Source: an uncultured virus (IMG/VR IMGVR_UViG_3300012147_000007)
Taxonomy: Duplodnaviria; Heunggongvirae; Uroviricota; Caudoviricetes
IMG/VR virus record: IMGVR_UViG_3300012147_000007
Location: 62,001-117,229 of that record
Strand: one strand, 5' to 3'
DNA length: 55,229 nucleotides
The position numbers and the translations under genes were made by a program. How positions within the stretch are numbered: the stretch's first letter is position 1; each line of letters begins with the position of its first letter. Below, piece after piece: positions 1-55,229 of this stretch. The notes below the pieces were generated by a model. It did not search any database and had not been told where the DNA came from. It was given only the letters and a program-made list of their open reading frames with translations.

Positions 1-1422
1 AACTCTCTCCAGGCGTTTTTTTCCAAGCTTGTCGTAAATTCCGCACTCCTGAAGAACTTCTGGAGAAACAGAATTAACAACAACACACTCATCAAACTCA
101 CGCCCTTTACTCTTGTGTATTGTAGTAATAAATTTCTTAGACTTTTTGAACTGCTCTATGAACGTCATTAATTGGGCATCATTTTCGAAGTGACCCTTGA
201 AGTTATTCATTTTACCTCTAAGGTGAGAATCTACATCTCCTCCTTTGTATTTCTTAATATCAGCATCGTTGATGAAATTGAAGTACTTCATTGGAACCTT
301 CCTCTTTAGCAGTTCTTTCTCAAGTTTTCTAATTGTAGCATTTGTCCTAACCAGCACAACAACTTCTCCTGGTTGTTTCAACAATTCAACAAGCTCATCT
401 AACCTAAGCATCACTTTCCTGTCAACATCACCTTTGTCTGCGCTATTTGCAGTCGCTGTAAGAGACGAATACTTATTTGAGTTCTCTACAATCAACTCAT
501 CACTTCTAAAGTTGACAGAGAGGCTCATTTCGGTAACATCACGCCTTTTCTTTAGCATTGACTCAAGTTTGCTACAGTTTGCTCCAGAGTATCCATAAAT
601 ACTTTGATTACGGTCACCAATTAAATAGTAATACTTAGCATTTAACGAAAGAAGTGTTTGAAGCTGTATAGTACTCGTATCTTGATACTCATCTACAAAT
701 ATGTAATCATACTTATCTCTAAACATCTTAAGCCACTTATTCTCTCTTAATAAATCACGAACCTCAATAAGCATGTCAGAAAAATCTCTTTTCTTTGTTA
801 CTCTTAAGAATTTTCTGTAATCATTATAAAACTGAGGAACTGGAGCCTTTACATTATCAGCAGACTGCAACTTAAATGAACCTATAGCTGAAGACAGCTG
901 TTCAGCATCTTCATACATGTTTGCAATAAGTTCAAAGTGAGCCTCTTTTTGTTCTTTAGTAGCGTGACTACTTGGTTTATGCTCTTGTCTGAACCAGTTT
1001 AAAAACTCATAAAATGACGCTATCGCTTTATACTTTTTCATACTGGCAAGCAAACTATTAGAGAATGCATGTATAGTAGTAATCGTACAACCCTGTCCAT
1101 GAGAACTTACTTTCTCACGAACTTGAATCCCTGCAGACGCAACCCTTTCTCTAAGCTCATCAGTGGCAGCTTTTGTGAAACTGAAAAATATAATCTTGTT
1201 TGGGTCAACACCTCTATCAACAAGAGACTTTAACCTTTGAACACAACTGAATGACTTTCCTGAACCAGCTGTTGCCGCAAGTATTAAAGAATCTTTTTCT
1301 GAATAATTTATAAATGCACTCTGCTCATCTGTATATTGAATCTCTGATTTTTTTGCGTGCGATGTACCTTCGAATAAATCAACTTGACCTCTGTCTATTG
1401 TAATTTCTTTCTTTTTTCCCAT
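1..1422 (-). CDS. uvrD: UvrD/Rep (SF1) DNA helicase, 3' end runs off the window
   Basis: Not in the ORF track; translated by hand from ATG at 1422: MGKKKEITIDRG...YTDEQ...ATAGSGKS (Walker A), FSFTKAA, IFVDEYQDTS (Walker B), IGDRNQSIYGYSGA, TTIHKSKGREFD. Confidence 0.93.
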   Translation of the reverse strand, partial: MGKKKEITIDRGQVDLFEGTSHAKKSEIQYTDEQSAFINYSEKDSLILAATAGSGKSFSCVQRLKSLVDRGVDPNKIIFFSFTKAATDELRERVASAGIQVREKVSSHGQGCTITTIHAFSNSLLASMKKYKAIASFYEFLNWFRQEHKPSSHATKEQKEAHFELIANMYEDAEQLSSAIGSFKLQSADNVKAPVPQFYNDYRKFLRVTKKRDFSDMLIEVRDLLRENKWLKMFRDKYDYIFVDEYQDTSTIQLQTLLSLNAKYYYLIGDRNQSIYGYSGANCSKLESMLKKRRDVTEMSLSVNFRSDELIVENSNKYSSLTATANSADKGDVDRKVMLRLDELVELLKQPGEVVVLVRTNATIRKLEKELLKRKVPMKYFNFINDADIKKYKGGDVDSHLRGKMNNFKGHFENDAQLMTFIEQFKKSKKFITTIHKSKGREFDECVVVNSVSPEVLQECGIYDKLGKKRLERV

Positions 1423-2231
1423 TTTAAAATTTCTTTTTCTAAAATCGCTTCAATATTTTTCTTATCATAATATGGTATTCTTAAAAGCTTTTTATTTGTT
1501 TTTTTGCAAAATTCATTTTTTATAGAATCATTTTCTTTAATCTTTTTAAAGTTCGAATCACTCTTTTTTGAAATTGTGAATCTGGGCTCAAAATGCTGCT
1601 CTCCATCATATTCAATGCACATATCATAATTTGGAAGGTAAAAGTCAAATGGAAGGTAGTTAATATTCTTACATTCATCAAATTTCTTTTGAGATTCATA
1701 TAAAACCCTTTTGTTATCCAAGAATCTTTTGACCTCCCTTTCTCCGTGAGACAATCTACACCTTGGACACCCTTGTCCAGCTTTATGTTTCCCTGGAGAC
1801 TGTTCAAAAACGCCATGATTTTCACAAATTATTTTAACTTTAGTTTTATCACCAACATATTCAACTAATGAATAATTATAATTATCTCCATGTACTTCTG
1901 CAAACCTTTTTATAGCATCAGATTTATCGTCTGTTTTCTCTTCTTTTGCACAACAAGGACATCCTATACCTTTTAAATGATTCCATATACATTGCTCAAA
2001 AACTCCATGTTTTTTACAAATTATCTTAGCCTTATCTTTAACTTTTTCATACCAAACCAAAGAATAGTCATATCTGCCGCTATGGACTTCAATGGCTTTG
2101 TTTATATTTTTCTCAACCCTATCTTTTTTTGATTTTTCGTAACATATCTTACATCTGGTTCCATTGTTTGGGATAATTATCCTACCTCCATCTGGATGTA
2201 GTTTACACTTTCTTGTTCTAACTTTTTTCAT
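1395..2231 (-). mobile_element. Free-standing putative homing endonuclease: Zn-ribbon/HGxxYxYSLVxY repeats plus C-terminal Vsr/PD-(D/E)XK-like nuclease
   Basis: Two HxxxY(D/N)YSLVxY...IICxxHGVFEQ...H..G.GCPxC repeats; C-terminal PFDFYLP...IEYDGEQHF...ND..KN..C...LLRIPY; overlaps the uvrD start. Confidence 0.8.
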
Positions 2232-2306
2232 CTTTATCCTTTTCTATAAATAGGATAAAAGATTTTAAAAGAGCCGAAAAAACTTTTTAGTGCGCAACTA
2301 TGAAGG

Positions 2307-2351
2307 TTAATTTATAGGGTCAACCACTAAGTTTATCTTTTTCTTGGCCAT
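2307..2351 (-). pseudogene. Orphan N-terminal stub MAKKKINLVVDPIN*, possible former start of uvrD
   Basis: ATG 6 nt after the dnaQ-like stop; resembles the present UvrD start MGKKKEITID. Confidence 0.45.
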
Positions 2352-2357
2352 AATATA

Positions 2358-3197
2358 TTAAACGTTTTGAGCCTGAGCTTGTTTTGCTTTTTCTGTGATT
2401 TTTCTAAGCAACAACTTAGTGTCTCCAGGCATATCTGAAGCATTAACACACCAATCATAGTAACTTGCATCAGCAAGCATCATATCGCCAATAAGATTGT
2501 TTTTGTACTTACCAAAATTAAACACTGGTCTTCCGTCATTATTTAAAATGATATTACCACGTACATCAAGAGCTTTTTTGTTTCTATTGAAGTTGTCATG
2601 AAGAGTGTTTGGGTTTGTATTTATAAACCTTGCATCCTCAGGATAAGCGGCAACCATTCCATTAAAAATGTTTACAGACTCAATATTTGCTTGCTCTGAT
2701 TTAATTGGAGTATCCTCAAGAGTTTTTCCAGTATATCTTTCGATAGCTGCTCTGAAATCTCTTCTCTCCATATTGTGATATATTGAACTTAAGTCAATAA
2801 TGTTTCTACCAACAATTGTAAATTCTATACCAGCATTATTAAACTCTTCTGTTAAGAATTTAAGGTCAAAATTTGTAAGGCTAAATCCAGCAAAATCAGC
2901 ATCTCCTATAAACGAATATAAAGCTGCCGCAATTTCTTTGAAAGATTGGGCACCTGCAACATCTGCATCTGTCAAACCATTCAACAATGAAGCTTCGTCT
3001 GGAATTGACATTCCTGGATTCACCAACTTAGTAGCAATTTGAACTTGCCTTTCAGTGTCAACTTTAATTATAGAAATTTCTATGATTCTATCAGCTGGTT
3101 TGTCGCTGTCTCTTTTTTGAACTGGTTCTAATCCAGTTGTAGCAACCTTTAAAAATACCAAAGGTTTCTTAAGGTTTAATTTTAAATCTAAACTCAT
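2358..3197 (-). CDS. DNA polymerase III epsilon-like (DEDDh) protein of Bacteroidota type, catalytic residues degenerate
   Basis: LNLKKPLVF..TTG, DRIIEISIIK, VNPGMSIP, FKEIA, NFDL..L.EEF, IYH.ME.R, FNFGKYK, YYDW. ExoI DxE reads KVA; ExoIII HxAxxD is absent. Confidence 0.85.
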   Translation of the reverse strand: MSLDLKLNLKKPLVFLKVATTGLEPVQKRDSDKPADRIIEISIIKVDTERQVQIATKLVNPGMSIPDEASLLNGLTDADVAGAQSFKEIAAALYSFIGDADFAGFSLTNFDLKFLTEEFNNAGIEFTIVGRNIIDLSSIYHNMERRDFRAAIERYTGKTLEDTPIKSEQANIESVNIFNGMVAAYPEDARFINTNPNTLHDNFNRNKKALDVRGNIILNNDGRPVFNFGKYKNNLIGDMMLADASYYDWCVNASDMPGDTKLLLRKITEKAKQAQAQNV

Positions 3198-3225
3198 CTC
3201 TTCTAAATTTTTGTTATTTATAAAG

Positions 3226-3233
3226 CGAATATA
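3226..3233 (-). promoter_or_regulatory. Variant Bacteroidota -7 promoter box (TATATTCG)
   Basis: One mismatch to TAnnTTTG, about 30 nt upstream of the dnaQ-like start. Confidence 0.45.
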
Positions 3234-3242
3234 GTGAAAATA

Positions 3243-3506
3243 TTACACAAACTCACCATTGATGTAATTATTTCTTTCTTTTATTTTTTCATCACTCCAA
3301 TTTTCTTGTACAGATTTGACAAAATTAACCTCCGTTTTTGAGGTCCAAAACAACTTTTTATAATCACTATTATATGTTTCAAAAAAAAGAAGACCGTCCT
3401 CGTCTTCTTTTATTAAGATGAGCTCTTGGCTATGTGGAATAACTTCGCCATCACCCATCTCTTTGTTTTTAACTAATATATAATAATCTACATTAACTTC
3501 TTTCAT
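3243..3506 (-). CDS. Hypothetical protein (87 aa)
   Basis: TAATG-coupled to the sigma factor gene. Confidence 0.7.
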   Translation of the reverse strand: MKEVNVDYYILVKNKEMGDGEVIPHSQELILIKEDEDGLLFFETYNSDYKKLFWTSKTEVNFVKSVQENWSDEKIKERNNYINGEFV

Positions 3507-4402
3507 TATCTAATTTCACAATTTAAAAACTCTTTTAGTTTTGAACTATTATTAAACGTTCTTAACTTTTTAAGAGCAAATTCTTTAATCTGTCTAACTC
3601 TTTCGTTTGTTAGACCAATTTTATTTCCTATTTCAGCAAGAGTCATCTCTTCTCCTCCATCAAGTCCAAAATACATCTTTAAGATAACACCTTCTCTTTC
3701 TGTCAACTCATCTAAAACGTCTTCTATTTCAGTCTGAAGAGCATGTTTATTCATTCCGTTTTCCATCTCTCTTAATCCATCTCCAGCCATTGACTCGTGA
3801 AGTTCTGTAGCAGACTCATCTGACACAGTTGTGTTAAGAGAAATCTCTATGCCATTATCGGTATAAGCATTCCTAACCTCTTTTTCAGACAAAGTTGACT
3901 TCCCTTCTTCTTCATTGTAATAAAAATTACTAATCTCTTTTATAGTCGGCTCCCTACTAAGCTCTTTAGAAAGCGCTTCCGTAGCCTTTATCACCTTATT
4001 GATTGCATTGATTCTATTCACTGGCAATCTAACTGAACTTCCATTTTCGTATGCTGATTGCAATATAGATTGTCTAATCCACCAAACCGCATAAGAAATA
4101 AACATAAACCCCTTAGTGTCATCAAAACGCTCTACGGCTTTTATTAAACCTAAGTTACCTTCTTGAATTAAATCTTCCAGCGGCATCCCAGTATATGTGT
4201 ATTCTTTTGCAACTGATAGAACAAATCTTAAATTACTCTCAATCAATTCTTTTAAAGCCCTTTGGTCTCCGTCTCTGGCTTTTATAGCTAATTTTACTTG
4301 CTCCTTTCCATCAACCTGGTCATACCTTCTAACTTCTTTGTAATAGCACTTAAGCGACAAGTTGTCTCTTTGCATTGTTTCATCTCCTTTCAACATATTC
4401 AT
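3506..4402 (-). CDS. rpoD: Sigma-70 family RNA polymerase sigma factor, RpoD/SigA-like without region 1.1
   Basis: SNLRFVLSVAKEY, DLIQEGNLGLIKAVERFD, FISYAVWWIRQSILQ, VRLPVN, MTLAEIG...LTNERVRQIKEFALKKLR. Confidence 0.95.
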   Translation of the reverse strand: MNMLKGDETMQRDNLSLKCYYKEVRRYDQVDGKEQVKLAIKARDGDQRALKELIESNLRFVLSVAKEYTYTGMPLEDLIQEGNLGLIKAVERFDDTKGFMFISYAVWWIRQSILQSAYENGSSVRLPVNRINAINKVIKATEALSKELSREPTIKEISNFYYNEEEGKSTLSEKEVRNAYTDNGIEISLNTTVSDESATELHESMAGDGLREMENGMNKHALQTEIEDVLDELTEREGVILKMYFGLDGGEEMTLAEIGNKIGLTNERVRQIKEFALKKLRTFNNSSKLKEFLNCEIR

Positions 4403-4413
4403 CCTATTATTTA

Positions 4414-4854
4414 TTAATCATTCCAGTTAAGCTGGGAAATGAATTTTTTGAACTTATTAAAGTCCTCTTCGTTGTCAATGTTTATAGCAGTTGTGCTTTC
4501 ATTACCTTCTGAGTCAGCTCCAGTGGTATGTACTTGAAGGAACCTGCTTTCTTGCCCTCTTTCTCTAAAGCTAATCAAATCAACTTCTATAATACCAGAA
4601 ATTTGCCCTTCAGGGTTTTTTGTTTCAAGTCTTATAAAAGTATTACTACCTTCCTCTGTGAGAACGTTGTCCGCAGATTCATGATGTGATAAATTAGTAG
4701 CAGGTGCCGTAGGTGCCGTAGGTGCCACTGCAGGTATTGCTGTAATCTTTTGTTCTTCTTGTACTTCTTGTACTGGAGGCCCCGTTTGTATGCTTCCCTG
4801 CGATGGGATTGCATTGCCAGGAAACACTCCTCTGTTGTTGTTATTATTTTCCAT
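4414..4854 (-). CDS. Hypothetical protein with low-complexity N-terminus
   Basis: ORF track. Start moved to ATG 4854 because the TTG at 4881 lies inside a TATATTTG promoter box. Confidence 0.7.
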   Translation of the reverse strand: MENNNNNRGVFPGNAIPSQGSIQTGPPVQEVQEEQKITAIPAVAPTAPTAPATNLSHHESADNVLTEEGSNTFIRLETKNPEGQISGIIEVDLISFRERGQESRFLQVHTTGADSEGNESTTAINIDNEEDFNKFKKFISQLNWND

Positions 4855-4878
4855 TATTCCACAATTTTTTATTATAAA

Positions 4879-4886
4879 CAAATATA
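4879..4886 (-). promoter_or_regulatory. Bacteroidota-type -7 promoter box TATATTTG
   Basis: Exact TAnnTTTG just downstream of a terminator, heading the hypothetical-sigma unit. Confidence 0.65.
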
Positions 4887-4889
4887 GTC

Positions 4890-4922
4890 AAAAAAAGAGC
4901 GGATTCCAAATTGGAACGCTCT
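4890..4922 (-). terminator. Intrinsic terminator
   Basis: AGAGCG-TTCCAA / TTGGAA-CGCTCT stem followed by a U-tract on the minus strand. Confidence 0.7.
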
Positions 4923-4960
4923 AATCTCTTATTTTTTATAAAATTATAAATTTATTTTTT

Positions 4961-5617
4961 CTACACTGCACTTTGAACCGTTACAGCGTCAATGACTTGT
5001 TCTAATATTTCTTCTTTTAAGTCATCAAAAGATAATCTCTTTTTTGTATTCTTTGCATATATCAACTCCTCATTTGGTTCGTCAATATACCATTTTGCAT
5101 TACCAATCTCAACAGTTGGAAAATCGAGCTTCACCTTCTTTCTCTGACCCTTACCTTGTCTGTGAGATTTTTTTTCTAAAGTATCAAAATCAACAGTCCC
5201 ATCAGCATTTTTATCTGCTGTATCGTAAAATTTCTTTAATTGAGAAATTGACATTTGATGGTCGGTCCTGGTATCTTGCTGCAATTGGTTTGAGTTTCTA
5301 AAAAATATTGTCGTAATAACATTATCTCTCACAACTGCCCAAAGCTCATCCCCAACAGAAACATGCCCAGTCTCTGGGTCTTTAGATGAATATACAACTG
5401 GATATTTCTTTATCTGTATTGATGCTGATTCATATTCAGGAAAATTAACTCTCTTAATCAAATCTACAGCACCTTTTATTTCATCGTAATTAAACTTAGG
5501 TCTTGTATACATAGTGCTTGAAAGCCTGTCATGAACTCTATCTTTAAAGTGAGTTGATGGCGCTGCTTCATTAAACACTTCCATTATTATGTTTCTTATT
5601 TCTTGTTGAATGTCCAT
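4961..5617 (-). CDS. Hypothetical protein, possible virion-internal protein
   Basis: 218 aa; N-terminal EIRNIIMEVFNE motif; TAATG-coupled to the upstream gene. Confidence 0.75.
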   Translation of the reverse strand: MDIQQEIRNIIMEVFNEAAPSTHFKDRVHDRLSSTMYTRPKFNYDEIKGAVDLIKRVNFPEYESASIQIKKYPVVYSSKDPETGHVSVGDELWAVVRDNVITTIFFRNSNQLQQDTRTDHQMSISQLKKFYDTADKNADGTVDFDTLEKKSHRQGKGQRKKVKLDFPTVEIGNAKWYIDEPNEELIYAKNTKKRLSFDDLKEEILEQVIDAVTVQSAV

Positions 5618-5925
5618 TAAAAAGTGTCTTTATATTTTAAGATTTGCTGCATTTTAACAGCATCCAATACAGTACCTCCTTTAAGAGTCATTGTGTATTC
5701 TTTAGATATTGCATTTTGAATCTCTTCGAAACTCAATCTGGTGTCATCAACCAAGAAACCTCTCTCTGAAAATGTGATAACATATTCAGATTCTGTGCCG
5801 CCATTAAACCTGACTGCTTTTGGCTTCATCTTAACCTTTGGTGCTGGAGCTTGCATAGGAGGAAACTCCTCGCTCAATAATGCGCCTTTTAAAATGCTTG
5901 AAATCTCTTCTCTTAATTCGTCCAT
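5617..5925 (-). CDS. Hypothetical protein, possible virion-internal protein
   Basis: Likely ATG at 5925 (MDELREEISSILKG..LLSE), 16 nt downstream of a TATTTATT motif. Confidence 0.7.
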   Translation of the reverse strand: MDELREEISSILKGALLSEEFPPMQAPAPKVKMKPKAVRFNGGTESEYVITFSERGFLVDDTRLSFEEIQNAISKEYTMTLKGGTVLDAVKMQQILKYKDTF

Positions 5926-5953
5926 TGCAGAAATACTTTCTAATAAATAGTCC

Positions 5954-5992
5954 AAAAAAAAAGGTGTTTAACTATTTTAAACACCTTTTTTT
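5954..5992. terminator. Bidirectional intrinsic terminator
   Basis: AAAAAAAGGTGTTTAA-ctatt-TTAAACACCTTTTTTT perfect inverted repeat. Confidence 0.8.
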
Positions 5993-6017
5993 AACAATTT
6001 TATTAGAAATTCTAATT

Positions 6018-6215
6018 TTAGAATTCACCTTTTAACCTGGCCTCCATCATCTTCTTCATGAATTCTTCGTACTTTTTCTTTTCAGCACGTCTCTTGTTGA
6101 TTACAGCTTCTCTTGCTTTAGCAACTTTGATACGAGACTCTCTTAAACGCTTATTTCTTTTTAAGCCTCTTTTTGCCTCTGCCTGTCTTTTTACTCTACT
6201 CTTAGGTTTTTTCAT
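6018..6215 (-). CDS. Small, highly basic helical protein (65 aa)
   Basis: MKKPKSRVKRQAEAKRGLKRNKRLRESRIKV...; very K/R-rich. Confidence 0.65.
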   Translation of the reverse strand: MKKPKSRVKRQAEAKRGLKRNKRLRESRIKVAKAREAVINKRRAEKKKYEEFMKKMMEARLKGEF

Positions 6216-6257
6216 CTTTTCTATTTTTATAAAATATAAGAAACTCATTTTAATAAA

Positions 6258-6504
6258 TCAAATTTTCTCATAATGTTCTTTAAGAAACTTTACTATTTCT
6301 CTCGATGGCACCTGAACCGCTCCGTTATCAATAGCTCTCTTAATCACATCTCCTTTGACATCATAATGAGGCCTATTCTTACCTCGCTTATTTTTCAAAC
6401 CAGCATCTATTTAACCCTATCTCTTCTGCAAACTCATGCAAAGAAGAGATAGTATCAGCAACTAAGTGACACCACCCCTTCCTTGGAAAGTCTATTAAAA
6501 AAAA
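6258..6504 (-). pseudogene. DUF4031-family gene, frameshifted and with no clear start codon
   Basis: Hand translation: LIDFPRKGWCHLVADTISSLHEFAEEIGLNRCWFE, then a +1 shift in the A5 run at 6391-6395, then NKRGKNRPHYDV...RAIDNGAVQVPSREIV. Confidence 0.8.
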
Positions 6505-6512
6505 CTGGTTGA

Positions 6513-9074
6513 TTAGCTTCCACACATCAAACAATCATCTGGATTATCCAGGCTGCAGTTTAAGCCTTTTAAAGCCTCTTCTTCTGCGTCTGATAAGTCA
6601 ACAGTGGGTTTTTCTATAACTGCAACTTGAGAAACCTGAGGCACCACTGGAGCCATTACTTCAGGAATTACTACAACCTCTTCTAATTTTTCAGAAGATT
6701 CTGTGTCAACTCCAAGAGATTTTCTTGCTTCAGCTTTAGCATTGCTTCTTAAGTAGTACATACCAGTTTTAAGCCCTTTTTTCCAACCATAGAACAATGC
6801 TTTGTTTAGTTTTCCAGCATTTGCATCACGAATAAATAAATTCATTGATTGTGATTGACAGATAAAAGCACCTCTATCAGCCGACATATCAATCAAATTG
6901 CTTGCTTTCATTTCCCAAACAGTTTTGTAAACAGACTTAATTTGGTCTGGAATGTTGCTTATAGTTTGAATTGAGCCGCTATTTTGTATCAACTTAACTC
7001 TCATCTCATCACCCCAAAGGCCAAGGTTTATTAAGTCCTCAACCAAATGTCTGTTTACAACAACAAATTCTCCAGACAAGGTATTTCTCTTGTATAAATT
7101 GTTTGTGTAAGGTTCAAAACACTCATTGTTTCCAAGTATCTGAGCAGTAGAGGCAGTTGGCATAGGAGCAAGTAAAAGTGAATTACGAACACCATATTTC
7201 ATTACTGACTTTCTAAGTTTAGACCAATCCCACATTCCAGAAAGCGTTTCCTCATTCACGCCCCATAGGTTAAATTGAAATTGACCCTCAGAAAGAGGAG
7301 AGCCACTAAATGTTTTATATGCTCCATATGCATCTTCAAACTCTTCAGAATCTTGAAGAGTTAATTTCATTGCTTCTTTTCTAACTTTCTTAGATATATC
7401 GTTAGATGCTGTCATAGATGCAAAGTAAATGGTCTCAAAAATATCTTTATTTAACTTTTTAGCTTCATCTGATTCAAAAGGAATACCCATAAGAGCAAAC
7501 GTATCCGCAAGACCCTGCACTCCAATACCAATTGGCCTGTGTCTCATATTCGATTTCTTAGTTTCCTTAGTTGGATACCAATTAACATCAATAACCTGAT
7601 TAAGGTTTAGTGTAGTTTGATATGCGACATCATAAAGTTTTTCAAAATCATATTCTCTCAAATCCTTTTCTTTCGATTTAACTCTACCACTTGGTATTGT
7701 AACCATTTTTGGAAGCGCTATTGAAGCCAGGTTACATACAGCGGATTCATCTGGAGTCGAAACCTCTAAAATTTCTGTACACAAGTTAGAAGATTTGATT
7801 GTACCTATGTTTTTTTGATTTGACTTGTTGTTGGCCGCATCTTTATATAGAATGTAAGGAGTTCCAGTTTCAATCTGAGCCTCAAGTATTTTTGCCCACA
7901 ATTCCCTTGCTGGCATTGTTTTTCTAACTTTACCTTCTGATTCATATTTCTCATACAAAGCTGTAAACGCTTTATTGTCATGTGAATCAAAAACATCAGA
8001 AAGCCCTTGGCATTCATTTGGACACATTAAAGACCAGCTTTTATCTTCTTCAACTCTCTGCATAAACAAATCAGGAACCCAAAGTGCTAAAAATAAGTCT
8101 CTCGCCCTAAGCTCTTCTTTACCATGATTTTTTCTAAGGTCAATAAACTGTTCAACATCAGCATGCCATGGTTCAAGATAAATAGCAAAAGAGCCTTTTC
8201 TTTTACCACCTTGATTTATCCACTTAGCAACTTCATTGTATGTTTTAAGCATTGGAAGTATACCATCAGCATATCCTCCAGTACCTTTTATGTAAGAACC
8301 TTTTGCTCTAACATTATGGATATGAAGACCTATTCCTCCAGCCCACTTAGAAATGTTTGCAACATCCTTAACAGTATCAAACAAAGAATTAATATCGTCA
8401 CCTTTGTTTGCAACCAAGAAACATGAAGACAATTGAGGCTTCGGAGTTCCAGAGTTAAACAAAGTAGGTGTTGCGTGCGTAAATTGACCAGTTGACAATA
8501 ACTCATATGTATTTTGAACTTGTTCAAAGTTATCTCCCCAGATACCCAACGCAACCCTCATATACATGTGTTGAGGTGTTTCAGCTATGTTACCAGCTAT
8601 CTTCAATAAATAGGACCTCTCAAGAGTCTTAAATCCGAAATATTCGAAATCAAGGTCTCTATCATGAACAATCATTGATTCAATTTTTTTACCATTATTT
8701 TGAACCAGGTTATATAACTCTTCTGAAACAAGAGGCGCTGCCTCTCCAGTCTCTGGACTTATATAGTTATACAAATCTTCAACAGTCTCTTTGAAACTCT
8801 TCTTAGTTTCTTTTTTCAAAGAAGTCAATGCTATTCTCGCTGCTAATATAGAATAGTCTGGATGGACTCTTGTCATTGCCGCTGCAGTTTCTGCTGCAAG
8901 CTCATCAAGCTCTTTAGATGTTACTCCATCATAAACACCAGAAATAACCTTCTTGGCTATTTCCATATAATCAACATGCTCAGAATCTAATCCGTATGTT
9001 TGCTTTTTTATTCTTGCTGAAATTTTATCAAACTTCACCGTCTCTTCTGAGCCGTCTCTTTTTATTACTTTCAT
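6513..9074 (-). CDS. nrdA: Class Ia ribonucleotide reductase alpha subunit with ATP cone
   Basis: MKVIKRDG ATP cone, ATPTLFNSG, QLSSCFL, SNLCTEI, VCNLAS, APMPTAST, KTGMYYLR, C-terminal CLMC. Confidence 0.98.
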   Translation of the reverse strand: MKVIKRDGSEETVKFDKISARIKKQTYGLDSEHVDYMEIAKKVISGVYDGVTSKELDELAAETAAAMTRVHPDYSILAARIALTSLKKETKKSFKETVEDLYNYISPETGEAAPLVSEELYNLVQNNGKKIESMIVHDRDLDFEYFGFKTLERSYLLKIAGNIAETPQHMYMRVALGIWGDNFEQVQNTYELLSTGQFTHATPTLFNSGTPKPQLSSCFLVANKGDDINSLFDTVKDVANISKWAGGIGLHIHNVRAKGSYIKGTGGYADGILPMLKTYNEVAKWINQGGKRKGSFAIYLEPWHADVEQFIDLRKNHGKEELRARDLFLALWVPDLFMQRVEEDKSWSLMCPNECQGLSDVFDSHDNKAFTALYEKYESEGKVRKTMPARELWAKILEAQIETGTPYILYKDAANNKSNQKNIGTIKSSNLCTEILEVSTPDESAVCNLASIALPKMVTIPSGRVKSKEKDLREYDFEKLYDVAYQTTLNLNQVIDVNWYPTKETKKSNMRHRPIGIGVQGLADTFALMGIPFESDEAKKLNKDIFETIYFASMTASNDISKKVRKEAMKLTLQDSEEFEDAYGAYKTFSGSPLSEGQFQFNLWGVNEETLSGMWDWSKLRKSVMKYGVRNSLLLAPMPTASTAQILGNNECFEPYTNNLYKRNTLSGEFVVVNRHLVEDLINLGLWGDEMRVKLIQNSGSIQTISNIPDQIKSVYKTVWEMKASNLIDMSADRGAFICQSQSMNLFIRDANAGKLNKALFYGWKKGLKTGMYYLRSNAKAEARKSLGVDTESSEKLEEVVVIPEVMAPVVPQVSQVAVIEKPTVDLSDAEEEALKGLNCSLDNPDDCLMCGS

Positions 9075-9092
9075 ATTTTAACTTATTATTTT

Positions 9093-10100
9093 TTAAAAAT
9101 CATCTTCGTCACCATCGAATGATAATGAGTTATCTTCAGCTGAATTACCAACACCAGATTTTGCGTAGTCACCAACTCTTTTTTCAAAAAAGTTAGTCTT
9201 ATTTTCTAATGCAATATTAGACATAAAGTCAAATGGATTCTTAGTTCCATAAACTACAGGACACTTTAAATCTAACAACAATCTATCAGTAACATACTCA
9301 AGGTACTCAGACATAAGAGCTGAATTCATACCAATCAAACTAACTGGTAATGACTCTAAAATAAATTCTTTTTCAATATCAAGAGCAGATTCTATAATCT
9401 CTCTAATTCTTTCTTTAGGCACCTTATCAACAACGTGGTGATTGTGAAGGTGGACTGCAAAATCACAATGAAGAGCTTCGTCTCTTGAAATCAATTCATT
9501 AGAAAAACTAAGTCCAGGCATTAAATTTCTTTTCTTCAACCAAAATATAGAACAGAATGAACCTGAGAAAAATATTCCCTCAACCGCAGCAAATGCAATA
9601 AGTCTTTCAGCAAAACTATCTGAATCAATCCACTTCAAAGCCCACTCAGCTTTTTTCTTAACTGCATCAATAGTATCAATCGCATTAAACAACCTCTTTT
9701 GTTCAGCGCTATCTTTAACATAAGTATCTATCAATAAAGAGTAAGTTTCAGAGTGAACGTTCTCCATCATAATTTGAAATCCGTAGAAGAACTTTGCTTC
9801 TGTATACTGAACTTCGTTTACAAAATTCTCAGCAAGATTTTCATTTACTATACCATCTGATGCTGCAAAAAATGCTAACACATTTTTAATGAAATACTTT
9901 TCATTTTCACTAAGCGTTTCCCAATCTTTTATATCCTGCTCAAGGTCTATCTCTTCTGCTGTCCAAATGCTTGCTTGAGACTTTTTGTAAAACTCCCAAA
10001 TGTCATCATGCTCAATAGGAAACAGAACAAATCTACCATCATTCTCTCTTAATATTGGCTCCATAAATTCACTTCCTTTTTCTTCTTTTTTTTCTTTCAT
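9093..10100 (-). CDS. nrdB: Class Ia ribonucleotide reductase beta subunit
   Basis: [56 protein letters not shown]. Confidence 0.98.
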
Positions 10101-10188
10101 TTTTTGTTTTTTTTTAATTTTTTAGGTGACAATTCCCTGCAGCATAACAATGGGTTACACTGAATAAATAAATGGTTTCAGCAAAAAA

Positions 10189-10317
10189 CTAATTACTTTT
10201 ACTAAAATCTTCCTTTTTGTTTAAGAAAATTGATTTGTAAATTAAAAGATGTAGTGATTGACTTTTTGAAATTGGCTCTTGAACGGGTCTGGCTCTTTTT
10301 TCTAAAATCTTTTTCAT
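10189..10317 (-). CDS. Putative 42-aa basic peptide
   Basis: MKKILEKRARPVQEPISKSQ..., downstream of tandem TATTTAT motifs; not in the ORF track. Confidence 0.35.
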   Translation of the reverse strand: MKKILEKRARPVQEPISKSQSLHLLIYKSIFLNKKEDFSKSN

Positions 10318-10408
10318 AAACTACAATCTTTATAATAAATAAATAACAAAATTCTTTATCCAAGAAAGATGTCAAATTAGTTTTTAACACCTCCTATACT
10401 TAAGAGGT

Positions 10409-11803
10409 TTAGCCAGAATTTGACGCTCCGTTATCTAAAAATAACGCAATCTCATCGAGAGATTGTTCGTTTTCTGCTGGCCTACTTGCAACAACCCCTT
10501 CTTCGTTTTCGTTTGCCATTTCAATCAAAACTCTGCTCGTATCAAACAACAGTAGTTTATAAAGCCCATCTTGACCGTTTCTGTTCTTAATTATCCCAAG
10601 CATAGCTCTACTTATCTCTTTCATTTCATCTGGCCTACCAAGCCCAAAAGCAAGGTCAACCGTTGCAATAATACCCAACGACTCCCCAATGTGTCCAGTA
10701 TTAATTTTCTCCTCCTGAATCGCAGAACGATTTGTTTGGTGAGCTGTCCAAACTGGTATTCTGTAATTATTAGCAATATTCCTTAACCCCTCTGCAACAT
10801 CTGTTAAAGCATGTCTCATTTCAGCATAAGAACCAAGAGGTTTCATAAGACCAAGGTAATCTACAAATATAATATCTGGAACGAAACCTTCAAGTTCAAG
10901 AGTTTTAAGATGCGCCTTAATTGTATTAACTGTAACACCGCCTTCAAGAAACTCTTTAATCTTTAATCCACCACCAAGCTTTGCAACATCTTCAAGCTTT
11001 TCTGTAATGTATTCTGGATACTCCCAAACATGCTTTAACTTAATGTCATTAATACACGCATCAAACCTCTGCCCTACCACGTCTTCTGATAACTCCATAG
11101 AATAGTAGACAACATTCTTACCTTCAAGAAGAGCTGTTGCAGCCCCTTTTACAAGCATCATCGACTTACCCCCTCCTGGAGGCGCAATCACAACTCCAAG
11201 CTCTCCTGGGGACAATCCGCCCCCAATATATTCATCAAGGTCTCTCATGAATGGAATCGGCATTCTAAAGTCTTTACTAAGCCTTTTGTTTACATCCTTA
11301 AAATAATCGTGACCAGAGTCTTTTGGCTGACCAGCCTTTAATGCTTCTTCAAAATCTTTTAAGATGCTATCCCACTTATTTTTCTTCCAATTTTCTGCTG
11401 CCCTAAGAATTACTTCTCTAACATTTCTTTTTACAAAAAACTCCCTCGATGACTCTTGAACTTCTACTTTGTCTTCAACTTTTAAGGCTTCTATTTTATC
11501 AATAAGACCAAGAATATGCTCTCTTGGAATACCTCTTTCTTTGAAGGATACTCTATCTCTCAGAGTTCCAAATCTGATAATAGTTCCTCTATCGTTGTAG
11601 TATTGTATACAGTAATCAACAAGAATTTTTTGGTAGCCGTCAAAATAACTACTTTCGAGAATGTCAACAATAGTCTCAGAAAAACCAGTCCTATCTTCAC
11701 AAAAAACGTGAATAAATTTGTTCTGATAATTTGAGTTTAGGGCGCTATCCCCTTCGTCCTCTTGTGCAAAGGAATTGAATACATTGCTGTTCATATTACT
11801 CAT
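10409..11803 (-). CDS. dnaB: Replicative DNA helicase (DnaB / T4 gp41-like)
   Basis: APPGGGKS, YYSMELSE, IFVDYLGLM, WTAHQTNRS, IGESLG, IIKNRNG. Confidence 0.93.
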   Translation of the reverse strand: MSNMNSNVFNSFAQEDEGDSALNSNYQNKFIHVFCEDRTGFSETIVDILESSYFDGYQKILVDYCIQYYNDRGTIIRFGTLRDRVSFKERGIPREHILGLIDKIEALKVEDKVEVQESSREFFVKRNVREVILRAAENWKKNKWDSILKDFEEALKAGQPKDSGHDYFKDVNKRLSKDFRMPIPFMRDLDEYIGGGLSPGELGVVIAPPGGGKSMMLVKGAATALLEGKNVVYYSMELSEDVVGQRFDACINDIKLKHVWEYPEYITEKLEDVAKLGGGLKIKEFLEGGVTVNTIKAHLKTLELEGFVPDIIFVDYLGLMKPLGSYAEMRHALTDVAEGLRNIANNYRIPVWTAHQTNRSAIQEEKINTGHIGESLGIIATVDLAFGLGRPDEMKEISRAMLGIIKNRNGQDGLYKLLLFDTSRVLIEMANENEEGVVASRPAENEQSLDEIALFLDNGASNSG

Positions 11804-11825
11804 AAGTTGTCTTTCTCTCTCCGTG

Positions 11826-11833
11826 CAAATATA
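11826..11833 (-). promoter_or_regulatory. Bacteroidota-type -7 promoter box TATATTTG
   Basis: Exact TAnnTTTG upstream of the helicase, with a TTTG about 22 nt further upstream. Confidence 0.7.
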
Positions 11834-11870
11834 GCACTTATTTTTCTAAAGTAAGCAAAGAAGTTTTAAA

Positions 11871-12902
11871 TTATTTCAAACTTTCTTCGTACTCTTTCTC
11901 TTTGGCCATCAGATTATAGAATGGTCCAAAGAAATTATCTGTTCCAAAAAATTGATTGAATCCGTCTTTTGCAAACATCTTCATAGCATTTTCAATAGAA
12001 CCTTCATCATTGAATGTACTGACTCTGATTTTATCTACTTCATCAATAGCTTCTTGGTTTAAGAAAGGTTTTTTAAGGTTCATTAACTCTGCGTTTCTAT
12101 ACAAAGTATCTTGAGCTTGAATTATTTTCTCATAAGTTTTTAACTTCTTCTTTTTCTGCTTCTCATAACATTCTTCTACCAATCTACCATAAGTATACTT
12201 TTCAGTAATCATATCTGGAAAATGCTTAAGAAGAGTTGGCACACCGACTCCGTGAACTCCAGAAATACCATCTGAACTATCTCCTGAAAAACATTTTAAA
12301 AGCAAAGCATTGTCAACAACGTAGCCATACTTTTCTTTAAAGTTGGTCTTTGTGATTATATCCATACTGTCTGGATTAACCATTGACACATTATCTGATA
12401 TAAGTTGAAAGAAATCTTGGTCTCTACTGTAGATGTAGATATGTTCGTCAGGATTTTTGCAACCAAGTATATAATAAGCGATAAGGTCATCGGCCTCAAT
12501 ATAATCTAACTCCGCCTGCCTTACAAATAGTTCTTCCAGATAAACTTGAACGTCTATCTTTTGAGATAATAATTGAAAGTCTTCAGCATCTTTTTCATTG
12601 GTTATACCATGACCCTCAGTTGCAATGACTCTCGTCTCGTTCTCCCAATTCTTTTTTCTATTAGCCTTGTATGGCTTGTAGATGTTGTACCTTAGTTTTC
12701 CTGCGTGAAATCCGTCCCAAAAAACTATAACCCTGTCTGGCATCAATCTGTTTATAACAGATTTGGTACTATCTAAAAAACCAAAGGTGCCACCACAAAG
12801 CTTGCGATTGGCACCCATTAGGTCTTTTCTTTTATAAAAGTTCCTTTTAAGATTCCATTGCCCATCTATCAAAAGAGTTCTAAAATTTTTATTATTATCC
12901 AT
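11871..12902 (-). CDS. 5'-3' exonuclease / flap endonuclease (Pol I N-terminal or T4 RNase H type)
   Basis: LLIDG, VFWDG, YKPYKANR, EADDLIA, SRDQDFFQLI, GDSSDGISGVHGVG. Confidence 0.93.
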   Translation of the reverse strand: MDNNKNFRTLLIDGQWNLKRNFYKRKDLMGANRKLCGGTFGFLDSTKSVINRLMPDRVIVFWDGFHAGKLRYNIYKPYKANRKKNWENETRVIATEGHGITNEKDAEDFQLLSQKIDVQVYLEELFVRQAELDYIEADDLIAYYILGCKNPDEHIYIYSRDQDFFQLISDNVSMVNPDSMDIITKTNFKEKYGYVVDNALLLKCFSGDSSDGISGVHGVGVPTLLKHFPDMITEKYTYGRLVEECYEKQKKKKLKTYEKIIQAQDTLYRNAELMNLKKPFLNQEAIDEVDKIRVSTFNDEGSIENAMKMFAKDGFNQFFGTDNFFGPFYNLMAKEKEYEESLK

Positions 12903-12910
12903 TTTTTTAA

Positions 12911-13804
12911 TTATTTAAAAAATTTATTTATCCAACCATTACTTAAAGAGGCTTTATAAGCACTTTCGCTATTTTTTTGAAACTCTCCTTTTGTTTCAAA
13001 TTTTTCAGCTTCAACAAAACATCTTTCTATGGTCCAATATCCATTTGGTTTTTTTGTCTTCATGTGAGGACAAAGCTCATCAAGCCAATTATTTTTAAAC
13101 ATTGACATATATGCTCCTGGGCTTTTTTTGTACAACTCTTTCTTTGCTTTATACTTCAAGGCCTCTTTTTTGCACTTATCTTTCGTCCAATAACCTTTGT
13201 GTTTTTTGATGATTTTATTCATATGAACACAAACATCATCGAGCCATCCATTTTTTCTTGCAGAATTATATGCGCTACCGCTCTCTTTTGCGAATATAGT
13301 TCTTTTTTTATAATTTATAGACTCTTCTATACACTTTTCTTTTGTCCACTTCAAATTTCCTCCACCAATAGCTCCAGCATCTGCTAAATTTAAAACATTA
13401 TATCCATTTTTTTTATAAAACTCGATTTTATCTCCCTCCAAAATTTTAGCATCTTCAACGTCTATATAATCTGAATAAGATAATATTGGATTCATTCCAG
13501 TTTTTTTTATGTACTTAAAAACCCTACTTCTACCATCTCTCCTGTGTTTGTTGTCTCTTTCTTCAATATTATAAGTTAACCCTACATATACAGATTTATC
13601 GCCAAATTCATATACATAAACAAGTCTTCTGTATTTATTGCCAACAACTGACATGTGAGAACAAATTTCATTCAACCAACCATTTTTATTAGAAGCGTTA
13701 TAAGCTCCTCCTGAGTTTGTTTTAAATTTAGACCTTAATTTATACTTCAACGCCTCTTTTTCACATTTTTCTTTTGTCCAATAATTTCTGTTTTTTCTAT
13801 TCAT
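12911..13804 (-). mobile_element. Free-standing GIY-YIG homing endonuclease with WTxExC..EA.KY repeats
   Basis: LVYVYEF..KSVYVGLT....R...H; four WT(K/I)(E/D)(K/R)C...GAY/SAY...NGW repeats. Confidence 0.85.
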
Positions 13805-13805
13805 T

Positions 13806-13865
13806 TTATCTTTTTATTATAAATACCAATAAAAAATTTACAAAATATATAATAAACGTTTTCAT
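13806..13865 (-). pseudogene. Orphan stub MKTFIIYF..., possible former start of the 5'-3' exonuclease
   Basis: KTFIIY aligns with RTLLID of the downstream nuclease; stops 1 nt before the GIY-YIG ATG. Confidence 0.4.
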
Positions 13866-13876
13866 ATATTTAAGCA

Positions 13877-13908
13877 AAAAAAAGCCAAGTGTTAATACTT
13901 GGCTTTTT
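13877..13908. terminator. Intrinsic terminator after recA/uvsX
   Basis: AAAAAGCCAAGT-gttaat-ACTTGGCTTTTT. Confidence 0.8.
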
Positions 13909-13912
13909 CTTT

Positions 13913-15031
13913 TTACATTTCTTCTGTTTCTTCAGATATATCTTCAACTTCCATTCCCCACTCATGTGCGTGAGCAGCTTTATAAGCATCTTTATCTGCC
14001 TTTTCGTTTAAAATGAACCCATCGTCAGTACAAACAATTTTACCTTTTGTAGGCGTGGCGTTTGTAATATGGTTTTTCATAACAATCAAATCTGTTAAAA
14101 GACCAAATCCATATTCAACCTTCTTGCTGACAGCTTTAATCTTACTTGACCTTCCAAGTATTCCTCCAGTTCTAAACACAAGAGTAGATACATAATAAAC
14201 ACCATCTCCACCATAAGGAACCAAAGACGACTGTCCACCTGGAAATGTTGGAGGCGCAGTGTAAGCGTGATTAATTACAATCAAAGTAGACGTATAAGGA
14301 AAACTTGCATTCCTTGTAGCATTTATTCTTGGCCCAAGGTATCTTGTTATTTCCTCACGAAGAACTCTGGCAGTAACCATCATACCTCCACCACCTGAAC
14401 CATCTTCCATTTTTCCAAGTTCTTTTTCAGAAGGCGTACCTCCGATAGAATCCCAAAGAAATAAAACATCATATGGTAGGTCTCCTTTTTCCTGCGCATC
14501 AAGAATTTCTTTCACATACTTACAACCTTCCTCAATAGTTGCAACGCCATTATGCACAATAGCTTCGTCAAAATTAACACCCATCTTTTCGCCTCTTTCA
14601 AAGCTAAATTTATTTTCAGTGATAATAAATACTGGAACTATACCTTGTTTCTGAGCGAATGCAGCAGCTTCCAGAGCCATTGTACTCTTACCTGTATCTG
14701 ATTTCCCATAGTTCATTATTACGTGACCAGTTGGAATTCCAGGCAATTTTGTAACCTCTTTAAAAGCAGAGCTCATCCCAATCCACTCTTGAGGTTTATA
14801 CTCAACAGATTTATGATTAACTTTCTTTTTGTAGTCACTTAATTTTGGAAACTTTTTCTTTAGTTTAGGAGCTTCTTCTTTGGTTTTTTTAACCTCTTCA
14901 AATACTTCTCCAGTAGAGATGCAGATTAAATCATCTCCTTCTTTTGTGTACTCTTCCTTAGAAGAGGAGTGGATGATTTTACCATCCACGTCCTCGAACC
15001 CCTCAGGAAGAGAGTTCTTCTTTTTTGCCAT
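13913..15031 (-). CDS. recA: RecA/UvsX-like recombinase
   Basis: GIPTGH...YGKSDTGKST, FIITENKF, FLWDSIG, LIVINH, PYGG, KNHI. Confidence 0.88.
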   Translation of the reverse strand: MAKKKNSLPEGFEDVDGKIIHSSSKEEYTKEGDDLICISTGEVFEEVKKTKEEAPKLKKKFPKLSDYKKKVNHKSVEYKPQEWIGMSSAFKEVTKLPGIPTGHVIMNYGKSDTGKSTMALEAAAFAQKQGIVPVFIITENKFSFERGEKMGVNFDEAIVHNGVATIEEGCKYVKEILDAQEKGDLPYDVLFLWDSIGGTPSEKELGKMEDGSGGGGMMVTARVLREEITRYLGPRINATRNASFPYTSTLIVINHAYTAPPTFPGGQSSLVPYGGDGVYYVSTLVFRTGGILGRSSKIKAVSKKVEYGFGLLTDLIVMKNHITNATPTKGKIVCTDDGFILNEKADKDAYKAAHAHEWGMEVEDISEETEEM

Positions 15032-15051
15032 GCTTATAAAATGTTAACTGA

Positions 15052-15468
15052 TTATTGACCTTGCTGACCGTTGTTCGGTTGTTGGGTATAGTTTTGTGCT
15101 TGTTGTTGAGCAACTTGTTGAGGAGCTTGTTCTGAAGCAGGAGCTGCATTCCATTCAATTTCCTTACCAGAGTTATCAGCCTTATTTCTTGTTCTAAGGT
15201 AAAATACGTCTGGATTTTCTTGTTGTTGCCCAAAGTTAACAGAAGCTTTACATCCATTACACTTAACTGTAGTGTATTTGAATTTCCCCTGAGCTACGTG
15301 CGCATCTAACACAAGGTCATCGCTACCGCAACATCCACATTTGTGAACATCATAGAATGACAACTTTTTTGATTCCATTACCGCTTCATGAAGATTGCCA
15401 CCTTCAACAGTAAATTCATAGGTTCTCTTACCTACTTTTTTTTCTATTTTCATTTTGAAATTTCCCAT
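15052..15468 (-). CDS. Zn-binding hypothetical protein with Q-rich tail
   Basis: CGCCG and CNGC motifs; C-terminal QQAQNYTQQPNNGQQGQ. Confidence 0.75.
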   Translation of the reverse strand: MGNFKMKIEKKVGKRTYEFTVEGGNLHEAVMESKKLSFYDVHKCGCCGSDDLVLDAHVAQGKFKYTTVKCNGCKASVNFGQQQENPDVFYLRTRNKADNSGKEIEWNAAPASEQAPQQVAQQQAQNYTQQPNNGQQGQ

Positions 15469-15579
15469 AATTTCCCATAATTTCTATTATTTTCTTTAAA
15501 TTATTATAATATAATATAGAAAATTAGATTACTAAAATCAAGTAAAAAATGAAAAAAAAGTAAAGTTTTTTATAAGTAA

Positions 15580-17217
15580 TTAGAAATAAACCCCTTCTGA
15601 TGATAAATCTTTATAATTTACACCAGATTTGTAGTCAATTGAGAACATCATGCCTCTATGAAATGAAAGAATTTTAGCTATTTCTTCGACAAGAAATTTT
15701 TCATCTGGATGCATGTCAAAAACAAGAGAATCATGAACTTGAAACAGAAAGCTGCTTGAATAGCCTTTTAGTAATTCTTTTATCTCACAAACTTTATCAA
15801 TTACTATTTCAGAAGCTGTAGATTGAATGTAATTGTTAAATCCAGCATAAGATTTTTCTGGATTTATTATTGAACCCCATTTGTTGATTATATACCCGTC
15901 AGCTTCCGCTTGAAGCATTAACTCCTTAGATTTGGAGAATAATGGGCTCAAGAATTCTTTGACCCTTAGCATCTTCTCAATTGGATATTCTTCTCCTTTA
16001 AGCTTTTTTAATACAGTAGCCTCGCTTGCTCCATAAAGTATAGAGTGATTTACGAGTTTTGCAACATCTCTTTGCTCTGGCGTAAACTCCATTGATTCAA
16101 AAATAATCCTGGCAGTCTCAGAGTGCAAATCTTTATCATAAAACCTTTGAATAAACTCCTCGTCTTCACTAAGGTACAACGCAATTCTCACCTCAAAAGA
16201 AGTGTAGTCAAATTGATATATCCTACCATTTCTAAATTTAGAAATTATCTTTGTTCTTTCTTCGTTGCTTTTTGAAAGGTTTTGAGGATTATACCTGTCC
16301 TTGCTTGTTATCCTTCCTGTAATTGTTCTTTTGTTTGAATAGTTTATTTTGGCAAGCTTTGCGTTTTCACGATAAATGAAATCAAGATTTTTATCAAAAT
16401 CATACACAAAAGGTATGTATCTTGTAGACATCCATCTTGTTATTTTGTCTCTAACGCACATTCTTTTAAAAAAGACTTCTTCATCATCATCAAGACTTAA
16501 ATCATCAAGAGGTATTTTGCTCATTAGAAACGGGACATATTTACTGATGTTTACATTTGTAATTATTTGAAAATATTTCAAAGGAGTCTCTACTCCAAAT
16601 TTAATCCACCTGATAATATCAAGAGTTCTGATGTCTCCAAGAGAATCAAGGTCAACATAATCCTCTATTCCATCATGAGAATAAATTAAACAATTCATGC
16701 TATTAAAAACCTTTGATAGCTCTAATCTATAATTACCTTCTGTAAGAAACATATTTTTTACATTTACAATGTAATTTTTGTTTCCATTCCGCATGTATAA
16801 AGCTCCTTCATTGAAGTGTATGTAAGTTATAATTTTCTCATCTATAACATCATCAACAAACTTACTAAAGCTACCATGAACAAGTGAATCAAACAAATCA
16901 TAATCCGATGGAAGCCATGCGTATAAGTTTTTGTTTACAAATTCTTCAATATTTCTATGAAAGTTTTGACCTTGTATTTCTGAAGCTTCAACAGAATTAT
17001 AGGTCCAATATAGATTTTCAGAAACTTCACTGTCACTTATTTTCTGATTAGGAAAATTACTCTTCATAAAATTCCACCCCACCATTAGTGTAGCAACTTC
17101 ATAATATCCATCATCTGGTATTTTTGTGGTAATTTCAACAGGATAACCGCCTAAGAACTGTTTTAAGTCATTAGCTGATTCTATCGTGTCTACTATAATT
17201 TTGCAAATCCTAAACAT
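15580..17217 (-). CDS. polA: Family A DNA polymerase, truncated (no 5' nuclease, no recognisable 3'-5' exonuclease motifs)
   Basis: TITGRITS..NPQNL, motif A FDYTSFEVR, DLHSETA, motif B RDVAKLVNHSILYG, NNYIQSTASEI, motif C QVHDSLVFD. Confidence 0.9.
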   Translation of the reverse strand: MFRICKIIVDTIESANDLKQFLGGYPVEITTKIPDDGYYEVATLMVGWNFMKSNFPNQKISDSEVSENLYWTYNSVEASEIQGQNFHRNIEEFVNKNLYAWLPSDYDLFDSLVHGSFSKFVDDVIDEKIITYIHFNEGALYMRNGNKNYIVNVKNMFLTEGNYRLELSKVFNSMNCLIYSHDGIEDYVDLDSLGDIRTLDIIRWIKFGVETPLKYFQIITNVNISKYVPFLMSKIPLDDLSLDDDEEVFFKRMCVRDKITRWMSTRYIPFVYDFDKNLDFIYRENAKLAKINYSNKRTITGRITSKDRYNPQNLSKSNEERTKIISKFRNGRIYQFDYTSFEVRIALYLSEDEEFIQRFYDKDLHSETARIIFESMEFTPEQRDVAKLVNHSILYGASEATVLKKLKGEEYPIEKMLRVKEFLSPLFSKSKELMLQAEADGYIINKWGSIINPEKSYAGFNNYIQSTASEIVIDKVCEIKELLKGYSSSFLFQVHDSLVFDMHPDEKFLVEEIAKILSFHRGMMFSIDYKSGVNYKDLSSEGVYF

Positions 17218-17222
17218 ATTTG

Positions 17223-17230
17223 CAAATATA
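17223..17230 (-). promoter_or_regulatory. Bacteroidota-type -7 promoter box TATATTTG
   Basis: Exact TAnnTTTG only 5 nt upstream of the polA ATG. Confidence 0.6.
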
Positions 17231-17237
17231 GTAAAAA

Positions 17238-17807
17238 TTATCTCTTTTTTATAACTACTATGTAATTATTTGGATTTTTAGGATATGAACCATCTGTATT
17301 AAGATTTATACGAATATCAACTTTATTTGTATTTTCTAAGTTTCCACCAGCAAGCTTTGCTACATTTCCAATTACTTCATAAACCACATCGCTGTGAGTG
17401 TCTGTATATGAACCGCTTCTTGGTTTTCCAAGAATATCTCCAATCTGAGATAATATAGGCTCCCTCTCTCTTGAGAGTGAATAAGCTTTATATGATAATG
17501 AGCCGTTTTTATTCCTATTTTCTTTTGCTTTTAAAAAATACTCTCTGTGCGCAGAGGATTTTGGGAAAGTAGAATCAACTCTCGTCATAACATAAGATAT
17601 GTAAGCAGCTGACCATGGCCACTTATTTTGAGTGGCAGTATCACTCATCTGCTCTTCTGACATGTTAAGACCCAAATTATCCCAATAATTTTTCAACATT
17701 GGGTACGCCTCTGGAACTTTTTCGTTTAAATTGCCGTTTTTCCATTTTAACGCTTCTTGTTTTATAATTGTAGTTAATTTAGAAAAGTTTACTTCACTTT
17801 TAATCAT
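17238..17807 (-). CDS. DUF2272-like putative peptidoglycan hydrolase (CHAP/NlpC-like fold)
   Basis: YW...PWSAAYISYVM, SSAHREY, GDIL, THSDVV, GGNL. Confidence 0.7.
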   Translation of the reverse strand: MIKSEVNFSKLTTIIKQEALKWKNGNLNEKVPEAYPMLKNYWDNLGLNMSEEQMSDTATQNKWPWSAAYISYVMTRVDSTFPKSSAHREYFLKAKENRNKNGSLSYKAYSLSREREPILSQIGDILGKPRSGSYTDTHSDVVYEVIGNVAKLAGGNLENTNKVDIRINLNTDGSYPKNPNNYIVVIKKR

Positions 17808-17819
17808 AATAAAATTTTT

Positions 17820-20800
17820 TTATATATCTAATCCAGATTCAATGTCAATCATTACATTAGTTCCTTGAGCCACTGCTGCACCTGCCGCAACTGATGCTGC
17901 CGTAGGTTTATCAATAGGTATTCCAAGCTTATCTGGAAGCCCGTACCACTTAGAGCCTTTTCTGCTATCATATTGAAATTGCGCTTTCCCTGGTCTATAT
18001 TCCCAGTGCCATTCTTCAGAAGTCACAGTTCTTACGAACCCAAACTTATAAGCATTTAAAACAAGCCATTCATAAATAGGCATTATAACACCTCCAAATT
18101 TAGCACCCTTACAGTTGAGGTCAATTGCAAGTCCTGAATTGTGATTAGAATATCCTGGACGTGCTGTTGCTGGGTCGAAATTACCAGAACTTGCAGTTCT
18201 TAGATAATTATCATCATTCTTTTTGTTTTTATTTATTACGTTCTGTTTTCTTAAATTATACTGAGCAGTAGATATAAACCTTCCATTACCATCTATAACA
18301 TTATTAAAAGGGTCTCTATACCCACTACTAAGATGTAAGTCAATTCCATCTGCTACCGCAGCTATTTGCATAGCTTTATATGCAGACAATATCTGAGCGG
18401 TTAATGGATATTTGTCAAAAATATATAATTGTTCAGAACCGATAACAGCACCACCCGACCATAGGTCTCTAACCCCAAGAGAAGTATCATAAGAAGATGT
18501 CAATTCATTCAATGGTAATTTTGGCACAGAAAGAGCCACTGGTCCTCCTGAATTTCCATTTACAAATTCTTGACCAAGATAATCTGCTGCATTTGCAGAG
18601 AAACTACCAGTCACAGCAACAAGAGCTTCTGTAAAGTTCTTTAAAGCATCTCTTGCAGCTTGGTCAAACCCTTGAGGAATAGCAAGAGGAGCTTCTGATT
18701 CTCCAAGCGCCCTAAATGTATCAAGCGTTACTGGCTTAATAGAACCATATCCACTACCAGGAGAGAATCTCATTCTAATCCCCTCTAAAGATGTGTCCAT
18801 ATTATTTGGTGATATAGAGTGCTTAACTTTCATAACTTGATAAAGGCCTCCAAACAATGGAGAATTTTCAAGGAAGAAAAATTGCATTGGATAAACTTGA
18901 GAATTACCAAGAACATCAATAGTCGCTTTGTATGAACGACCAGCAAGAACAGGAAGCATTGAACAGTCTGTTGTTACTTTTTTGTTCTGATTTTCATTGT
19001 CAACCAACCTTTGAAGGTTGACGATGCTTTCGGCAGTAACTTTATTATCTTCAGTTCCAACTGATATGTTTTTTACGATTTGATTATCTGGATGACCATA
19101 CTTAATAACATATGAACCAACATTGTAGGCTTTTTGCTTATCACTAAAAGCAATTGAAGTTCCGTCAGCATTCTTTGTCTTAGTCCTTGATTCTGGGGTT
19201 GGAGTAAATAATACGTGAAAGAAATTTCTAACCTGAAGATTTGCAAGTTTTGAGCTTGGGCTCCAAATGTTAGCAACATCCAAGTATCCTGGATTTCCAG
19301 GAATTGGAATAAATAAAAAGTTATTCTTGGAACACACCTGTTGTATTATATTCAAAATACTTGTATTAGCATTTGGCTTATAAAGCGGTTCTAAATTTAT
19401 AATAGAATCTCTTACAACAATTGGCTCCCCTGGATTGTTAATCCTTTGCATAGGATAATCATATACAAAAGTTCCGTTTGGAACTCCTTGAGCGCTTTGT
19501 GAACTTCCTATGTTTACAGAAACCTGGTCTGTTCCTGGTGGAAATAGTTCAACTAAATCTTCTGCAGTAGCATCTGTACCCTCAGCATATTCTTCTTTAG
19601 TTACCCAAACTTTTTCATCCCTTAAAAGGTCTACGTGATTATCTCCAAACCTTGCCTCAAGAGCTTCAGCTACATTAAACACCTTAGCTTTGGCATCATC
19701 CCCTTCTGCCCCCTTGTGTTCATCAACATCTCCACATAAAGCTCCGTTGCTATCTATGTTATCGCTATAGGATAGCGACTGCCATTGATGGAACAATACG
19801 TGCATTTGCTTATAAATAGCAGCCTCGCTATCTCCAGCCTTACCTAATACTTCTCCAATAATTTGATTTCTCTTATCAATAATGTCATCCAACTTCTGAA
19901 GAAGAACGTCACACGCCTTTCTAACAAAAGCTCTATGATTTCTCCCACTTTGACTTGGGCTAAAAATTCCAAATACAAGACCAGAATCTGGGTCAGTACC
20001 ACTATGTGCCGCAATTGTATACCCTATGTTTCCAGTGTAATCAACACCGTCTTGATTTGTTGTTTGGTTTGGGTTATCTTGCGGATTTTCTTTAATAGAA
20101 TTATTCCATTTAATATTTGTTGCCGCAAAAAGCGTAACCAAAGGGTCTTTAGAGCCGAAAAAACCTGGAGCTGGGTCTTTCATCTCATCAAAATCAACTA
20201 CATTTCCAGCTCTACTTTGAGTCGTACCATCTCTATATCCCACAAGAGACCCTATTCTGTTAAGTATAAACTTAGGAGAGTTATCTAAAGCAGTAGTTTT
20301 ATCTCCCTCATCTCCGTATTTAGCATTAATAGGGACATATCCAAGCGGTTCATTTTGACCAGCATCAGTAATGTCTTTATCTGAATTTTTAAACTCACCA
20401 TCTGTTGGTGCAGAATTAGCCTCTTGAGCTCTTTTGTTGTCTTCTCCTCTAAAAAACACAGCCATGTATTCATTGCCATTTGATGTCGGGAATGTATAGC
20501 CAATTCTATTATTTACTATTCTTGTTGCTGTATATTTACTGTCAACAAAAGATAGTGGATTTTGAGCATTTCTAATTCCAGAAGGAGAAAGACTTTTAGC
20601 GTCAGACAGCGAATTACTTTGATTGTTTGCTAAATTTTGAGCTTCGTTTTGAACTGCCTGTATTTGGTCTTCTCTTTTAGACTCTTCTTCCTCATAAGTA
20701 TTAAATACAAGATTTCCATTTACAAGAGTCACATTATCTCCTAAAAAAACCTCAGGAACAGCAAGCTCTCCCCATATCTGCTTGAATGTGAGTGTCTCAT

Positions 20801-22841
20801 ATCCAAGAGCTGCATTCTCTTCTTTTGTTCTTAATTGTATCTCATCATCTTCGCTGGCTTCAAAAGCGTCTAAAACATTAGGAAACCCATCATCTCCAGC
20901 AGGGTCTGAAGGGCTTTGTAAAACTACTTGCCAATCATCTGGGCTTTGGTTTCCAAAATAACTCATTCCAGACCCAAGAAATGCTGTTGTAGCTGCTGCA
21001 TCTGCAAACCCAAATCCTCCTGGAACTATTTGAAGGCCTGAATCCCCATTTGGATGCGCCATTGATGCTGCGTCTTGAGTAAATGCGTTGGACATAAAAA
21101 GGCAATACCTTCTTAATAATAAAAAATCAACATCAGAAAGGTTTCCAAGTATTGAATCAGTTATGTTCTGAATATCCCTCTCTGCAAGCTCTTCAATTGA
21201 CGAAACATCATCTCTATCAACTTTCCAAATATCTCCACCAAAATCTCCTGGTAAATTTGGGTCACTACTTCTTGTCATATAAGCAACAATGCCACCCCTA
21301 ACAAGTATGTTTGATGCTATGTTTGGATAATATGATTTATAAGGATTTGAGGATGACATTTCAATGTTATTAATCCTTTGCTTGAGTGCTGCATCATCTT
21401 GTCCAGACTGAGCGTTATTTACAAGCAAATCTTTTGCAATACCCTCACTAATAGCAATGATAAAATTTTTTACAAACTCCATTTCGTGTTCGTCAACACC
21501 AATTTCAACACCGTCAGCACCTTGTGCTCCTTCTAAATTCTTCTTTGTTGCTGGAAGTTCATCTCCATCATCATTCAAAACCAAAGGAAATGATTCTCCA
21601 ATAAGAATTTGCTTATTTACTAACAACTCATCTCTGGCCGCTTGTCTGTCACTACTCCCTCTGTATCCATCAAGTCCAGCATCAAGAATACTTCCCATTA
21701 AAAAGGCAGAATCTTTTGCTATTTGTGAAAATATTTCTCCTATAGTAATTTTCTCAAGCTTCTTTTCTGATGAAGCAAAAACTCTCCTTTTTATTTCATC
21801 ATCAATCTTTTGAAGATTGTCTGATATAAGACCGAGAGTTTGAGTCTTAGCTGAATCAATTGGAATTCTAAGCGTAGGATTATTAAACGCCTTATTAAAT
21901 GAAGCGAAATTACTTGTTACAACACCAAACCTCGTAAATCCATTAACATTTACTCCGTTTGCATTTATCTTAAGAGATAATAACAAATAAGTATTTAATG
22001 CATTTAAGGTTGTTGCCTCTTTAAGCTTGCTCTCAATAAGTGGTATTGAATTTACGTCATCTCCAAAATCAGCTATATTAGGAATTGTAATAGTTTGAAA
22101 TCCTACTACCGACTGATTGTTTACAGAGCCAATAACTTCTTCTCCAGGTTCTAAAATATTTGTAACAGTAAGAGCTCTACCTAAGTTAGACTTCATGCTA
22201 CCCAGTTTCTTAACCAGGTCATCAAACTCTTTTGTTGTATCCTGTGTTTTAACCTCAACCTGCTTACCTATTTTAATAAGGTCAAAGATGCTTGTTACAG
22301 CATCATCATTTCCTGGTCCAAGCCTATCTTTTCTTAATCTTTTTGCTGCAAGCAAATATAAGAAAGGTAAATCAGCAAAGAATCCCCATTGATTTGGTAC
22401 AAACTCGCATTTAACGTCATAAGAGCCATCGCTTCCATTAAATGAAGTAGATGTCCTCTTTAGGTTAAGTAACCACGTAGACGGCTCCCCAAGGTATCCC
22501 TTGTAGGAAAATAAGAACTTTGGTGGTGGCCAGTTGAATAATACAGAATAGTCAATAGAAACATTGCTATCTGTTGGATGCCTGTCTTGACCTCCGAAAA
22601 TAGTTTGACCATACAAATCTTTAAACACAATTGTTACAAGAGGTTGTAGTGAAGTGTTAATCTCAATATCAATTGATGTGATACCAAAACCAACGCTTTG
22701 TCTGAAGAATTCTGCACTAAACAGTTTTCTTCCAAGAAAATCAAACGTACTCCCTCCAACGCAAGCTTCAAGCCTAACGTCAATAAAGAGGTCTTTCATA
22801 CGAAAACCATCTGGCTGTGGATTTACTGGTGCTCTTCCCAT
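17820..22841 (-). CDS. Large baseplate hub-like protein with C-terminal M15B (VanY-like) peptidase
   Basis: N-terminal FGITSIDIEINTSLQPLVTIVFKD...PPKFLFSYKGYLG; hub-like RSYKATIDVLGNSQVYPMQFF...GLYQVMKVKHSI; C-terminal SSGYRD, ARPGYSNHNSGLAIDL, EEWHWEY. Confidence 0.8.
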   Translation of the reverse strand: MGRAPVNPQPDGFRMKDLFIDVRLEACVGGSTFDFLGRKLFSAEFFRQSVGFGITSIDIEINTSLQPLVTIVFKDLYGQTIFGGQDRHPTDSNVSIDYSVLFNWPPPKFLFSYKGYLGEPSTWLLNLKRTSTSFNGSDGSYDVKCEFVPNQWGFFADLPFLYLLAAKRLRKDRLGPGNDDAVTSIFDLIKIGKQVEVKTQDTTKEFDDLVKKLGSMKSNLGRALTVTNILEPGEEVIGSVNNQSVVGFQTITIPNIADFGDDVNSIPLIESKLKEATTLNALNTYLLLSLKINANGVNVNGFTRFGVVTSNFASFNKAFNNPTLRIPIDSAKTQTLGLISDNLQKIDDEIKRRVFASSEKKLEKITIGEIFSQIAKDSAFLMGSILDAGLDGYRGSSDRQAARDELLVNKQILIGESFPLVLNDDGDELPATKKNLEGAQGADGVEIGVDEHEMEFVKNFIIAISEGIAKDLLVNNAQSGQDDAALKQRINNIEMSSSNPYKSYYPNIASNILVRGGIVAYMTRSSDPNLPGDFGGDIWKVDRDDVSSIEELAERDIQNITDSILGNLSDVDFLLLRRYCLFMSNAFTQDAASMAHPNGDSGLQIVPGGFGFADAAATTAFLGSGMSYFGNQSPDDWQVVLQSPSDPAGDDGFPNVLDAFEASEDDEIQLRTKEENAALGYETLTFKQIWGELAVPEVFLGDNVTLVNGNLVFNTYEEEESKREDQIQAVQNEAQNLANNQSNSLSDAKSLSPSGIRNAQNPLSFVDSKYTATRIVNNRIGYTFPTSNGNEYMAVFFRGEDNKRAQEANSAPTDGEFKNSDKDITDAGQNEPLGYVPINAKYGDEGDKTTALDNSPKFILNRIGSLVGYRDGTTQSRAGNVVDFDEMKDPAPGFFGSKDPLVTLFAATNIKWNNSIKENPQDNPNQTTNQDGVDYTGNIGYTIAAHSGTDPDSGLVFGIFSPSQSGRNHRAFVRKACDVLLQKLDDIIDKRNQIIGEVLGKAGDSEAAIYKQMHVLFHQWQSLSYSDNIDSNGALCGDVDEHKGAEGDDAKAKVFNVAEALEARFGDNHVDLLRDEKVWVTKEEYAEGTDATAEDLVELFPPGTDQVSVNIGSSQSAQGVPNGTFVYDYPMQRINNPGEPIVVRDSIINLEPLYKPNANTSILNIIQQVCSKNNFLFIPIPGNPGYLDVANIWSPSSKLANLQVRNFFHVLFTPTPESRTKTKNADGTSIAFSDKQKAYNVGSYVIKYGHPDNQIVKNISVGTEDNKVTAESIVNLQRLVDNENQNKKVTTDCSMLPVLAGRSYKATIDVLGNSQVYPMQFFFLENSPLFGGLYQVMKVKHSISPNNMDTSLEGIRMRFSPGSGYGSIKPVTLDTFRALGESEAPLAIPQGFDQAARDALKNFTEALVAVTGSFSANAADYLGQEFVNGNSGGPVALSVPKLPLNELTSSYDTSLGVRDLWSGGAVIGSEQLYIFDKYPLTAQILSAYKAMQIAAVADGIDLHLSSGYRDPFNNVIDGNGRFISTAQYNLRKQNVINKNKKNDDNYLRTASSGNFDPATARPGYSNHNSGLAIDLNCKGAKFGGVIMPIYEWLVLNAYKFGFVRTVTSEEWHWEYRPGKAQFQYDSRKGSKWYGLPDKLGIPIDKPTAASVAAGAAVAQGTNVMIDIESGLDI

Positions 22842-22843
22842 AT

Positions 22844-23149
22844 TTATCCTCTATCTCTTGTTGCAACAATTTTTATATTCACTTCATTCAATACATCCTG
22901 AAGCGGGAACGGAACCCTAATCGCAGTATTGTCTGGAATATCAAACTCCATAAAGTATTCTGGATTGGCCCAAAGTATTAACCTCCAAAACGTTTCATCT
23001 CTATATATATCTCCAGCAATAGTATCTAACCTATTTTTTTGTTGATTGTATATAATGACTCTATCGGTATGTCTCTTTTTTATTAAAACAGGAGGCATAT
23101 CTTTTAATTTGTCGTTTGACTTTAATAGACTGTAGAAATTGAATGGCAT
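22844..23149 (-). CDS. Baseplate wedge / LysM-like protein (T4 gp53 or P2 gpX-like)
   Basis: RLDTIAGDIY....WRLILWANP...IP....IRVP; position in the baseplate module. Confidence 0.8.
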   Translation of the reverse strand: MPFNFYSLLKSNDKLKDMPPVLIKKRHTDRVIIYNQQKNRLDTIAGDIYRDETFWRLILWANPEYFMEFDIPDNTAIRVPFPLQDVLNEVNIKIVATRDRG

Positions 23150-23210
23150 AATTATTTACTTTTCTATAAATAATAAGAATAAAAAAAGTGAAAACAAAGC
23201 CTATTACAGA

Positions 23211-26200
23211 TTATAATCCACGAAGTGGACTATACATACCTCCAGCATCAGTTGCAAGAGGCGGAGCTGCATTGAATGACTTGTATGGCCCAATCATATT
23301 GAAGTTAAGAGAAACAAGAACCCACATAGGCTGAACTCTTCCACCCTCAAGTGTCCATGGAGCATCTGCATAATCAAAACTAACGCTGTTTACAACAATA
23401 TCATGGTTCCACCAATCACCAAGGTGAATGTGACAAATAGGAGGAGTAGTAAATGAGAATCCAGTTTCTGAACCATTATCATTTGCAGCTGGCCTTGTAA
23501 GTTTAGACAAGAACTCAACTTTTCTTACGAAGTCAATCTTATCTCCAGAGAAATAGGCAGGCTGGAACATCAGATTCTTTTTCATCGTATTTATTCTCTT
23601 TATAGTATCTTCAGGCTTACAAGCTGTCTCTCCATTAATAAACTCTTTCTTTATTACATCTATATTATAAACGTTTCCAGCATTCGTGTTACTCTCAGAA
23701 TAATCTGTAAGACCATTAAATTTATTATCAGCTTCCCCTATTGCATCATTAACTTTTCCAGCTTCTGTCTTAAGTTCTTGAGCTCTTTTATCCAGAATAC
23801 CAGACTCAACCTCATTATTTTTCTTCTGCTCTTTATTAAAAATTGCATCTTGAGCATTTTTGGCCTTATTCTTAGCAGCAATAGTCTTTGTTTGAAACCA
23901 TCCGAAAAAATCGTCTTGTTCTGTAGATTGCTCTATTTCTTCTTGTTTTGATTCAATAGCTGCTCCTTCATTTTGATTTTCGTCAATTTTTTTAGAAAGC
24001 TCTATAGCATCATCTTTTTGCTTATTTTGTTCAGCCTTAAGAGCTTCAATTTGATTTATTATATTTGTGTTTTGAGCCTTATCGCTATCAGTAAAGTGTT
24101 TATCGAAAGTTGCAGCAACCTTTTCCATACCTTCACTGTCCCAATCTCTACCAACATCAACACTTTGAGCGTAATCTGTTAATACGAAAAAAGAAATAGA
24201 CGCATCTCTACTTGAATTGTTGTATGTATACACAGCCTCTGGTCTACCAAGGAAATTAACTGAATTCCAGTTGGCGTTCTCAGTATTTTGCATACTCATA
24301 ATATAAGGAGGAAAATGAAACTGTTCCTCACTTGCATAATTTTTTATAAAGAAAACAAGCTTACCAGCATCTGAAGGCGCATAAGGATTCGCTACTGTAT
24401 ATCTTTGTCTTGAGATTCTTGGGCTACCATCTCTCTTAACACCTGTTATGTAAGCTCTATTGTTTTGTGGGTCAAAGTTTGGAGCAAGAGGTTCGTTACT
24501 TGCCTTAATAGTGTTCACAATATGTTTTACACCTCTTTTTCCAAGGAAGAAATCTTCATCCTCATAAGGGTTTCCAATAGATGTCTTAGCCATCATTGAT
24601 TGCGCACTACCAAGTACTGCATCGTTTGCAGTTGGTCTCAATAAATCCATATTACCACCACCACCTTGATAGTAGGCGCCTCCATTTGCTTGTATTACTG
24701 AAGCTGGAGTTGTATTTGTTCTCAATTGAGACAACCCTCTAAATGAACCAATTGTATTTGAAATCAACTCCTGGAAACCATCTTGATTGAATGATTCTAA
24801 CTCTCCAAGAGAAGAAGGGTCTCCCGCTTGAAGTCTGTATAAATTAAACGCACTTCTTTCTAAACTATAATTTCTAATAGTTGAAGTTACTTGACCCTCT
24901 TTAAATGGTACGTATGTTTGTCTCTTAAAGAATGAATCTTCAAATTGACCACCTTTTTCTCCTATTGGATTAACAGAATAAAGAGCATCACTAATCACTC
25001 TTGGCCTTCTTCCAGTTGGAAAATCTACTTTTTGACTGGTTCCATATAAACCTTGAATTTCGTTACCTTTCGTGACGATATAATCGTCAGTTGAGAAAAT
25101 AGCCTTTGCTGTAGGCGTGTAGTATGGGTCAAGACGTGTATAATCAACTTTGTTAGTGTTTATACTACCTTGAGTAATTCTTCCTAAAGTCCAGTTTTCA
25201 TTGCTCGATGTATATTCATTATTTGAAACTTGCCATCTATTTGAAATCTTATTGTTATCTCTAAATACTTCTGAGTCTGTTTCTAAATTTGTGTTCTTAG
25301 AAACATTCTTAGAAAGCAATAATTGTCTTAAAATTATACCTTGAGTAAATACTCTTGATATACCCAAGAATGCGCTGGTCCCAGCTCCATTAACATTTAC
25401 TCCAAGCAATCCATATCCAGCATTTTTTGCAATAGCATCTGTTCTATATGTTGACGAATCTGTAAGAAGATTTTGAGCCAACGGAACATTAGAAGAAACA
25501 GCGTTATCTCTAAATGCAACAGAATCAGCAAGTATACTTGAATTATTTGGAACGTTAGCCGCAAGGTCTGTAGCTCTATGAATAGCAGAATCAACACCAA
25601 GGTCACTTGTACTTGGGACGTTAGCTGATAAATCATCATCTCTAAAATCTTCTGAGTCAGTTAAAAGATTTGAACTATTAGGAACATTAGCAGAAAGGTC
25701 ATCAGTTCTAAAAGGAGCTGAGTCATCTAAAAGGTCACTAAAGTTTGGTACATTTGTCGCTAAGTCATCATTTCTAAACGGAACTGAATCTACCTCCAGG
25801 TCACTAAAATTTGGCGAGTTAGCAGAAAGGTCATCAGCTCTAAATGGAACTGAGTCTACTTCTAAATCCGTATCAATTGGTGAATTAGCAGAAAGGTCAT
25901 CTAATCTAAAGTTTGCTGAATCTATCTCAAGGTCGCTTAAATTTGGAGTGTTCAACGACAAGTCATCATCTCTGAAGACAACTGAGTCTGTTTCTAAATC
26001 TGTAAAACTTGGAGTATTAAAAGAAAGGTCATCGCTTCTAAATGGAATTGAATCTGTTTCTAAACTACTTTGAACTGGTTTATTTAACGACAAGTCATCA
26101 GCTCTAAATTGAGTTGAGTCTTTTTCAAGGTCTGATTGAATTGGTTTGTTTACAGACAGGTCATCAGCTCTAAATTGAACTGAGTCTGTTTCTAAACTAC

Positions 26201-27569
26201 TTTCGCTCGGCTTGTTTGCAGAAAGGTCGTCAGCTCTAAATTGAACTGAGTCTGTTTCTAAATCGCTTAAATTAACTTTATTTGCTGACAGGTCGCTATC
26301 TCTAAATGGAACTGAGTCAAATTCTAAATTGCTTGTATTTGGTTTGTTTGCCGAAAGGTCATCGCTTCTAAATCTCTCAGAATCTTTTTCAAGGTCTGAA
26401 TTTTTGTTAGGATTTAAAGCCAGGTCATCTTCTCTAAACTGAGCTGAGTCTGTTTCTAAATTTGTAGGATTAGGTCCGTTTTTAGAAAGTAGTTCAATTC
26501 TTTTTTCATCACCAATTTCATCTAATCCAATAGAGCCTTCTCCGCCTTTTGAAAGATTATTGTTTCTATATATTTCAGAATCAGCTTTAAGGTCAGAATC
26601 GTTTGGAACATTCTTATGAATATTATCTCTTCTGTAAAGTTCGTTATCTCTTTCTATATCAGTTTTGTTTGGAACATTTCTGTTCAAATCTTTCTCTCTA
26701 TACTGATTTCTAATATCTTCAGTATCTCTAAGAAGGTCTTGGTCCTTTGGTGGATTCTTACTTAAATCACCTTTTCTAAATGCACCAGAGTCTTTTTCAA
26801 GGTCTGAATCATTAGGAGTATTCTTTGCAATAGATTGGTCTCTCTTAGCTTTAGAAATATCGTCTATATCTTGCTTCTTAATACCTTCAACATTTTTATG
26901 AAGGTTTCTTAACCTAAATGATTCAGAGTCCTTCTCAAGGTCTGTATCTATAGGTACGTTCTTATGAACATCATTCTTTCTATATTGATTTCTAAATGAT
27001 TCAGAATCTTGAAGTAAATCTTGGTCCTTTGGTGAATTTTTTGCAATAGCATTCTCTCTAAAAGCTTGGCTATTTTTATCAATATCATCGTTGAATGATA
27101 AATTAGGGTTGTTCTTCGCTAAATTGGTTCTTCTTAATTGTTCTGAATCTTTTTCAATATCAGATTTCTTAGGAGAGTTTTTTGCAATAAGATTATTTCT
27201 ATAAGCCTCTCCAGACCTCATTAGATTATTTTTGTCATCTTGTATTTTTGCTCTTGCAAGCATTGAGTTTCTAAAATCTTCAGAAATTTTTGCAAGGTCA
27301 GTTTCATCAGTAACCAACTTAGCAATCAATTTATCTCTTATAATTTTTGCATCCTCTTCAAGATTTGACTTAAATGGAGTATTTTTAGACAATAGAGTTT
27401 CCCTTGTTCTTGGATAAAGAACATCATAAACGCTGGATGGTCTGACAATAGTTTTAGCAAGAAGTCTTTGTCTTGCGTTAGCCGAAAATTCTTCATAGTA
27501 TTCTCTTAGCTTCTCCTCTTGTCTGGCAGCATCATCGTTTGGGTCAAATAAAGGGAATCCGTCTTCCAT
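23211..27569 (-). CDS. Tail tube initiator / baseplate protein (gp48/gp54-like C-terminus) with a long N-terminal repeat array
   Basis: FPPYI...ENANWNSVNFLGRPEAVYTYNNSSR..SISF and PPICHIHLGDWW..DIVVNSVSFDY...QP; lies between the tape measure and gp53-like genes. Confidence 0.75.
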   Translation of the reverse strand: MEDGFPLFDPNDDAARQEEKLREYYEEFSANARQRLLAKTIVRPSSVYDVLYPRTRETLLSKNTPFKSNLEEDAKIIRDKLIAKLVTDETDLAKISEDFRNSMLARAKIQDDKNNLMRSGEAYRNNLIAKNSPKKSDIEKDSEQLRRTNLAKNNPNLSFNDDIDKNSQAFRENAIAKNSPKDQDLLQDSESFRNQYRKNDVHKNVPIDTDLEKDSESFRLRNLHKNVEGIKKQDIDDISKAKRDQSIAKNTPNDSDLEKDSGAFRKGDLSKNPPKDQDLLRDTEDIRNQYREKDLNRNVPNKTDIERDNELYRRDNIHKNVPNDSDLKADSEIYRNNNLSKGGEGSIGLDEIGDEKRIELLSKNGPNPTNLETDSAQFREDDLALNPNKNSDLEKDSERFRSDDLSANKPNTSNLEFDSVPFRDSDLSANKVNLSDLETDSVQFRADDLSANKPSESSLETDSVQFRADDLSVNKPIQSDLEKDSTQFRADDLSLNKPVQSSLETDSIPFRSDDLSFNTPSFTDLETDSVVFRDDDLSLNTPNLSDLEIDSANFRLDDLSANSPIDTDLEVDSVPFRADDLSANSPNFSDLEVDSVPFRNDDLATNVPNFSDLLDDSAPFRTDDLSANVPNSSNLLTDSEDFRDDDLSANVPSTSDLGVDSAIHRATDLAANVPNNSSILADSVAFRDNAVSSNVPLAQNLLTDSSTYRTDAIAKNAGYGLLGVNVNGAGTSAFLGISRVFTQGIILRQLLLSKNVSKNTNLETDSEVFRDNNKISNRWQVSNNEYTSSNENWTLGRITQGSINTNKVDYTRLDPYYTPTAKAIFSTDDYIVTKGNEIQGLYGTSQKVDFPTGRRPRVISDALYSVNPIGEKGGQFEDSFFKRQTYVPFKEGQVTSTIRNYSLERSAFNLYRLQAGDPSSLGELESFNQDGFQELISNTIGSFRGLSQLRTNTTPASVIQANGGAYYQGGGGNMDLLRPTANDAVLGSAQSMMAKTSIGNPYEDEDFFLGKRGVKHIVNTIKASNEPLAPNFDPQNNRAYITGVKRDGSPRISRQRYTVANPYAPSDAGKLVFFIKNYASEEQFHFPPYIMSMQNTENANWNSVNFLGRPEAVYTYNNSSRDASISFFVLTDYAQSVDVGRDWDSEGMEKVAATFDKHFTDSDKAQNTNIINQIEALKAEQNKQKDDAIELSKKIDENQNEGAAIESKQEEIEQSTEQDDFFGWFQTKTIAAKNKAKNAQDAIFNKEQKKNNEVESGILDKRAQELKTEAGKVNDAIGEADNKFNGLTDYSESNTNAGNVYNIDVIKKEFINGETACKPEDTIKRINTMKKNLMFQPAYFSGDKIDFVRKVEFLSKLTRPAANDNGSETGFSFTTPPICHIHLGDWWNHDIVVNSVSFDYADAPWTLEGGRVQPMWVLVSLNFNMIGPYKSFNAAPPLATDAGGMYSPLRGL
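25420..27440 (-). repeat. About 30 tandem 22-aa (66-bp) repeats, consensus SDLExDSxxFRxDDLSxNxPxx
   Basis: Counted in the translation; DNA period visible as gtc(a/g)tcagctctaaattga near 26094, 26160 and 26226. Confidence 0.92.
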
Positions 27570-27628
27570 TAATTAGTGTTTCTTATAAATAATAAAAGAA
27601 AAAAATTCAGGCATTAAATTAAAGCCTT

Positions 27629-30600
27629 TTATGTAACAATCGTTGTATCATCAACAATAATACTCTGAAGGTCTCTACCATTAAGCTTAAGGTCAATTTG
27701 AATCTTTTGAGTTCCACCGCTCTTTCCGCCACCTTCTCCAACTTTACTAAGTTTAGCAAGAGCTTCAGCGATTTTATTAATTGAGTCTCCCATAAGACCT
27801 CCTCCTATAGCGCCAATTGCCATAGACCAAGAAAGATTTCTAAGCATCTCAAGTTTTTCAAGGTCAAGACTGCTTGTTGCAGACATCAACCTTTCAAGAC
27901 CTTCAGCCATCCTATCCAACCCATCTGCAGCAGCAGGAAGCGTTTCTCCAAGCGGAGCCATTACAGCGGCAAGACCAGAAAGGGTTCCAATCATCATAAG
28001 CATACCAAGAAGTAATATTGGATTAAGGAACATAAGCCCAGCAAATCCAAATCCAATTAAACCTGGAACTATGCCGAGAAGAGCGTCTCCCATTTTTGAG
28101 AAAGCTGTCCAATCCACAGCAGAAACCATAGTAGCCGCAACAGCAATGCCCATAAGCCCTAAAGAACCAAGCATCAACGCTGGAGCTGCCATCATAAGAG
28201 CAAGCCCACCAAGCAATAAACCTGGCGCTGCTAATAATAAATTCCAACCAAGGTCACCAAGCCACCCGAACTCCATTCCCTGCATTGCTGCAGCTGCAGC
28301 AGAAAATACCATAAGAGAAGCTCCAAACGCCATCAAAGCAATACCAACAGCGACTAAACCAAGAGCTCCAATTAATAAAAACATTCCAGCTGGAGTTGAT
28401 AATAATAGACCAAGACCTATCAAGGTGACAACTGTTCCTAATAACATTAACACCGCCATACCAACAGCACTCCAGTTAACTTCTGTAAATAACCCAAGAG
28501 CAAATGCAAACGGAATCAAAGACGCTCCAATTAAGACCATCATAAGTGCCCCTTTCATAATACCCTTAGCCCTACCAAGCGTTGATATACCTCTTGCGAG
28601 AGATTGAAATCCGAATACCACCAATTTACCTAACGCTCCAACAGCAGCCATAAGAAAAAGAGTTGGCATACCTGGAAGCATCATTAACAATGCTGGCCCA
28701 GCAAGCGCTGTAGCAAGCACACCTTTCATTACAGTTCCAAAATCTGTACCCATTGCTTTAAGACCTTTAGCAAGCCTTTCTAATCCTGTCTCACCTTTTC
28801 CTTGTGGTGCAGAATCTGTAGCGCCAGCGCCAGGAACCTCAGGAGCCGCACTTTGCGCCATCTCTTTTCCTTTTCCGATTCCCAATTTACCCATAAGACT
28901 TTTTCCGCCAGATGCCATAGCTTTAAATCCATCAAGAGATTTTCCAAGCATAGGAGCTGCGGCTACAAACGCAAGAAGAGCTGCGGCCACATACTTAAGA
29001 GGCCCTGGCATTCCCATAATACCTTGAATGAACGATGTCAAAACGTCCAGCACTGGCTGAAACAAAGTAAACATATTCATTATAGTATTTTTAAACGCAT
29101 CTATACTCTCTTGGAACGATTGATTTGCTTTAGCTTGCTCTTCAAGCGTTTTGGTGTCATCCATTTTTTTCTGAATAAGCTGTTGTGCCTGGTCTGCTGT
29201 CAAATCTTCAAGACTTGCTATTCCCATTTCATCAAGCATACCGCCTTCAAGAGCTTTACCATTAACATCTACAGAATCAAGAAGCATATTATTCATCATA
29301 TCTTGGTCAAGAGGCTTTCCGTCTGGACCCATAACTTCTTCCAGCTGCATATCTGGTAAGAAATCCATTTTCTTATTATCTTCCGCATTCTTTTGAATCA
29401 TCTTCTGAATAGAATCCATTGACTGACCTGTTGCGTCAGCAACTATTTGAAGACGGTCAACATCAATTGCATCAAAAGAGAATGTTCCATCTTCTGCAAA
29501 CGAACCTATGTCATCACCCATTGTAGTAAGAATCTTTTGAAGCTCTTCTGGGCCTTTACGAGCTGCAGAAAGCAAATCCATTGGATTAATAGCCGCAAAC
29601 GAACCACCAGCAAGCTGAAGTTGTGATGCCATATCCATGGCTCCTTCTATATTTCTTGCCTTAGCTGCAACATCAAATATCTCATCAACATTCATACGAA
29701 GCCTTTCAGCAGTTGCAACCATTCTTGTCAAAGACTCTTCGCCACCCTGGAATCCCATCTGACGCATTTTATCAATATTTCTTGCAACACCTTGCAGGAC
29801 TTTTTTGGTATTAACTCCAAACAACTTAGCCATCTTATTTGAACCTTCCATATATTCTTCCACTTCTCCTGCAGACTGCCCAGCTCTCATCATCTCTCCT
29901 GCAATCTTAGAAACCTCTTCAGAAGAAATTCCAGTAGCCTTTTGAATTGCTACAAAGTGCTCAGTTGCCGAAGCTAAATATTGAGTATCAATTGTTCTAA
30001 GTTCTTCACCAAGAGCTCCCATTAATGCGACTGTATCTTTAGTTGACATATTAAACTCAGCAGCCTTACTGGTAAGCTCTGTCATCTGAACTACATTGGA
30101 ACTATCGAATACAAGACCAAAATCCTTTTGAGCATCCTTAAATGCTTGATTGGTTTGTTTCATGTGGTCAAATATAGACTTAAACGCATTTCCAGAGTTT
30201 TTTTCGACCATGCTCCACATGTTCTTTCTAATGCTTGTTTCGGTCTTCATTTGATTTGCAGACTCAGCTTGTAAATTATTTAACACAGCTTGTCCGTCAG
30301 ACATTTGTTGAGTCAATCCAAGCAATTCTTGTTTTGCCTTAGCATCAAGAGAGTCGGTTGCAAGTATTTGCTCTACAGCATCAAGCTCTCCGTTTCTAAG
30401 ACTTTCTATCATAGACATCTTATCTGCAATAGAACTAAGAGGTAATTCGTCTAATATATCGCTTATTTCTTTGTTTGCATCAAGCCAATCGTTAAAATGG
30501 GTTTCATTTTTACTATTAAAATCCTCTTTGTTTTTATGAAAATCATCATGAAGTTTTACCAGCTGTTCGAATTCATCCTTTTGGTCTCCTTGTAATTTGT

Positions 30601-31009
30601 TTATATCACCCCCAAGAGTTTTCATTCTATCTTGAACTTCTGATATATTAGTAAACTCTTGAGAAAGTTTTGATGCGTCAATAGAATTAAGAGATGCGGC
30701 AAATAAATCAGAAGATGATTTAACAGTCTTAAATGCGCCTTCTAAATTTAGAATTTGATTTGCCGCTTCAGATATGGCAGCTTTTTGACCTTCTATTGAC
30801 TTCTTAGCGTCATTGATTAATTTAATTTCTTTTAATCTTTCTTCTTGAGTCTTTTTGGTTTGAGTCATGAAACCGCTAAAAGCAATACCCATTTCATTAG
30901 CAAGACTCGAAGCGGCCTGCTCTTGAGATTGAATTCTTTTGTTTATTGCATCGAGTGAATCTTGATAGGCTTTTGCCTTTTTCAGATTATCGTCCATATT
31001 GTCAGCCAT
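27629..31009 (-). CDS. Tail tape measure protein
   Basis: 1126 aa helical A/Q/M-rich protein with multi-TM Ala/Gly/Leu C-terminal third ending IQIDLKLNGRDL; heads the baseplate genes. Confidence 0.88.
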   Translation of the reverse strand: MADNMDDNLKKAKAYQDSLDAINKRIQSQEQAASSLANEMGIAFSGFMTQTKKTQEERLKEIKLINDAKKSIEGQKAAISEAANQILNLEGAFKTVKSSSDLFAASLNSIDASKLSQEFTNISEVQDRMKTLGGDINKLQGDQKDEFEQLVKLHDDFHKNKEDFNSKNETHFNDWLDANKEISDILDELPLSSIADKMSMIESLRNGELDAVEQILATDSLDAKAKQELLGLTQQMSDGQAVLNNLQAESANQMKTETSIRKNMWSMVEKNSGNAFKSIFDHMKQTNQAFKDAQKDFGLVFDSSNVVQMTELTSKAAEFNMSTKDTVALMGALGEELRTIDTQYLASATEHFVAIQKATGISSEEVSKIAGEMMRAGQSAGEVEEYMEGSNKMAKLFGVNTKKVLQGVARNIDKMRQMGFQGGEESLTRMVATAERLRMNVDEIFDVAAKARNIEGAMDMASQLQLAGGSFAAINPMDLLSAARKGPEELQKILTTMGDDIGSFAEDGTFSFDAIDVDRLQIVADATGQSMDSIQKMIQKNAEDNKKMDFLPDMQLEEVMGPDGKPLDQDMMNNMLLDSVDVNGKALEGGMLDEMGIASLEDLTADQAQQLIQKKMDDTKTLEEQAKANQSFQESIDAFKNTIMNMFTLFQPVLDVLTSFIQGIMGMPGPLKYVAAALLAFVAAAPMLGKSLDGFKAMASGGKSLMGKLGIGKGKEMAQSAAPEVPGAGATDSAPQGKGETGLERLAKGLKAMGTDFGTVMKGVLATALAGPALLMMLPGMPTLFLMAAVGALGKLVVFGFQSLARGISTLGRAKGIMKGALMMVLIGASLIPFAFALGLFTEVNWSAVGMAVLMLLGTVVTLIGLGLLLSTPAGMFLLIGALGLVAVGIALMAFGASLMVFSAAAAAMQGMEFGWLGDLGWNLLLAAPGLLLGGLALMMAAPALMLGSLGLMGIAVAATMVSAVDWTAFSKMGDALLGIVPGLIGFGFAGLMFLNPILLLGMLMMIGTLSGLAAVMAPLGETLPAAADGLDRMAEGLERLMSATSSLDLEKLEMLRNLSWSMAIGAIGGGLMGDSINKIAEALAKLSKVGEGGGKSGGTQKIQIDLKLNGRDLQSIIVDDTTIVT

Positions 31010-31037
31010 GCTCTTCTTTTATTATAAATAAATAATA

Positions 31038-31068
31038 AAAAAAAAGCTGCCCAAATTAAAGGGCAGCT
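31038..31068 (-). terminator. Intrinsic terminator
   Basis: AGCTGCCC-8 nt-GGGCAGCT followed by a U8 tract on the minus strand. Confidence 0.8.
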
Positions 31069-31090
31069 GACTATATTATATTTATATTTT

Positions 31091-31579
31091 TTAAGAATTC
31101 ATAAAACCTTTATACACTTTAGCTGGGTTGCTGTTTCCAACTGTGGCGTTAAAACCTGTTACCGCTTTTTTAAACACTGGACTTCCAGACTTAGCGCCAT
31201 CCCTCATAACGTCAAGGTTAGCTGTTTTTTGGTAAATATTAAAAGCTTCCTTGTCGTCTTTGTGAGACATGATATTGTCTCTATGAGCAATAACTCTATC
31301 TAAAGAATTAGTGTCTGCTCTATTTTCTGAATCTCCAAACATTCTGAAGAAAGAAATAAAGTAAGGAATTCCAAATGGCAAAAGAAAACCTAAAGTCATG
31401 CCAATACCATTATCTTCAAGTACTGATTGGATAACCTTTGGGTCAATAGCTCCGAATATAAAATAAATCATTAAATTATATCCAATAAAAGCAATTATTG
31501 TAAGATTAAAAGGAATTACATAAAACCAGTACATAAGCACTTTAGCAATTGTAAGTAATATATTTTTAATAGTATTCAT
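31091..31579 (-). CDS. Hypothetical membrane protein (2-3 TM)
   Basis: Hydrophobic N-terminal half; no TATTTAT motif upstream. Confidence 0.75.
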   Translation of the reverse strand: MNTIKNILLTIAKVLMYWFYVIPFNLTIIAFIGYNLMIYFIFGAIDPKVIQSVLEDNGIGMTLGFLLPFGIPYFISFFRMFGDSENRADTNSLDRVIAHRDNIMSHKDDKEAFNIYQKTANLDVMRDGAKSGSPVFKKAVTGFNATVGNSNPAKVYKGFMNS

Positions 31580-31622
31580 AACATTTTTAATTATTGGTTC
31601 TATATTCTTATACGATAAAACT

Positions 31623-33140
31623 TTAAAAATGTTCTAAATTTTGTGAAATAATTTCACGAACAGCCTCTTGAAGGGTTCTTGCTTTCTTTTTTACTGGGTT
31701 TGTTTTATTTGACGCAGCAGAGCTTGCGCCTGGTACAACAGGTTGATTTTCATCTTCAATTCCTAAAAACCTCTTAATTCCAGACTTAGCCATATTTTTC
31801 ACCTCATCATTAGAAACATCATGAATTCCATCCTTCTTCCTAACCTTAAGAACCATAGTGTCTACGAAGTTTTTAAGCATAGATTCAATACGAAACATTG
31901 AGCCGTCAAGATTTTGGTCTAATACAGACTTTTCTTTTTCTTTTGATGCTGGTCCTATTAAATTTGAAAGATATGGATATTTAGCTGGAGCGCCATCTAA
32001 CACGTTATTTTTAAGAGCAGACTTAAGAGTTGTAAGGTCTGCTCTTAATATTTTATTCTCAAGATTTTTTACAGTATCCTTATACCCTTTTAGTTGGTCA
32101 TTGTTTGTAAAGTTAAAAAATACTTTACCTAAATTATTTTTATATTGACCTCTCTTTCCTTTTATGGCAATAGGTTGTCCTGGAATATCTTTGATTCCGA
32201 ACAAAGGAGCTTTAATCAGCTCAAAACTCTCTTGGTGAGCAGCAAGCTCTTCTGGAGACATTTCTTTTTCTCCACCAGCCGTAACAACCTCTGGCTCATA
32301 AGAAGTGTTTTCATCAACCACAACTTTTATTACAGAAGATGTAAAATCAAGCTTAAACTTTTCTTTAAATAAAACTGGTATCTGTGTGTTACTAAAAACA
32401 GTATTGCTTACAAACTCTCCTTTTGTATTACCTCTCAAATAAGGCCACTTAACAGCAAGCTTAAACACCTCTTTTGTTATTCCATTTTTAACTTGGAATT
32501 GGAAAATAGAATTTTTATCATCCAACCTCTTTATGACAGCTATTTCATGAACAGTTCCATCTTTTAATTGAATGGTGATTTTACTGCCTGGCAGCACTCT
32601 AATAATGTTAAATTCGAACTTATTCTGATTGAATATTTTCATGTTTTTTTGCCCAAGAATTGTTTCAGACTCCTTAGTTGTCCCGTCTACAAAAGCAAAT
32701 GGCGTAGTTAACCACTCAGCTCCTGGTCCAAATTGACCAACAAACGAATCTCCAGCAAACTTACCTCTAATGAATTTTCCACCTCTAAAGTTTCCAGATT
32801 CAAAAAGACAATTCTTAACAGAAGTTATTGCTCTACTACTTCCTTTTCCCTCTATTTGGATTGCGTCCGCCTTAAAAGTAGAATTAGATAACCAATTTAT
32901 GTTTTTGTTTGACCAGTCCAACTTAGTCCATGCACCATAATTAGGCAAAGGGTTGGCAATCATACTTTTTGTATTAGGGAAAATAATTTTATGGTCAGGA
33001 GATATTACAATCACATCATCATGATATAAAGCCTCAGATGAACCCGTTTCTTTTTTCTTAAAAGGGTTACTAAAAACCTCTTCAAACGCTTGATTTGCGC
33101 TCTCTCTTAAATTTTGTAGTTTATTTGATTGTTCTTCCAT
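31623..33140 (-). CDS. Hypothetical protein, probable virion component, with short GxF repeats
   Basis: 505 aa; FESGNFRGGKFIRGKFAGDSFVGQFG; TATTTATT motif upstream. Confidence 0.75.
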   Translation of the reverse strand: MEEQSNKLQNLRESANQAFEEVFSNPFKKKETGSSEALYHDDVIVISPDHKIIFPNTKSMIANPLPNYGAWTKLDWSNKNINWLSNSTFKADAIQIEGKGSSRAITSVKNCLFESGNFRGGKFIRGKFAGDSFVGQFGPGAEWLTTPFAFVDGTTKESETILGQKNMKIFNQNKFEFNIIRVLPGSKITIQLKDGTVHEIAVIKRLDDKNSIFQFQVKNGITKEVFKLAVKWPYLRGNTKGEFVSNTVFSNTQIPVLFKEKFKLDFTSSVIKVVVDENTSYEPEVVTAGGEKEMSPEELAAHQESFELIKAPLFGIKDIPGQPIAIKGKRGQYKNNLGKVFFNFTNNDQLKGYKDTVKNLENKILRADLTTLKSALKNNVLDGAPAKYPYLSNLIGPASKEKEKSVLDQNLDGSMFRIESMLKNFVDTMVLKVRKKDGIHDVSNDEVKNMAKSGIKRFLGIEDENQPVVPGASSAASNKTNPVKKKARTLQEAVREIISQNLEHF

Positions 33141-33195
33141 TTCAAAGAATAGTTTAATAATAAATAGGTTATTTTTTTAAATAAACACCTAATCA

Positions 33196-34269
33196 TTATC
33201 TACTCTTTGACTTTGATTTAGCTGCTCTGTGCGCTTTTTCTTCAGCTTCTTTTTTCTTAGTAAGCTCTTCGTTAATTCTATTTAGCAACCATCGCCTTTC
33301 TGTAACTGGCATTTTCTTTGCACTCTCATGACTAATTCCTTTTCCATAATATGAAACAAGAAAACACTCTTCTTGAACGTTTTCTCTAAATGTTGGCGGA
33401 AATGCAAGGAAGCTATGTGTTCCCCCAAAGTTTATCGCATTCTCTTTACCGCAAGAACCACACCTATGCTTAATAACAGTGTCTACTCCTGGAGTTGCTT
33501 TTTCAACAAACTTCTTAACTCTCCTTATTTGAGGAATAGTAAGCTTTCTGCACACTTGAGATATAACCATTTTGTCTTCGCAGTCATTTATTGAATGTGT
33601 CATGTAAATTAACTTATCCAAACTACTTAGATTTGCTTTTTCCATCCCAACTTCTTCAAAGTAAGTAAGCGGCTTAAACATAAATATAAGCTCAGTGTCA
33701 GCCAGCAACATTGGTATTAGACCATTCTCTGGAGGAGCGACTATATCTTTCATCTGAAATGATGACAACCTAATTGGAACTTCCTCTTCAAAGCTGCAGT
33801 GATGACAATTAAGTTCAAGCTCAAGAGTGTCGCCATAAGCATATGAACGCAAGAACAACCCAATAGCTTGAACGTCTCCAGCTAATAAATCTTTTGGGTC
33901 TATATTTTGCTCCACAAGAATATTCTTAAGAACAAACTCCATTGCCTTTCCAGACTCCACAAGGAACTCGCTGGTGAGAAGATTTTCCTCAACGTAAGTC
34001 AATTGATTTAAAAGAAGGTGGTTTTCTTTGCTTGGATAAAAAAGGCCTCTTGAGGGTATGAATAACATCTCAAAAGGCCTCTCTATATTTTTGTCTTTTT
34101 TCTCTTGTTGAATTAGAGCTGAAAGATTTCTTACTTCATCTGTGTTCTCACTAAACTTTTGCTTCAGTTCATCAAGAGAAACTAAAATGTTAGTATCCTT
34201 ATTTTTTTCTACAACCTCTTTTAAATCATCAATTGACTTTATTACCTTATCTTGATGATTCTCTGACAT
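33196..34269 (-). CDS. T4 gp26-like baseplate hub assembly protein with gp51-like C-terminal extension
   Basis: IPSRGLFY, LTYVEENLL, GDVQAI..FLR..AYG, CHHC, CGSCG, then MPVTERRWLL. Confidence 0.72.
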   Translation of the reverse strand: MSENHQDKVIKSIDDLKEVVEKNKDTNILVSLDELKQKFSENTDEVRNLSALIQQEKKDKNIERPFEMLFIPSRGLFYPSKENHLLLNQLTYVEENLLTSEFLVESGKAMEFVLKNILVEQNIDPKDLLAGDVQAIGLFLRSYAYGDTLELELNCHHCSFEEEVPIRLSSFQMKDIVAPPENGLIPMLLADTELIFMFKPLTYFEEVGMEKANLSSLDKLIYMTHSINDCEDKMVISQVCRKLTIPQIRRVKKFVEKATPGVDTVIKHRCGSCGKENAINFGGTHSFLAFPPTFRENVQEECFLVSYYGKGISHESAKKMPVTERRWLLNRINEELTKKKEAEEKAHRAAKSKSKSR

Positions 34270-34270
34270 A

Positions 34271-35200
34271 TTAATCTAAGTCTGGGTAGAACAATTTAGG
34301 AGTAATTGGAATATCTTTAATATCTAATTCTCCGCACACTGGACACTCGAACTCATAAGAAAGGTCTAATCCTGGCTCAATTCTTCTTACGTATTCTCTA
34401 AAGAATCCAGAATCCTTCATTGGCATTGCAGCGATAAACTTTTTAATATAAAGCTTATCTCTATTTCCATTTACTTCCATTATTTGCATAATGTACTTTT
34501 CAGTTACAAGCTTAGAAACTCTAATTCCACCACTTTTTCCACCTTTTACTTCAGAAAGTTTTGCTAACCTTTTTTCATCAGTTCCAGTAAGCAATCTAAA
34601 TCTTATTCTCATTTTCATAAGAGGAAGTTCTACTTCGTATTCTCCATCTGAGTCTGGCATAATCTCAAGAGGCTTTGATTTAAGCTTAGAAAGATTAATT
34701 GTTGGCTCATGCACTTGTCCACAAGAAGGGCAAGTAATTTCTCCTGGAACATAATCGTTTCCAAGTCCAGTCTTTCTTATTTCAACAAGAAGAAAGTTTC
34801 TGTCACCAGAAAGCATGCTTTCAGGTCTAAGGTCTTTATCCATAACAGCTTTGTCAAGAAGTACATCTAATACTTTTCCTGACTTAATAAGGTCTGGAGA
34901 ATAAAGAATATCATCTTCCTCTGCTGTAAGATACTTAATTGTAACTGTTTTTTTACCATTTGCATAGAATGCTCCACCTGATGGTAATTCTACCTCTTCG
35001 GTTGGAACTTGAAATTCCATGTCAAGATATTCATCTGGGATATTGTGCTCCTTAGCAACTTCTTGCTTTTTTTCAATTGGAGCTTGCTCGTTTTGATTTG
35101 TTGGAATGTTTGTTCCAGCAGTTTCTCTTCCTGGAATTTCTTTCCCTGAAGGTTGTGTGTTGGAGTTAGTTCCTCCTAATCTTATTTGGTCATCGGCCAT
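34271..35200 (-). CDS. T4 gp26-like baseplate hub assembly protein
   Basis: VELPSGGAFY, KYLTAEEDDIL, GDRNFLL..IR..G.G.DY, CPSCG, FRLLTG.DE, CPVCG, FYP. Confidence 0.78.
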   Translation of the reverse strand: MADDQIRLGGTNSNTQPSGKEIPGRETAGTNIPTNQNEQAPIEKKQEVAKEHNIPDEYLDMEFQVPTEEVELPSGGAFYANGKKTVTIKYLTAEEDDILYSPDLIKSGKVLDVLLDKAVMDKDLRPESMLSGDRNFLLVEIRKTGLGNDYVPGEITCPSCGQVHEPTINLSKLKSKPLEIMPDSDGEYEVELPLMKMRIRFRLLTGTDEKRLAKLSEVKGGKSGGIRVSKLVTEKYIMQIMEVNGNRDKLYIKKFIAAMPMKDSGFFREYVRRIEPGLDLSYEFECPVCGELDIKDIPITPKLFYPDLD

Positions 35201-35280
35201 TACTTATCAGTTTTATGATTTCTAATAAATAATAAGCAATAAAAAAGTTAAACTAAATAAAAAATTATTTTTTGTTTCTC

Positions 35281-35640
35281 TTAGATTTGAGGGCTCGTTT
35301 GTGACTGACCATCAGTTTGAGTTTGTATCTGACTTTGCATTTGAGAAAACTTGACAGCATTTATTTCTGACTGCTTAGACATATCAAGCTCTTTCTTTTT
35401 CATTTCAAGCCTATCTTTTACAACTTTAGCCTGAGCAACTCTCGCATCTCTCTCGTCTCTTGGTAATCCAGAAACTCTTGAGTCAGCTTCTCTATATTTA
35501 AGTTCAATCTCAAGGTCTTTAATATATTCCTCATCAGATTTAATCATATCCTGACTTAGTTGCATTGGGTCTTCTTCCCCTATTTCCATCATAACCTTGT
35601 AGACTTCCTCTTTGATTATTTCTCTTAGTTGCTTATTCAT
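35281..35640 (-). CDS. Hypothetical coiled-coil protein, possible virion-internal protein
   Basis: N-terminal KQLREIIKEEV motif; overlaps the upstream stop by 8 nt. Confidence 0.75.
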   Translation of the reverse strand: MNKQLREIIKEEVYKVMMEIGEEDPMQLSQDMIKSDEEYIKDLEIELKYREADSRVSGLPRDERDARVAQAKVVKDRLEMKKKELDMSKQSEINAVKFSQMQSQIQTQTDGQSQTSPQI

Positions 35641-36112
35641 CTTTCAATAATTTTTTAAATCTCTTCCTTTGTGTTTTGTAATCATTATTAAGGTCATGCT
35701 CCCACACTCTCTCAATACTAAAACCATTTCCCTTTGCAAGTACGTCTTTAAACTTGTCGTTCTTTACGTTTCTAATTTGCATTTTATTCAAATCCTTTGA
35801 CTCGTATATTAATGGGTTTGCGTGATAATAATCCCCATCAACCTCAACCATCATATTCTTTGATGGTATGTAAAAGTCATATATCTTGTTTCCAAGAACT
35901 TTTTGTGTTTCAAATTTAATGTCAAGCTCTTCCATCATATCAGAAAAAATTCTCTCAGGAGCCGTCATTTTATTTGCCATTTTCTTGGCTTGTGACTCCA
36001 GTTTCTTTTTTTTCATCAACTTAGCAGCTTCAGGGCTTGCTTCCCTTCTGGCTTTTGCCATCGCCTTCTTGACCATTTGAGCATATGTCAACTTCTTTCT
36101 TTTCTTAGCCAT
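35633..36112 (-). CDS. DUF559/Vsr-like endonuclease
   Basis: MTAPERIF, YDFYIP...VEVDGDYYH, NDKFKD, RVWEHD. Confidence 0.85.
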   Translation of the reverse strand: MAKKRKKLTYAQMVKKAMAKARREASPEAAKLMKKKKLESQAKKMANKMTAPERIFSDMMEELDIKFETQKVLGNKIYDFYIPSKNMMVEVDGDYYHANPLIYESKDLNKMQIRNVKNDKFKDVLAKGNGFSIERVWEHDLNNDYKTQRKRFKKLLKDE

Positions 36113-36906
36113 TAAGCAAATCCTAATTTAGGAAGTATATTGCCTATATTTGCAAGACTAAACTCTCCAAGCTCTGCGCCTTTTGCTCCTGTTAAAATAC
36201 CTGGGTGCGCCAATCCGCCTGCGAACATAATAGCAACTCCTCCCATGAAAATACCATTTGCAGCCTTGTGAATTTGCGCCTTGTCAGCATTAGGCATAAA
36301 TGGAGCAATAGCCTTTTCTATAATAGCAATATACTTGTGATGTATTTTTTCTCCAGCCTTTGCTGTTTTTCCACCCCACTTCTGAAGCCACTGTGAATTC
36401 ATTTTCTTCCCTGTCCATTCTGCAGCTTTTCCGCCATACTTTAAGATAGCTGGAACTGCCATAGCTAAACCAAGAATACCACCTTCATTTAGGTCTTCTT
36501 CATTTAACCCTTCTCCTATTGCTCCCATGAACATAGACTCATTGAATGTTATTTCACTAATCATTCCTTCTTGAATTGGTTGAGCCCCAGTTTGTGCTGG
36601 CTGCGCTTGAGCATTGTTGTCATAAACGCCTGGAGCATCCAATGCACCATCCTTATCTCCTCCAGATTTTGCAAACTTAGCAAGAACAGAAGGAAGACCT
36701 TGTACTAACTTAGCCATTGCCTGGTCCATAGTTGCATCAATGTTTTGACCTATCTTTTGGTCTCTCTGTGGGTCTACAGCAGGTTTTTGAGCTTGCGCAG
36801 GCGCAGCGGGTGCTGCAGGAGCAACCTGTGCTTCATTAATTTTTGATTCTAATAAAGTTTTCATTTTATTAAAAGATTCCTCTACTATTTTCTTTTTATT
36901 ATTCAT
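36112..36906 (-). CDS. Hypothetical protein with Ala/Pro linker and hydrophobic C-terminal helices
   Basis: Likely ATG at 36906 after a TATTTATA motif; INE/LNE sites; GIFMGGVAIMFAGG. Confidence 0.75.
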   Translation of the reverse strand: MNNKKKIVEESFNKMKTLLESKINEAQVAPAAPAAPAQAQKPAVDPQRDQKIGQNIDATMDQAMAKLVQGLPSVLAKFAKSGGDKDGALDAPGVYDNNAQAQPAQTGAQPIQEGMISEITFNESMFMGAIGEGLNEEDLNEGGILGLAMAVPAILKYGGKAAEWTGKKMNSQWLQKWGGKTAKAGEKIHHKYIAIIEKAIAPFMPNADKAQIHKAANGIFMGGVAIMFAGGLAHPGILTGAKGAELGEFSLANIGNILPKLGFA

Positions 36907-37026
36907 GCGTATAACTTTATTATAAATATGAAATAAAAAGGTGTTCAATTACTAAAAAACGTATTTTATGCAAAAAAAAACCATATTTACATAAAAGGAA
37001 CAAAACTCTTTAAACACAACAGCACA

Positions 37027-37203
37027 ATGGAAATAATGGACACAGATTTTGATGATAATGCAAAATTAATCATAAAAGAATTGACTGAGGCTAACGAAAA
37101 CTTTGAAAAAGTTATCAAAAAATTACAACAGGCCAGAAACAAATTTATAAAAAAACACGAACCCATAGAAGCCTTAAAAACAAGTATTAAAAACAAAAGC
37201 TAA
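37027..37203 (+). CDS. Small coiled-coil protein (58 aa)
   Basis: Not in the ORF track; MEIMDTDFDDNAKLIIKELTEANENFEKVIKKLQQARNK...; TAATG-coupled to the PAS gene. Confidence 0.7.
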   Translation: MEIMDTDFDDNAKLIIKELTEANENFEKVIKKLQQARNKFIKKHEPIEALKTSIKNKS

Positions 37204-37727
37204 TGAATTCTGATGAAAATAAAGACATAAAAGGAAAATTAGACAGCGGACTAAATAGCCCAAAAAGCCTGAAAGCTTTAACTGAAAAACTAAACAACAG
37301 AGATAAAGATTTAGAAGAAGAAAGAGAAGTTTATAAATTCTTAGCAGAAAATTCTAACGATGGCTATTGGGACTGGAAAATGGATAAAGACATACCTTTT
37401 GAAGAGCAATATGAATATATGTCTCCAAGATTTTGGGAAATATTTGGATACTCGCCAGAAGAAAAAGAACACAAAGTTAAAGCGTGGATGGACATGATTA
37501 ACAAAGAAGATGGAGAGGCTGCTGTAGAAAATCTTAATAAGCACATAAAATCAAAAGGAAAAACGCCTTATAAACAAACAGTAAGGTACACACATAAAGA
37601 CGGAAGTACGGTTTGGGTACTTTGCAAGGGAGCGGTTGTAAAATGGAACGAAGATGGTAGTGCATCAAGAATGATTGGCACTCACACTGACGTTACTGAA
37701 ATAATGAATTCAAAAAACAATAAGTAA
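37203..37727 (+). CDS. Stand-alone PAS/PAC domain protein (PAS_3-like) with N-terminal coiled coil
   Basis: SNDGYWDW, YMSPRFWEIFGY, W.DMI..ED, RYTHKDGSTVWVLCKG, EDG..SRMIGTHTDVTE; no kinase or output domain. Confidence 0.9.
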   Translation: MNSDENKDIKGKLDSGLNSPKSLKALTEKLNNRDKDLEEEREVYKFLAENSNDGYWDWKMDKDIPFEEQYEYMSPRFWEIFGYSPEEKEHKVKAWMDMINKEDGEAAVENLNKHIKSKGKTPYKQTVRYTHKDGSTVWVLCKGAVVKWNEDGSASRMIGTHTDVTEIMNSKNNK

Positions 37728-38155
37728 TGGCAGAAAAAGATGAAAACCAAGGGTGGAAAGAATGGTCTAACCACGTCCTTAAAGAACTTGAGCGTTTGAA
37801 TAGCAACTATGAAAACCTTAAAGATGAAGTTATTAAAACAAATCAAGAATTAGTTAAGACTTCTGGAATGAGGTACGCTCTTAATGAACTTAAAGAATGG
37901 AAGAAGGATGTCGAAAAAGTTGTTAATGAGACAGACCTCAAGGAAATGAAAAAAAGTGTTGCAGAAATTAAGACAAACACAGAAAATATTGAGAAAAATA
38001 AAGGCAAAATAACAGAAGTTGACAAAGAAAAAGATGCCAACAAAAAAGACATTGATGACCTTAGAACTTTTAAAACAAAAGTAGTTACGGCTGGAGTCAT
38101 TTCTTTTTTCATTCTAACTACAGCAATTACTATTCTTGGTTGGTATCTGTCTTAG
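37727..38155 (+). CDS. Coiled-coil protein with single C-terminal TM helix, holin/XhlA-like candidate
   Basis: WKEWSNHVLKELERLN coiled coil; C-terminal VVTAGVISFFILTTAITILGWYL; TAATG-coupled. Confidence 0.7.
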   Translation: MAEKDENQGWKEWSNHVLKELERLNSNYENLKDEVIKTNQELVKTSGMRYALNELKEWKKDVEKVVNETDLKEMKKSVAEIKTNTENIEKNKGKITEVDKEKDANKKDIDDLRTFKTKVVTAGVISFFILTTAITILGWYLS

Positions 38156-38612
38156 AAGCTTTTTTAGCCATACCATCAACCATTCTTATGAATTTTGTAG
38201 TATTGCGTTTTACATGAAAGAAATTGACTGTATGGTTTTCAACCACTTCAATTAATCTTTCCCAAGCCTGTTGATTTTCTACAGGTTTTTTTTTGTTGTT
38301 AAGCCACCCGTTAGCTACCCATTTATCATACCACCTATCCTTCAGGCAATTTATAACATAAGCACTGTCTGAGTAAAGATTTATCATTTCACTGCCTTTT
38401 CCATTCAGAGCCTCAAACGCTTGAGCTACAGCAATTATTTCCATTTCTTGATTTGTTGTTCCTGCAACGTGCCCAGAACCTTGAAGTGTTATCTCCATAT
38501 TTTTGCCTGGTTCATTTTCTAAAATTAGAAAAGCCCATCCACCTTTTCCTTCTGCAGTTCCATCTTCTTGCCTGTTATTGTCTTTGCAGGCTCCATCTGT
38601 GTATATATTCAT
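38130..38612 (-). CDS. rnhA: Ribonuclease HI
   Basis: IYTDGAC, GGWAF, TTNQEMEI, YSDSAYV, W..NGW....KPVEN...W..L, FHVK, VD.MA. Confidence 0.92.
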   Translation of the reverse strand: MNIYTDGACKDNNRQEDGTAEGKGGWAFLILENEPGKNMEITLQGSGHVAGTTNQEMEIIAVAQAFEALNGKGSEMINLYSDSAYVINCLKDRWYDKWVANGWLNNKKKPVENQQAWERLIEVVENHTVNFFHVKRNTTKFIRMVDGMAKKASKTDTNQE

Positions 38613-39012
38613 TTTCTGTATTTTTCAAAAGGTTTAACTGGTTTTAAATCTTCTCCTATCGTTTTCGCCTTTACATTCTTAACAGCTGGCAATTTTATTT
38701 CTGACCAATCAATTGGCTTATGCTCCAATTTAGGCATCTCTACAAAAACACCATCTTTAAGCTCATAATCGTTTCCGCCAATTACCCAACAGCTTTCATA
38801 ATCAGTTGCCTGAACCCCGCTCTTAGTTACATATTTTAAAAACCAACCATGAACAAAATCATGACCTGAGCCAATTTCATACAAATCCTCTCCTTTAAAT
38901 TTAAAGTCAGATTTTTTGTCTTCTGTAAGATTTGAAATTGTTTCTTCTAACTCTTTTTTTAAATCTTCTCCTGTTACATGAACAAGTTCGAACAAACCCT
39001 TTTTTTACTCAT
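38609..39012 (-). CDS. Hypothetical protein with apparent 1-nt deletion near the start
   Basis: ATG at 39012 joins the main frame (MSKKKGLFELVHV) only if the A7 run at 39000-39006 is A8; otherwise TTG at 38995. Confidence 0.65.
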
Positions 39013-39017
39013 CTTAT

Positions 39018-39620
39018 TTATCTATTTGATGGTACATAATTTTCATTTATAGTACCATCGTCATTTAACTTACAATGCACTACTCCGTGGCAATTTGAAC
39101 AAAGTAAAATACATTTATTTAATTCAGGCAATAAATTAATCCAAGATTTTTTTCTCATCTTATTCCAATTCATTTCTTTTTCTTCTGGCTTTTCGTGGTG
39201 AAATTCAAAACTTGCATAATGTCCTTTAAACCCACAATCTACACAACGCCCACCCAAATGCTCTATTGCCCTTTTTTTAAAAACCCTTGCTCTTTCAATA
39301 TCGTGCTTTCCACTACAGTCTCTACATCTACCATAGACTTTCAAACTATTGGGTGAAAAATCATCCTTTATTCTATATGTCTCACAATCATAACACCATT
39401 GATGCTCATCTGGACATTCTCCTCTTTTTTCTAAATTTTCTCTATACTCTAAAATCTTCTTAGCGTGCTCTGGATTTTCCTTTTTAATTCTATTTAATCT
39501 CCTCTCTTTCTCTGCTAATCTAAAACACACTTTACAATCCAACCTCCAACTTCTATTATGCTTATGATACTCTTCTAAATCCTTTACCTCATTACAAGTT
39601 CTGCATTTTCTTTCTTCCAT
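39018..39620 (-). mobile_element. Free-standing HNH endonuclease with Zn ribbons
   Basis: Multiple CxxC; LGGRCVDCG...FEFHH...ELNKCILLCSNCH..VH. Confidence 0.82.
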
Positions 39621-39676
39621 TTTTTATTTATAAATAGAAAGAAATATGTTTTACCATAGTTTGTTTGATAACAGGC

Positions 39677-40108
39677 TTATTCACCCTTTTCTAAAAATGA
39701 TATATCAAGAGTCCATTTTTTCTTACTTCTTTCTTCCCAAATATTAAACACTTCCTCAATATAATCATCTGCCTGCTTATCAGTTAAACAATTTATTTTC
39801 ATCATATGTGCTTTAATTTCTTTTTCTTTTCCAGAAATTCTTGCATATCCAAAATGCTTTGTAGAATGACAATTTGGACAAAGCGCAATTAATCCCTTAA
39901 GAGTCTGCTCACAAGACTCATCATCATAATTCCAAATTTCGTGACACTCCACGGGATGCTTCGGGCCCTTACCGCTGCAAACTTCACATTTATATTCTGC
40001 TTTCTTATAGCAGTCTTTTCTAAGGACATCCCACTCTGCTTGTGATACATTGGAGCGCACGTTATTATAAAAAGAAGATGCAGGCACAAGTTCTATAGTT
40101 AAAATCAT
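39677..40108 (-). CDS. Conserved HNH-like (LTIELVP family) protein
   Basis: LTIELVP..NVRS...W..LR...CEVC...ECHEIW.Y...LIALCPNCH..KHFG; ATG at 40108. Confidence 0.82.
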   Translation of the reverse strand: MILTIELVPASSFYNNVRSNVSQAEWDVLRKDCYKKAEYKCEVCSGKGPKHPVECHEIWNYDDESCEQTLKGLIALCPNCHSTKHFGYARISGKEKEIKAHMMKINCLTDKQADDYIEEVFNIWEERSKKKWTLDISFLEKGE

Positions 40109-40110
40109 AA

Positions 40111-41079
40111 TCAATTAAATTTATCCCATTTATGTGTACAAATAAACTTATTTTCCTTAATAAATCCAATTAAATAATCAATAACAATTGGATTATATAT
40201 TCTAAGTCTAAAATAGGAATCTTTTTGTTTTAAAGCTTTTTTACTCAAAGTTACATTAAAAATATCTTCTAAGCGTTTTATCCAATATTTTAATATTAAC
40301 TTCCAATTTTCATGAGAAGTAATAGTTATACATCTCGAATTTTTCTTGCTTAAATATAAACTACCATCTCCATCAATGAATCCTATTAAAAAACTTAAAA
40401 AATTTTCATCTGACATTTTATTAAAAACACTCAAAGAAGGCGGGAAATATGTTTTAGTTTTTTCTCCCTTTTTATAATTTATATCATACTTTTTATTTAT
40501 CAAAGGAATTACTTTTGAATCTTTTAAATAACATATAGCGCTCCCATTACTAACTGTATCAACTCCTAATATATTTACTTTTTTCACTTCATCGTATAGT
40601 TTAATATTTTTACAACCAATATAATTAGCAAAACCAATAACAACTTCCTTATTTTTCATACACTGATTCAGTTGTATCTTTTTATTTGTAAAATATCCAT
40701 CAGCAAATAATAGACCTATGTAATAATATGTTTTAACACTCTCATTCAATAGAATTTCAACATTAGAGTCTCTCATTGTTGAATATTGGTATTCTGCTCT
40801 TTTTAATTTTAATTTTTTAGCTTTTGCTAAAATAGAGCTCCAACTTCTGTTTTCCAAAAGTTTCAATAATTTTTCAGAAGAAGAGTTTGAATAGTATTTT
40901 ATTATAATATTCTCTTCCATTTCTGACCATAAATTTTCTTCTGTTATTCCAAGTGCTTTTTTTCTATTTTTTACAGAGGGAATTGTTCTTCCAACTAATT
41001 CAGCTAAATACTTAATTGGAGATTCTATATTGTTTTTTAAAATAAAATCCTCCTGCTCTGTCCATCTTTTGTTTTTCAT
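40111..41079 (-). mobile_element. Free-standing double-motif LAGLIDADG homing endonuclease with N-terminal WT/WSxxE repeats
   Basis: YYIGLLFADG and FLIGFIDGDGS; N-terminal WTEQED and WSEMEE. Confidence 0.87.
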
Positions 41080-41080
41080 A

Positions 41081-41158
41081 TTACATGTATTTTATTATAA
41101 ATACATGAAAATTTTTAAACCAAGCCGTCTGTGGTACTAATTCAATTGTTAGCTTCAT
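41081..41158 (-). pseudogene. Orphan N-terminal stub MKLTIELVPQTAWFKN... of the gene at 39677-40108
   Basis: LTIELVP is identical to the downstream gene's N-terminus; start overlaps the dnaE-C stop; ends 1 nt before the LAGLIDADG ATG. Confidence 0.88.
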
Positions 41159-43481
41159 CTTCTTTTTTACTTAAATCTTTATCAACTCGAACGATTCTCG
41201 TTCCTCTCTTAAAATTAACATAACCTTTTTCGTTCTTTTCAAACTCAGCAACATAAATGCCATTGGCAGCAAGGAGTGGTTGTAGAGATTTCGCAACTGG
41301 GTCGAAAGCTCTAAGTGTTGTGAAACTAATTCCATCACCAACTCTCATTGTTAAATATTCTTTTCCATTCTTACTCATAGAAACCTTAAAGGTATCTACC
41401 ACAAAAATGTAGAAATCATTATCATCAAAATTAATAATTGTCTCAACAAGCTTATCTCTCTTAGCTCTCTTGTTTACATCAGCCTTTATGTCCTGAATGT
41501 ACTTTATTTTTTCAAGGTCAAAATTACACACCTCAAGGAAATCTGTTCTTTTCGATGCCCAGTTTGTTGGAGGATATTTGTTCTCTTCTTTTTTAACTGG
41601 AATGTCAAAAGCTTCGTCATTCATATCAAACAAAACAGTTTGATTTGCGTTTACTTTCTTTTTCTTTTTTGTCTTAGACTTAAGGTCAGCAAGCTGTTCT
41701 CTTGAATCGCTCCAATCATCAAATACGCCAGCTTTAAGGCAAGCTTCAAAAGCACTTTTATTAAACTTGCTAAACGGCAATCTAAAGAACAAACTCATAC
41801 TCACAGTCTCAAGGGTTTTTTTCTCCTGACCTTCTTTGACTTTTATTTCTTTAATCAAATCAAGCATCTCTTCGTATGCAATTGGGCCCAATCCGTTAAT
41901 ACCAGAGAATCCCATAGAAATTTCGTGCTCACCAGTCATTGTCCATCTCCATCCAGACTTTCTTGATGGCATCTTTATCTCAATCCCTTTTGACATCGCA
42001 GAAGCAATTGCAGAACCAATCCAAGCTTGCTGTTTTTCTTTGTTACCAGACTTAGGGTGATTTAGAAGGGCGGTATAAAACTCGGTTGGGTAGTAGTGTT
42101 TTAAATACAAAGTTTGCATCGCCAAATAACTATATGAAAGTGCATGAGACTTATTGAATGAGTATCCAAGGTATTGAATTACCCAATCTTTAATTTTATC
42201 TACATCACCTTTGTCATAACCTTGAGCTGCAGCCCCATCTAAGAACATGTTCCAATACTGCTGGAAACCTTTCCAGTTCTTGTCGTTTTTCTCTGTATCA
42301 GTTAGCGTCTCTCCCGCTGAATTTCTTGCAATAATTTTAGATGCCTTATCCATATACCTTCTAAGCATATCTCCTTTACCAAGACCCATTCCACCAATCT
42401 TATCAGCAATAAACATAAGTTGTTCCTGAAACACAAGTACTCCATTCGTTTCTCCAAGAATCGGCTTCAACGCAGGGTGGATATATTTAATCTTCTCTGG
42501 GTTGAATTTGTTTACGATAAACTCTTCGTGTGCGCCAATTCCCATTGGGCCTGGACGATACAGTGCGTTGGCAGCAACAAGTTCTTCAAATTTATCAACT
42601 GCAATACCTCTAATAAGATTGTTCATACCATGACTCTCAAACTGAAATATCCCATGATTAAGACCAAGCCTTAATTCTGTAAATAACTTTGGGTCTTCAA
42701 GGTCAACGTAATCAACTTTTTGAGAAATATCTTCTCCCGTTGTTCTTTTTACAATGTCAACAGTTTCCTTAATTACATTTAAGGTTTCTAATTTTAATCT
42801 ATCCAATTTTAGAATCCCAAGTGCTGAAAGGTCTTTTCCAGACTTATCCGCCTCCTGAAACGCTGTAACAACACTTCCGTTGGATGTGATTACATTGGTT
42901 GGAATATAATCCCAAGATAACCCTGGTGTAATTACAACTCCTGCAGCATGCTGTCCAATACCTCTAATGTTTCCATGAAGCTGGAGAGCAGTCTCAATCA
43001 TCTCCTTATTTTTTGGCTCTCTAATCCAATTTCTAACTTCTGGACTACACTCTGGTTTATCTGGCCAAGTTTCAAACCAATGCCTAAGAGTGTCGTTGTA
43101 ATTTAAGAAGTTCGGCATCTCCTTTGTTAATTTAAACACTCCAGAATCAAACCCAGTAGCATCGCTTCCACGATATGCACGAACAACATCCTTAATTGTA
43201 TTCTTCTCAGAAAATGTAGAAAAAGTAGCAACAGACATAACACGTTCTTTTCCATACTTGTCTTGTAGGAATTGATTTGTTACATCATCTGTACCTGTCA
43301 TAAAATCAATATCAATATCGGGAGGAGAATTGTGAATTAAAACACTTGAAATCAATGAGTTATAGCAATCATCTAAAGTTTTACTTGAACTGTAAAAAAG
43401 ATTATCTTTATCAAAAGATAAATCATAAACCTTATTTTTATAATCAATTTTATTTATTGATTTTATTTTTGATAATCTCAT
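41142..43481 (-). CDS. dnaE: DNA polymerase III alpha, C-terminal half, preceded by split C-intein
   Basis: After ...LIHN: SPPDIDIDF, GQHAAGVVI, LKLDRL.L.TL, GIFQFES, ALYRPGPM, ETNGVLVFQEQLM, YSFNKSHA. Confidence 0.95.
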   Translation of the reverse strand: MRLSKIKSINKIDYKNKVYDLSFDKDNLFYSSSKTLDDCYNSLISSVLIHNSPPDIDIDFMTGTDDVTNQFLQDKYGKERVMSVATFSTFSEKNTIKDVVRAYRGSDATGFDSGVFKLTKEMPNFLNYNDTLRHWFETWPDKPECSPEVRNWIREPKNKEMIETALQLHGNIRGIGQHAAGVVITPGLSWDYIPTNVITSNGSVVTAFQEADKSGKDLSALGILKLDRLKLETLNVIKETVDIVKRTTGEDISQKVDYVDLEDPKLFTELRLGLNHGIFQFESHGMNNLIRGIAVDKFEELVAANALYRPGPMGIGAHEEFIVNKFNPEKIKYIHPALKPILGETNGVLVFQEQLMFIADKIGGMGLGKGDMLRRYMDKASKIIARNSAGETLTDTEKNDKNWKGFQQYWNMFLDGAAAQGYDKGDVDKIKDWVIQYLGYSFNKSHALSYSYLAMQTLYLKHYYPTEFYTALLNHPKSGNKEKQQAWIGSAIASAMSKGIEIKMPSRKSGWRWTMTGEHEISMGFSGINGLGPIAYEEMLDLIKEIKVKEGQEKKTLETVSMSLFFRLPFSKFNKSAFEACLKAGVFDDWSDSREQLADLKSKTKKKKKVNANQTVLFDMNDEAFDIPVKKEENKYPPTNWASKRTDFLEVCNFDLEKIKYIQDIKADVNKRAKRDKLVETIINFDDNDFYIFVVDTFKVSMSKNGKEYLTMRVGDGISFTTLRAFDPVAKSLQPLLAANGIYVAEFEKNEKGYVNFKRGTRIVRVDKDLSKKEDEANN
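43329..43481 (-). mobile_element. Split intein C-fragment (IntC, 51 aa)
   Basis: MRLSKIKSINKI...VYDLSF (block F)...VLIHN/S (block G, Ser+1). Confidence 0.93.
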
Positions 43482-44557
43482 AATTTACTTGCTTCTATTT
43501 GACTTTTTATATATACTAAAACATTTTCTTTATTATCCTTCCAGTCTTTTTCCCAAATTTCTATATAACTACAATTAATAACACTTATAATTTCATTCTT
43601 TCTTTTTCTATCATCTCTCCAAATCTCAGATGCCAATCTTTTTTTGTTTTTATGATAAAAATCATGACTATAAATCATTGGATTACAATGCCAATAATCA
43701 CCCATAATTTCAATAGCTATATTGTGTTCATTATTATAATAATCAAGTTTATAAAATTTACTTTTGTTTACAATTAAAACTTTTTGACCAAATTCAGAAT
43801 TATAATGATAAGAATCGTTTAATCCTAAATTTTGTAATTCTAAAATAATTTCCCTCTCCAAGTTAGAGGATTCTCCTAAGTTTTTATTTGTTTTTTTAGC
43901 ATTTTCCATTTGCCACTCTTTATCCATAAACAAATTATCTACTCCAAACTTATCCTGCATAGTCATTGTTACAGCTGAATAATGACAACCACGCTCCAAG
44001 AACCAACTCACACCATACCTATCATCCATGGTCTTAGAAATCTTATCCTTAATCTTCTTATATTGAATTGGTGCCTTAAGACCAGTTGTTCCAAGATTTT
44101 TATTCAAAGACTTTTCATATTGACTTCTATACTCTTTAGTCTTATAATAAAGTGATTTATAATCTTTCTCAGATAATACGTGTCCATTAGACCAGAATTT
44201 AATACCCTTTCTTGATGGGTGTAGGTCTATTAGCTCATCTTTCTCGGAAAACTTATTGTACATTTTAACCTTTGACTCAGTTAATGAATAATCCTGGTTT
44301 CCACACTTAATAAGAACAGCACTGTGTCCTCTTGGTCCTTTTCCAAAATAGCAATCTTCAACAATTCCGATAAAACTTTCTTTATTGTACAATTCTTTTC
44401 CAATTAAATTTTCAATAGAAACCGATAATTTACTTTTATATGGCCATATTTCTATTTCGTTATTATCAGCTTTTTTAAAGTCAAAAAACTCACACAACCC
44501 AGCAACTAAATCACTCTGACCATCGAACTCAATATTTAACAACTCTTCTTTTTTCAT
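43478..44557 (-). mobile_element. Vsr-like (EDxHD-type) homing endonuclease between the split-intein halves
   Basis: RYGV/KFGV repeats, SNLEREI, LDYY...IAIEIMGDYWHCNP, D..RK, IEIWEKDW; likely ATG at 44557; ATGA-coupled to dnaE-C. Confidence 0.87.
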
Positions 44558-44614
44558 AATTATAAAATCTGTATCTATAAATATAGATAAAAACTTCAAA
44601 CGATATTTGTATTT

Positions 44615-46816
44615 TTAAAACACAAACAATTGGTCGCTCTCCATAATACCATCTACACGAACTTCAATTCTCTCGCCATCCCTAAAAACAGGAACAATAT
44701 GGCACCCAGTCAACTCAACTATAGCTCCATCTTCAGTTTCAATTTCATAAACATTCTCGTTTTCCTTAAGCTCTCTCTCGTGCTTTTGAACCAAGGTTCC
44801 AAGTCCGTGTTCTGTCTGAACTGGGTCTCCAACCTCTACTTCAACGATGTTCTTATAAGAGCCATCTTTCATCATGACATTGCAGTTTGATGTTAAACAG
44901 TTTCTTTCTGGATTTAGGAAACGCTCAAAATAAAGATTAAACCTTATTGGGTCAATCTTTGTAATATCAAGACACCACGACAATAGACTTCCTGCTGCAG
45001 AACCTCTGGCTGGGCCAATGTCATGACCTTCGTTTCTGTAGAAATTAATAATCTCCCAGTTTACAAGAAAGTAATCAAGCATCTTCTTTGATTCAATAAT
45101 ACTAATCTCATAATTAAGACGGTCAACATACTCATTAACCTTTTCATCGGTCATCTCAACGATTCCATTTTTCTTATATATCTCAACTTTTTGCTTTAAC
45201 TTAATAAACGCAAGTTTTACAATAATCTCCTCTGGCTTATCTGTGCCAAAATATTCTATTATTTTTTCAGTTGGCTCATATCTTGGATATTTCTCAGTAC
45301 CAGTATCAAATTCAAAATTACACCTATCAGCTATAATGTTTGTATTTTTCATACAAAGTTCAAGAAACTTTTCAGGATACTTAAATCCATACTTTTCGTT
45401 CATTTCTCTATAGTCATCGCTATTGAAGTAGTATAACTCTCTGTTTTCTTTCAGAGAACAATAGGCAAGCATACGATGTTGCTTAATAGATGTAACTACA
45501 TCTTGAAGCTTTGAATCCTCTCTTCTTGGATAGTAGGTGTCATTGCTCATTACTGGAAGCAATTTATACTTACTCATCATTTTAATCAAGAAGTTGTTAT
45601 ACTGCTTCTGAGTGGCGAACTTACTAAACTTAAACTCCACTATCAAATCTTCTCCAAACTCGCTCCTAAGCATGTTAAGATAGTTCTCTGCGTCAATAAC
45701 CTTTCCTTTAAGAACCAGGTTTGCTAATTTACTATCAAGACCTGAGGTAGATATTATTAAACCCTCTTTATATTTCAAAAGCCACTCTGTAGTTATTCTT
45801 GATTCTTTCTTAAATAACCCCTCTGTGTTTGCGAGGTATATCAAATGATTCAGATTTCTATATCCAATTTCATTTTTTATGAAAATCTTTATTTTATAAT
45901 TATCTCCCTCAAGCTCTCTGTCTTCAAATTTTCCAATATTGTCATTCAAGAAAGACTCGACACCAAAAACTGGTTTAATCCCTTTTGACTTACATTTATT
46001 GAAGAATTCAAATGAACCAGATAATGTTGAGTTATCTGTTATTGCCATTGAGGTGTGGCCATACTCTTTTGCAAGCTTAATATACTCGTCTACAGAACCA
46101 GCTCCATCAAGAATAGAGTGAAATGTATGGAGACCAAGTGGAGTTACTCGGATTGAATCGCCCGCTTGCATAGGTTTCTCTTCTGCAACTTTAGTAAGAG
46201 AATCCATTAAATCTTCTGCGCCCTCTTCTTCTTTGAATCCAAGGATGCCTATTCTTTGAAGTTCGAAAAAACATTTTGCAAGCGCAGTAACATCCGCAAG
46301 TGCATCGTGAGCATCTTCGAATCCTTTGTCAAATAATTTTTGGTGAAGTTCTGTTTGAGAAGGAAATTTCATCCCACTCCTACCTCTTTTGTTTGGAATT
46401 GCCACGAAGTCAGTTGTGAGCTTCATGGTGTCAATGTGATTTATGTCTGGAATGCAGTTGTACATTCCCTCTCTAAGGAATTCACAGCCTGTTACATTTT
46501 CATCAAAGGAAATGTTGTGAGCAATAAGATGCTTATTGTTCTTTACAGCTTCTGAAAACTTTTCAAGCGCCTGCCTCAAAGGAACTCCATCCTCTTTAGC
46601 TCTCTCGTTTGTAATCCTATGAATCGCTATTGCTTCATCAGGAATCCTAAACCCTTGAGGTTTAATAATTAAATTCTGAGAATCTGTCTCTACACCATTC
46701 GCATCAAAGATTTTCCAAGCAATCTGAACCATTCTTGGCCAGTTGTTAAAATCAGTAATTGGTGCGCTAAAATTCTTTGCCTTACCAGTTGTTTCGGTAT
46801 CAAATACTATATACAT
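44615..46816 (-). CDS. dnaE: DNA polymerase III alpha, N-terminal half: DEDDh exonuclease + PHP + start of polymerase, ending in split N-intein
   Basis: FDTETTG, AHNISFD, AHDALADV; LHTFHSILDG, AITD, KPVFGVE; RLNYE..II, GPARGSAAGSL, DPI.F.L.FERFLNPERN. Confidence 0.95.
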   Translation of the reverse strand: MYIVFDTETTGKAKNFSAPITDFNNWPRMVQIAWKIFDANGVETDSQNLIIKPQGFRIPDEAIAIHRITNERAKEDGVPLRQALEKFSEAVKNNKHLIAHNISFDENVTGCEFLREGMYNCIPDINHIDTMKLTTDFVAIPNKRGRSGMKFPSQTELHQKLFDKGFEDAHDALADVTALAKCFFELQRIGILGFKEEEGAEDLMDSLTKVAEEKPMQAGDSIRVTPLGLHTFHSILDGAGSVDEYIKLAKEYGHTSMAITDNSTLSGSFEFFNKCKSKGIKPVFGVESFLNDNIGKFEDRELEGDNYKIKIFIKNEIGYRNLNHLIYLANTEGLFKKESRITTEWLLKYKEGLIISTSGLDSKLANLVLKGKVIDAENYLNMLRSEFGEDLIVEFKFSKFATQKQYNNFLIKMMSKYKLLPVMSNDTYYPRREDSKLQDVVTSIKQHRMLAYCSLKENRELYYFNSDDYREMNEKYGFKYPEKFLELCMKNTNIIADRCNFEFDTGTEKYPRYEPTEKIIEYFGTDKPEEIIVKLAFIKLKQKVEIYKKNGIVEMTDEKVNEYVDRLNYEISIIESKKMLDYFLVNWEIINFYRNEGHDIGPARGSAAGSLLSWCLDITKIDPIRFNLYFERFLNPERNCLTSNCNVMMKDGSYKNIVEVEVGDPVQTEHGLGTLVQKHERELKENENVYEIETEDGAIVELTGCHIVPVFRDGERIEVRVDGIMESDQLFVF
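44618..44899 (-). mobile_element. Split intein N-fragment (IntN, 94 aa)
   Basis: Begins CLTSNCNVMMKDGSYKNI.EV.VGD.V (block A); block B VYEIETEDG..VELTGCHIVPV; ends at a stop codon. Confidence 0.93.
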
Positions 46817-46861
46817 ATGTTTTTTTTGTTTGTTGGATTACTTTCTAACTCCAACGTTATG

Positions 46862-46869
46862 CAAAACTA
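46862..46869 (-). promoter_or_regulatory. Bacteroidota-type promoter TTTG-N20-TAGTTTTG upstream of dnaE-N
   Basis: Exact TAnnTTTG plus a -33 TTTG at 20-nt spacing. Confidence 0.7.
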
Positions 46870-46897
46870 TGTACTTTTTATTTACTAAACAAACTTT

Positions 46898-47146
46898 TTA
46901 CTCATAATCACTTTCATAATCTTGCTTTGTCATCTGAATTTTAGATTGTATTTCTTTTAAAATACCTATCATTCTCCTACAACTACGCCTTGCATCAACG
47001 CCTGCGGCTTTGACTTTATTAGGTCCAAAAAACTTTTTTATTCGCTCGTCAAACCCTTCAAGTTCGTCAAGAAAATTTACAACATCTTTCTTTGCTCCGT
47101 ACTCGTCATTCTTATTCCAACCTTCATAATAACTCTTATCAAGCAT
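46898..47146 (-). CDS. Small protein resembling Bacteroidota histone H1-like (Hc1-type) proteins
   Basis: KFFGPNKVKAAGVDARR resembles the GNKAAGTRARK signature. Confidence 0.55.
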   Translation of the reverse strand: MLDKSYYEGWNKNDEYGAKKDVVNFLDELEGFDERIKKFFGPNKVKAAGVDARRSCRRMIGILKEIQSKIQMTKQDYESDYE

Positions 47147-49154
47147 TGTTGTTGTTTTTCCTGTTTCTTAAGAATATTTCAATATCATTCATGAGTATTC
47201 CGCTATCTTTTGATACCTTGTCAGAACCATCAATAAGAGGGTTTGCTTTTTTAACAACCTCTTGGATTACGGTTCTACCTATTCCAGTAGAGCTACTATT
47301 CATGCTGTCAATTAACCTCTTAGACTCAAGATTCATTGATTTACTTCTCTTTATCAAAGCGTTGTCTTCAACGTCAACCTTTTTGCTCGAAACCTCATCT
47401 GGGCCCAATAGTTCATTAAGCATGTTTCCAACATATTTGTCAGAAACTCTTTGTGCTTTTCTAAATCTATTTTCAGCAATAGGAACTTCTTCGGCTGCAG
47501 CGTCTTCTCCGCCTTCAGCGCCCATGTCAAGCTCATCAGCTCCGCCCATGTCCATTCCACCAAGGTCGCCTCCAAGACCTCCGCCTCCGCCACCAAGGTC
47601 GCCTCCGCCATCTTCATCTCCACCTTCTTGTTGAGCTTGCATCATTTCCTCAGCGCCTTCAATTTCAAATTTGTCATCAAGGTCTTTGAAAAGTCCAATT
47701 TTCTTATACATTTCAACGGCTGAATCAATTTCTGCAAATATTTTCTTCTCAACTTTTTTCTGCTTAAGAATAAGTTTGATTTCAGATTTAGAAAATCCAA
47801 GTATGTTTTCCATCGCCCAAACATAAGACACTGGTGATGTCGCTTCAGCAGAGAACATTTCCTTAAATACCTCAAGACGAGCTTTCATTGTTTCCAACTT
47901 CAACAACTCTTGCTGAGTCGATGGATTGGTTAATGTAAGTGTAAAATTATCTATATCATCCTTAAACCCGTTAAAGTAAAGGTGGATGTTTGCAATCCTT
48001 TTAAGCTCAGCAAGCACTGCTTGTTGAATTGTATTAATTGTTCTTGCAAACCTAAGGTCTTGTTGAGACAAAGTTGAACCTCCTGGCATAGACTCTCCAT
48101 AGTTCAAATAATTCTTAGGAACCTGAAGTGATGCAAACAATTTATTTTGCAAGTATTCAATATCTTGAATATCTCCAAGATTAGATGCTCCTGGAAGTGT
48201 TTCAATTCTTGATGACCTGTCAGCTCTCATTGGAATAAAGTAATCCTCAGTTACGTTCATTGGATTGTACTTCAAATTCATGTTACCAGTCTTCTGGTCA
48301 ACGATAGGCTGTTTCTTAAGTTGTATCTGGAATTGTTGTACGAATTGTGCAACATCAGCGTGCTCTAAGTTACCTACATCAATATAAAACACTCTTCTCT
48401 CTGGTGCTCTTGTAATTCTGTATACAAGCATAGAATCTTCGGCCAATTGTAATTGTTTCCAAAGTTTTCTCGCTGGGTCAAGAATAGAACGCCCATAAGG
48501 AAGTTGCCCTGTATCTTCAAGAAGTCTAAAGTGTGCAACTTGCCAATCTTCAAAATAATCTCCAGTAGTTTCCCATCTAAATCTTGTGTTATCTGTTTTA
48601 CCATCAAAACCTTCTTCTCTATGAATTTCTTGTGACGGCAAGGCCATAACTTCATAAATACCTTCGTCTTTATCAATATGAAGGTGAAGAAAGAAATCTC
48701 CATACTTAAGTAAGTCTCTAATCCATAATTTAAGAGCAAAATCTATATCAATCCTGTTATAAAACAAATCTTCAAGAACCGTCTTTACTCTTGAATTCTC
48801 TGAAAATATATCAAGAATTTTACCTTTTTCTCCTCTGGTAATACACTCATCTCTAATAATATTAAGAGCTGCCGCAATCTCTGGAGATTGGTCCATTGCT
48901 CTAAAATCCTGATAAGCATTAATCCTATCGGTATCGTAGTATATAGTTCTCGTATAAAGGTCATTGGCTATTTTATTAACCTGCCAATCAAGAAATTGTT
49001 GCTGAACGTTTTCAACACTATTACCTTGGTTGATTAGTCCGTTACCAACATTTTGAACCACACCTGGTTGTTGAACTTGTGGAGTTCTTTTTTTATTTCT
49101 ATTGATTGCGTCAGTTACACCGCCAAATACACTGTTTAAATTATCGTTTGCCAT
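47139..49154 (-). CDS. Portal protein (T4 gp20-like)
   Basis: EDSMLVYRITRAPERRVFYIDVGNL, EDYFIP, IETLPGASNLG.I.DIEY..KLF..L.VP. Confidence 0.96.
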   Translation of the reverse strand: MANDNLNSVFGGVTDAINRNKKRTPQVQQPGVVQNVGNGLINQGNSVENVQQQFLDWQVNKIANDLYTRTIYYDTDRINAYQDFRAMDQSPEIAAALNIIRDECITRGEKGKILDIFSENSRVKTVLEDLFYNRIDIDFALKLWIRDLLKYGDFFLHLHIDKDEGIYEVMALPSQEIHREEGFDGKTDNTRFRWETTGDYFEDWQVAHFRLLEDTGQLPYGRSILDPARKLWKQLQLAEDSMLVYRITRAPERRVFYIDVGNLEHADVAQFVQQFQIQLKKQPIVDQKTGNMNLKYNPMNVTEDYFIPMRADRSSRIETLPGASNLGDIQDIEYLQNKLFASLQVPKNYLNYGESMPGGSTLSQQDLRFARTINTIQQAVLAELKRIANIHLYFNGFKDDIDNFTLTLTNPSTQQELLKLETMKARLEVFKEMFSAEATSPVSYVWAMENILGFSKSEIKLILKQKKVEKKIFAEIDSAVEMYKKIGLFKDLDDKFEIEGAEEMMQAQQEGGDEDGGGDLGGGGGGLGGDLGGMDMGGADELDMGAEGGEDAAAEEVPIAENRFRKAQRVSDKYVGNMLNELLGPDEVSSKKVDVEDNALIKRSKSMNLESKRLIDSMNSSSTGIGRTVIQEVVKKANPLIDGSDKVSKDSGILMNDIEIFLRNRKNNNNA

Positions 49155-49204
49155 CTATGCACGTTTTTATAAAATATAAATAATTGATATTGTAAAATAA
49201 ATAG

Positions 49205-50950
49205 TTATCCCAATAACCAACTTAAATCATCGTCATCTTCCATGTTTGAGCCTCCCCCGTTAACGTTGCTACCAACGTCTCCATTAAATATGAACAAACC
49301 ACCTCCTCCTTTGGAGCTTGTCTCTTTGTTTATAGGTTTTTTTATTGCTCCTACAGATGAGTTTGCGTTTAACATCATTGCGTTAAGCATACTTTTGGTC
49401 ATCTCAGTAGATGATGTAACGTTTTCAAATTCTGTATCCCTAATATAAAGAGCGATACCAAGCGCCATAATTAAATCATCATTAGCACCTTTCTCATGTT
49501 CTGGCTTGTCTCCATTCATAATAAATGTCTGGAACTCAAGCATAAGTTTTTTAGAGTGAAGAATAAGAGAACCTTCTCTCATGTGTTCAATAATAGCTTT
49601 CACAAGAAGCACTCTGTTTTTTCTCGATGTTTGGAATCCTGGGATTTCAGTTCCTTCATTAACTTTGTAGCTATAATGCCTTACGTGAATGTCTTTTATA
49701 TTTTTAGAAAAATATAACCTATTTCTTGGGTACTTGAATTTATCTCTAACATCAAAACAAACACCAAGTCCGAATGAGTTTGCCTCAATTACAACATAAG
49801 CTGTTCCATACATTTTTCCAACTGCATTGATTACAAATGGAAATAGGTCGGGCCCTATCTTGTCTCTATACTCCGCAACTTGCTCTAATGTTTCTACATC
49901 AAGAACTTGTATTGTGGAGTAATCCTGACCATCACCCCTGGCGACATCAGCTGCAAGTATATATCTCGCCCCTTCTTCTGGTCTCTTAAAAATTGAAAGC
50001 GTGGTTTGTTCAGTTGTAAGATTTGCAAACTTAGAAACATCATCCTTTTCCATGAAGTCAAATCTAATATAAGCCTCTGGAGTACAATCTTTTTCAACAA
50101 GCGCATGATATTTAGAAACAAGCTGAGCATCAACAGCAAGCCTTTTCGACCCTTCAAACGAAAGGTCAAGCTCTTGTGCAATCTGAACTGAATCCCAAGT
50201 AAGCCTTTTACACTGAGCTTCATACCAAGGGCTCCAAGGTACATCGTTTCCGTTTGAGTCTTTTTTGTATTCTAATCCTGCAGCACTATTTGGATTTTCT
50301 GTCCAGTGAACCGTTTGAGCATGAAAGTCACTATCTCCATTAACTGTTTCACGCCAAGTTTTATAATACAATCCAGATGTACCATTTGGTGTAGAAATCA
50401 TAATACACTTTCCACCCGTAGCAGAAAGTGCCATACCAGCTCCCATCCAAATTGCCTCGTCATCTTTAATAAAAGCAGTTTCATCAAGAATCAACATTGT
50501 AAGTGAATCTCCACGACCAGCATTCGGACTTGACGCTTTTGCTTCTGCATAAGAGTTATTTGAAAACGCAATCTTTTTTTGATTATCTTGTTCAATAGCT
50601 TCTGGTTTAAGCCAAATAGGAGTATGCTCAATAAATTGCTTTACAGTTTCAAGGAAACGAACAGCTCCAGCGCCATCATTGGCAATGATTAGAATTTTTT
50701 CATCATATCTAAACAAAAGCCTCCAAGCAACATATCCTGCAGTAATAACCGAAAGACCTGTTTGTCTGGACTTTAAAATAATATTATTTTGATATTCGTG
50801 AAAGTTTCTTAGACAATCGTTTTGATATTCGAAACACGTCATTTGTGTAACCTGCTTTTCTTTTGCATTAAACACATATCCATATGTATTCATATAATAC
50901 ACTGGGTCTGCCGCACACTTTGCGAATTCTAACATTTGATTATTAACCAT
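49205..50950 (-). CDS. terL: Terminase large subunit (T4 gp17-like)
   Basis: KCAADPVY, ILKSRQTGLS, LILDETAFI, ISTPNG, ADVARGDGQDYS, VIEANS.G, NDDLIMA. Confidence 0.96.
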   Translation of the reverse strand: MVNNQMLEFAKCAADPVYYMNTYGYVFNAKEKQVTQMTCFEYQNDCLRNFHEYQNNIILKSRQTGLSVITAGYVAWRLLFRYDEKILIIANDGAGAVRFLETVKQFIEHTPIWLKPEAIEQDNQKKIAFSNNSYAEAKASSPNAGRGDSLTMLILDETAFIKDDEAIWMGAGMALSATGGKCIMISTPNGTSGLYYKTWRETVNGDSDFHAQTVHWTENPNSAAGLEYKKDSNGNDVPWSPWYEAQCKRLTWDSVQIAQELDLSFEGSKRLAVDAQLVSKYHALVEKDCTPEAYIRFDFMEKDDVSKFANLTTEQTTLSIFKRPEEGARYILAADVARGDGQDYSTIQVLDVETLEQVAEYRDKIGPDLFPFVINAVGKMYGTAYVVIEANSFGLGVCFDVRDKFKYPRNRLYFSKNIKDIHVRHYSYKVNEGTEIPGFQTSRKNRVLLVKAIIEHMREGSLILHSKKLMLEFQTFIMNGDKPEHEKGANDDLIMALGIALYIRDTEFENVTSSTEMTKSMLNAMMLNANSSVGAIKKPINKETSSKGGGGLFIFNGDVGSNVNGGGSNMEDDDDLSWLLG

Positions 50951-50998
50951 ACTTATTTATTTTATAATAAATAGGGGTAAAAAATGAGTTCGAGATAA

Positions 50999-51307
50999 TT
51001 AAATACCTATGTATATGTTTGTGCTAACTTCTTCATCAAGCTTGACAGATACGTTATTTGCTACAAAAACTACTGATGTAATGTTGTTTTTTGCGTACAA
51101 TTGATAGTCTCCAATTGTACTTGCTGACCAAGATGCTGTAAACACACCTCTCGCTGCATCAGATAACGCAACGTTTATGGTAGCTCCAGTGTACGCAACC
51201 CCGTCTCTATACATTGTTGTATCAAATGTTGCGCCAGCGACAGGATTGTTATCTAAGTCGAGAGACACTATTTGTTCATACACGGTTTGCCCTGTTCCAA
51301 TTATCAT
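50999..51307 (-). CDS. Small Ig-like beta-sandwich protein, probable virion protein
   Basis: T/V/S-rich; DLDNNPVAGA, GVFTASW, GDYQL; TATTTATA upstream. Confidence 0.65.
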   Translation of the reverse strand: MIIGTGQTVYEQIVSLDLDNNPVAGATFDTTMYRDGVAYTGATINVALSDAARGVFTASWSASTIGDYQLYAKNNITSVVFVANNVSVKLDEEVSTNIYIGI

Positions 51308-51340
51308 ACTAAGTCTTTTATATAAATAGAACTAAAAAGA

Positions 51341-52279
51341 TTATTCTTCCACCTCTTTGAATACATTCGACCTGGTAATCTTATATTTTTTAACATTTCC
51401 AGATTTTGCATTAATATAACCTTCTTTCCACCACTTAAGCATTTGCTCTTTATCAAATATCAAAGAATTCTCTGTCAATCCATATGGTGTGTAATAAATA
51501 TTTATTGAGATTTCTCTCCCATGTGACTCAAGCTTATTAAGGTCAATATTATCCTTAGCTATCTTTCTCATCAAAATCTCTATCAGCCTAACAAAGTATT
51601 GAAATAAATTATTAATCATAGCTCTCTTAACAACACCAAAGCCTTCTGGGCTTAACACAATTACATCAATTTCAGTTGCCCCATTCTCAATAGCTACTTG
51701 AATTGGTATATGTTGATGAATTGCTCCATCAGCATATTGGTTCCCGTCTTTTTCTAAAATAGATGTGTATATTGGAGCATTACAAGATGCCCAGAGCCAA
51801 TCAACGAAATCCTCATACGAATTATCGTTTGAAGATTTGAACTCAGCCCTTTTGTCTGTAAGGTTTGAAACCACTGCGATAACTTCTTTATCGGATTTAT
51901 AAAGTCTTTCAAAATGTTTTTCAGTAAAATGTTTCTTTATTAAATTCCTTAAGTTATCAGTTTCTCCAATAGTTTTTTTGGATGTAATTAACCTTTTGAT
52001 TGCATTCCACCTTCTAACACTGCCATCTTCGTTAAAGGGGTTTATTGAGAATATATCTTCAGTTGTAATGCTTGTATATCCCTCTTTTAGTATGCTTAAT
52101 TCTCGTATAGATGACAATGGAGCAAGAAGACTTCCTGTTGATGTTCCCACGTAAAGGTCATAATCTTTGTCTTGGTCTTCGAGAAGATGTTGTATTACTC
52201 CACCAGCCCAAGCGCCTTTTGCCCCTCCACCAGAAATACACAAAGCTCGTTTTCTTTTTTTTACCCCTTTACTTCCCAT
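51341..52279 (-). CDS. Patatin-like phospholipase
   Basis: ISGGGAKGAWAGG, GTSTG nucleophile elbow, ASCNAP, YADGA. Confidence 0.92.
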   Translation of the reverse strand: MGSKGVKKRKRALCISGGGAKGAWAGGVIQHLLEDQDKDYDLYVGTSTGSLLAPLSSIRELSILKEGYTSITTEDIFSINPFNEDGSVRRWNAIKRLITSKKTIGETDNLRNLIKKHFTEKHFERLYKSDKEVIAVVSNLTDKRAEFKSSNDNSYEDFVDWLWASCNAPIYTSILEKDGNQYADGAIHQHIPIQVAIENGATEIDVIVLSPEGFGVVKRAMINNLFQYFVRLIEILMRKIAKDNIDLNKLESHGREISINIYYTPYGLTENSLIFDKEQMLKWWKEGYINAKSGNVKKYKITRSNVFKEVEE

Positions 52280-52887
52280 ATATATCCTTTACACTTAAAT
52301 GTCCCTCTTCTTATACAATTTTGGATTGCTGATGTATTAACGCCTATATTTCTTGCAGCCTCTCCATAGCTATTAAATTCTTTTATCAAACTCCCTTCTA
52401 AATCGTATTGATTGACTTTTTTAGAATTTACTGGTATTTGTCCTTTTTTAAATTCAGTTTTAGGACTTAACCTTTCTCCTTTTTTTATTCTTGTCTCTTT
52501 TCCGATTTCATTTCCCTTTTTAAAAGTTGTTTTGTTTGACTTAATAGAACCAATAACACCTTTATTCCATGGTACATTTCCCTTATCTACGCCATCTCCA
52601 CCAGAAGTCTCATTGGTCAAATTAAATCCCCAGCACTTAAACTGTTCAATCCAATAACTCTCCCAAAACCTCCAATCTTCTTCTAAAATCTCGTCAATAA
52701 CTTCTATAGCTGGTTCTAAATCTCTTTTTAGAAGACTTTTAATCCAAGCCTTCTTGTGTGATGTAGTTGATTTTTTGCTTTCATTTATATGTCTATTTAA
52801 TCTTTTTGCAATATTTGTAGTTTTTCCAACATACTTAACATCATTTGTTAATGGGTCAATCAACACATATATAATTACAGTCCTCAT
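52261..52887 (-). mobile_element. Free-standing GIY-YIG homing endonuclease with NUMOD-type C-terminal domains
   Basis: IIYVLIDP...KYVGKT....RL..H, E.YWI, LTN.T.GGDG, PWNKG, FKKG repeats, VNQYDLEG..IKEF.S..EAA...GYIW. Confidence 0.9.
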
Positions 52888-52889
52888 AA

Positions 52890-52970
52890 CTATAAATAGT
52901 TAAAATTTTTGCCCCCACCACTAATTACAAAATTTTTTAAGTTTTCCTGGTATGTTTTTTCTTCTGCCAT
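52890..52970 (-). pseudogene. Orphan stub MAEEKTYQENLKNFVISGGGK..., relic patatin N-terminus
   Basis: FVISGGGK versus LCISGGGAK; DNA GGTGGGGGCAAAA versus GGTGGAGGGGCAAAA; stops 2 nt before the GIY-YIG ATG. Confidence 0.6.
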
Positions 52971-53003
52971 AAAAAAAGGAGTTATAAAAAATATAACTCC
53001 TTT
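52971..53003 (-). terminator. Intrinsic terminator
   Basis: AAAGGAGTTATA-5 nt-TATAACTCCTTT with U7 on the minus strand. Confidence 0.75.
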
Positions 53004-53025
53004 CTATGATAAAATCAATTTTATC

Positions 53026-54066
53026 TTATTTCTTTTTATTTGTCTTTCTTGCCTTCATCTTGATGACCTTGCAGCAACCTTCTTTGTGTGCATGATTGTT
53101 TTCCATATATTCATAACCCTCTTGCCACCAATTAGTCATCTGTTCCTTATTAAAGTACATTGCATTATCAGTAAGGTGTCTTGGTGCGTAGTATATTTTT
53201 AAAGTAACATCTTTATCTTTGGCCATATTTTTTGCATTATCAATATCTCTTTCCATTGCCTCACGAAGAGAAATATCAAACATTCTGGCAAGTAATTTAA
53301 GAGGGTTTGCTCCAAATTCTGGCTCCATATCTCCCATGTACTCTTCCGTGTTTGTAGAAATTGCGTCAATTTCAGTTGCTCCATTAGAAATAGCTTGAGA
53401 AATTGGCATATGCTCTTTAAATCCACCGTCAGCATAATAATCAGAATAAATCGTTGGATGTTCTCCGTTATGAATTATGTTTCCATTTTCATCAACAACC
53501 TTTCTTGAAATAGAGGTGAATGGAACTGCGCATGCAGAAGTCCATGTCCATTCTACAAAATCCTCATATCCTTTTCTGTTTCTACCAAGAGACTTCATGT
53601 CAAAATACATCGTCTTATTTTTTGACATGTTTGTAACAGTTGATGTCATGTTGATTCCGCTGTCATATGCAAGAAGATATTTCTCGTAAGGAAAAAACTT
53701 TTTAATTGTTTCTTTAAACTTTTTATTGTCTCCAAAAGTAGGTTCTTTTCTAAAAAGAATCATTCTCACTACAGACCATAAATTAATATCTGCCTGCCCT
53801 GACTTTTTTGGGTCTTTTACTTTTTTGAATGGGCTTACGTCATACATACCTTTAATGTCCATGGAAGTGTAACCCTCCTTTAGAGCTGTAAAGTCATTGA
53901 TTGATGCAAGCATTTGTAGAAGTGTTCCAGTTGATGTGCTGAGATACATATCATACTCTCTACCTTCTTTGAGTTTCATATGCTCCAGCATCCCTCCTGT
54001 GAATGCTCCCTTAGATGCTCCACCACTTAAGCAAAGAGCTCTTTTTATTTCGCTTTTTACAATCAA
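53026..54066 (-). CDS. Patatin-like phospholipase, second paralog
   Basis: LSGGASKGAFTGG, STSTG, SACAVPF, YADGG. Confidence 0.9.
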   Translation of the reverse strand: MIVKSEIKRALCLSGGASKGAFTGGMLEHMKLKEGREYDMYLSTSTGTLLQMLASINDFTALKEGYTSMDIKGMYDVSPFKKVKDPKKSGQADINLWSVVRMILFRKEPTFGDNKKFKETIKKFFPYEKYLLAYDSGINMTSTVTNMSKNKTMYFDMKSLGRNRKGYEDFVEWTWTSACAVPFTSISRKVVDENGNIIHNGEHPTIYSDYYADGGFKEHMPISQAISNGATEIDAISTNTEEYMGDMEPEFGANPLKLLARMFDISLREAMERDIDNAKNMAKDKDVTLKIYYAPRHLTDNAMYFNKEQMTNWWQEGYEYMENNHAHKEGCCKVIKMKARKTNKKK

Positions 54067-54069
54067 TTT

Positions 54070-54984
54070 CTATATGTTAATTTTTGAAACTATATAGTCT
54101 CTTATTGTTACTTTATCATTTGTTTTTGGCACAAAATTGTCCAACCTTGAATAGGTGGAATTTAATACTTTTTCCACCAACAAAACATTCGATTTTTGAG
54201 AATCTTTTTTGTTTCCGTATTCATAGTAATCTGAAATTCCGCTTGATATATCTTTCATAAAAGGCATAGCATCAGACTCAGCTTCCAATATGCCACTCAA
54301 ATCTGCAGAGGTTAAAATAATTAATCCAACAGTTTCTATTATCAATTTATTTATTAAATTTCTTCTCCTCCTTTTTCCTTCATCTCTCGCTCGAATACCA
54401 TCGTAAAATTTTTCTGTTACCTTAGCATTGTTAGATATGGTGCCATCTTTTAGATACCAACTTCTAGTTACAGTACGTTTTTTAACATGCCCTGTATCAT
54501 GCAGTTCGTAAACAGCTACATATTTTAAAATTTGATTTGAATAATTGAAGACTGTAAAACCATTGTAATCTATACTAACGCTTAAATCTGTATAATAATT
54601 ACACTCGACTAAAAAACCTAATTCATCAAATATATACTCTGGATGTAATTTGGTATTAACATCTTTTTTGTAATCCAAACTATGTGGTGTAATGTATTTA
54701 TTTCTAACATTTTTTTGAGATATAGTATCCATAGATAAATAATCATATATTTTGTAATAATTACCATCCCCGATACTATCAAAAAAGTCATCCCCTAAAC
54801 CATCGTCTAATGATTGCATATAATCCAGATAACCCTGTGGTGCTGTTTCATAATAAACCCAGCCATCAACTGGATAACTCCAAGCATCCTTTAGATTTAT
54901 ATCTAATTCATAATTCGGACCAGATATTTTATTGTTAGCATAATACCATTGTTCATTATTTTCTTTATAAAATCCTCTTTCCAT
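54070..54984 (-). CDS. Hypothetical protein, possibly tail-fibre associated
   Basis: Likely ATG at 54984 (MERGFYK...GPNYEL...YPVDGWVYY); follows a fibre-like gene. Confidence 0.7.
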   Translation of the reverse strand: MERGFYKENNEQWYYANNKISGPNYELDINLKDAWSYPVDGWVYYETAPQGYLDYMQSLDDGLGDDFFDSIGDGNYYKIYDYLSMDTISQKNVRNKYITPHSLDYKKDVNTKLHPEYIFDELGFLVECNYYTDLSVSIDYNGFTVFNYSNQILKYVAVYELHDTGHVKKRTVTRSWYLKDGTISNNAKVTEKFYDGIRARDEGKRRRRNLINKLIIETVGLIILTSADLSGILEAESDAMPFMKDISSGISDYYEYGNKKDSQKSNVLLVEKVLNSTYSRLDNFVPKTNDKVTIRDYIVSKINI

Positions 54985-54997
54985 ATTTAATATTTTT

Positions 54998-55229
54998 TTA
55001 AGATAACACCGTAAAACCTTTACCAGTTGCAATTGACGGGGTACAAGTTGCTGCACCAGGGTTATTCCTTACATCAATTGTTTGAGAGCCCGCAGCTGTT
55101 CCAAGGCTCGTAAAAAAAGCGTTTATAGCTGCTTCAGTAAGTAAATTATTTTGAACAGAGACACCTCGTGTCAGTCCTGGCATTATTATTTTTTGAATTG
55201 AAAAACAGTCCCTAAACATATCATCAGCG
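54998..55229 (-). CDS. C-terminus of a BspA/LRR-type receptor-binding or tail-fibre-like protein, 5' end outside the window
   Basis: Frame open to the window edge; DDMFRDCFSIQ, LTEAAINAFFTSL, IDVRNNPG, SIATGKGFTV. Confidence 0.65.
   Translation of the reverse strand, partial: ADDMFRDCFSIQKIIMPGLTRGVSVQNNLLTEAAINAFFTSLGTAAGSQTIDVRNNPGAATCTPSIATGKGFTVLS

What the first reader, a model, noticed from the sequence alone, without database searches (positions are those of the whole stretch)
2231..52970. Homing endonucleases of unrelated families share one insertion architecture: orphan 5' stub, endonuclease, replacement N-terminus
Seen: five free-standing endonucleases (Vsr-like 1395, GIY-YIG 12911, HNH 39018, LAGLIDADG 40111, GIY-YIG 52261) are each preceded by a 14-26 aa mini-ORF that starts where the next operon gene would start. 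Each mini-ORF resembles the N-terminus of the gene now downstream of the endonuclease. The match is strong for the LAGLIDADG case, moderate for patatin, and weak for UvrD, the flap nuclease and the 38609 gene. In three cases the stub stops 1-2 nt before the endonuclease ATG. Inference: these are splice-free cassettes that cut the 5' end of a conserved gene and carry a recoded, cleavage-resistant start, so the host gene survives without an intron or intein. The leftover stub may couple translation. Known parallels are T4 intronless homing and fungal mitochondrial endonucleases that bring a replacement gene segment. I do not know of this 5'-stub form described as a repeated phage pattern.
Basis: partly seen in the sequence, partly recalled or inferred. 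Interest (0 to 1): 0.88.

Follow-up and report, generated by a model that had tools for sequence, protein, structure and literature searches.

The report
Homing endonucleases that replace gene starts
In this uncultured lake phage, four selfish DNA-cutting-enzyme genes of different families each sit a few codons inside an ordinary gene, leaving the old gene start as a dead stub and bringing a new start, so the gene survives without any splicing.

Summary

- **Confirmed sites.** Related phages without the endonuclease carry the stub sequence joined directly to the gene body. This is seen at the HNH-like gene (LAGLIDADG site), patatin, UvrD and, less firmly, the flap nuclease.
- **Patatin series.** Relatives show a full range: 5 empty sites, 2 intact endonucleases sharing one stub junction, and 2 decayed endonuclease relics that still keep the stub.
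- **Recent spread.** In other lake samples the LAGLIDADG gene plus the new gene start is 99-100% identical, while the flanks differ by 6-13%.
- **HNH case fails.** Its mini-ORF is absent in a relative with the same endonuclease. The downstream gene has its family's normal start.
- **Not introns.** Rfam finds no intron, even at E ≤ 1.
- **Own promoter.** Each endonuclease has a TATTTATA promoter-like box. That box supplies the stub's 3' codons and some of its stop codons, so translational coupling is not needed.

Cleavage at the stub/body junction and immunity of the recoded copy remain inferred.

This is a 5'-end mirror of the mobile endonuclease ORFs of fungal mitochondria. Five searches of the held library (two on phage insertions, two on known parallels, one not limited to phage) showed no phage description, judged from titles and abstract openings. 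This scan has noted the same design in other genomes.

The parts
2307..2351 (-). Stub 1: orphan native start of UvrD (14 codons plus stop)
   Evidence: It starts 6 nt after the exonuclease stop. It shares the spacing and 11 identical first bases with the UvrD start of the syntenic relative L047. Ten syntenic loci start M/V-A-K/R-K/R at that place.
1395..2231 (-). Endonuclease 1: DUF723 zinc fingers plus a DUF559-like nuclease domain
   Evidence: Pfam DUF723 and PHROG families annotated as homing or HNH endonuclease. Its C-terminal part resembles the window's DUF559 protein, E 2e-5.
2245..2252 (-). TATTTATA promoter-like box of endonuclease 1
   Evidence: It lies 13 nt before the ATG.
1366..1422 (-). 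Replacement start of UvrD (MGKKKEITIDRGQVDLFEG); the gene continues to base 1 and beyond the window
   Evidence: Its ATG lies 28 nt inside the end of the endonuclease ORF. Pfam UvrD-helicase.
13806..13865 (-). Stub 2: probable orphan start of the flap nuclease (first 7 codons, MKTFIIY), then promoter sequence read as codons
   Evidence: L103 has a homologous GIY-YIG gene preceded by the stub MKTFLID. That stub scores 15-30 against 9 flap-nuclease N-termini; 8 of the 9 reach or exceed the best of 45 other N-termini. The window stub and the L103 stub share 15 of 21 bases by my own count of the printed sequences.
12911..13804 (-). Endonuclease 2: GIY-YIG-like
   Evidence: Pfam GIY-YIG, E 9e-4, below the curated cut-off. 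PHROG 20046, unnamed. A homologue sits at the same site in L103.
13818..13825 (-). TATTTATA box of endonuclease 2
11871..12902 (-). Flap nuclease with an altered start (MDNNKNF then RTLLIDGQW)
   Evidence: Pfam 5_3_exonuc_N. Relatives start M-R/K-T/V-L-L-V-D-G.
41081..41158 (-). Stub 4: orphan native start of the HNH-like gene. The first 16 codons are native; the last 9 codons are promoter sequence.
   Evidence: 39 of the first 48 bases match the empty-site relative L100, against 8 of the next 30. It has the same overlap with the polymerase III alpha stop as in L004 and L100.
40111..41079 (-). Endonuclease 4: LAGLIDADG-like
   Evidence: Pfam LAGLIDADG_3, E 1.8e-4, just below the cut-off. PHROG 4645, endonuclease. 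Absent from L003, L004 and L100.
41096..41103 (-). TATTTATA box of endonuclease 4
39677..40108 (-). HNH-like gene (PHROG 5200) with a recoded replacement of codons 1-16 (40061-40108)
   Evidence: The replacement matches L100 at 28 of the first 48 bases but 23 of the next 30. PHROG 5200, E 1.5e-54.
52890..52970 (-). Stub 5: orphan, decayed native start of patatin gene 2, reaching the GGG-x-K codons
   Evidence: It follows the same terminator hairpin and aligns base for base with the starts of the empty-site relatives L018, L020, L022, L026 and L027, apart from internal deletions.
52261..52887 (-). Endonuclease 5: GIY-YIG plus NUMOD1
   Evidence: Pfam. A 65%-identical homologue with the same stub junction is in L111. 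A relic of its last 41 residues is in L021.
52891..52898 (-). TATTTATA box of endonuclease 5; its last bases give the stub's TAG stop
51341..52279 (-). Patatin gene 2 with a replacement start (52217-52279). Its ATG lies inside the endonuclease's last codons.
   Evidence: Pfam Patatin. The ATG sits within the endonuclease's ..Y/C-I/K-W codons in the window, L111 and L021.
39018..39620 (-). Endonuclease 3: HNH type, lying between genes. It does NOT share the architecture.
   Evidence: PHROG 2255, HNH. The same gene sits at the same place in L100, but the mini-ORF's ATG is absent there. It is missing together with the 128-aa gene in a contig of run X4.
39628..39657 (-). Chance mini-ORF (MVKHISFYL) in the spacer and promoter before endonuclease 3
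   Evidence: Rank 21 of 46. Not conserved in L100.
38609..39012 (-). 128-aa gene with its family's normal start (ATG at 39012), broken by a run of 7 A where relatives need 8
   Evidence: Nine homologues start MSK..; two (P0002, P0004) read MSKKKGLFELV as the window would with 8 A. The same 7 A occur in L092 and L093.

Best explanation
Four of the five endonuclease genes are homing cassettes inserted 7 to about 20 codons inside a conserved phage gene, without an intron or intein. The target genes are UvrD, the flap nuclease, an HNH-like gene and patatin.

Each cassette carries three things:
- its own promoter-like TATTTATA box;
- the endonuclease ORF;
- a diverged second copy of the target gene's first codons with a new ATG. 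This copy abuts or overlaps the endonuclease stop.

The gene's original first codons stay upstream at the native start position as an orphan stub, which decays.

Proposed working, which is inferred: the enzyme cuts endonuclease-free alleles near the point where stub and gene body are contiguous. That point lies in conserved motif codons such as GGG-x-K of patatin and D-G-x-W of the flap nuclease. Break repair during mixed infection then copies the cassette in. The stub plus the upstream gene serve as left homology, and the gene body serves as right homology. The resident allele escapes cutting because the site is split and its left half is respelled. The gene stays functional because the cassette supplies a start.

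The fifth endonuclease (HNH, 39018-39620) is an ordinary endonuclease lying between genes.
For: **LAGLIDADG site.**
- Three syntenic relatives (L003, L004, L100) have no endonuclease and an unbroken gene. In L004 and L100 the start overlaps the polymerase III alpha stop exactly as the stub does.
- The stub matches L100 at 39 of the first 48 bases, then 8 of 30. The replacement copy matches at 28 of 48, then 23 of 30. The break is therefore after codon 16.
- 10 of 12 non-window loci show the contiguous family N-terminus.

**Patatin site.** I examined 14 non-redundant loci out of the 26 returned.
- 5 are empty sites with terminator plus ATGGCAGAAGA.. running into the gene.
- 2 keep the stub plus a relic of the endonuclease C-terminus. 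L021 has a 41-aa match scoring 95 (0 of 1000 shuffles of a 31-residue part of it reached its own score of 72); L017 is reached by 3 of 1000 shuffles.
- 6 have a short native start in other gene contexts.
- 1 is window-like.
- L111 carries a 65%-identical endonuclease with the same stub junction behind a different upstream gene.

**UvrD site.** The window has TAA, 6 nt, then ATGGCCAAGAA.. as in L047. Ten syntenic loci start UvrD there.

**Flap nuclease site.** L103 has a homologous endonuclease plus a stub, and that stub resembles flap-nuclease starts.

**Recent spread**.

| Run | Stretch | Differences |
|---|---|---|
| X6 | 40446-40917 | 0 in 481 |
| X6 | 40017-40373 | 4 in 357 |
| X4 | 40412-41162 | 7 in 751 |
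| X6 flank | 39815-39895 | 5 in 81 |
| X6 flank | 41218-41282 | 8 in 65 |
| X4 flank | 41154-41282 | 12 in 129 |

In X4, at least 39 differences lie within 39674-39974.

**No intron.** Rfam gives 0 hits at gathering score and none at E ≤ 1.

**Promoter box.** There are 17 copies against 5.6 expected. Of the 13 copies on the - strand, 12 lie 3-20 nt before a gene's ATG.

**Sixth case.** A further example at a PTH2 gene lies outside the window.
Against: - No cleavage site, target specificity or immunity has been measured.
- At patatin, the copy downstream of the endonuclease is nearly the same as in empty-site relatives across the junction codons. Respelling there may not protect the gene.
- The flap-nuclease stub is only 7 codons long. 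On the window alone it is not above chance: rank 17 of 46. In the 5 syntenic empty-site relatives whose spacers were printed (L095-L099), the gene starts 50-65 nt after the terminator; in the window the stub starts 14 nt after it.
- The UvrD stub's homology is clear for only about 20 bases.
- One of the five cases fails outright.
- The window and L111 share a junction although their endonucleases are only 65% identical. Old vertical inheritance of one scar explains this as well as repeated homing does.
- Sliding identity along patatin showed no clear recombination tract.
Confidence: 0.77

Rival explanations
1. The stubs are one-off scars of faulty repair. An endonuclease lay between genes, in front of a diverged homologue in a donor phage. 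It was copied in once with a non-homologous left joint. Since then the arrangement has simply been inherited, and the stub-plus-cassette does not home as a unit.
For: The window and L111 share the identical patatin junction although their endonucleases are only 65% identical, which suggests an old event. Short-start patatins in other gene contexts (L019, L029, L023) look like the donor type. The first 90 alignment columns of the window's patatin are closest to L029 (78%), which is the most distant relative elsewhere.
Against: The LAGLIDADG cassette, including the replacement start, is 99-100% identical between strains whose flanks differ by 6-13%. Different endonuclease states occur at one site: intact, relic and empty. 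This rival describes the origin of the cassettes and is compatible with later homing.
Confidence: 0.15
2. The mini-ORFs are chance open frames in A+T-rich spacer and promoter DNA, and have no relation to the downstream genes.
For: This is true for the HNH case. It is also true for the 3' parts of all the stubs, which are promoter sequence. The flap-nuclease and UvrD stubs are not significant on the window alone.
Against: There is base-level homology to the gene starts of empty-site relatives at the same position for LAGLIDADG, patatin and UvrD. Ranks are 1 of 46, with 0 and 8 of 2000 shuffles.
Confidence: 0.03
3. The endonucleases lie in group I introns, or in a translational bypass element. 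The stub would then be a first exon joined to the gene body at the RNA or ribosome level.
For: Phage endonucleases are often encoded in introns, and T4 gene 60 uses a bypass next to mobA (abstract of 10.1101/2022.08.31.505936).
Against: No Rfam intron match appears even at E ≤ 1. The downstream genes have their own ATG and repeat the stub's codons, so joining would duplicate residues. The stubs carry deletions, frame changes and early stops in relatives.
Confidence: 0.02
4. The stub is kept for a function. It could be a short leader whose termination next to the endonuclease ATG couples endonuclease translation to the host gene's transcript. It could also be an operator half-site beside the endonuclease promoter, as for I-TevI.
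For: Stub stops lie 1, 1 and 2 nt before the ATG in three window cases. In L103 the stop overlaps the ATG, and in L111 it lies 2 nt before it. The T4 review describes operator sites that resemble homing sites and overlap the late promoters of intron endonucleases (PMC2988022, passages read).
Against: The stop codons come from the promoter box itself, or from A+T-rich spacer in which other frames also stop near the ATG. The stub's peptide sequence is not conserved. The UvrD stub stops 75 nt upstream.
Confidence: 0.1

Closest known systems
Mobile endonuclease ORFs of fungal mitochondria that bring a replacement gene end. The Allomyces macrogynus atp6 case is recalled from memory, not read here. 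Partial C-terminal duplications of atp6 and cob with endonuclease ORFs between the gene and its duplicate in Endoconidiophora resinifera come from PMC6279837 (passages read).
   Same: The endonuclease gene sits between two copies of a gene terminus. One copy is in use and the other is left as a fragment. No splicing is needed.
   Different: In mitochondria the 3' (C-terminal) end is duplicated. Here the 5' end is duplicated, so the cassette must also supply a start codon and sits behind the native start and promoter region. The host is a phage, and four nuclease families show the design in one genome.
Free-standing Seg and Mob endonucleases of T4-type phages, known as 'intronless homing' (PMC2988022, passages read)
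   Same: The endonuclease genes lie outside introns and inteins and are variably present between related phages. They spread by break repair with co-conversion of flanks, and some have their own late promoters.
   Different: According to the review, T4 free-standing enzymes lie between genes and cut hundreds to thousands of bases away from their own insertion site. Here the insertion lies inside the target gene's first codons and leaves a stub plus a duplicate.
MobA plus the 50-nt bypass cassette in T4 topoisomerase gene 60/39 (abstract of 10.1101/2022.08.31.505936 read; the 2011 PNAS paper is recalled only)
   Same: A mobile endonuclease cassette inserts repeatedly at one place inside a coding gene. 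It keeps the gene working by a trick other than splicing.
   Different: That cassette splits the gene mid-way and relies on ribosomal bypassing. Here the gene is restarted from a duplicated, respelled 5' end.
Endonuclease-split 'genes in pieces', such as Aeromonas phage Aeh1 nrdA split by mobE (mentioned in PMC10448857, passage read), and 'fractured genes' with split inteins (PMC2677866, abstract opening seen in a listing)
   Same: The endonuclease is inserted inside a coding region and the host function is retained without an intron. The window itself holds a split-intein case in polymerase III alpha.
   Different: In those cases both pieces are needed and nothing is duplicated. Here the upstream piece is a dispensable, decaying stub.

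Membership tests
Free-standing homing endonuclease gene | The ORF encodes a nuclease domain of a homing endonuclease family | tested here: met
   Pfam and PHROG matches for all five. Two of them (12911-13804 GIY-YIG and 40111-41079 LAGLIDADG_3) score below Pfam's curated cut-off.
Free-standing homing endonuclease gene | Not embedded in an intron or intein | tested here: met
   No Rfam intron at gathering score or at E ≤ 1. No Hint domain flanks these five.
Free-standing homing endonuclease gene | Present or absent at the same locus among related genomes | tested here: met
   Empty sites are found for all five. For the HNH gene it is absent from L003, L004 and L101 and from the X4 contig.
Free-standing homing endonuclease gene | Site-specific cleavage of the endonuclease-free allele and biased inheritance in mixed infection | not testable with these tools
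   This needs enzyme assays or phage crosses. The 99-100% identical cassette in diverged strains is indirect support only.
Group I intron-encoded endonuclease | Ribozyme core around the ORF | tested here: not met
   no intron family matched.
Group I intron-encoded endonuclease | Removing the insert restores one continuous reading frame | tested here: not met
   The downstream genes start with their own ATG and repeat the stub codons.
Mitochondrial-type mobile ORF that makes a hybrid gene | The endonuclease ORF is flanked by a used copy and a leftover fragment of the same gene terminus | tested here: met
   Four sites in the window.
Mitochondrial-type mobile ORF that makes a hybrid gene | [quoted passage not shown] | tested here: not met
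   All four duplicates are 5' ends.
Mitochondrial-type mobile ORF that makes a hybrid gene | The used copy is of foreign origin | tested here: inconclusive
   The replacement is more diverged than the stub at the LAGLIDADG site, 28 against 39 of 48 bases. The first 90 columns of patatin are closest to the otherwise most distant L029. No donor was identified.
MobA / gene 60 bypass cassette | Coding gap with matched take-off and landing codons | not tested
   No formal search was made. The stubs end in stops and the downstream parts have their own starts, so bypassing is not required.

The most novel reading that the evidence does not exclude
Start-replacement homing cassettes may be a general third way, beside introns and inteins, for endonuclease genes to live inside coding sequence. 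On this reading, unrelated nuclease families in phages have converged on inserting just behind a gene's start, bringing a promoter and a respelled start. The leftover stub would mark the homing site to the base. Together with the adjacent promoter it may also act as an operator for the enzyme.
Probability: 0.5. Interest if true: 0.75.

Novelty: new variant of a known kind. Interest (0 to 1): 0.62.

Why it matters
- **Another way to keep the host gene whole.** Homing endonucleases are thought to need an intron, an intein or a gap between genes to avoid killing their host gene. Here four families in one phage use a different solution: they replace the gene's start.
- **Annotation.** The short upstream ORFs are dead stubs, and the downstream genes are hybrids.
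- **Target prediction.** The stubs give base-level predictions of four new endonuclease target sites, which can be tested directly.
- **Life cycle in view.** The empty, filled and decayed states found in relatives show the endonuclease life cycle at one locus.

Tried and rejected
- **Phage collection.** Megablast of 25 kb against the phage collection found nothing.
- **Single-protein scans.** Scans of viral contigs with the flap nuclease, the 128-aa protein and the LAGLIDADG protein returned only the window's own phage. Relatives were then reached through records found with other genes. Five of those records held no flap nuclease.
- **Metagenome scan.** A 30-base stretch of the LAGLIDADG gene found one contig, identical to the window. 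The diverged strains seen in runs X4 and X6 could therefore not be read base by base.
- **Recombination tract.** Sliding identity along patatin gave no clear tract.
- **128-aa protein.** It is unrelated to the 161-aa gene at the same position in L003.
- **L102.** It has a different zinc-finger ORF in front of the flap nuclease and no recognisable stub.
- **Solved structures.** The sequence search with endonuclease 1 gave no match.
- **RNA.** No RNA holder was listed among the sequencing runs, so expression was not examined.
- **Translational coupling.** I considered coupling from stub stop to endonuclease start, but other frames also stop near the ATG, so I gave it little weight.
- **Literature.** Five searches were run. 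Searches asked about phage insertions, about the known parallels, and one search was not limited to phage. I judged them from titles and abstract openings, and opened four papers. None showed a description of 5' stub plus replacement start in phages. Subscription journals are not in that library.

Full report
**Setting**

The window is bases 62001-117229 of a 117-kb virus record. Nearly all genes lie on the - strand. The same sequence occurs in IMG/VR contigs of up to 195 kb and in a 364-kb metagenome contig. Lake and salt-lake metagenome runs also hold it.

- 1395-2231 has DUF723 zinc fingers and a C-terminal domain related to the window's DUF559 protein (E 2e-5).
- 12911-13804 is weakly GIY-YIG.
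- 39018-39620 matches PHROG families annotated as HNH endonuclease.
- 40111-41079 is weakly LAGLIDADG_3.
- 52261-52887 is GIY-YIG plus NUMOD1.

**The observation**

Mini-ORFs precede all five endonucleases: 14, 19, 9 (18 from a GTG), 25 and 26 codons. On the window alone, only two resemble the downstream gene beyond chance.
- The LAGLIDADG stub ranks 1 of 46 gene starts, and 0 of 2000 shuffles reach its score.
- The patatin stub ranks 1 of 46, with 8 of 2000.
- UvrD ranks 4 of 46, with 54 of 2000.
- The flap nuclease ranks 17 of 46.
- The 38609 gene ranks 21-24 of 46.

**LAGLIDADG site**

Three syntenic relatives lack the endonuclease (L003, L004, L100). In L004 and L100 the HNH-like gene starts by overlapping the polymerase III alpha stop, exactly where the window's stub starts.

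The stub matches L100 at 39 of the first 48 bases and then at 8 of the next 30. The copy behind the endonuclease matches at only 28 of the first 48 bases but at 23 of the next 30. The native gene was therefore interrupted after codon 16, and the working gene carries a respelled copy of those 16 codons. Ten of the 12 non-window loci show the family N-terminus contiguous with the body.

**Patatin site**

Of 26 loci I examined 14. I dropped duplicates of the window's phage, 5'-truncated hits, and repeats of L029 and L038.
- Five (L018, L020, L022, L026, L027) have the terminator hairpin followed at once by ATG(G/T)CAGAAGA.., reading MAED..KKPFKGK.AL.ISGGG without interruption.
- The window's stub aligns with this base for base, apart from internal deletions, up to the GGG-x-K codons.
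- L021 keeps the stub and the last 41 residues of the same endonuclease (alignment score 95; a 31-residue part scored 72, reached by 0 of 1000 shuffles).
- L017 keeps the stub fused to a NUMOD-like relic, reached by 3 of 1000 shuffles.
- Six loci have a short native start in other gene contexts, which is a possible donor type.
- A third phage, L111, has a 65%-identical endonuclease with the same stub junction behind a different upstream gene. Its stub is partly out of frame.

In the window, L111 and L021, the patatin ATG lies inside the endonuclease's last conserved codons. The new start is therefore part of the cassette.

**UvrD site**

The window reads TAA, six bases, then ATGGCCAAGAA. The 72%-identical relative L047 reads TAA, six bases, then ATGGCCAAGAA, running on into UvrD. 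I examined 32 of the 48 loci. Ten of them have the exonuclease gene followed within 3-32 bases by a UvrD that starts M/V-A-K/R-K/R. Homology of the stub is clear for only about 20 bases.

**Flap nuclease site**

I examined eight relatives.
- Six have no endonuclease (L095-L099, L104).
- L102 has an unrelated zinc-finger ORF and no recognisable stub.
- L103 has a homologous, apparently frame-broken GIY-YIG gene preceded by the stub MKTFLID.

The L103 stub scores 15-30 against nine flap-nuclease starts. Eight of the nine reach or exceed the best of 45 other gene starts. The window's MKTFIIY shares 5 of 7 residues with it. I rate this case probable, not proven. In L095-L099 the gene starts 50-65 bases after the terminator, whereas the window's stub starts 14 bases after it.

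**HNH site: rejected**

Nine homologues of the 128-aa protein start MSK.., and two of them (P0002, P0004) read MSKKKGLFELV. That is the sequence directly behind the endonuclease in the window, so nothing was replaced. L100 has the same endonuclease at the same place, but the mini-ORF's ATG reads CAG there.

**Mobility**

Contigs from other lake samples carry the LAGLIDADG cassette almost unchanged in diverged strains.
- In X6 there are 0 differences in 481 bases (40446-40917) and 4 in 357 (40017-40373).
- In X4 there are 7 in 751 (40412-41162).
- The flanks differ by 5 in 81, 8 in 65 and 12 in 129.
- In X4, at least 39 differences lie within 39674-39974.

The near-identical tract therefore includes the endonuclease, the replacement start and roughly the first 30-45 codons of the gene. 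That is what homing with co-conversion would leave.

**Promoter box and introns**

TATTTATA occurs 17 times against 5.6 expected. Of the 13 copies on the - strand, 12 lie 3-20 bases before a gene's ATG. These include all five endonucleases, the endonuclease between the split-intein halves, and several large ORFs of the presumed virion block, whose functions I did not check. The box also precedes the endonucleases in L100, L103 and L111.

The 3' part of each stub is this promoter sequence read as codons, and in two cases the box supplies the stop. Rfam finds no intron even at E ≤ 1.

**Mechanism**

- Shown: the architecture, the empty sites, the decay series, and the near-identical cassette in diverged strains.
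- Inferred: cleavage at the junction, immunity through respelling, use of the box as a promoter, and the origin from a donor in which the endonuclease lay in front of a diverged homologue.

At patatin the downstream copy is almost unchanged across the junction codons, so immunity by respelling is doubtful there.

**Comparison and novelty**

The closest parallel is the endonuclease-linked duplication of gene 3' ends in fungal mitochondria (PMC6279837, passages read; the Allomyces atp6 case is recalled only). T4-type free-standing endonucleases differ because they lie between genes and cut far from their insertion site (PMC2988022, passages read). The mobA bypass cassette keeps its host gene by another trick (abstract of 10.1101/2022.08.31.505936).

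Five library searches, read as titles and abstract openings with four papers opened, showed no phage description of the 5' form. Only asked about phage insertions directly. Earlier notes of this scan report the same design in at least eight other genomes. I did not test those notes.

**Beyond the window**

The other 62 kb of the record holds at least seven more endonuclease-like ORFs. One of them, at G000 45350-46462, shows a sixth stub and duplicate at a PTH2 gene: the alignment score is 85, against 26-49 for the other eight ORFs tried.

Noticed in passing
window 41142-46816 (- strand): DNA polymerase III alpha is split into two genes. The first ends in a Hint/intein N-part. The second begins with an intein C-part, ending in HN then S by eye. 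An endonuclease-like ORF (43478-44557), with the same TATTTATA box, lies between them. Relatives L003 and L004 have one unbroken gene. This looks like a 'fractured gene' with a split intein.
   Followed up: partly
window 39000-39012 (- strand): The 128-aa gene behind the HNH endonuclease has ATG AGT followed by 7 A, where homologues need 8 to read MSKKKGLFELV. The frame is therefore broken right after the start. The same 7 A occur in two other contigs (L092, L093). A -1 slip or polymerase stutter on the A run is possible.
   Followed up: partly
window 38615-39643: A contig of run X4 (also X6, with a short side) joins 38615 to 39643 with 65 other bases between. It therefore lacks the HNH endonuclease and the 128-aa gene together. 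The two may move as one unit.
   Followed up: partly
window 41154-41170: In runs X4 and X6 about 192 extra bases lie between the end of polymerase III alpha and the LAGLIDADG stub. The window-like tract there starts a few bases before the stub's ATG. This may be a nested or second insertion scar. The sequence could not be read.
   Followed up: no
G000:C1:44853-46570 (L154 4853-6570), outside the window: This is a sixth case. A DUF723/CapR-type endonuclease (45350-46462) is preceded by a stub reading ..SKLRIVTIRDIHPGAQLVEN. It is followed by a PTH2 peptidyl-tRNA hydrolase gene reading KLRIVVTRDLHPGAQIAQS. That gene's ATG is again followed by an A run that is one base short of the frame.
   Followed up: partly
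G000:C1:1-62000 (L152-L154): There are at least seven more endonuclease-like ORFs (GIY-YIG at 12231, 37887 and 48136; weak HNH at 5249, 6316 and 34489; DUF723 at 45350) and 28 tRNA genes, many of them in pairs. The ORF at 6316-6774 is flanked by two tRNA-Asn(GTT) genes (6232-6305 and 6828-6900). This may be the whole-gene version of the same duplication.
   Followed up: partly
window 51341-52279 and 53026-54066: Two patatin-like phospholipase genes lie in tandem. Only the second one carries the endonuclease. Some relatives have another gene in place of the first (L018, L020, L111).
   Followed up: partly
L141 (IMG/VR contig), 111-3329: A 39%-identical relative of endonuclease 1 lies between two ORFs that look by eye like halves of a family B DNA polymerase. 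This would be a gene split without duplication.
   Followed up: no
L102 309-1493 (reverse strand of the locus): A different zinc-finger ORF of about 380 aa, with a TATTTATA box, occupies the site in front of the flap nuclease in another phage. It has no recognisable stub.
   Followed up: partly

What the first reader, a model, noticed from the sequence alone, without database searches (positions are those of the whole stretch)
40060..41158. LAGLIDADG gene flanked by a synonymously recoded duplicate of its target's first codons
The stub at 41081-41158 reads MKLTIELVPQTAWFKN; the downstream gene reads MILTIELVPASSFYNN. LTIELVP is encoded CTA ACA ATT GAA TTA GTA CCA in the stub and TTA ACT ATA GAA CTT GTG CCT downstream, so 6 of 7 codons differ for the same peptide. 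The stub start overlaps the dnaE-C stop like a normal coupled gene. This places the probable insertion or cleavage site at about codon 16 and is the clearest example of the architecture.
Basis: seen in the sequence. Interest (0 to 1): 0.8.

Follow-up and report, generated by a model that had tools for sequence, protein, structure and literature searches.

The report
Homing endonuclease replaces HNH gene start
A selfish DNA-cutting-enzyme gene has inserted 16 codons into a conserved phage nuclease gene and keeps that gene whole without splicing by bringing its own foreign copy of the gene's start, leaving the original start as a dead stub, a layout known from yeasts and fungal mitochondria.

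Summary
A 1,050-bp cassette (40061-41110, minus strand) sits between codons N16 and V17 of a conserved phage HNH gene (PHROG 5200). It holds a promoter-like TATTTAT motif, a two-motif LAGLIDADG gene and a foreign 16-codon replacement start. The stub is the native start: 37/39 nt identical to a close empty allele. The replacement best matches another carrier's (31/39, against 21-26/39 for empties). Three other loci have the same layout. An empty/occupied pair, 99.4-99.7% identical, fixes the insertion point. Three decayed relics keep a downstream start. A sequencing run holds the cassette about 99% identical inside about 88% identical flanks, suggesting recent spread. "Recoded" overstates it: 24% of ordinary allele pairs differ at 6 or more of these 7 codons. 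Intron and tandem-duplication readings fail. It works like yeast WHO elements and fungal mitochondrial mORFs but swaps the 5' end in a phage. Eight literature searches found no phage description; this scan has noted the design in other phages. Cleavage is inferred, not shown.

The parts
41142..43481 (-). dnaE C-terminal half (DNA polymerase III alpha; begins with an intein C-part-like segment). Its last 17 nt overlap the stub, so the stub's first codons cannot be lost.
   Evidence: Pfam PF17657, PF07733; same overlap in empty alleles L146-L149, L151, L153
41111..41158 (-). Native first 16 codons of the HNH gene, now a dead stub (reads on into the cassette to a stop at 41081). Probably serves as the left homology arm.
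   Evidence: Codons 1-13 are 37/39 nt identical to empty allele L149 and 36/39 to L147; homology-arm role is inferred
40061..41110 (-). Mobile cassette, 1,050 bp: leader + LAGLIDADG gene + replacement start
   Evidence: Boundaries by register with the L224/L019 pair; cassette lengths 1050, 1053, 1073, 1065 in four loci
41084..41107 (-). 9-bp inverted repeat holding the promoter-like motif TATTTAT (41097-41103), just upstream of the endonuclease start
   Evidence: Inverted repeat. TATTTAT lies within 45 nt upstream of 31 of 111 ORFs in this genome, 2.2 expected. One compensatory pair in L018; no such hairpin in L019 or L020. Function inferred.
40111..41079 (-). Free-standing two-motif LAGLIDADG endonuclease, 322 aa, with an N-terminal helical repeat region (about residues 1-100); 24% GC
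   Evidence: Motifs around D127 and D238 are at least 90% conserved in 16 aligned relatives; I-CreI-type matches; AlphaFold pLDDT 87.7; Foldseek top hits bI3 maturase and I-AniI, E about 1e-7; Pfam LAGLIDADG_3 22.2 bits, just under its 22.5 cut-off
40061..40108 (-). Replacement codons 1-16 of the HNH gene, carried by the cassette; ATG 2 nt after the endonuclease stop
   Evidence: Codons 1-13 are 31/39 nt identical to the replacement in L018 but 21-26/39 to 13 empty alleles; nearest empty heads are outside the dnaE clade, at most 32/42
39677..40060 (-). Body of the target gene (codons 17-143), PHROG 5200 HNH endonuclease
   Evidence: phrog_5200 E 1.5e-54; 237 INPHARED phage records hold a relative; dN/dS 0.03-0.17 in 4 pairs of empty alleles
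39018..39620 (-). Second, unrelated HNH endonuclease (PHROG 2255) with its own TATTTAT motif. May home into the 3' half of the same target gene.
   Evidence: phrog_2255 E 5e-28; 3 of 3 distinct full-length members found lie beside the target gene; target codons 80-143 track L146, the other carrier; role inferred

Best explanation
A non-splicing homing cassette that swaps the start of its host gene. SHOWN: the cassette sits between codons 16 and 17 of a conserved HNH gene. It holds a promoter-like motif, a LAGLIDADG gene and a foreign 16-codon start fused in frame to the resident body. The native start is left upstream as a stub. INFERRED: in a mixed infection the enzyme cuts an empty allele at or near the N16/V17 codons. 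The break is repaired from the carrier, with the stub plus upstream gene as left homology and the HNH body as right homology. The recipient gets the cassette and a working chimeric HNH gene. The carrier is immune because the site is split and the replacement start differs from empty alleles left of the junction. The endonuclease later decays while the replacement start stays. The first cassette probably arose when an endonuclease gene lying just upstream of a distant phage's HNH allele was captured with homology on one side only.
For: (1) L224 (empty) and L019 (occupied) are 99.7% identical over 1,842 nt up to N16 and 99.4% over 2,187 nt from V17, with a 1,073-bp insert between. (2) The same layout and junction occur in the window, L018, L019 and L020, in two phage clades with different upstream genes. 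(3) The head travels with the enzyme, not with the body. Window and L018 share a head (31/39 nt), but the L018 body groups with empty L149/L151 (97/98) and the window body is closest to L146. L019 and relic L225 share a head (41/42) on bodies sister to different empty alleles. (4) Recent spread: in run X4 one contig matches 40412-41162 with 7 differences in 751 nt but the dnaE tail with 23 in 194. In X6 two contigs match 40446-40917 with 0 differences. (5) Decay relics L225, L255 and L063/L235 have lost most of the enzyme and all or most of the stub but keep a full downstream gene. (6) The site is conserved: N16 in 120 of 121 distinct empty heads; target dN/dS 0.03-0.17; endonuclease dN/dS about 0.36-0.44. 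(7) Fold and motifs are those of monomeric LAGLIDADG enzymes. (8) The same mechanism has been shown for yeast WHO elements (PMC7282813).
Against: No cleavage, expression or homing was observed. Only 4 intact carriers with DNA context were found; 13 or so other close relatives (43-85% identity) could not be placed in context. The replacement's right junction differs from empty sites at only 3-4 of the 12 nt left of the junction, so immunity by sequence difference is an assumption. The window's own HNH body is mosaic (codons 80-143 track L146), so how much body came with the cassette here cannot be fixed. The X4/X6 evidence rests on short, low-depth contigs and an 88% likeness cut-off, and 79 difference rows were not shown. 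The Pfam score is below the curated cut-off.
Confidence: 0.83

Rival explanations
1. T4-style intronless homing with a long tract: a free-standing endonuclease upstream of a resistant HNH allele brought in the whole donor gene, and the stub is only the scar of one illegitimate left junction.
For: The window's HNH body is not closest to the phages whose dnaE and RNase H are closest (L149, L151: 84-86% nt) but to L146. This is also the likely origin of the cassette.
Against: In L019 the body is nearly identical to the empty twin while the head is foreign. The same heads sit on different bodies in two clades. The window's affinity to L146 starts near codon 80, not 17, and coincides with the second endonuclease.
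Confidence: 0.07
2. The LAGLIDADG gene is a passenger or cuts elsewhere; the cassette is moved by another nuclease (the neighbouring PHROG 2255 HNH or the target HNH itself) or by ordinary recombination.
For: No activity data. A second endonuclease gene lies on the other side of the target in the window.
Against: L018, L019 and L020 carry the cassette without a PHROG 2255 gene; X4 diverges right after the target gene. Catalytic motifs are intact and under purifying selection. None of 120 loci of more distant LAGLIDADG relatives holds this target, so the link is specific to this subfamily.
Confidence: 0.06
3. The cassette is a self-splicing group I intron; splicing joins stub codon 16 in frame to V17, and the downstream start is incidental.
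For: Stub N16 and V17 are in frame, and the 5' side ends in T, as in most group I introns (PMC13565253 passage).
Against: 0 Rfam matches at E up to 1 in 4 of 4 carrier loci. The last cassette base is C, T, A, C in the four carriers, not G (terminal G recalled). The ORF fills 969 of 1,050 bp at 24% GC. Relics lose the stub but keep the downstream start.
Confidence: 0.02
4. An old tandem duplication of the HNH gene, with an unrelated later insertion and erosion of the first copy.
For: Two similar starts lie 1 kb apart.
Against: The stub is closer to empty alleles of other phages (37/39) than to its neighbour; in L019 it is identical (42/42) to the empty twin. Stubs end at one codon in 4 of 4 loci. 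None of 13 empty dnaE-linked alleles has a duplicate.
Confidence: 0.02

Closest known systems
WHO elements of Torulaspora and Lachancea yeasts homing into FBA1 (Coughlan et al. 2020, PMC7282813; passages and the whole Discussion read)
   Same: A non-splicing LAGLIDADG-related gene between an intact chimeric host gene and a displaced fragment of it. The element carries the resistant gene end. The fragment is the second homology arm. The host gene survives decay of the endonuclease.
   Different: WHO replaces the 3' end (about 400 bp), is an intein-like plus zinc-finger protein, builds tandem clusters and homes in meiosis. Here the 5' 16 codons are replaced, so the cassette must also supply a start codon and probably a promoter. 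There is no intein or zinc finger, and no cluster was seen. It is in a phage. Cleavage was shown for WHO, not here.
Mobile endonuclease ORFs (mORFs) that make gene hybrids in fungal mitochondria: Allomyces macrogynus atp6; Glomus atp6, atp9, cox2, nad3 (PMC3630166, passages)
   Same: A LAGLIDADG or GIY-YIG ORF inserts in a gene with a foreign copy of one terminus. The native terminus matches close relatives and is displaced.
   Different: Those cases are C-terminal and organellar, some fused in frame to the host gene. [quoted passage not shown]
Intronless homing by free-standing phage endonucleases (T4 Seg/Mob, SegF; review PMC13565253, passages; ICP1 HEGs PMC10448857, passages)
   Same: A free-standing phage endonuclease next to a conserved gene; immunity by sequence difference; co-conversion of flanks.
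   Different: [quoted passage not shown] This element has a fixed insertion point inside the coding sequence and leaves a stub.
Aeh1 mobE splitting nrdA into two peptides (Friedrich et al. 2007; seen only as cited in PMC7344957 and PMC8351571)
   Same: A non-splicing endonuclease inserted inside a phage gene that stays functional.
   Different: There both pieces are made and nothing is duplicated. Here a replacement start restores one whole protein.

Membership tests
Two-motif (monomeric) LAGLIDADG homing endonucleases | Two LAGLIDADG helices, each ending in an acidic residue | tested here: met
   D127 and D238 motifs at least 90% conserved in 16 relatives; second motif aligns to I-CreI. Assignment of these as catalytic is by analogy, recalled.
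Two-motif (monomeric) LAGLIDADG homing endonucleases | LAGLIDADG fold | tested here: met
   Model pLDDT 87.7; 101 PDB matches at E up to 0.001, best bI3 maturase, I-AniI, I-HjeMI-type entry 3uvf (name of 3uvf recalled)
Two-motif (monomeric) LAGLIDADG homing endonucleases | Pfam curated threshold | tested here: not met
   LAGLIDADG_3 22.2 bits against 22.5; most relatives carry PF14528 in the precomputed column
Two-motif (monomeric) LAGLIDADG homing endonucleases | Site-specific double-strand cleavage of the empty allele | not testable with these tools
   Needs an assay
WHO elements | Non-splicing endonuclease between an intact chimeric host gene and a displaced fragment | tested here: met
WHO elements | Intein-like plus zinc-finger protein | tested here: not met
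   No Hint or zinc-finger family on this ORF; N-terminus is helical
WHO elements | Replaces the 3' end of FBA1; tandem clusters | tested here: not met
   5' end of a phage HNH gene; single copies in 4 of 4 carriers
Fungal mitochondrial mORF gene hybrids | Carried terminus is foreign, displaced terminus is native | tested here: met
   Stub 37/39 nt to an empty relative, replacement 21-26/39
Fungal mitochondrial mORF gene hybrids | Organellar; C-terminal replacement | tested here: not met
   Phage genome (portal, terminase); N-terminal replacement
Group I intron with encoded endonuclease | Catalytic RNA core | tested here: not met
   0 Rfam matches at E up to 1 in 4 of 4 loci; divergent cores can be missed
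Group I intron with encoded endonuclease | Terminal G (recalled) | tested here: not met
   Last base C, T, A, C
Group I intron with encoded endonuclease | Splicing of the transcript | not testable with these tools
   No RNA holder was listed
T4-type intronless homing endonucleases | Intergenic, no discrete insertion point in the target | tested here: not met
   Fixed junction inside the coding sequence
PHROG 5200 HNH endonucleases (target gene) | Profile match over the full length | tested here: met
   E 1.5e-54, residues 2-140; atlas hits named HNH endonuclease family at 0.98
PHROG 5200 HNH endonucleases (target gene) | Nuclease activity and biological role | not testable with these tools
   Foldseek gave no match at E up to 0.001; best sequence match to a solved HNH E 0.028

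The most novel reading that the evidence does not exclude
Large phages host a general, so far undescribed form of the WHO-like third class of homing element: non-splicing cassettes that swap a gene's 5' end and bring their own promoter and start codon. This LAGLIDADG subfamily is an actively spreading example with its whole life cycle on record (empty, occupied, relic). Its host, a small HNH gene of unknown role, is a homing hotspot hit at two sites by two unrelated endonuclease families, so the window's copy is a three-part mosaic: head from the LAGLIDADG cassette, middle resident, tail from the PHROG 2255 element.
Probability: 0.5. Interest if true: 0.68.

Novelty: new variant of a known kind. 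Interest (0 to 1): 0.52.

Why it matters
It extends a homing strategy proven in yeast and described in fungal mitochondria to phage gene starts. It supplies natural substrate/resistant pairs (L224/L019; L149/window) that make the mechanism testable with one cleavage assay. It offers a new LAGLIDADG subfamily with a predictable target. It flags PHROG 5200, usually annotated as one more selfish HNH, as a constrained gene worth restoring. It also warns that such genes are mosaics that mislead annotation and trees. Within this scan the design is no longer unique: 8 earlier notes describe it in other phages.

Tried and rejected
Targeted synonymous recoding: rejected, the codon divergence is ordinary. 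Group I intron and tandem duplication: rejected. Other cases in this genome: a screen of 139 ORFs (278 tests; ATG starts, 70 aa or more, 40-aa ends only) gave mostly full-length paralogues above the stub's score and no second clear case. INPHARED phages: no match to the endonuclease. Genome contigs: 3 distant loci only. An automated head-duplication screen at 62 distinct distant LAGLIDADG loci was weak (top score 39); a motif look afterwards showed stubs it had missed. Sequencing runs: no RNA holder listed. No contig joined across the cassette in 4 of 4 runs laid, out of 16 listed; contigs show presence only, so this says nothing about empty alleles there. The hairpin is not general: present in the window and L018, absent in L019 and L020. 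Fold search of the target gave nothing at E up to 0.001. PHROG 2255 scans found only 3 distinct full-length members and 2 partial hits with no target gene nearby. Earlier-findings look-ups by sequence, by place and by one word set were empty. PMC10448965 and PMC8351571 passages held nothing on this layout.

Full report
Setting. The window is part of a 117-kb contig of a large phage: T4-like portal, terminase, dnaE, polA, ribonucleotide reductase. A record with an identical locus is 364 kb long (L017). The host is unknown. On the minus strand the order is dnaE-C (41142-43481), stub (41081-41158), a 322-aa ORF (40111-41079), a 143-aa gene (39677-40108), a 200-aa HNH (39018-39620), then RNase H.

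Observation. Confirmed as written: 6 of 7 LTIELVP codons differ; 28 of the first 48 nt are shared; the stub overlaps the dnaE end by 17 nt. Alone, the match ranks 9th of 278 tests in a genome-wide screen, so the proof comes from other genomes. The synonymous divergence is not special: 435 of 1,830 pairs of empty alleles differ at 6 or 7 of these codons.

The two proteins. The 322-aa ORF is a two-motif LAGLIDADG protein by alignment, by match to I-CreI-type chains and by fold, though it falls just under the Pfam cut-off. It has 15 relatives at 43-85% identity, then a drop to 38% or less. The target is PHROG 5200, an HNH endonuclease found in 237 INPHARED records. It is constrained: dN/dS 0.03-0.17 in the 4 pairs I chose from 7 empty alleles, and N16 is kept in 120 of 121 distinct empty heads (that set was filtered for the following hydrophobic-Arg pair, so R18 is not a result).

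Which copy is native. Thirteen dnaE-linked alleles have the gene intact, with no endonuclease. Stub codons 1-13 match L149 at 37/39 nt; L149 also has the closest dnaE tail (86%). The downstream codons 1-13 match those alleles at 21-26/39 but match the downstream copy of a second carrier, L018, at 31/39. So the stub is the old start and the downstream start came with the enzyme.

The junction. All 4 further loci with an enzyme of 45% identity or more are followed by the target gene; 3 are intact and have a stub ending at codon 16, and the fourth is a deletion relic. None of 120 loci of more distant relatives holds the target. L224 and L019 are an empty/occupied pair: 99.7% identical up to N16, 99.4% from V17, with 1,073 bp between. 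In the window the cassette is 40061-41110. Window and L018 stubs share FK at codons 14-15 where all 13 empty alleles of their clade have YS or FS, so either the left edge lies a few bases earlier here or these changes co-convert.

The head moves independently of the body. The L018 body groups with empty L149/L151 (97/98), the window's is closest to L146; L019 and relic L225 share a head (41/42 nt) but their bodies are sister to empty L224 and L226 (tree of 24 chosen bodies). In sequencing run X4 one contig has 7 differences in 751 nt over 40412-41162 and 23 in 194 over the dnaE tail; a second has 57 in 786 over 39643-40428, with the 40 listed ones at 39674-39975, inside the target gene and at its end. 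X6 has 0 differences over 40446-40917 but 18 in 151 and 22 in 198 in two dnaE pieces. X3 and X5 match the window's strain. This points to recent spread, with the limits that contigs are short and shallow, only pieces 88% alike or better are laid, and 79 rows were hidden.

Expression and decay. TATTTAT precedes 31 of 111 ORFs (2.2 expected) and sits at 41097-41103, so the cassette probably carries a promoter for both genes (inferred). In L019, L020, L225 and L255 the replacement ATG lies inside the enzyme's conserved Lys-Trp codons; in the window it follows the stop by 2 nt. Relics L063/L235, L255 and L225 have lost half to nearly all of the enzyme gene and all or most of the stub, yet keep a whole target gene.

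A second invader. In L260 a PHROG 2255 HNH (50% identical to the window's 39018-39620) interrupts the same gene after its LCP motif, on the opposite strand, followed by a full new copy. In the window and L146 this family lies just downstream, and target codons 80-143 of the two are closer to each other than to nine other alleles (22-28 against 11-26 of 30 nt per block, higher in 5 of 6 blocks). This rests on three loci and is a lead.

Mechanism. Most likely (0.83) a homing cassette that cuts empty alleles near N16/V17 and is copied using the stub and the body as arms. The layout, boundaries, foreign head, mobility pattern and decay are shown from sequence. Cleavage, immunity, promoter activity and the origin by one-sided capture are inferred.

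What is known. It works like WHO elements (PMC7282813: passages and the whole Discussion) and fungal mORF gene hybrids (PMC3630166: passages), but fails their membership tests on protein type, end replaced and setting. Also seen, as passages only: PMC7487136, PMC6506933 (47 and 54 bp atp9 copies beside a free LAGLIDADG ORF), PMC10448857, PMC7344957, PMC13565253, PMC10448965, PMC8351571. Eight answered searches showed no phage description of 5' replacement; the library lacks most subscription journals, I read only listings for most hits, and I opened no supplements, where such cases could be tabulated. Eight earlier notes of this scan describe the same design in other phages; they are unchecked AI notes and not independent support, and one led me to the WHO paper.

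Verdict. Real; a new variant of a known kind; interest 0.52. Its value is the natural before/after pair, signs of recent spread, relics and a second invader at the same gene.

Noticed in passing
window 41142-46816 (-): dnaE is split at an intein (Hint match at the end of the N-half) with a 373-aa endonuclease-like ORF (43478-44599, phrog_3339) between the halves. dnaE is continuous in L003/L004 and split at another site in L018. Resembles the 'fractured genes' of Dassa et al. 2009 (seen only as a reference title).
   Followed up: partly
L081, L104, L138, L140 (clear); L106, L112, L113 (eroded): More distant relatives of this LAGLIDADG protein show the same stub-and-replacement layout at a gene starting with a metallophosphoesterase-like D-x-H motif (label recalled): 7 of 16 listed loci. 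In several, the downstream frame breaks just after that motif.
   Followed up: partly
L260:809-2319 and window 39018-39620: A PHROG 2255 HNH inserted in reverse after the LCP motif of the same target gene, with a long stub and a full new copy.
   Followed up: partly
L230:1786-2325; L260: The rare N16S change occurs in carrier or relic heads (L019, L225, L255), in both copies in L260, and in L230, which has no endonuclease trace; possibly a spreading resistant scar.
   Followed up: no
G000 whole contig: TATTTAT is a strong promoter-like motif (31 of 111 ORFs, 2.2 expected); many of the ORFs it precedes look like endonuclease genes.
   Followed up: partly
window 51341-54066 (-): Two paralogous patatin-like genes flank a GIY-YIG/NUMOD1 gene (52261-52887); both look full length.
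   Followed up: no
window 37203-38155 (+): A PAS-domain gene and a 142-aa gene with a hydrophobic C-terminus lie on the opposite strand to their neighbours; the second is conserved in related phages.
   Followed up: no
run X4 record 10, between window 41154 and 41162: About 190 extra bases lie between the dnaE end and the stub in this strain; small ORFs occupy that place in empty alleles L150, L152 and L154.
   Followed up: no
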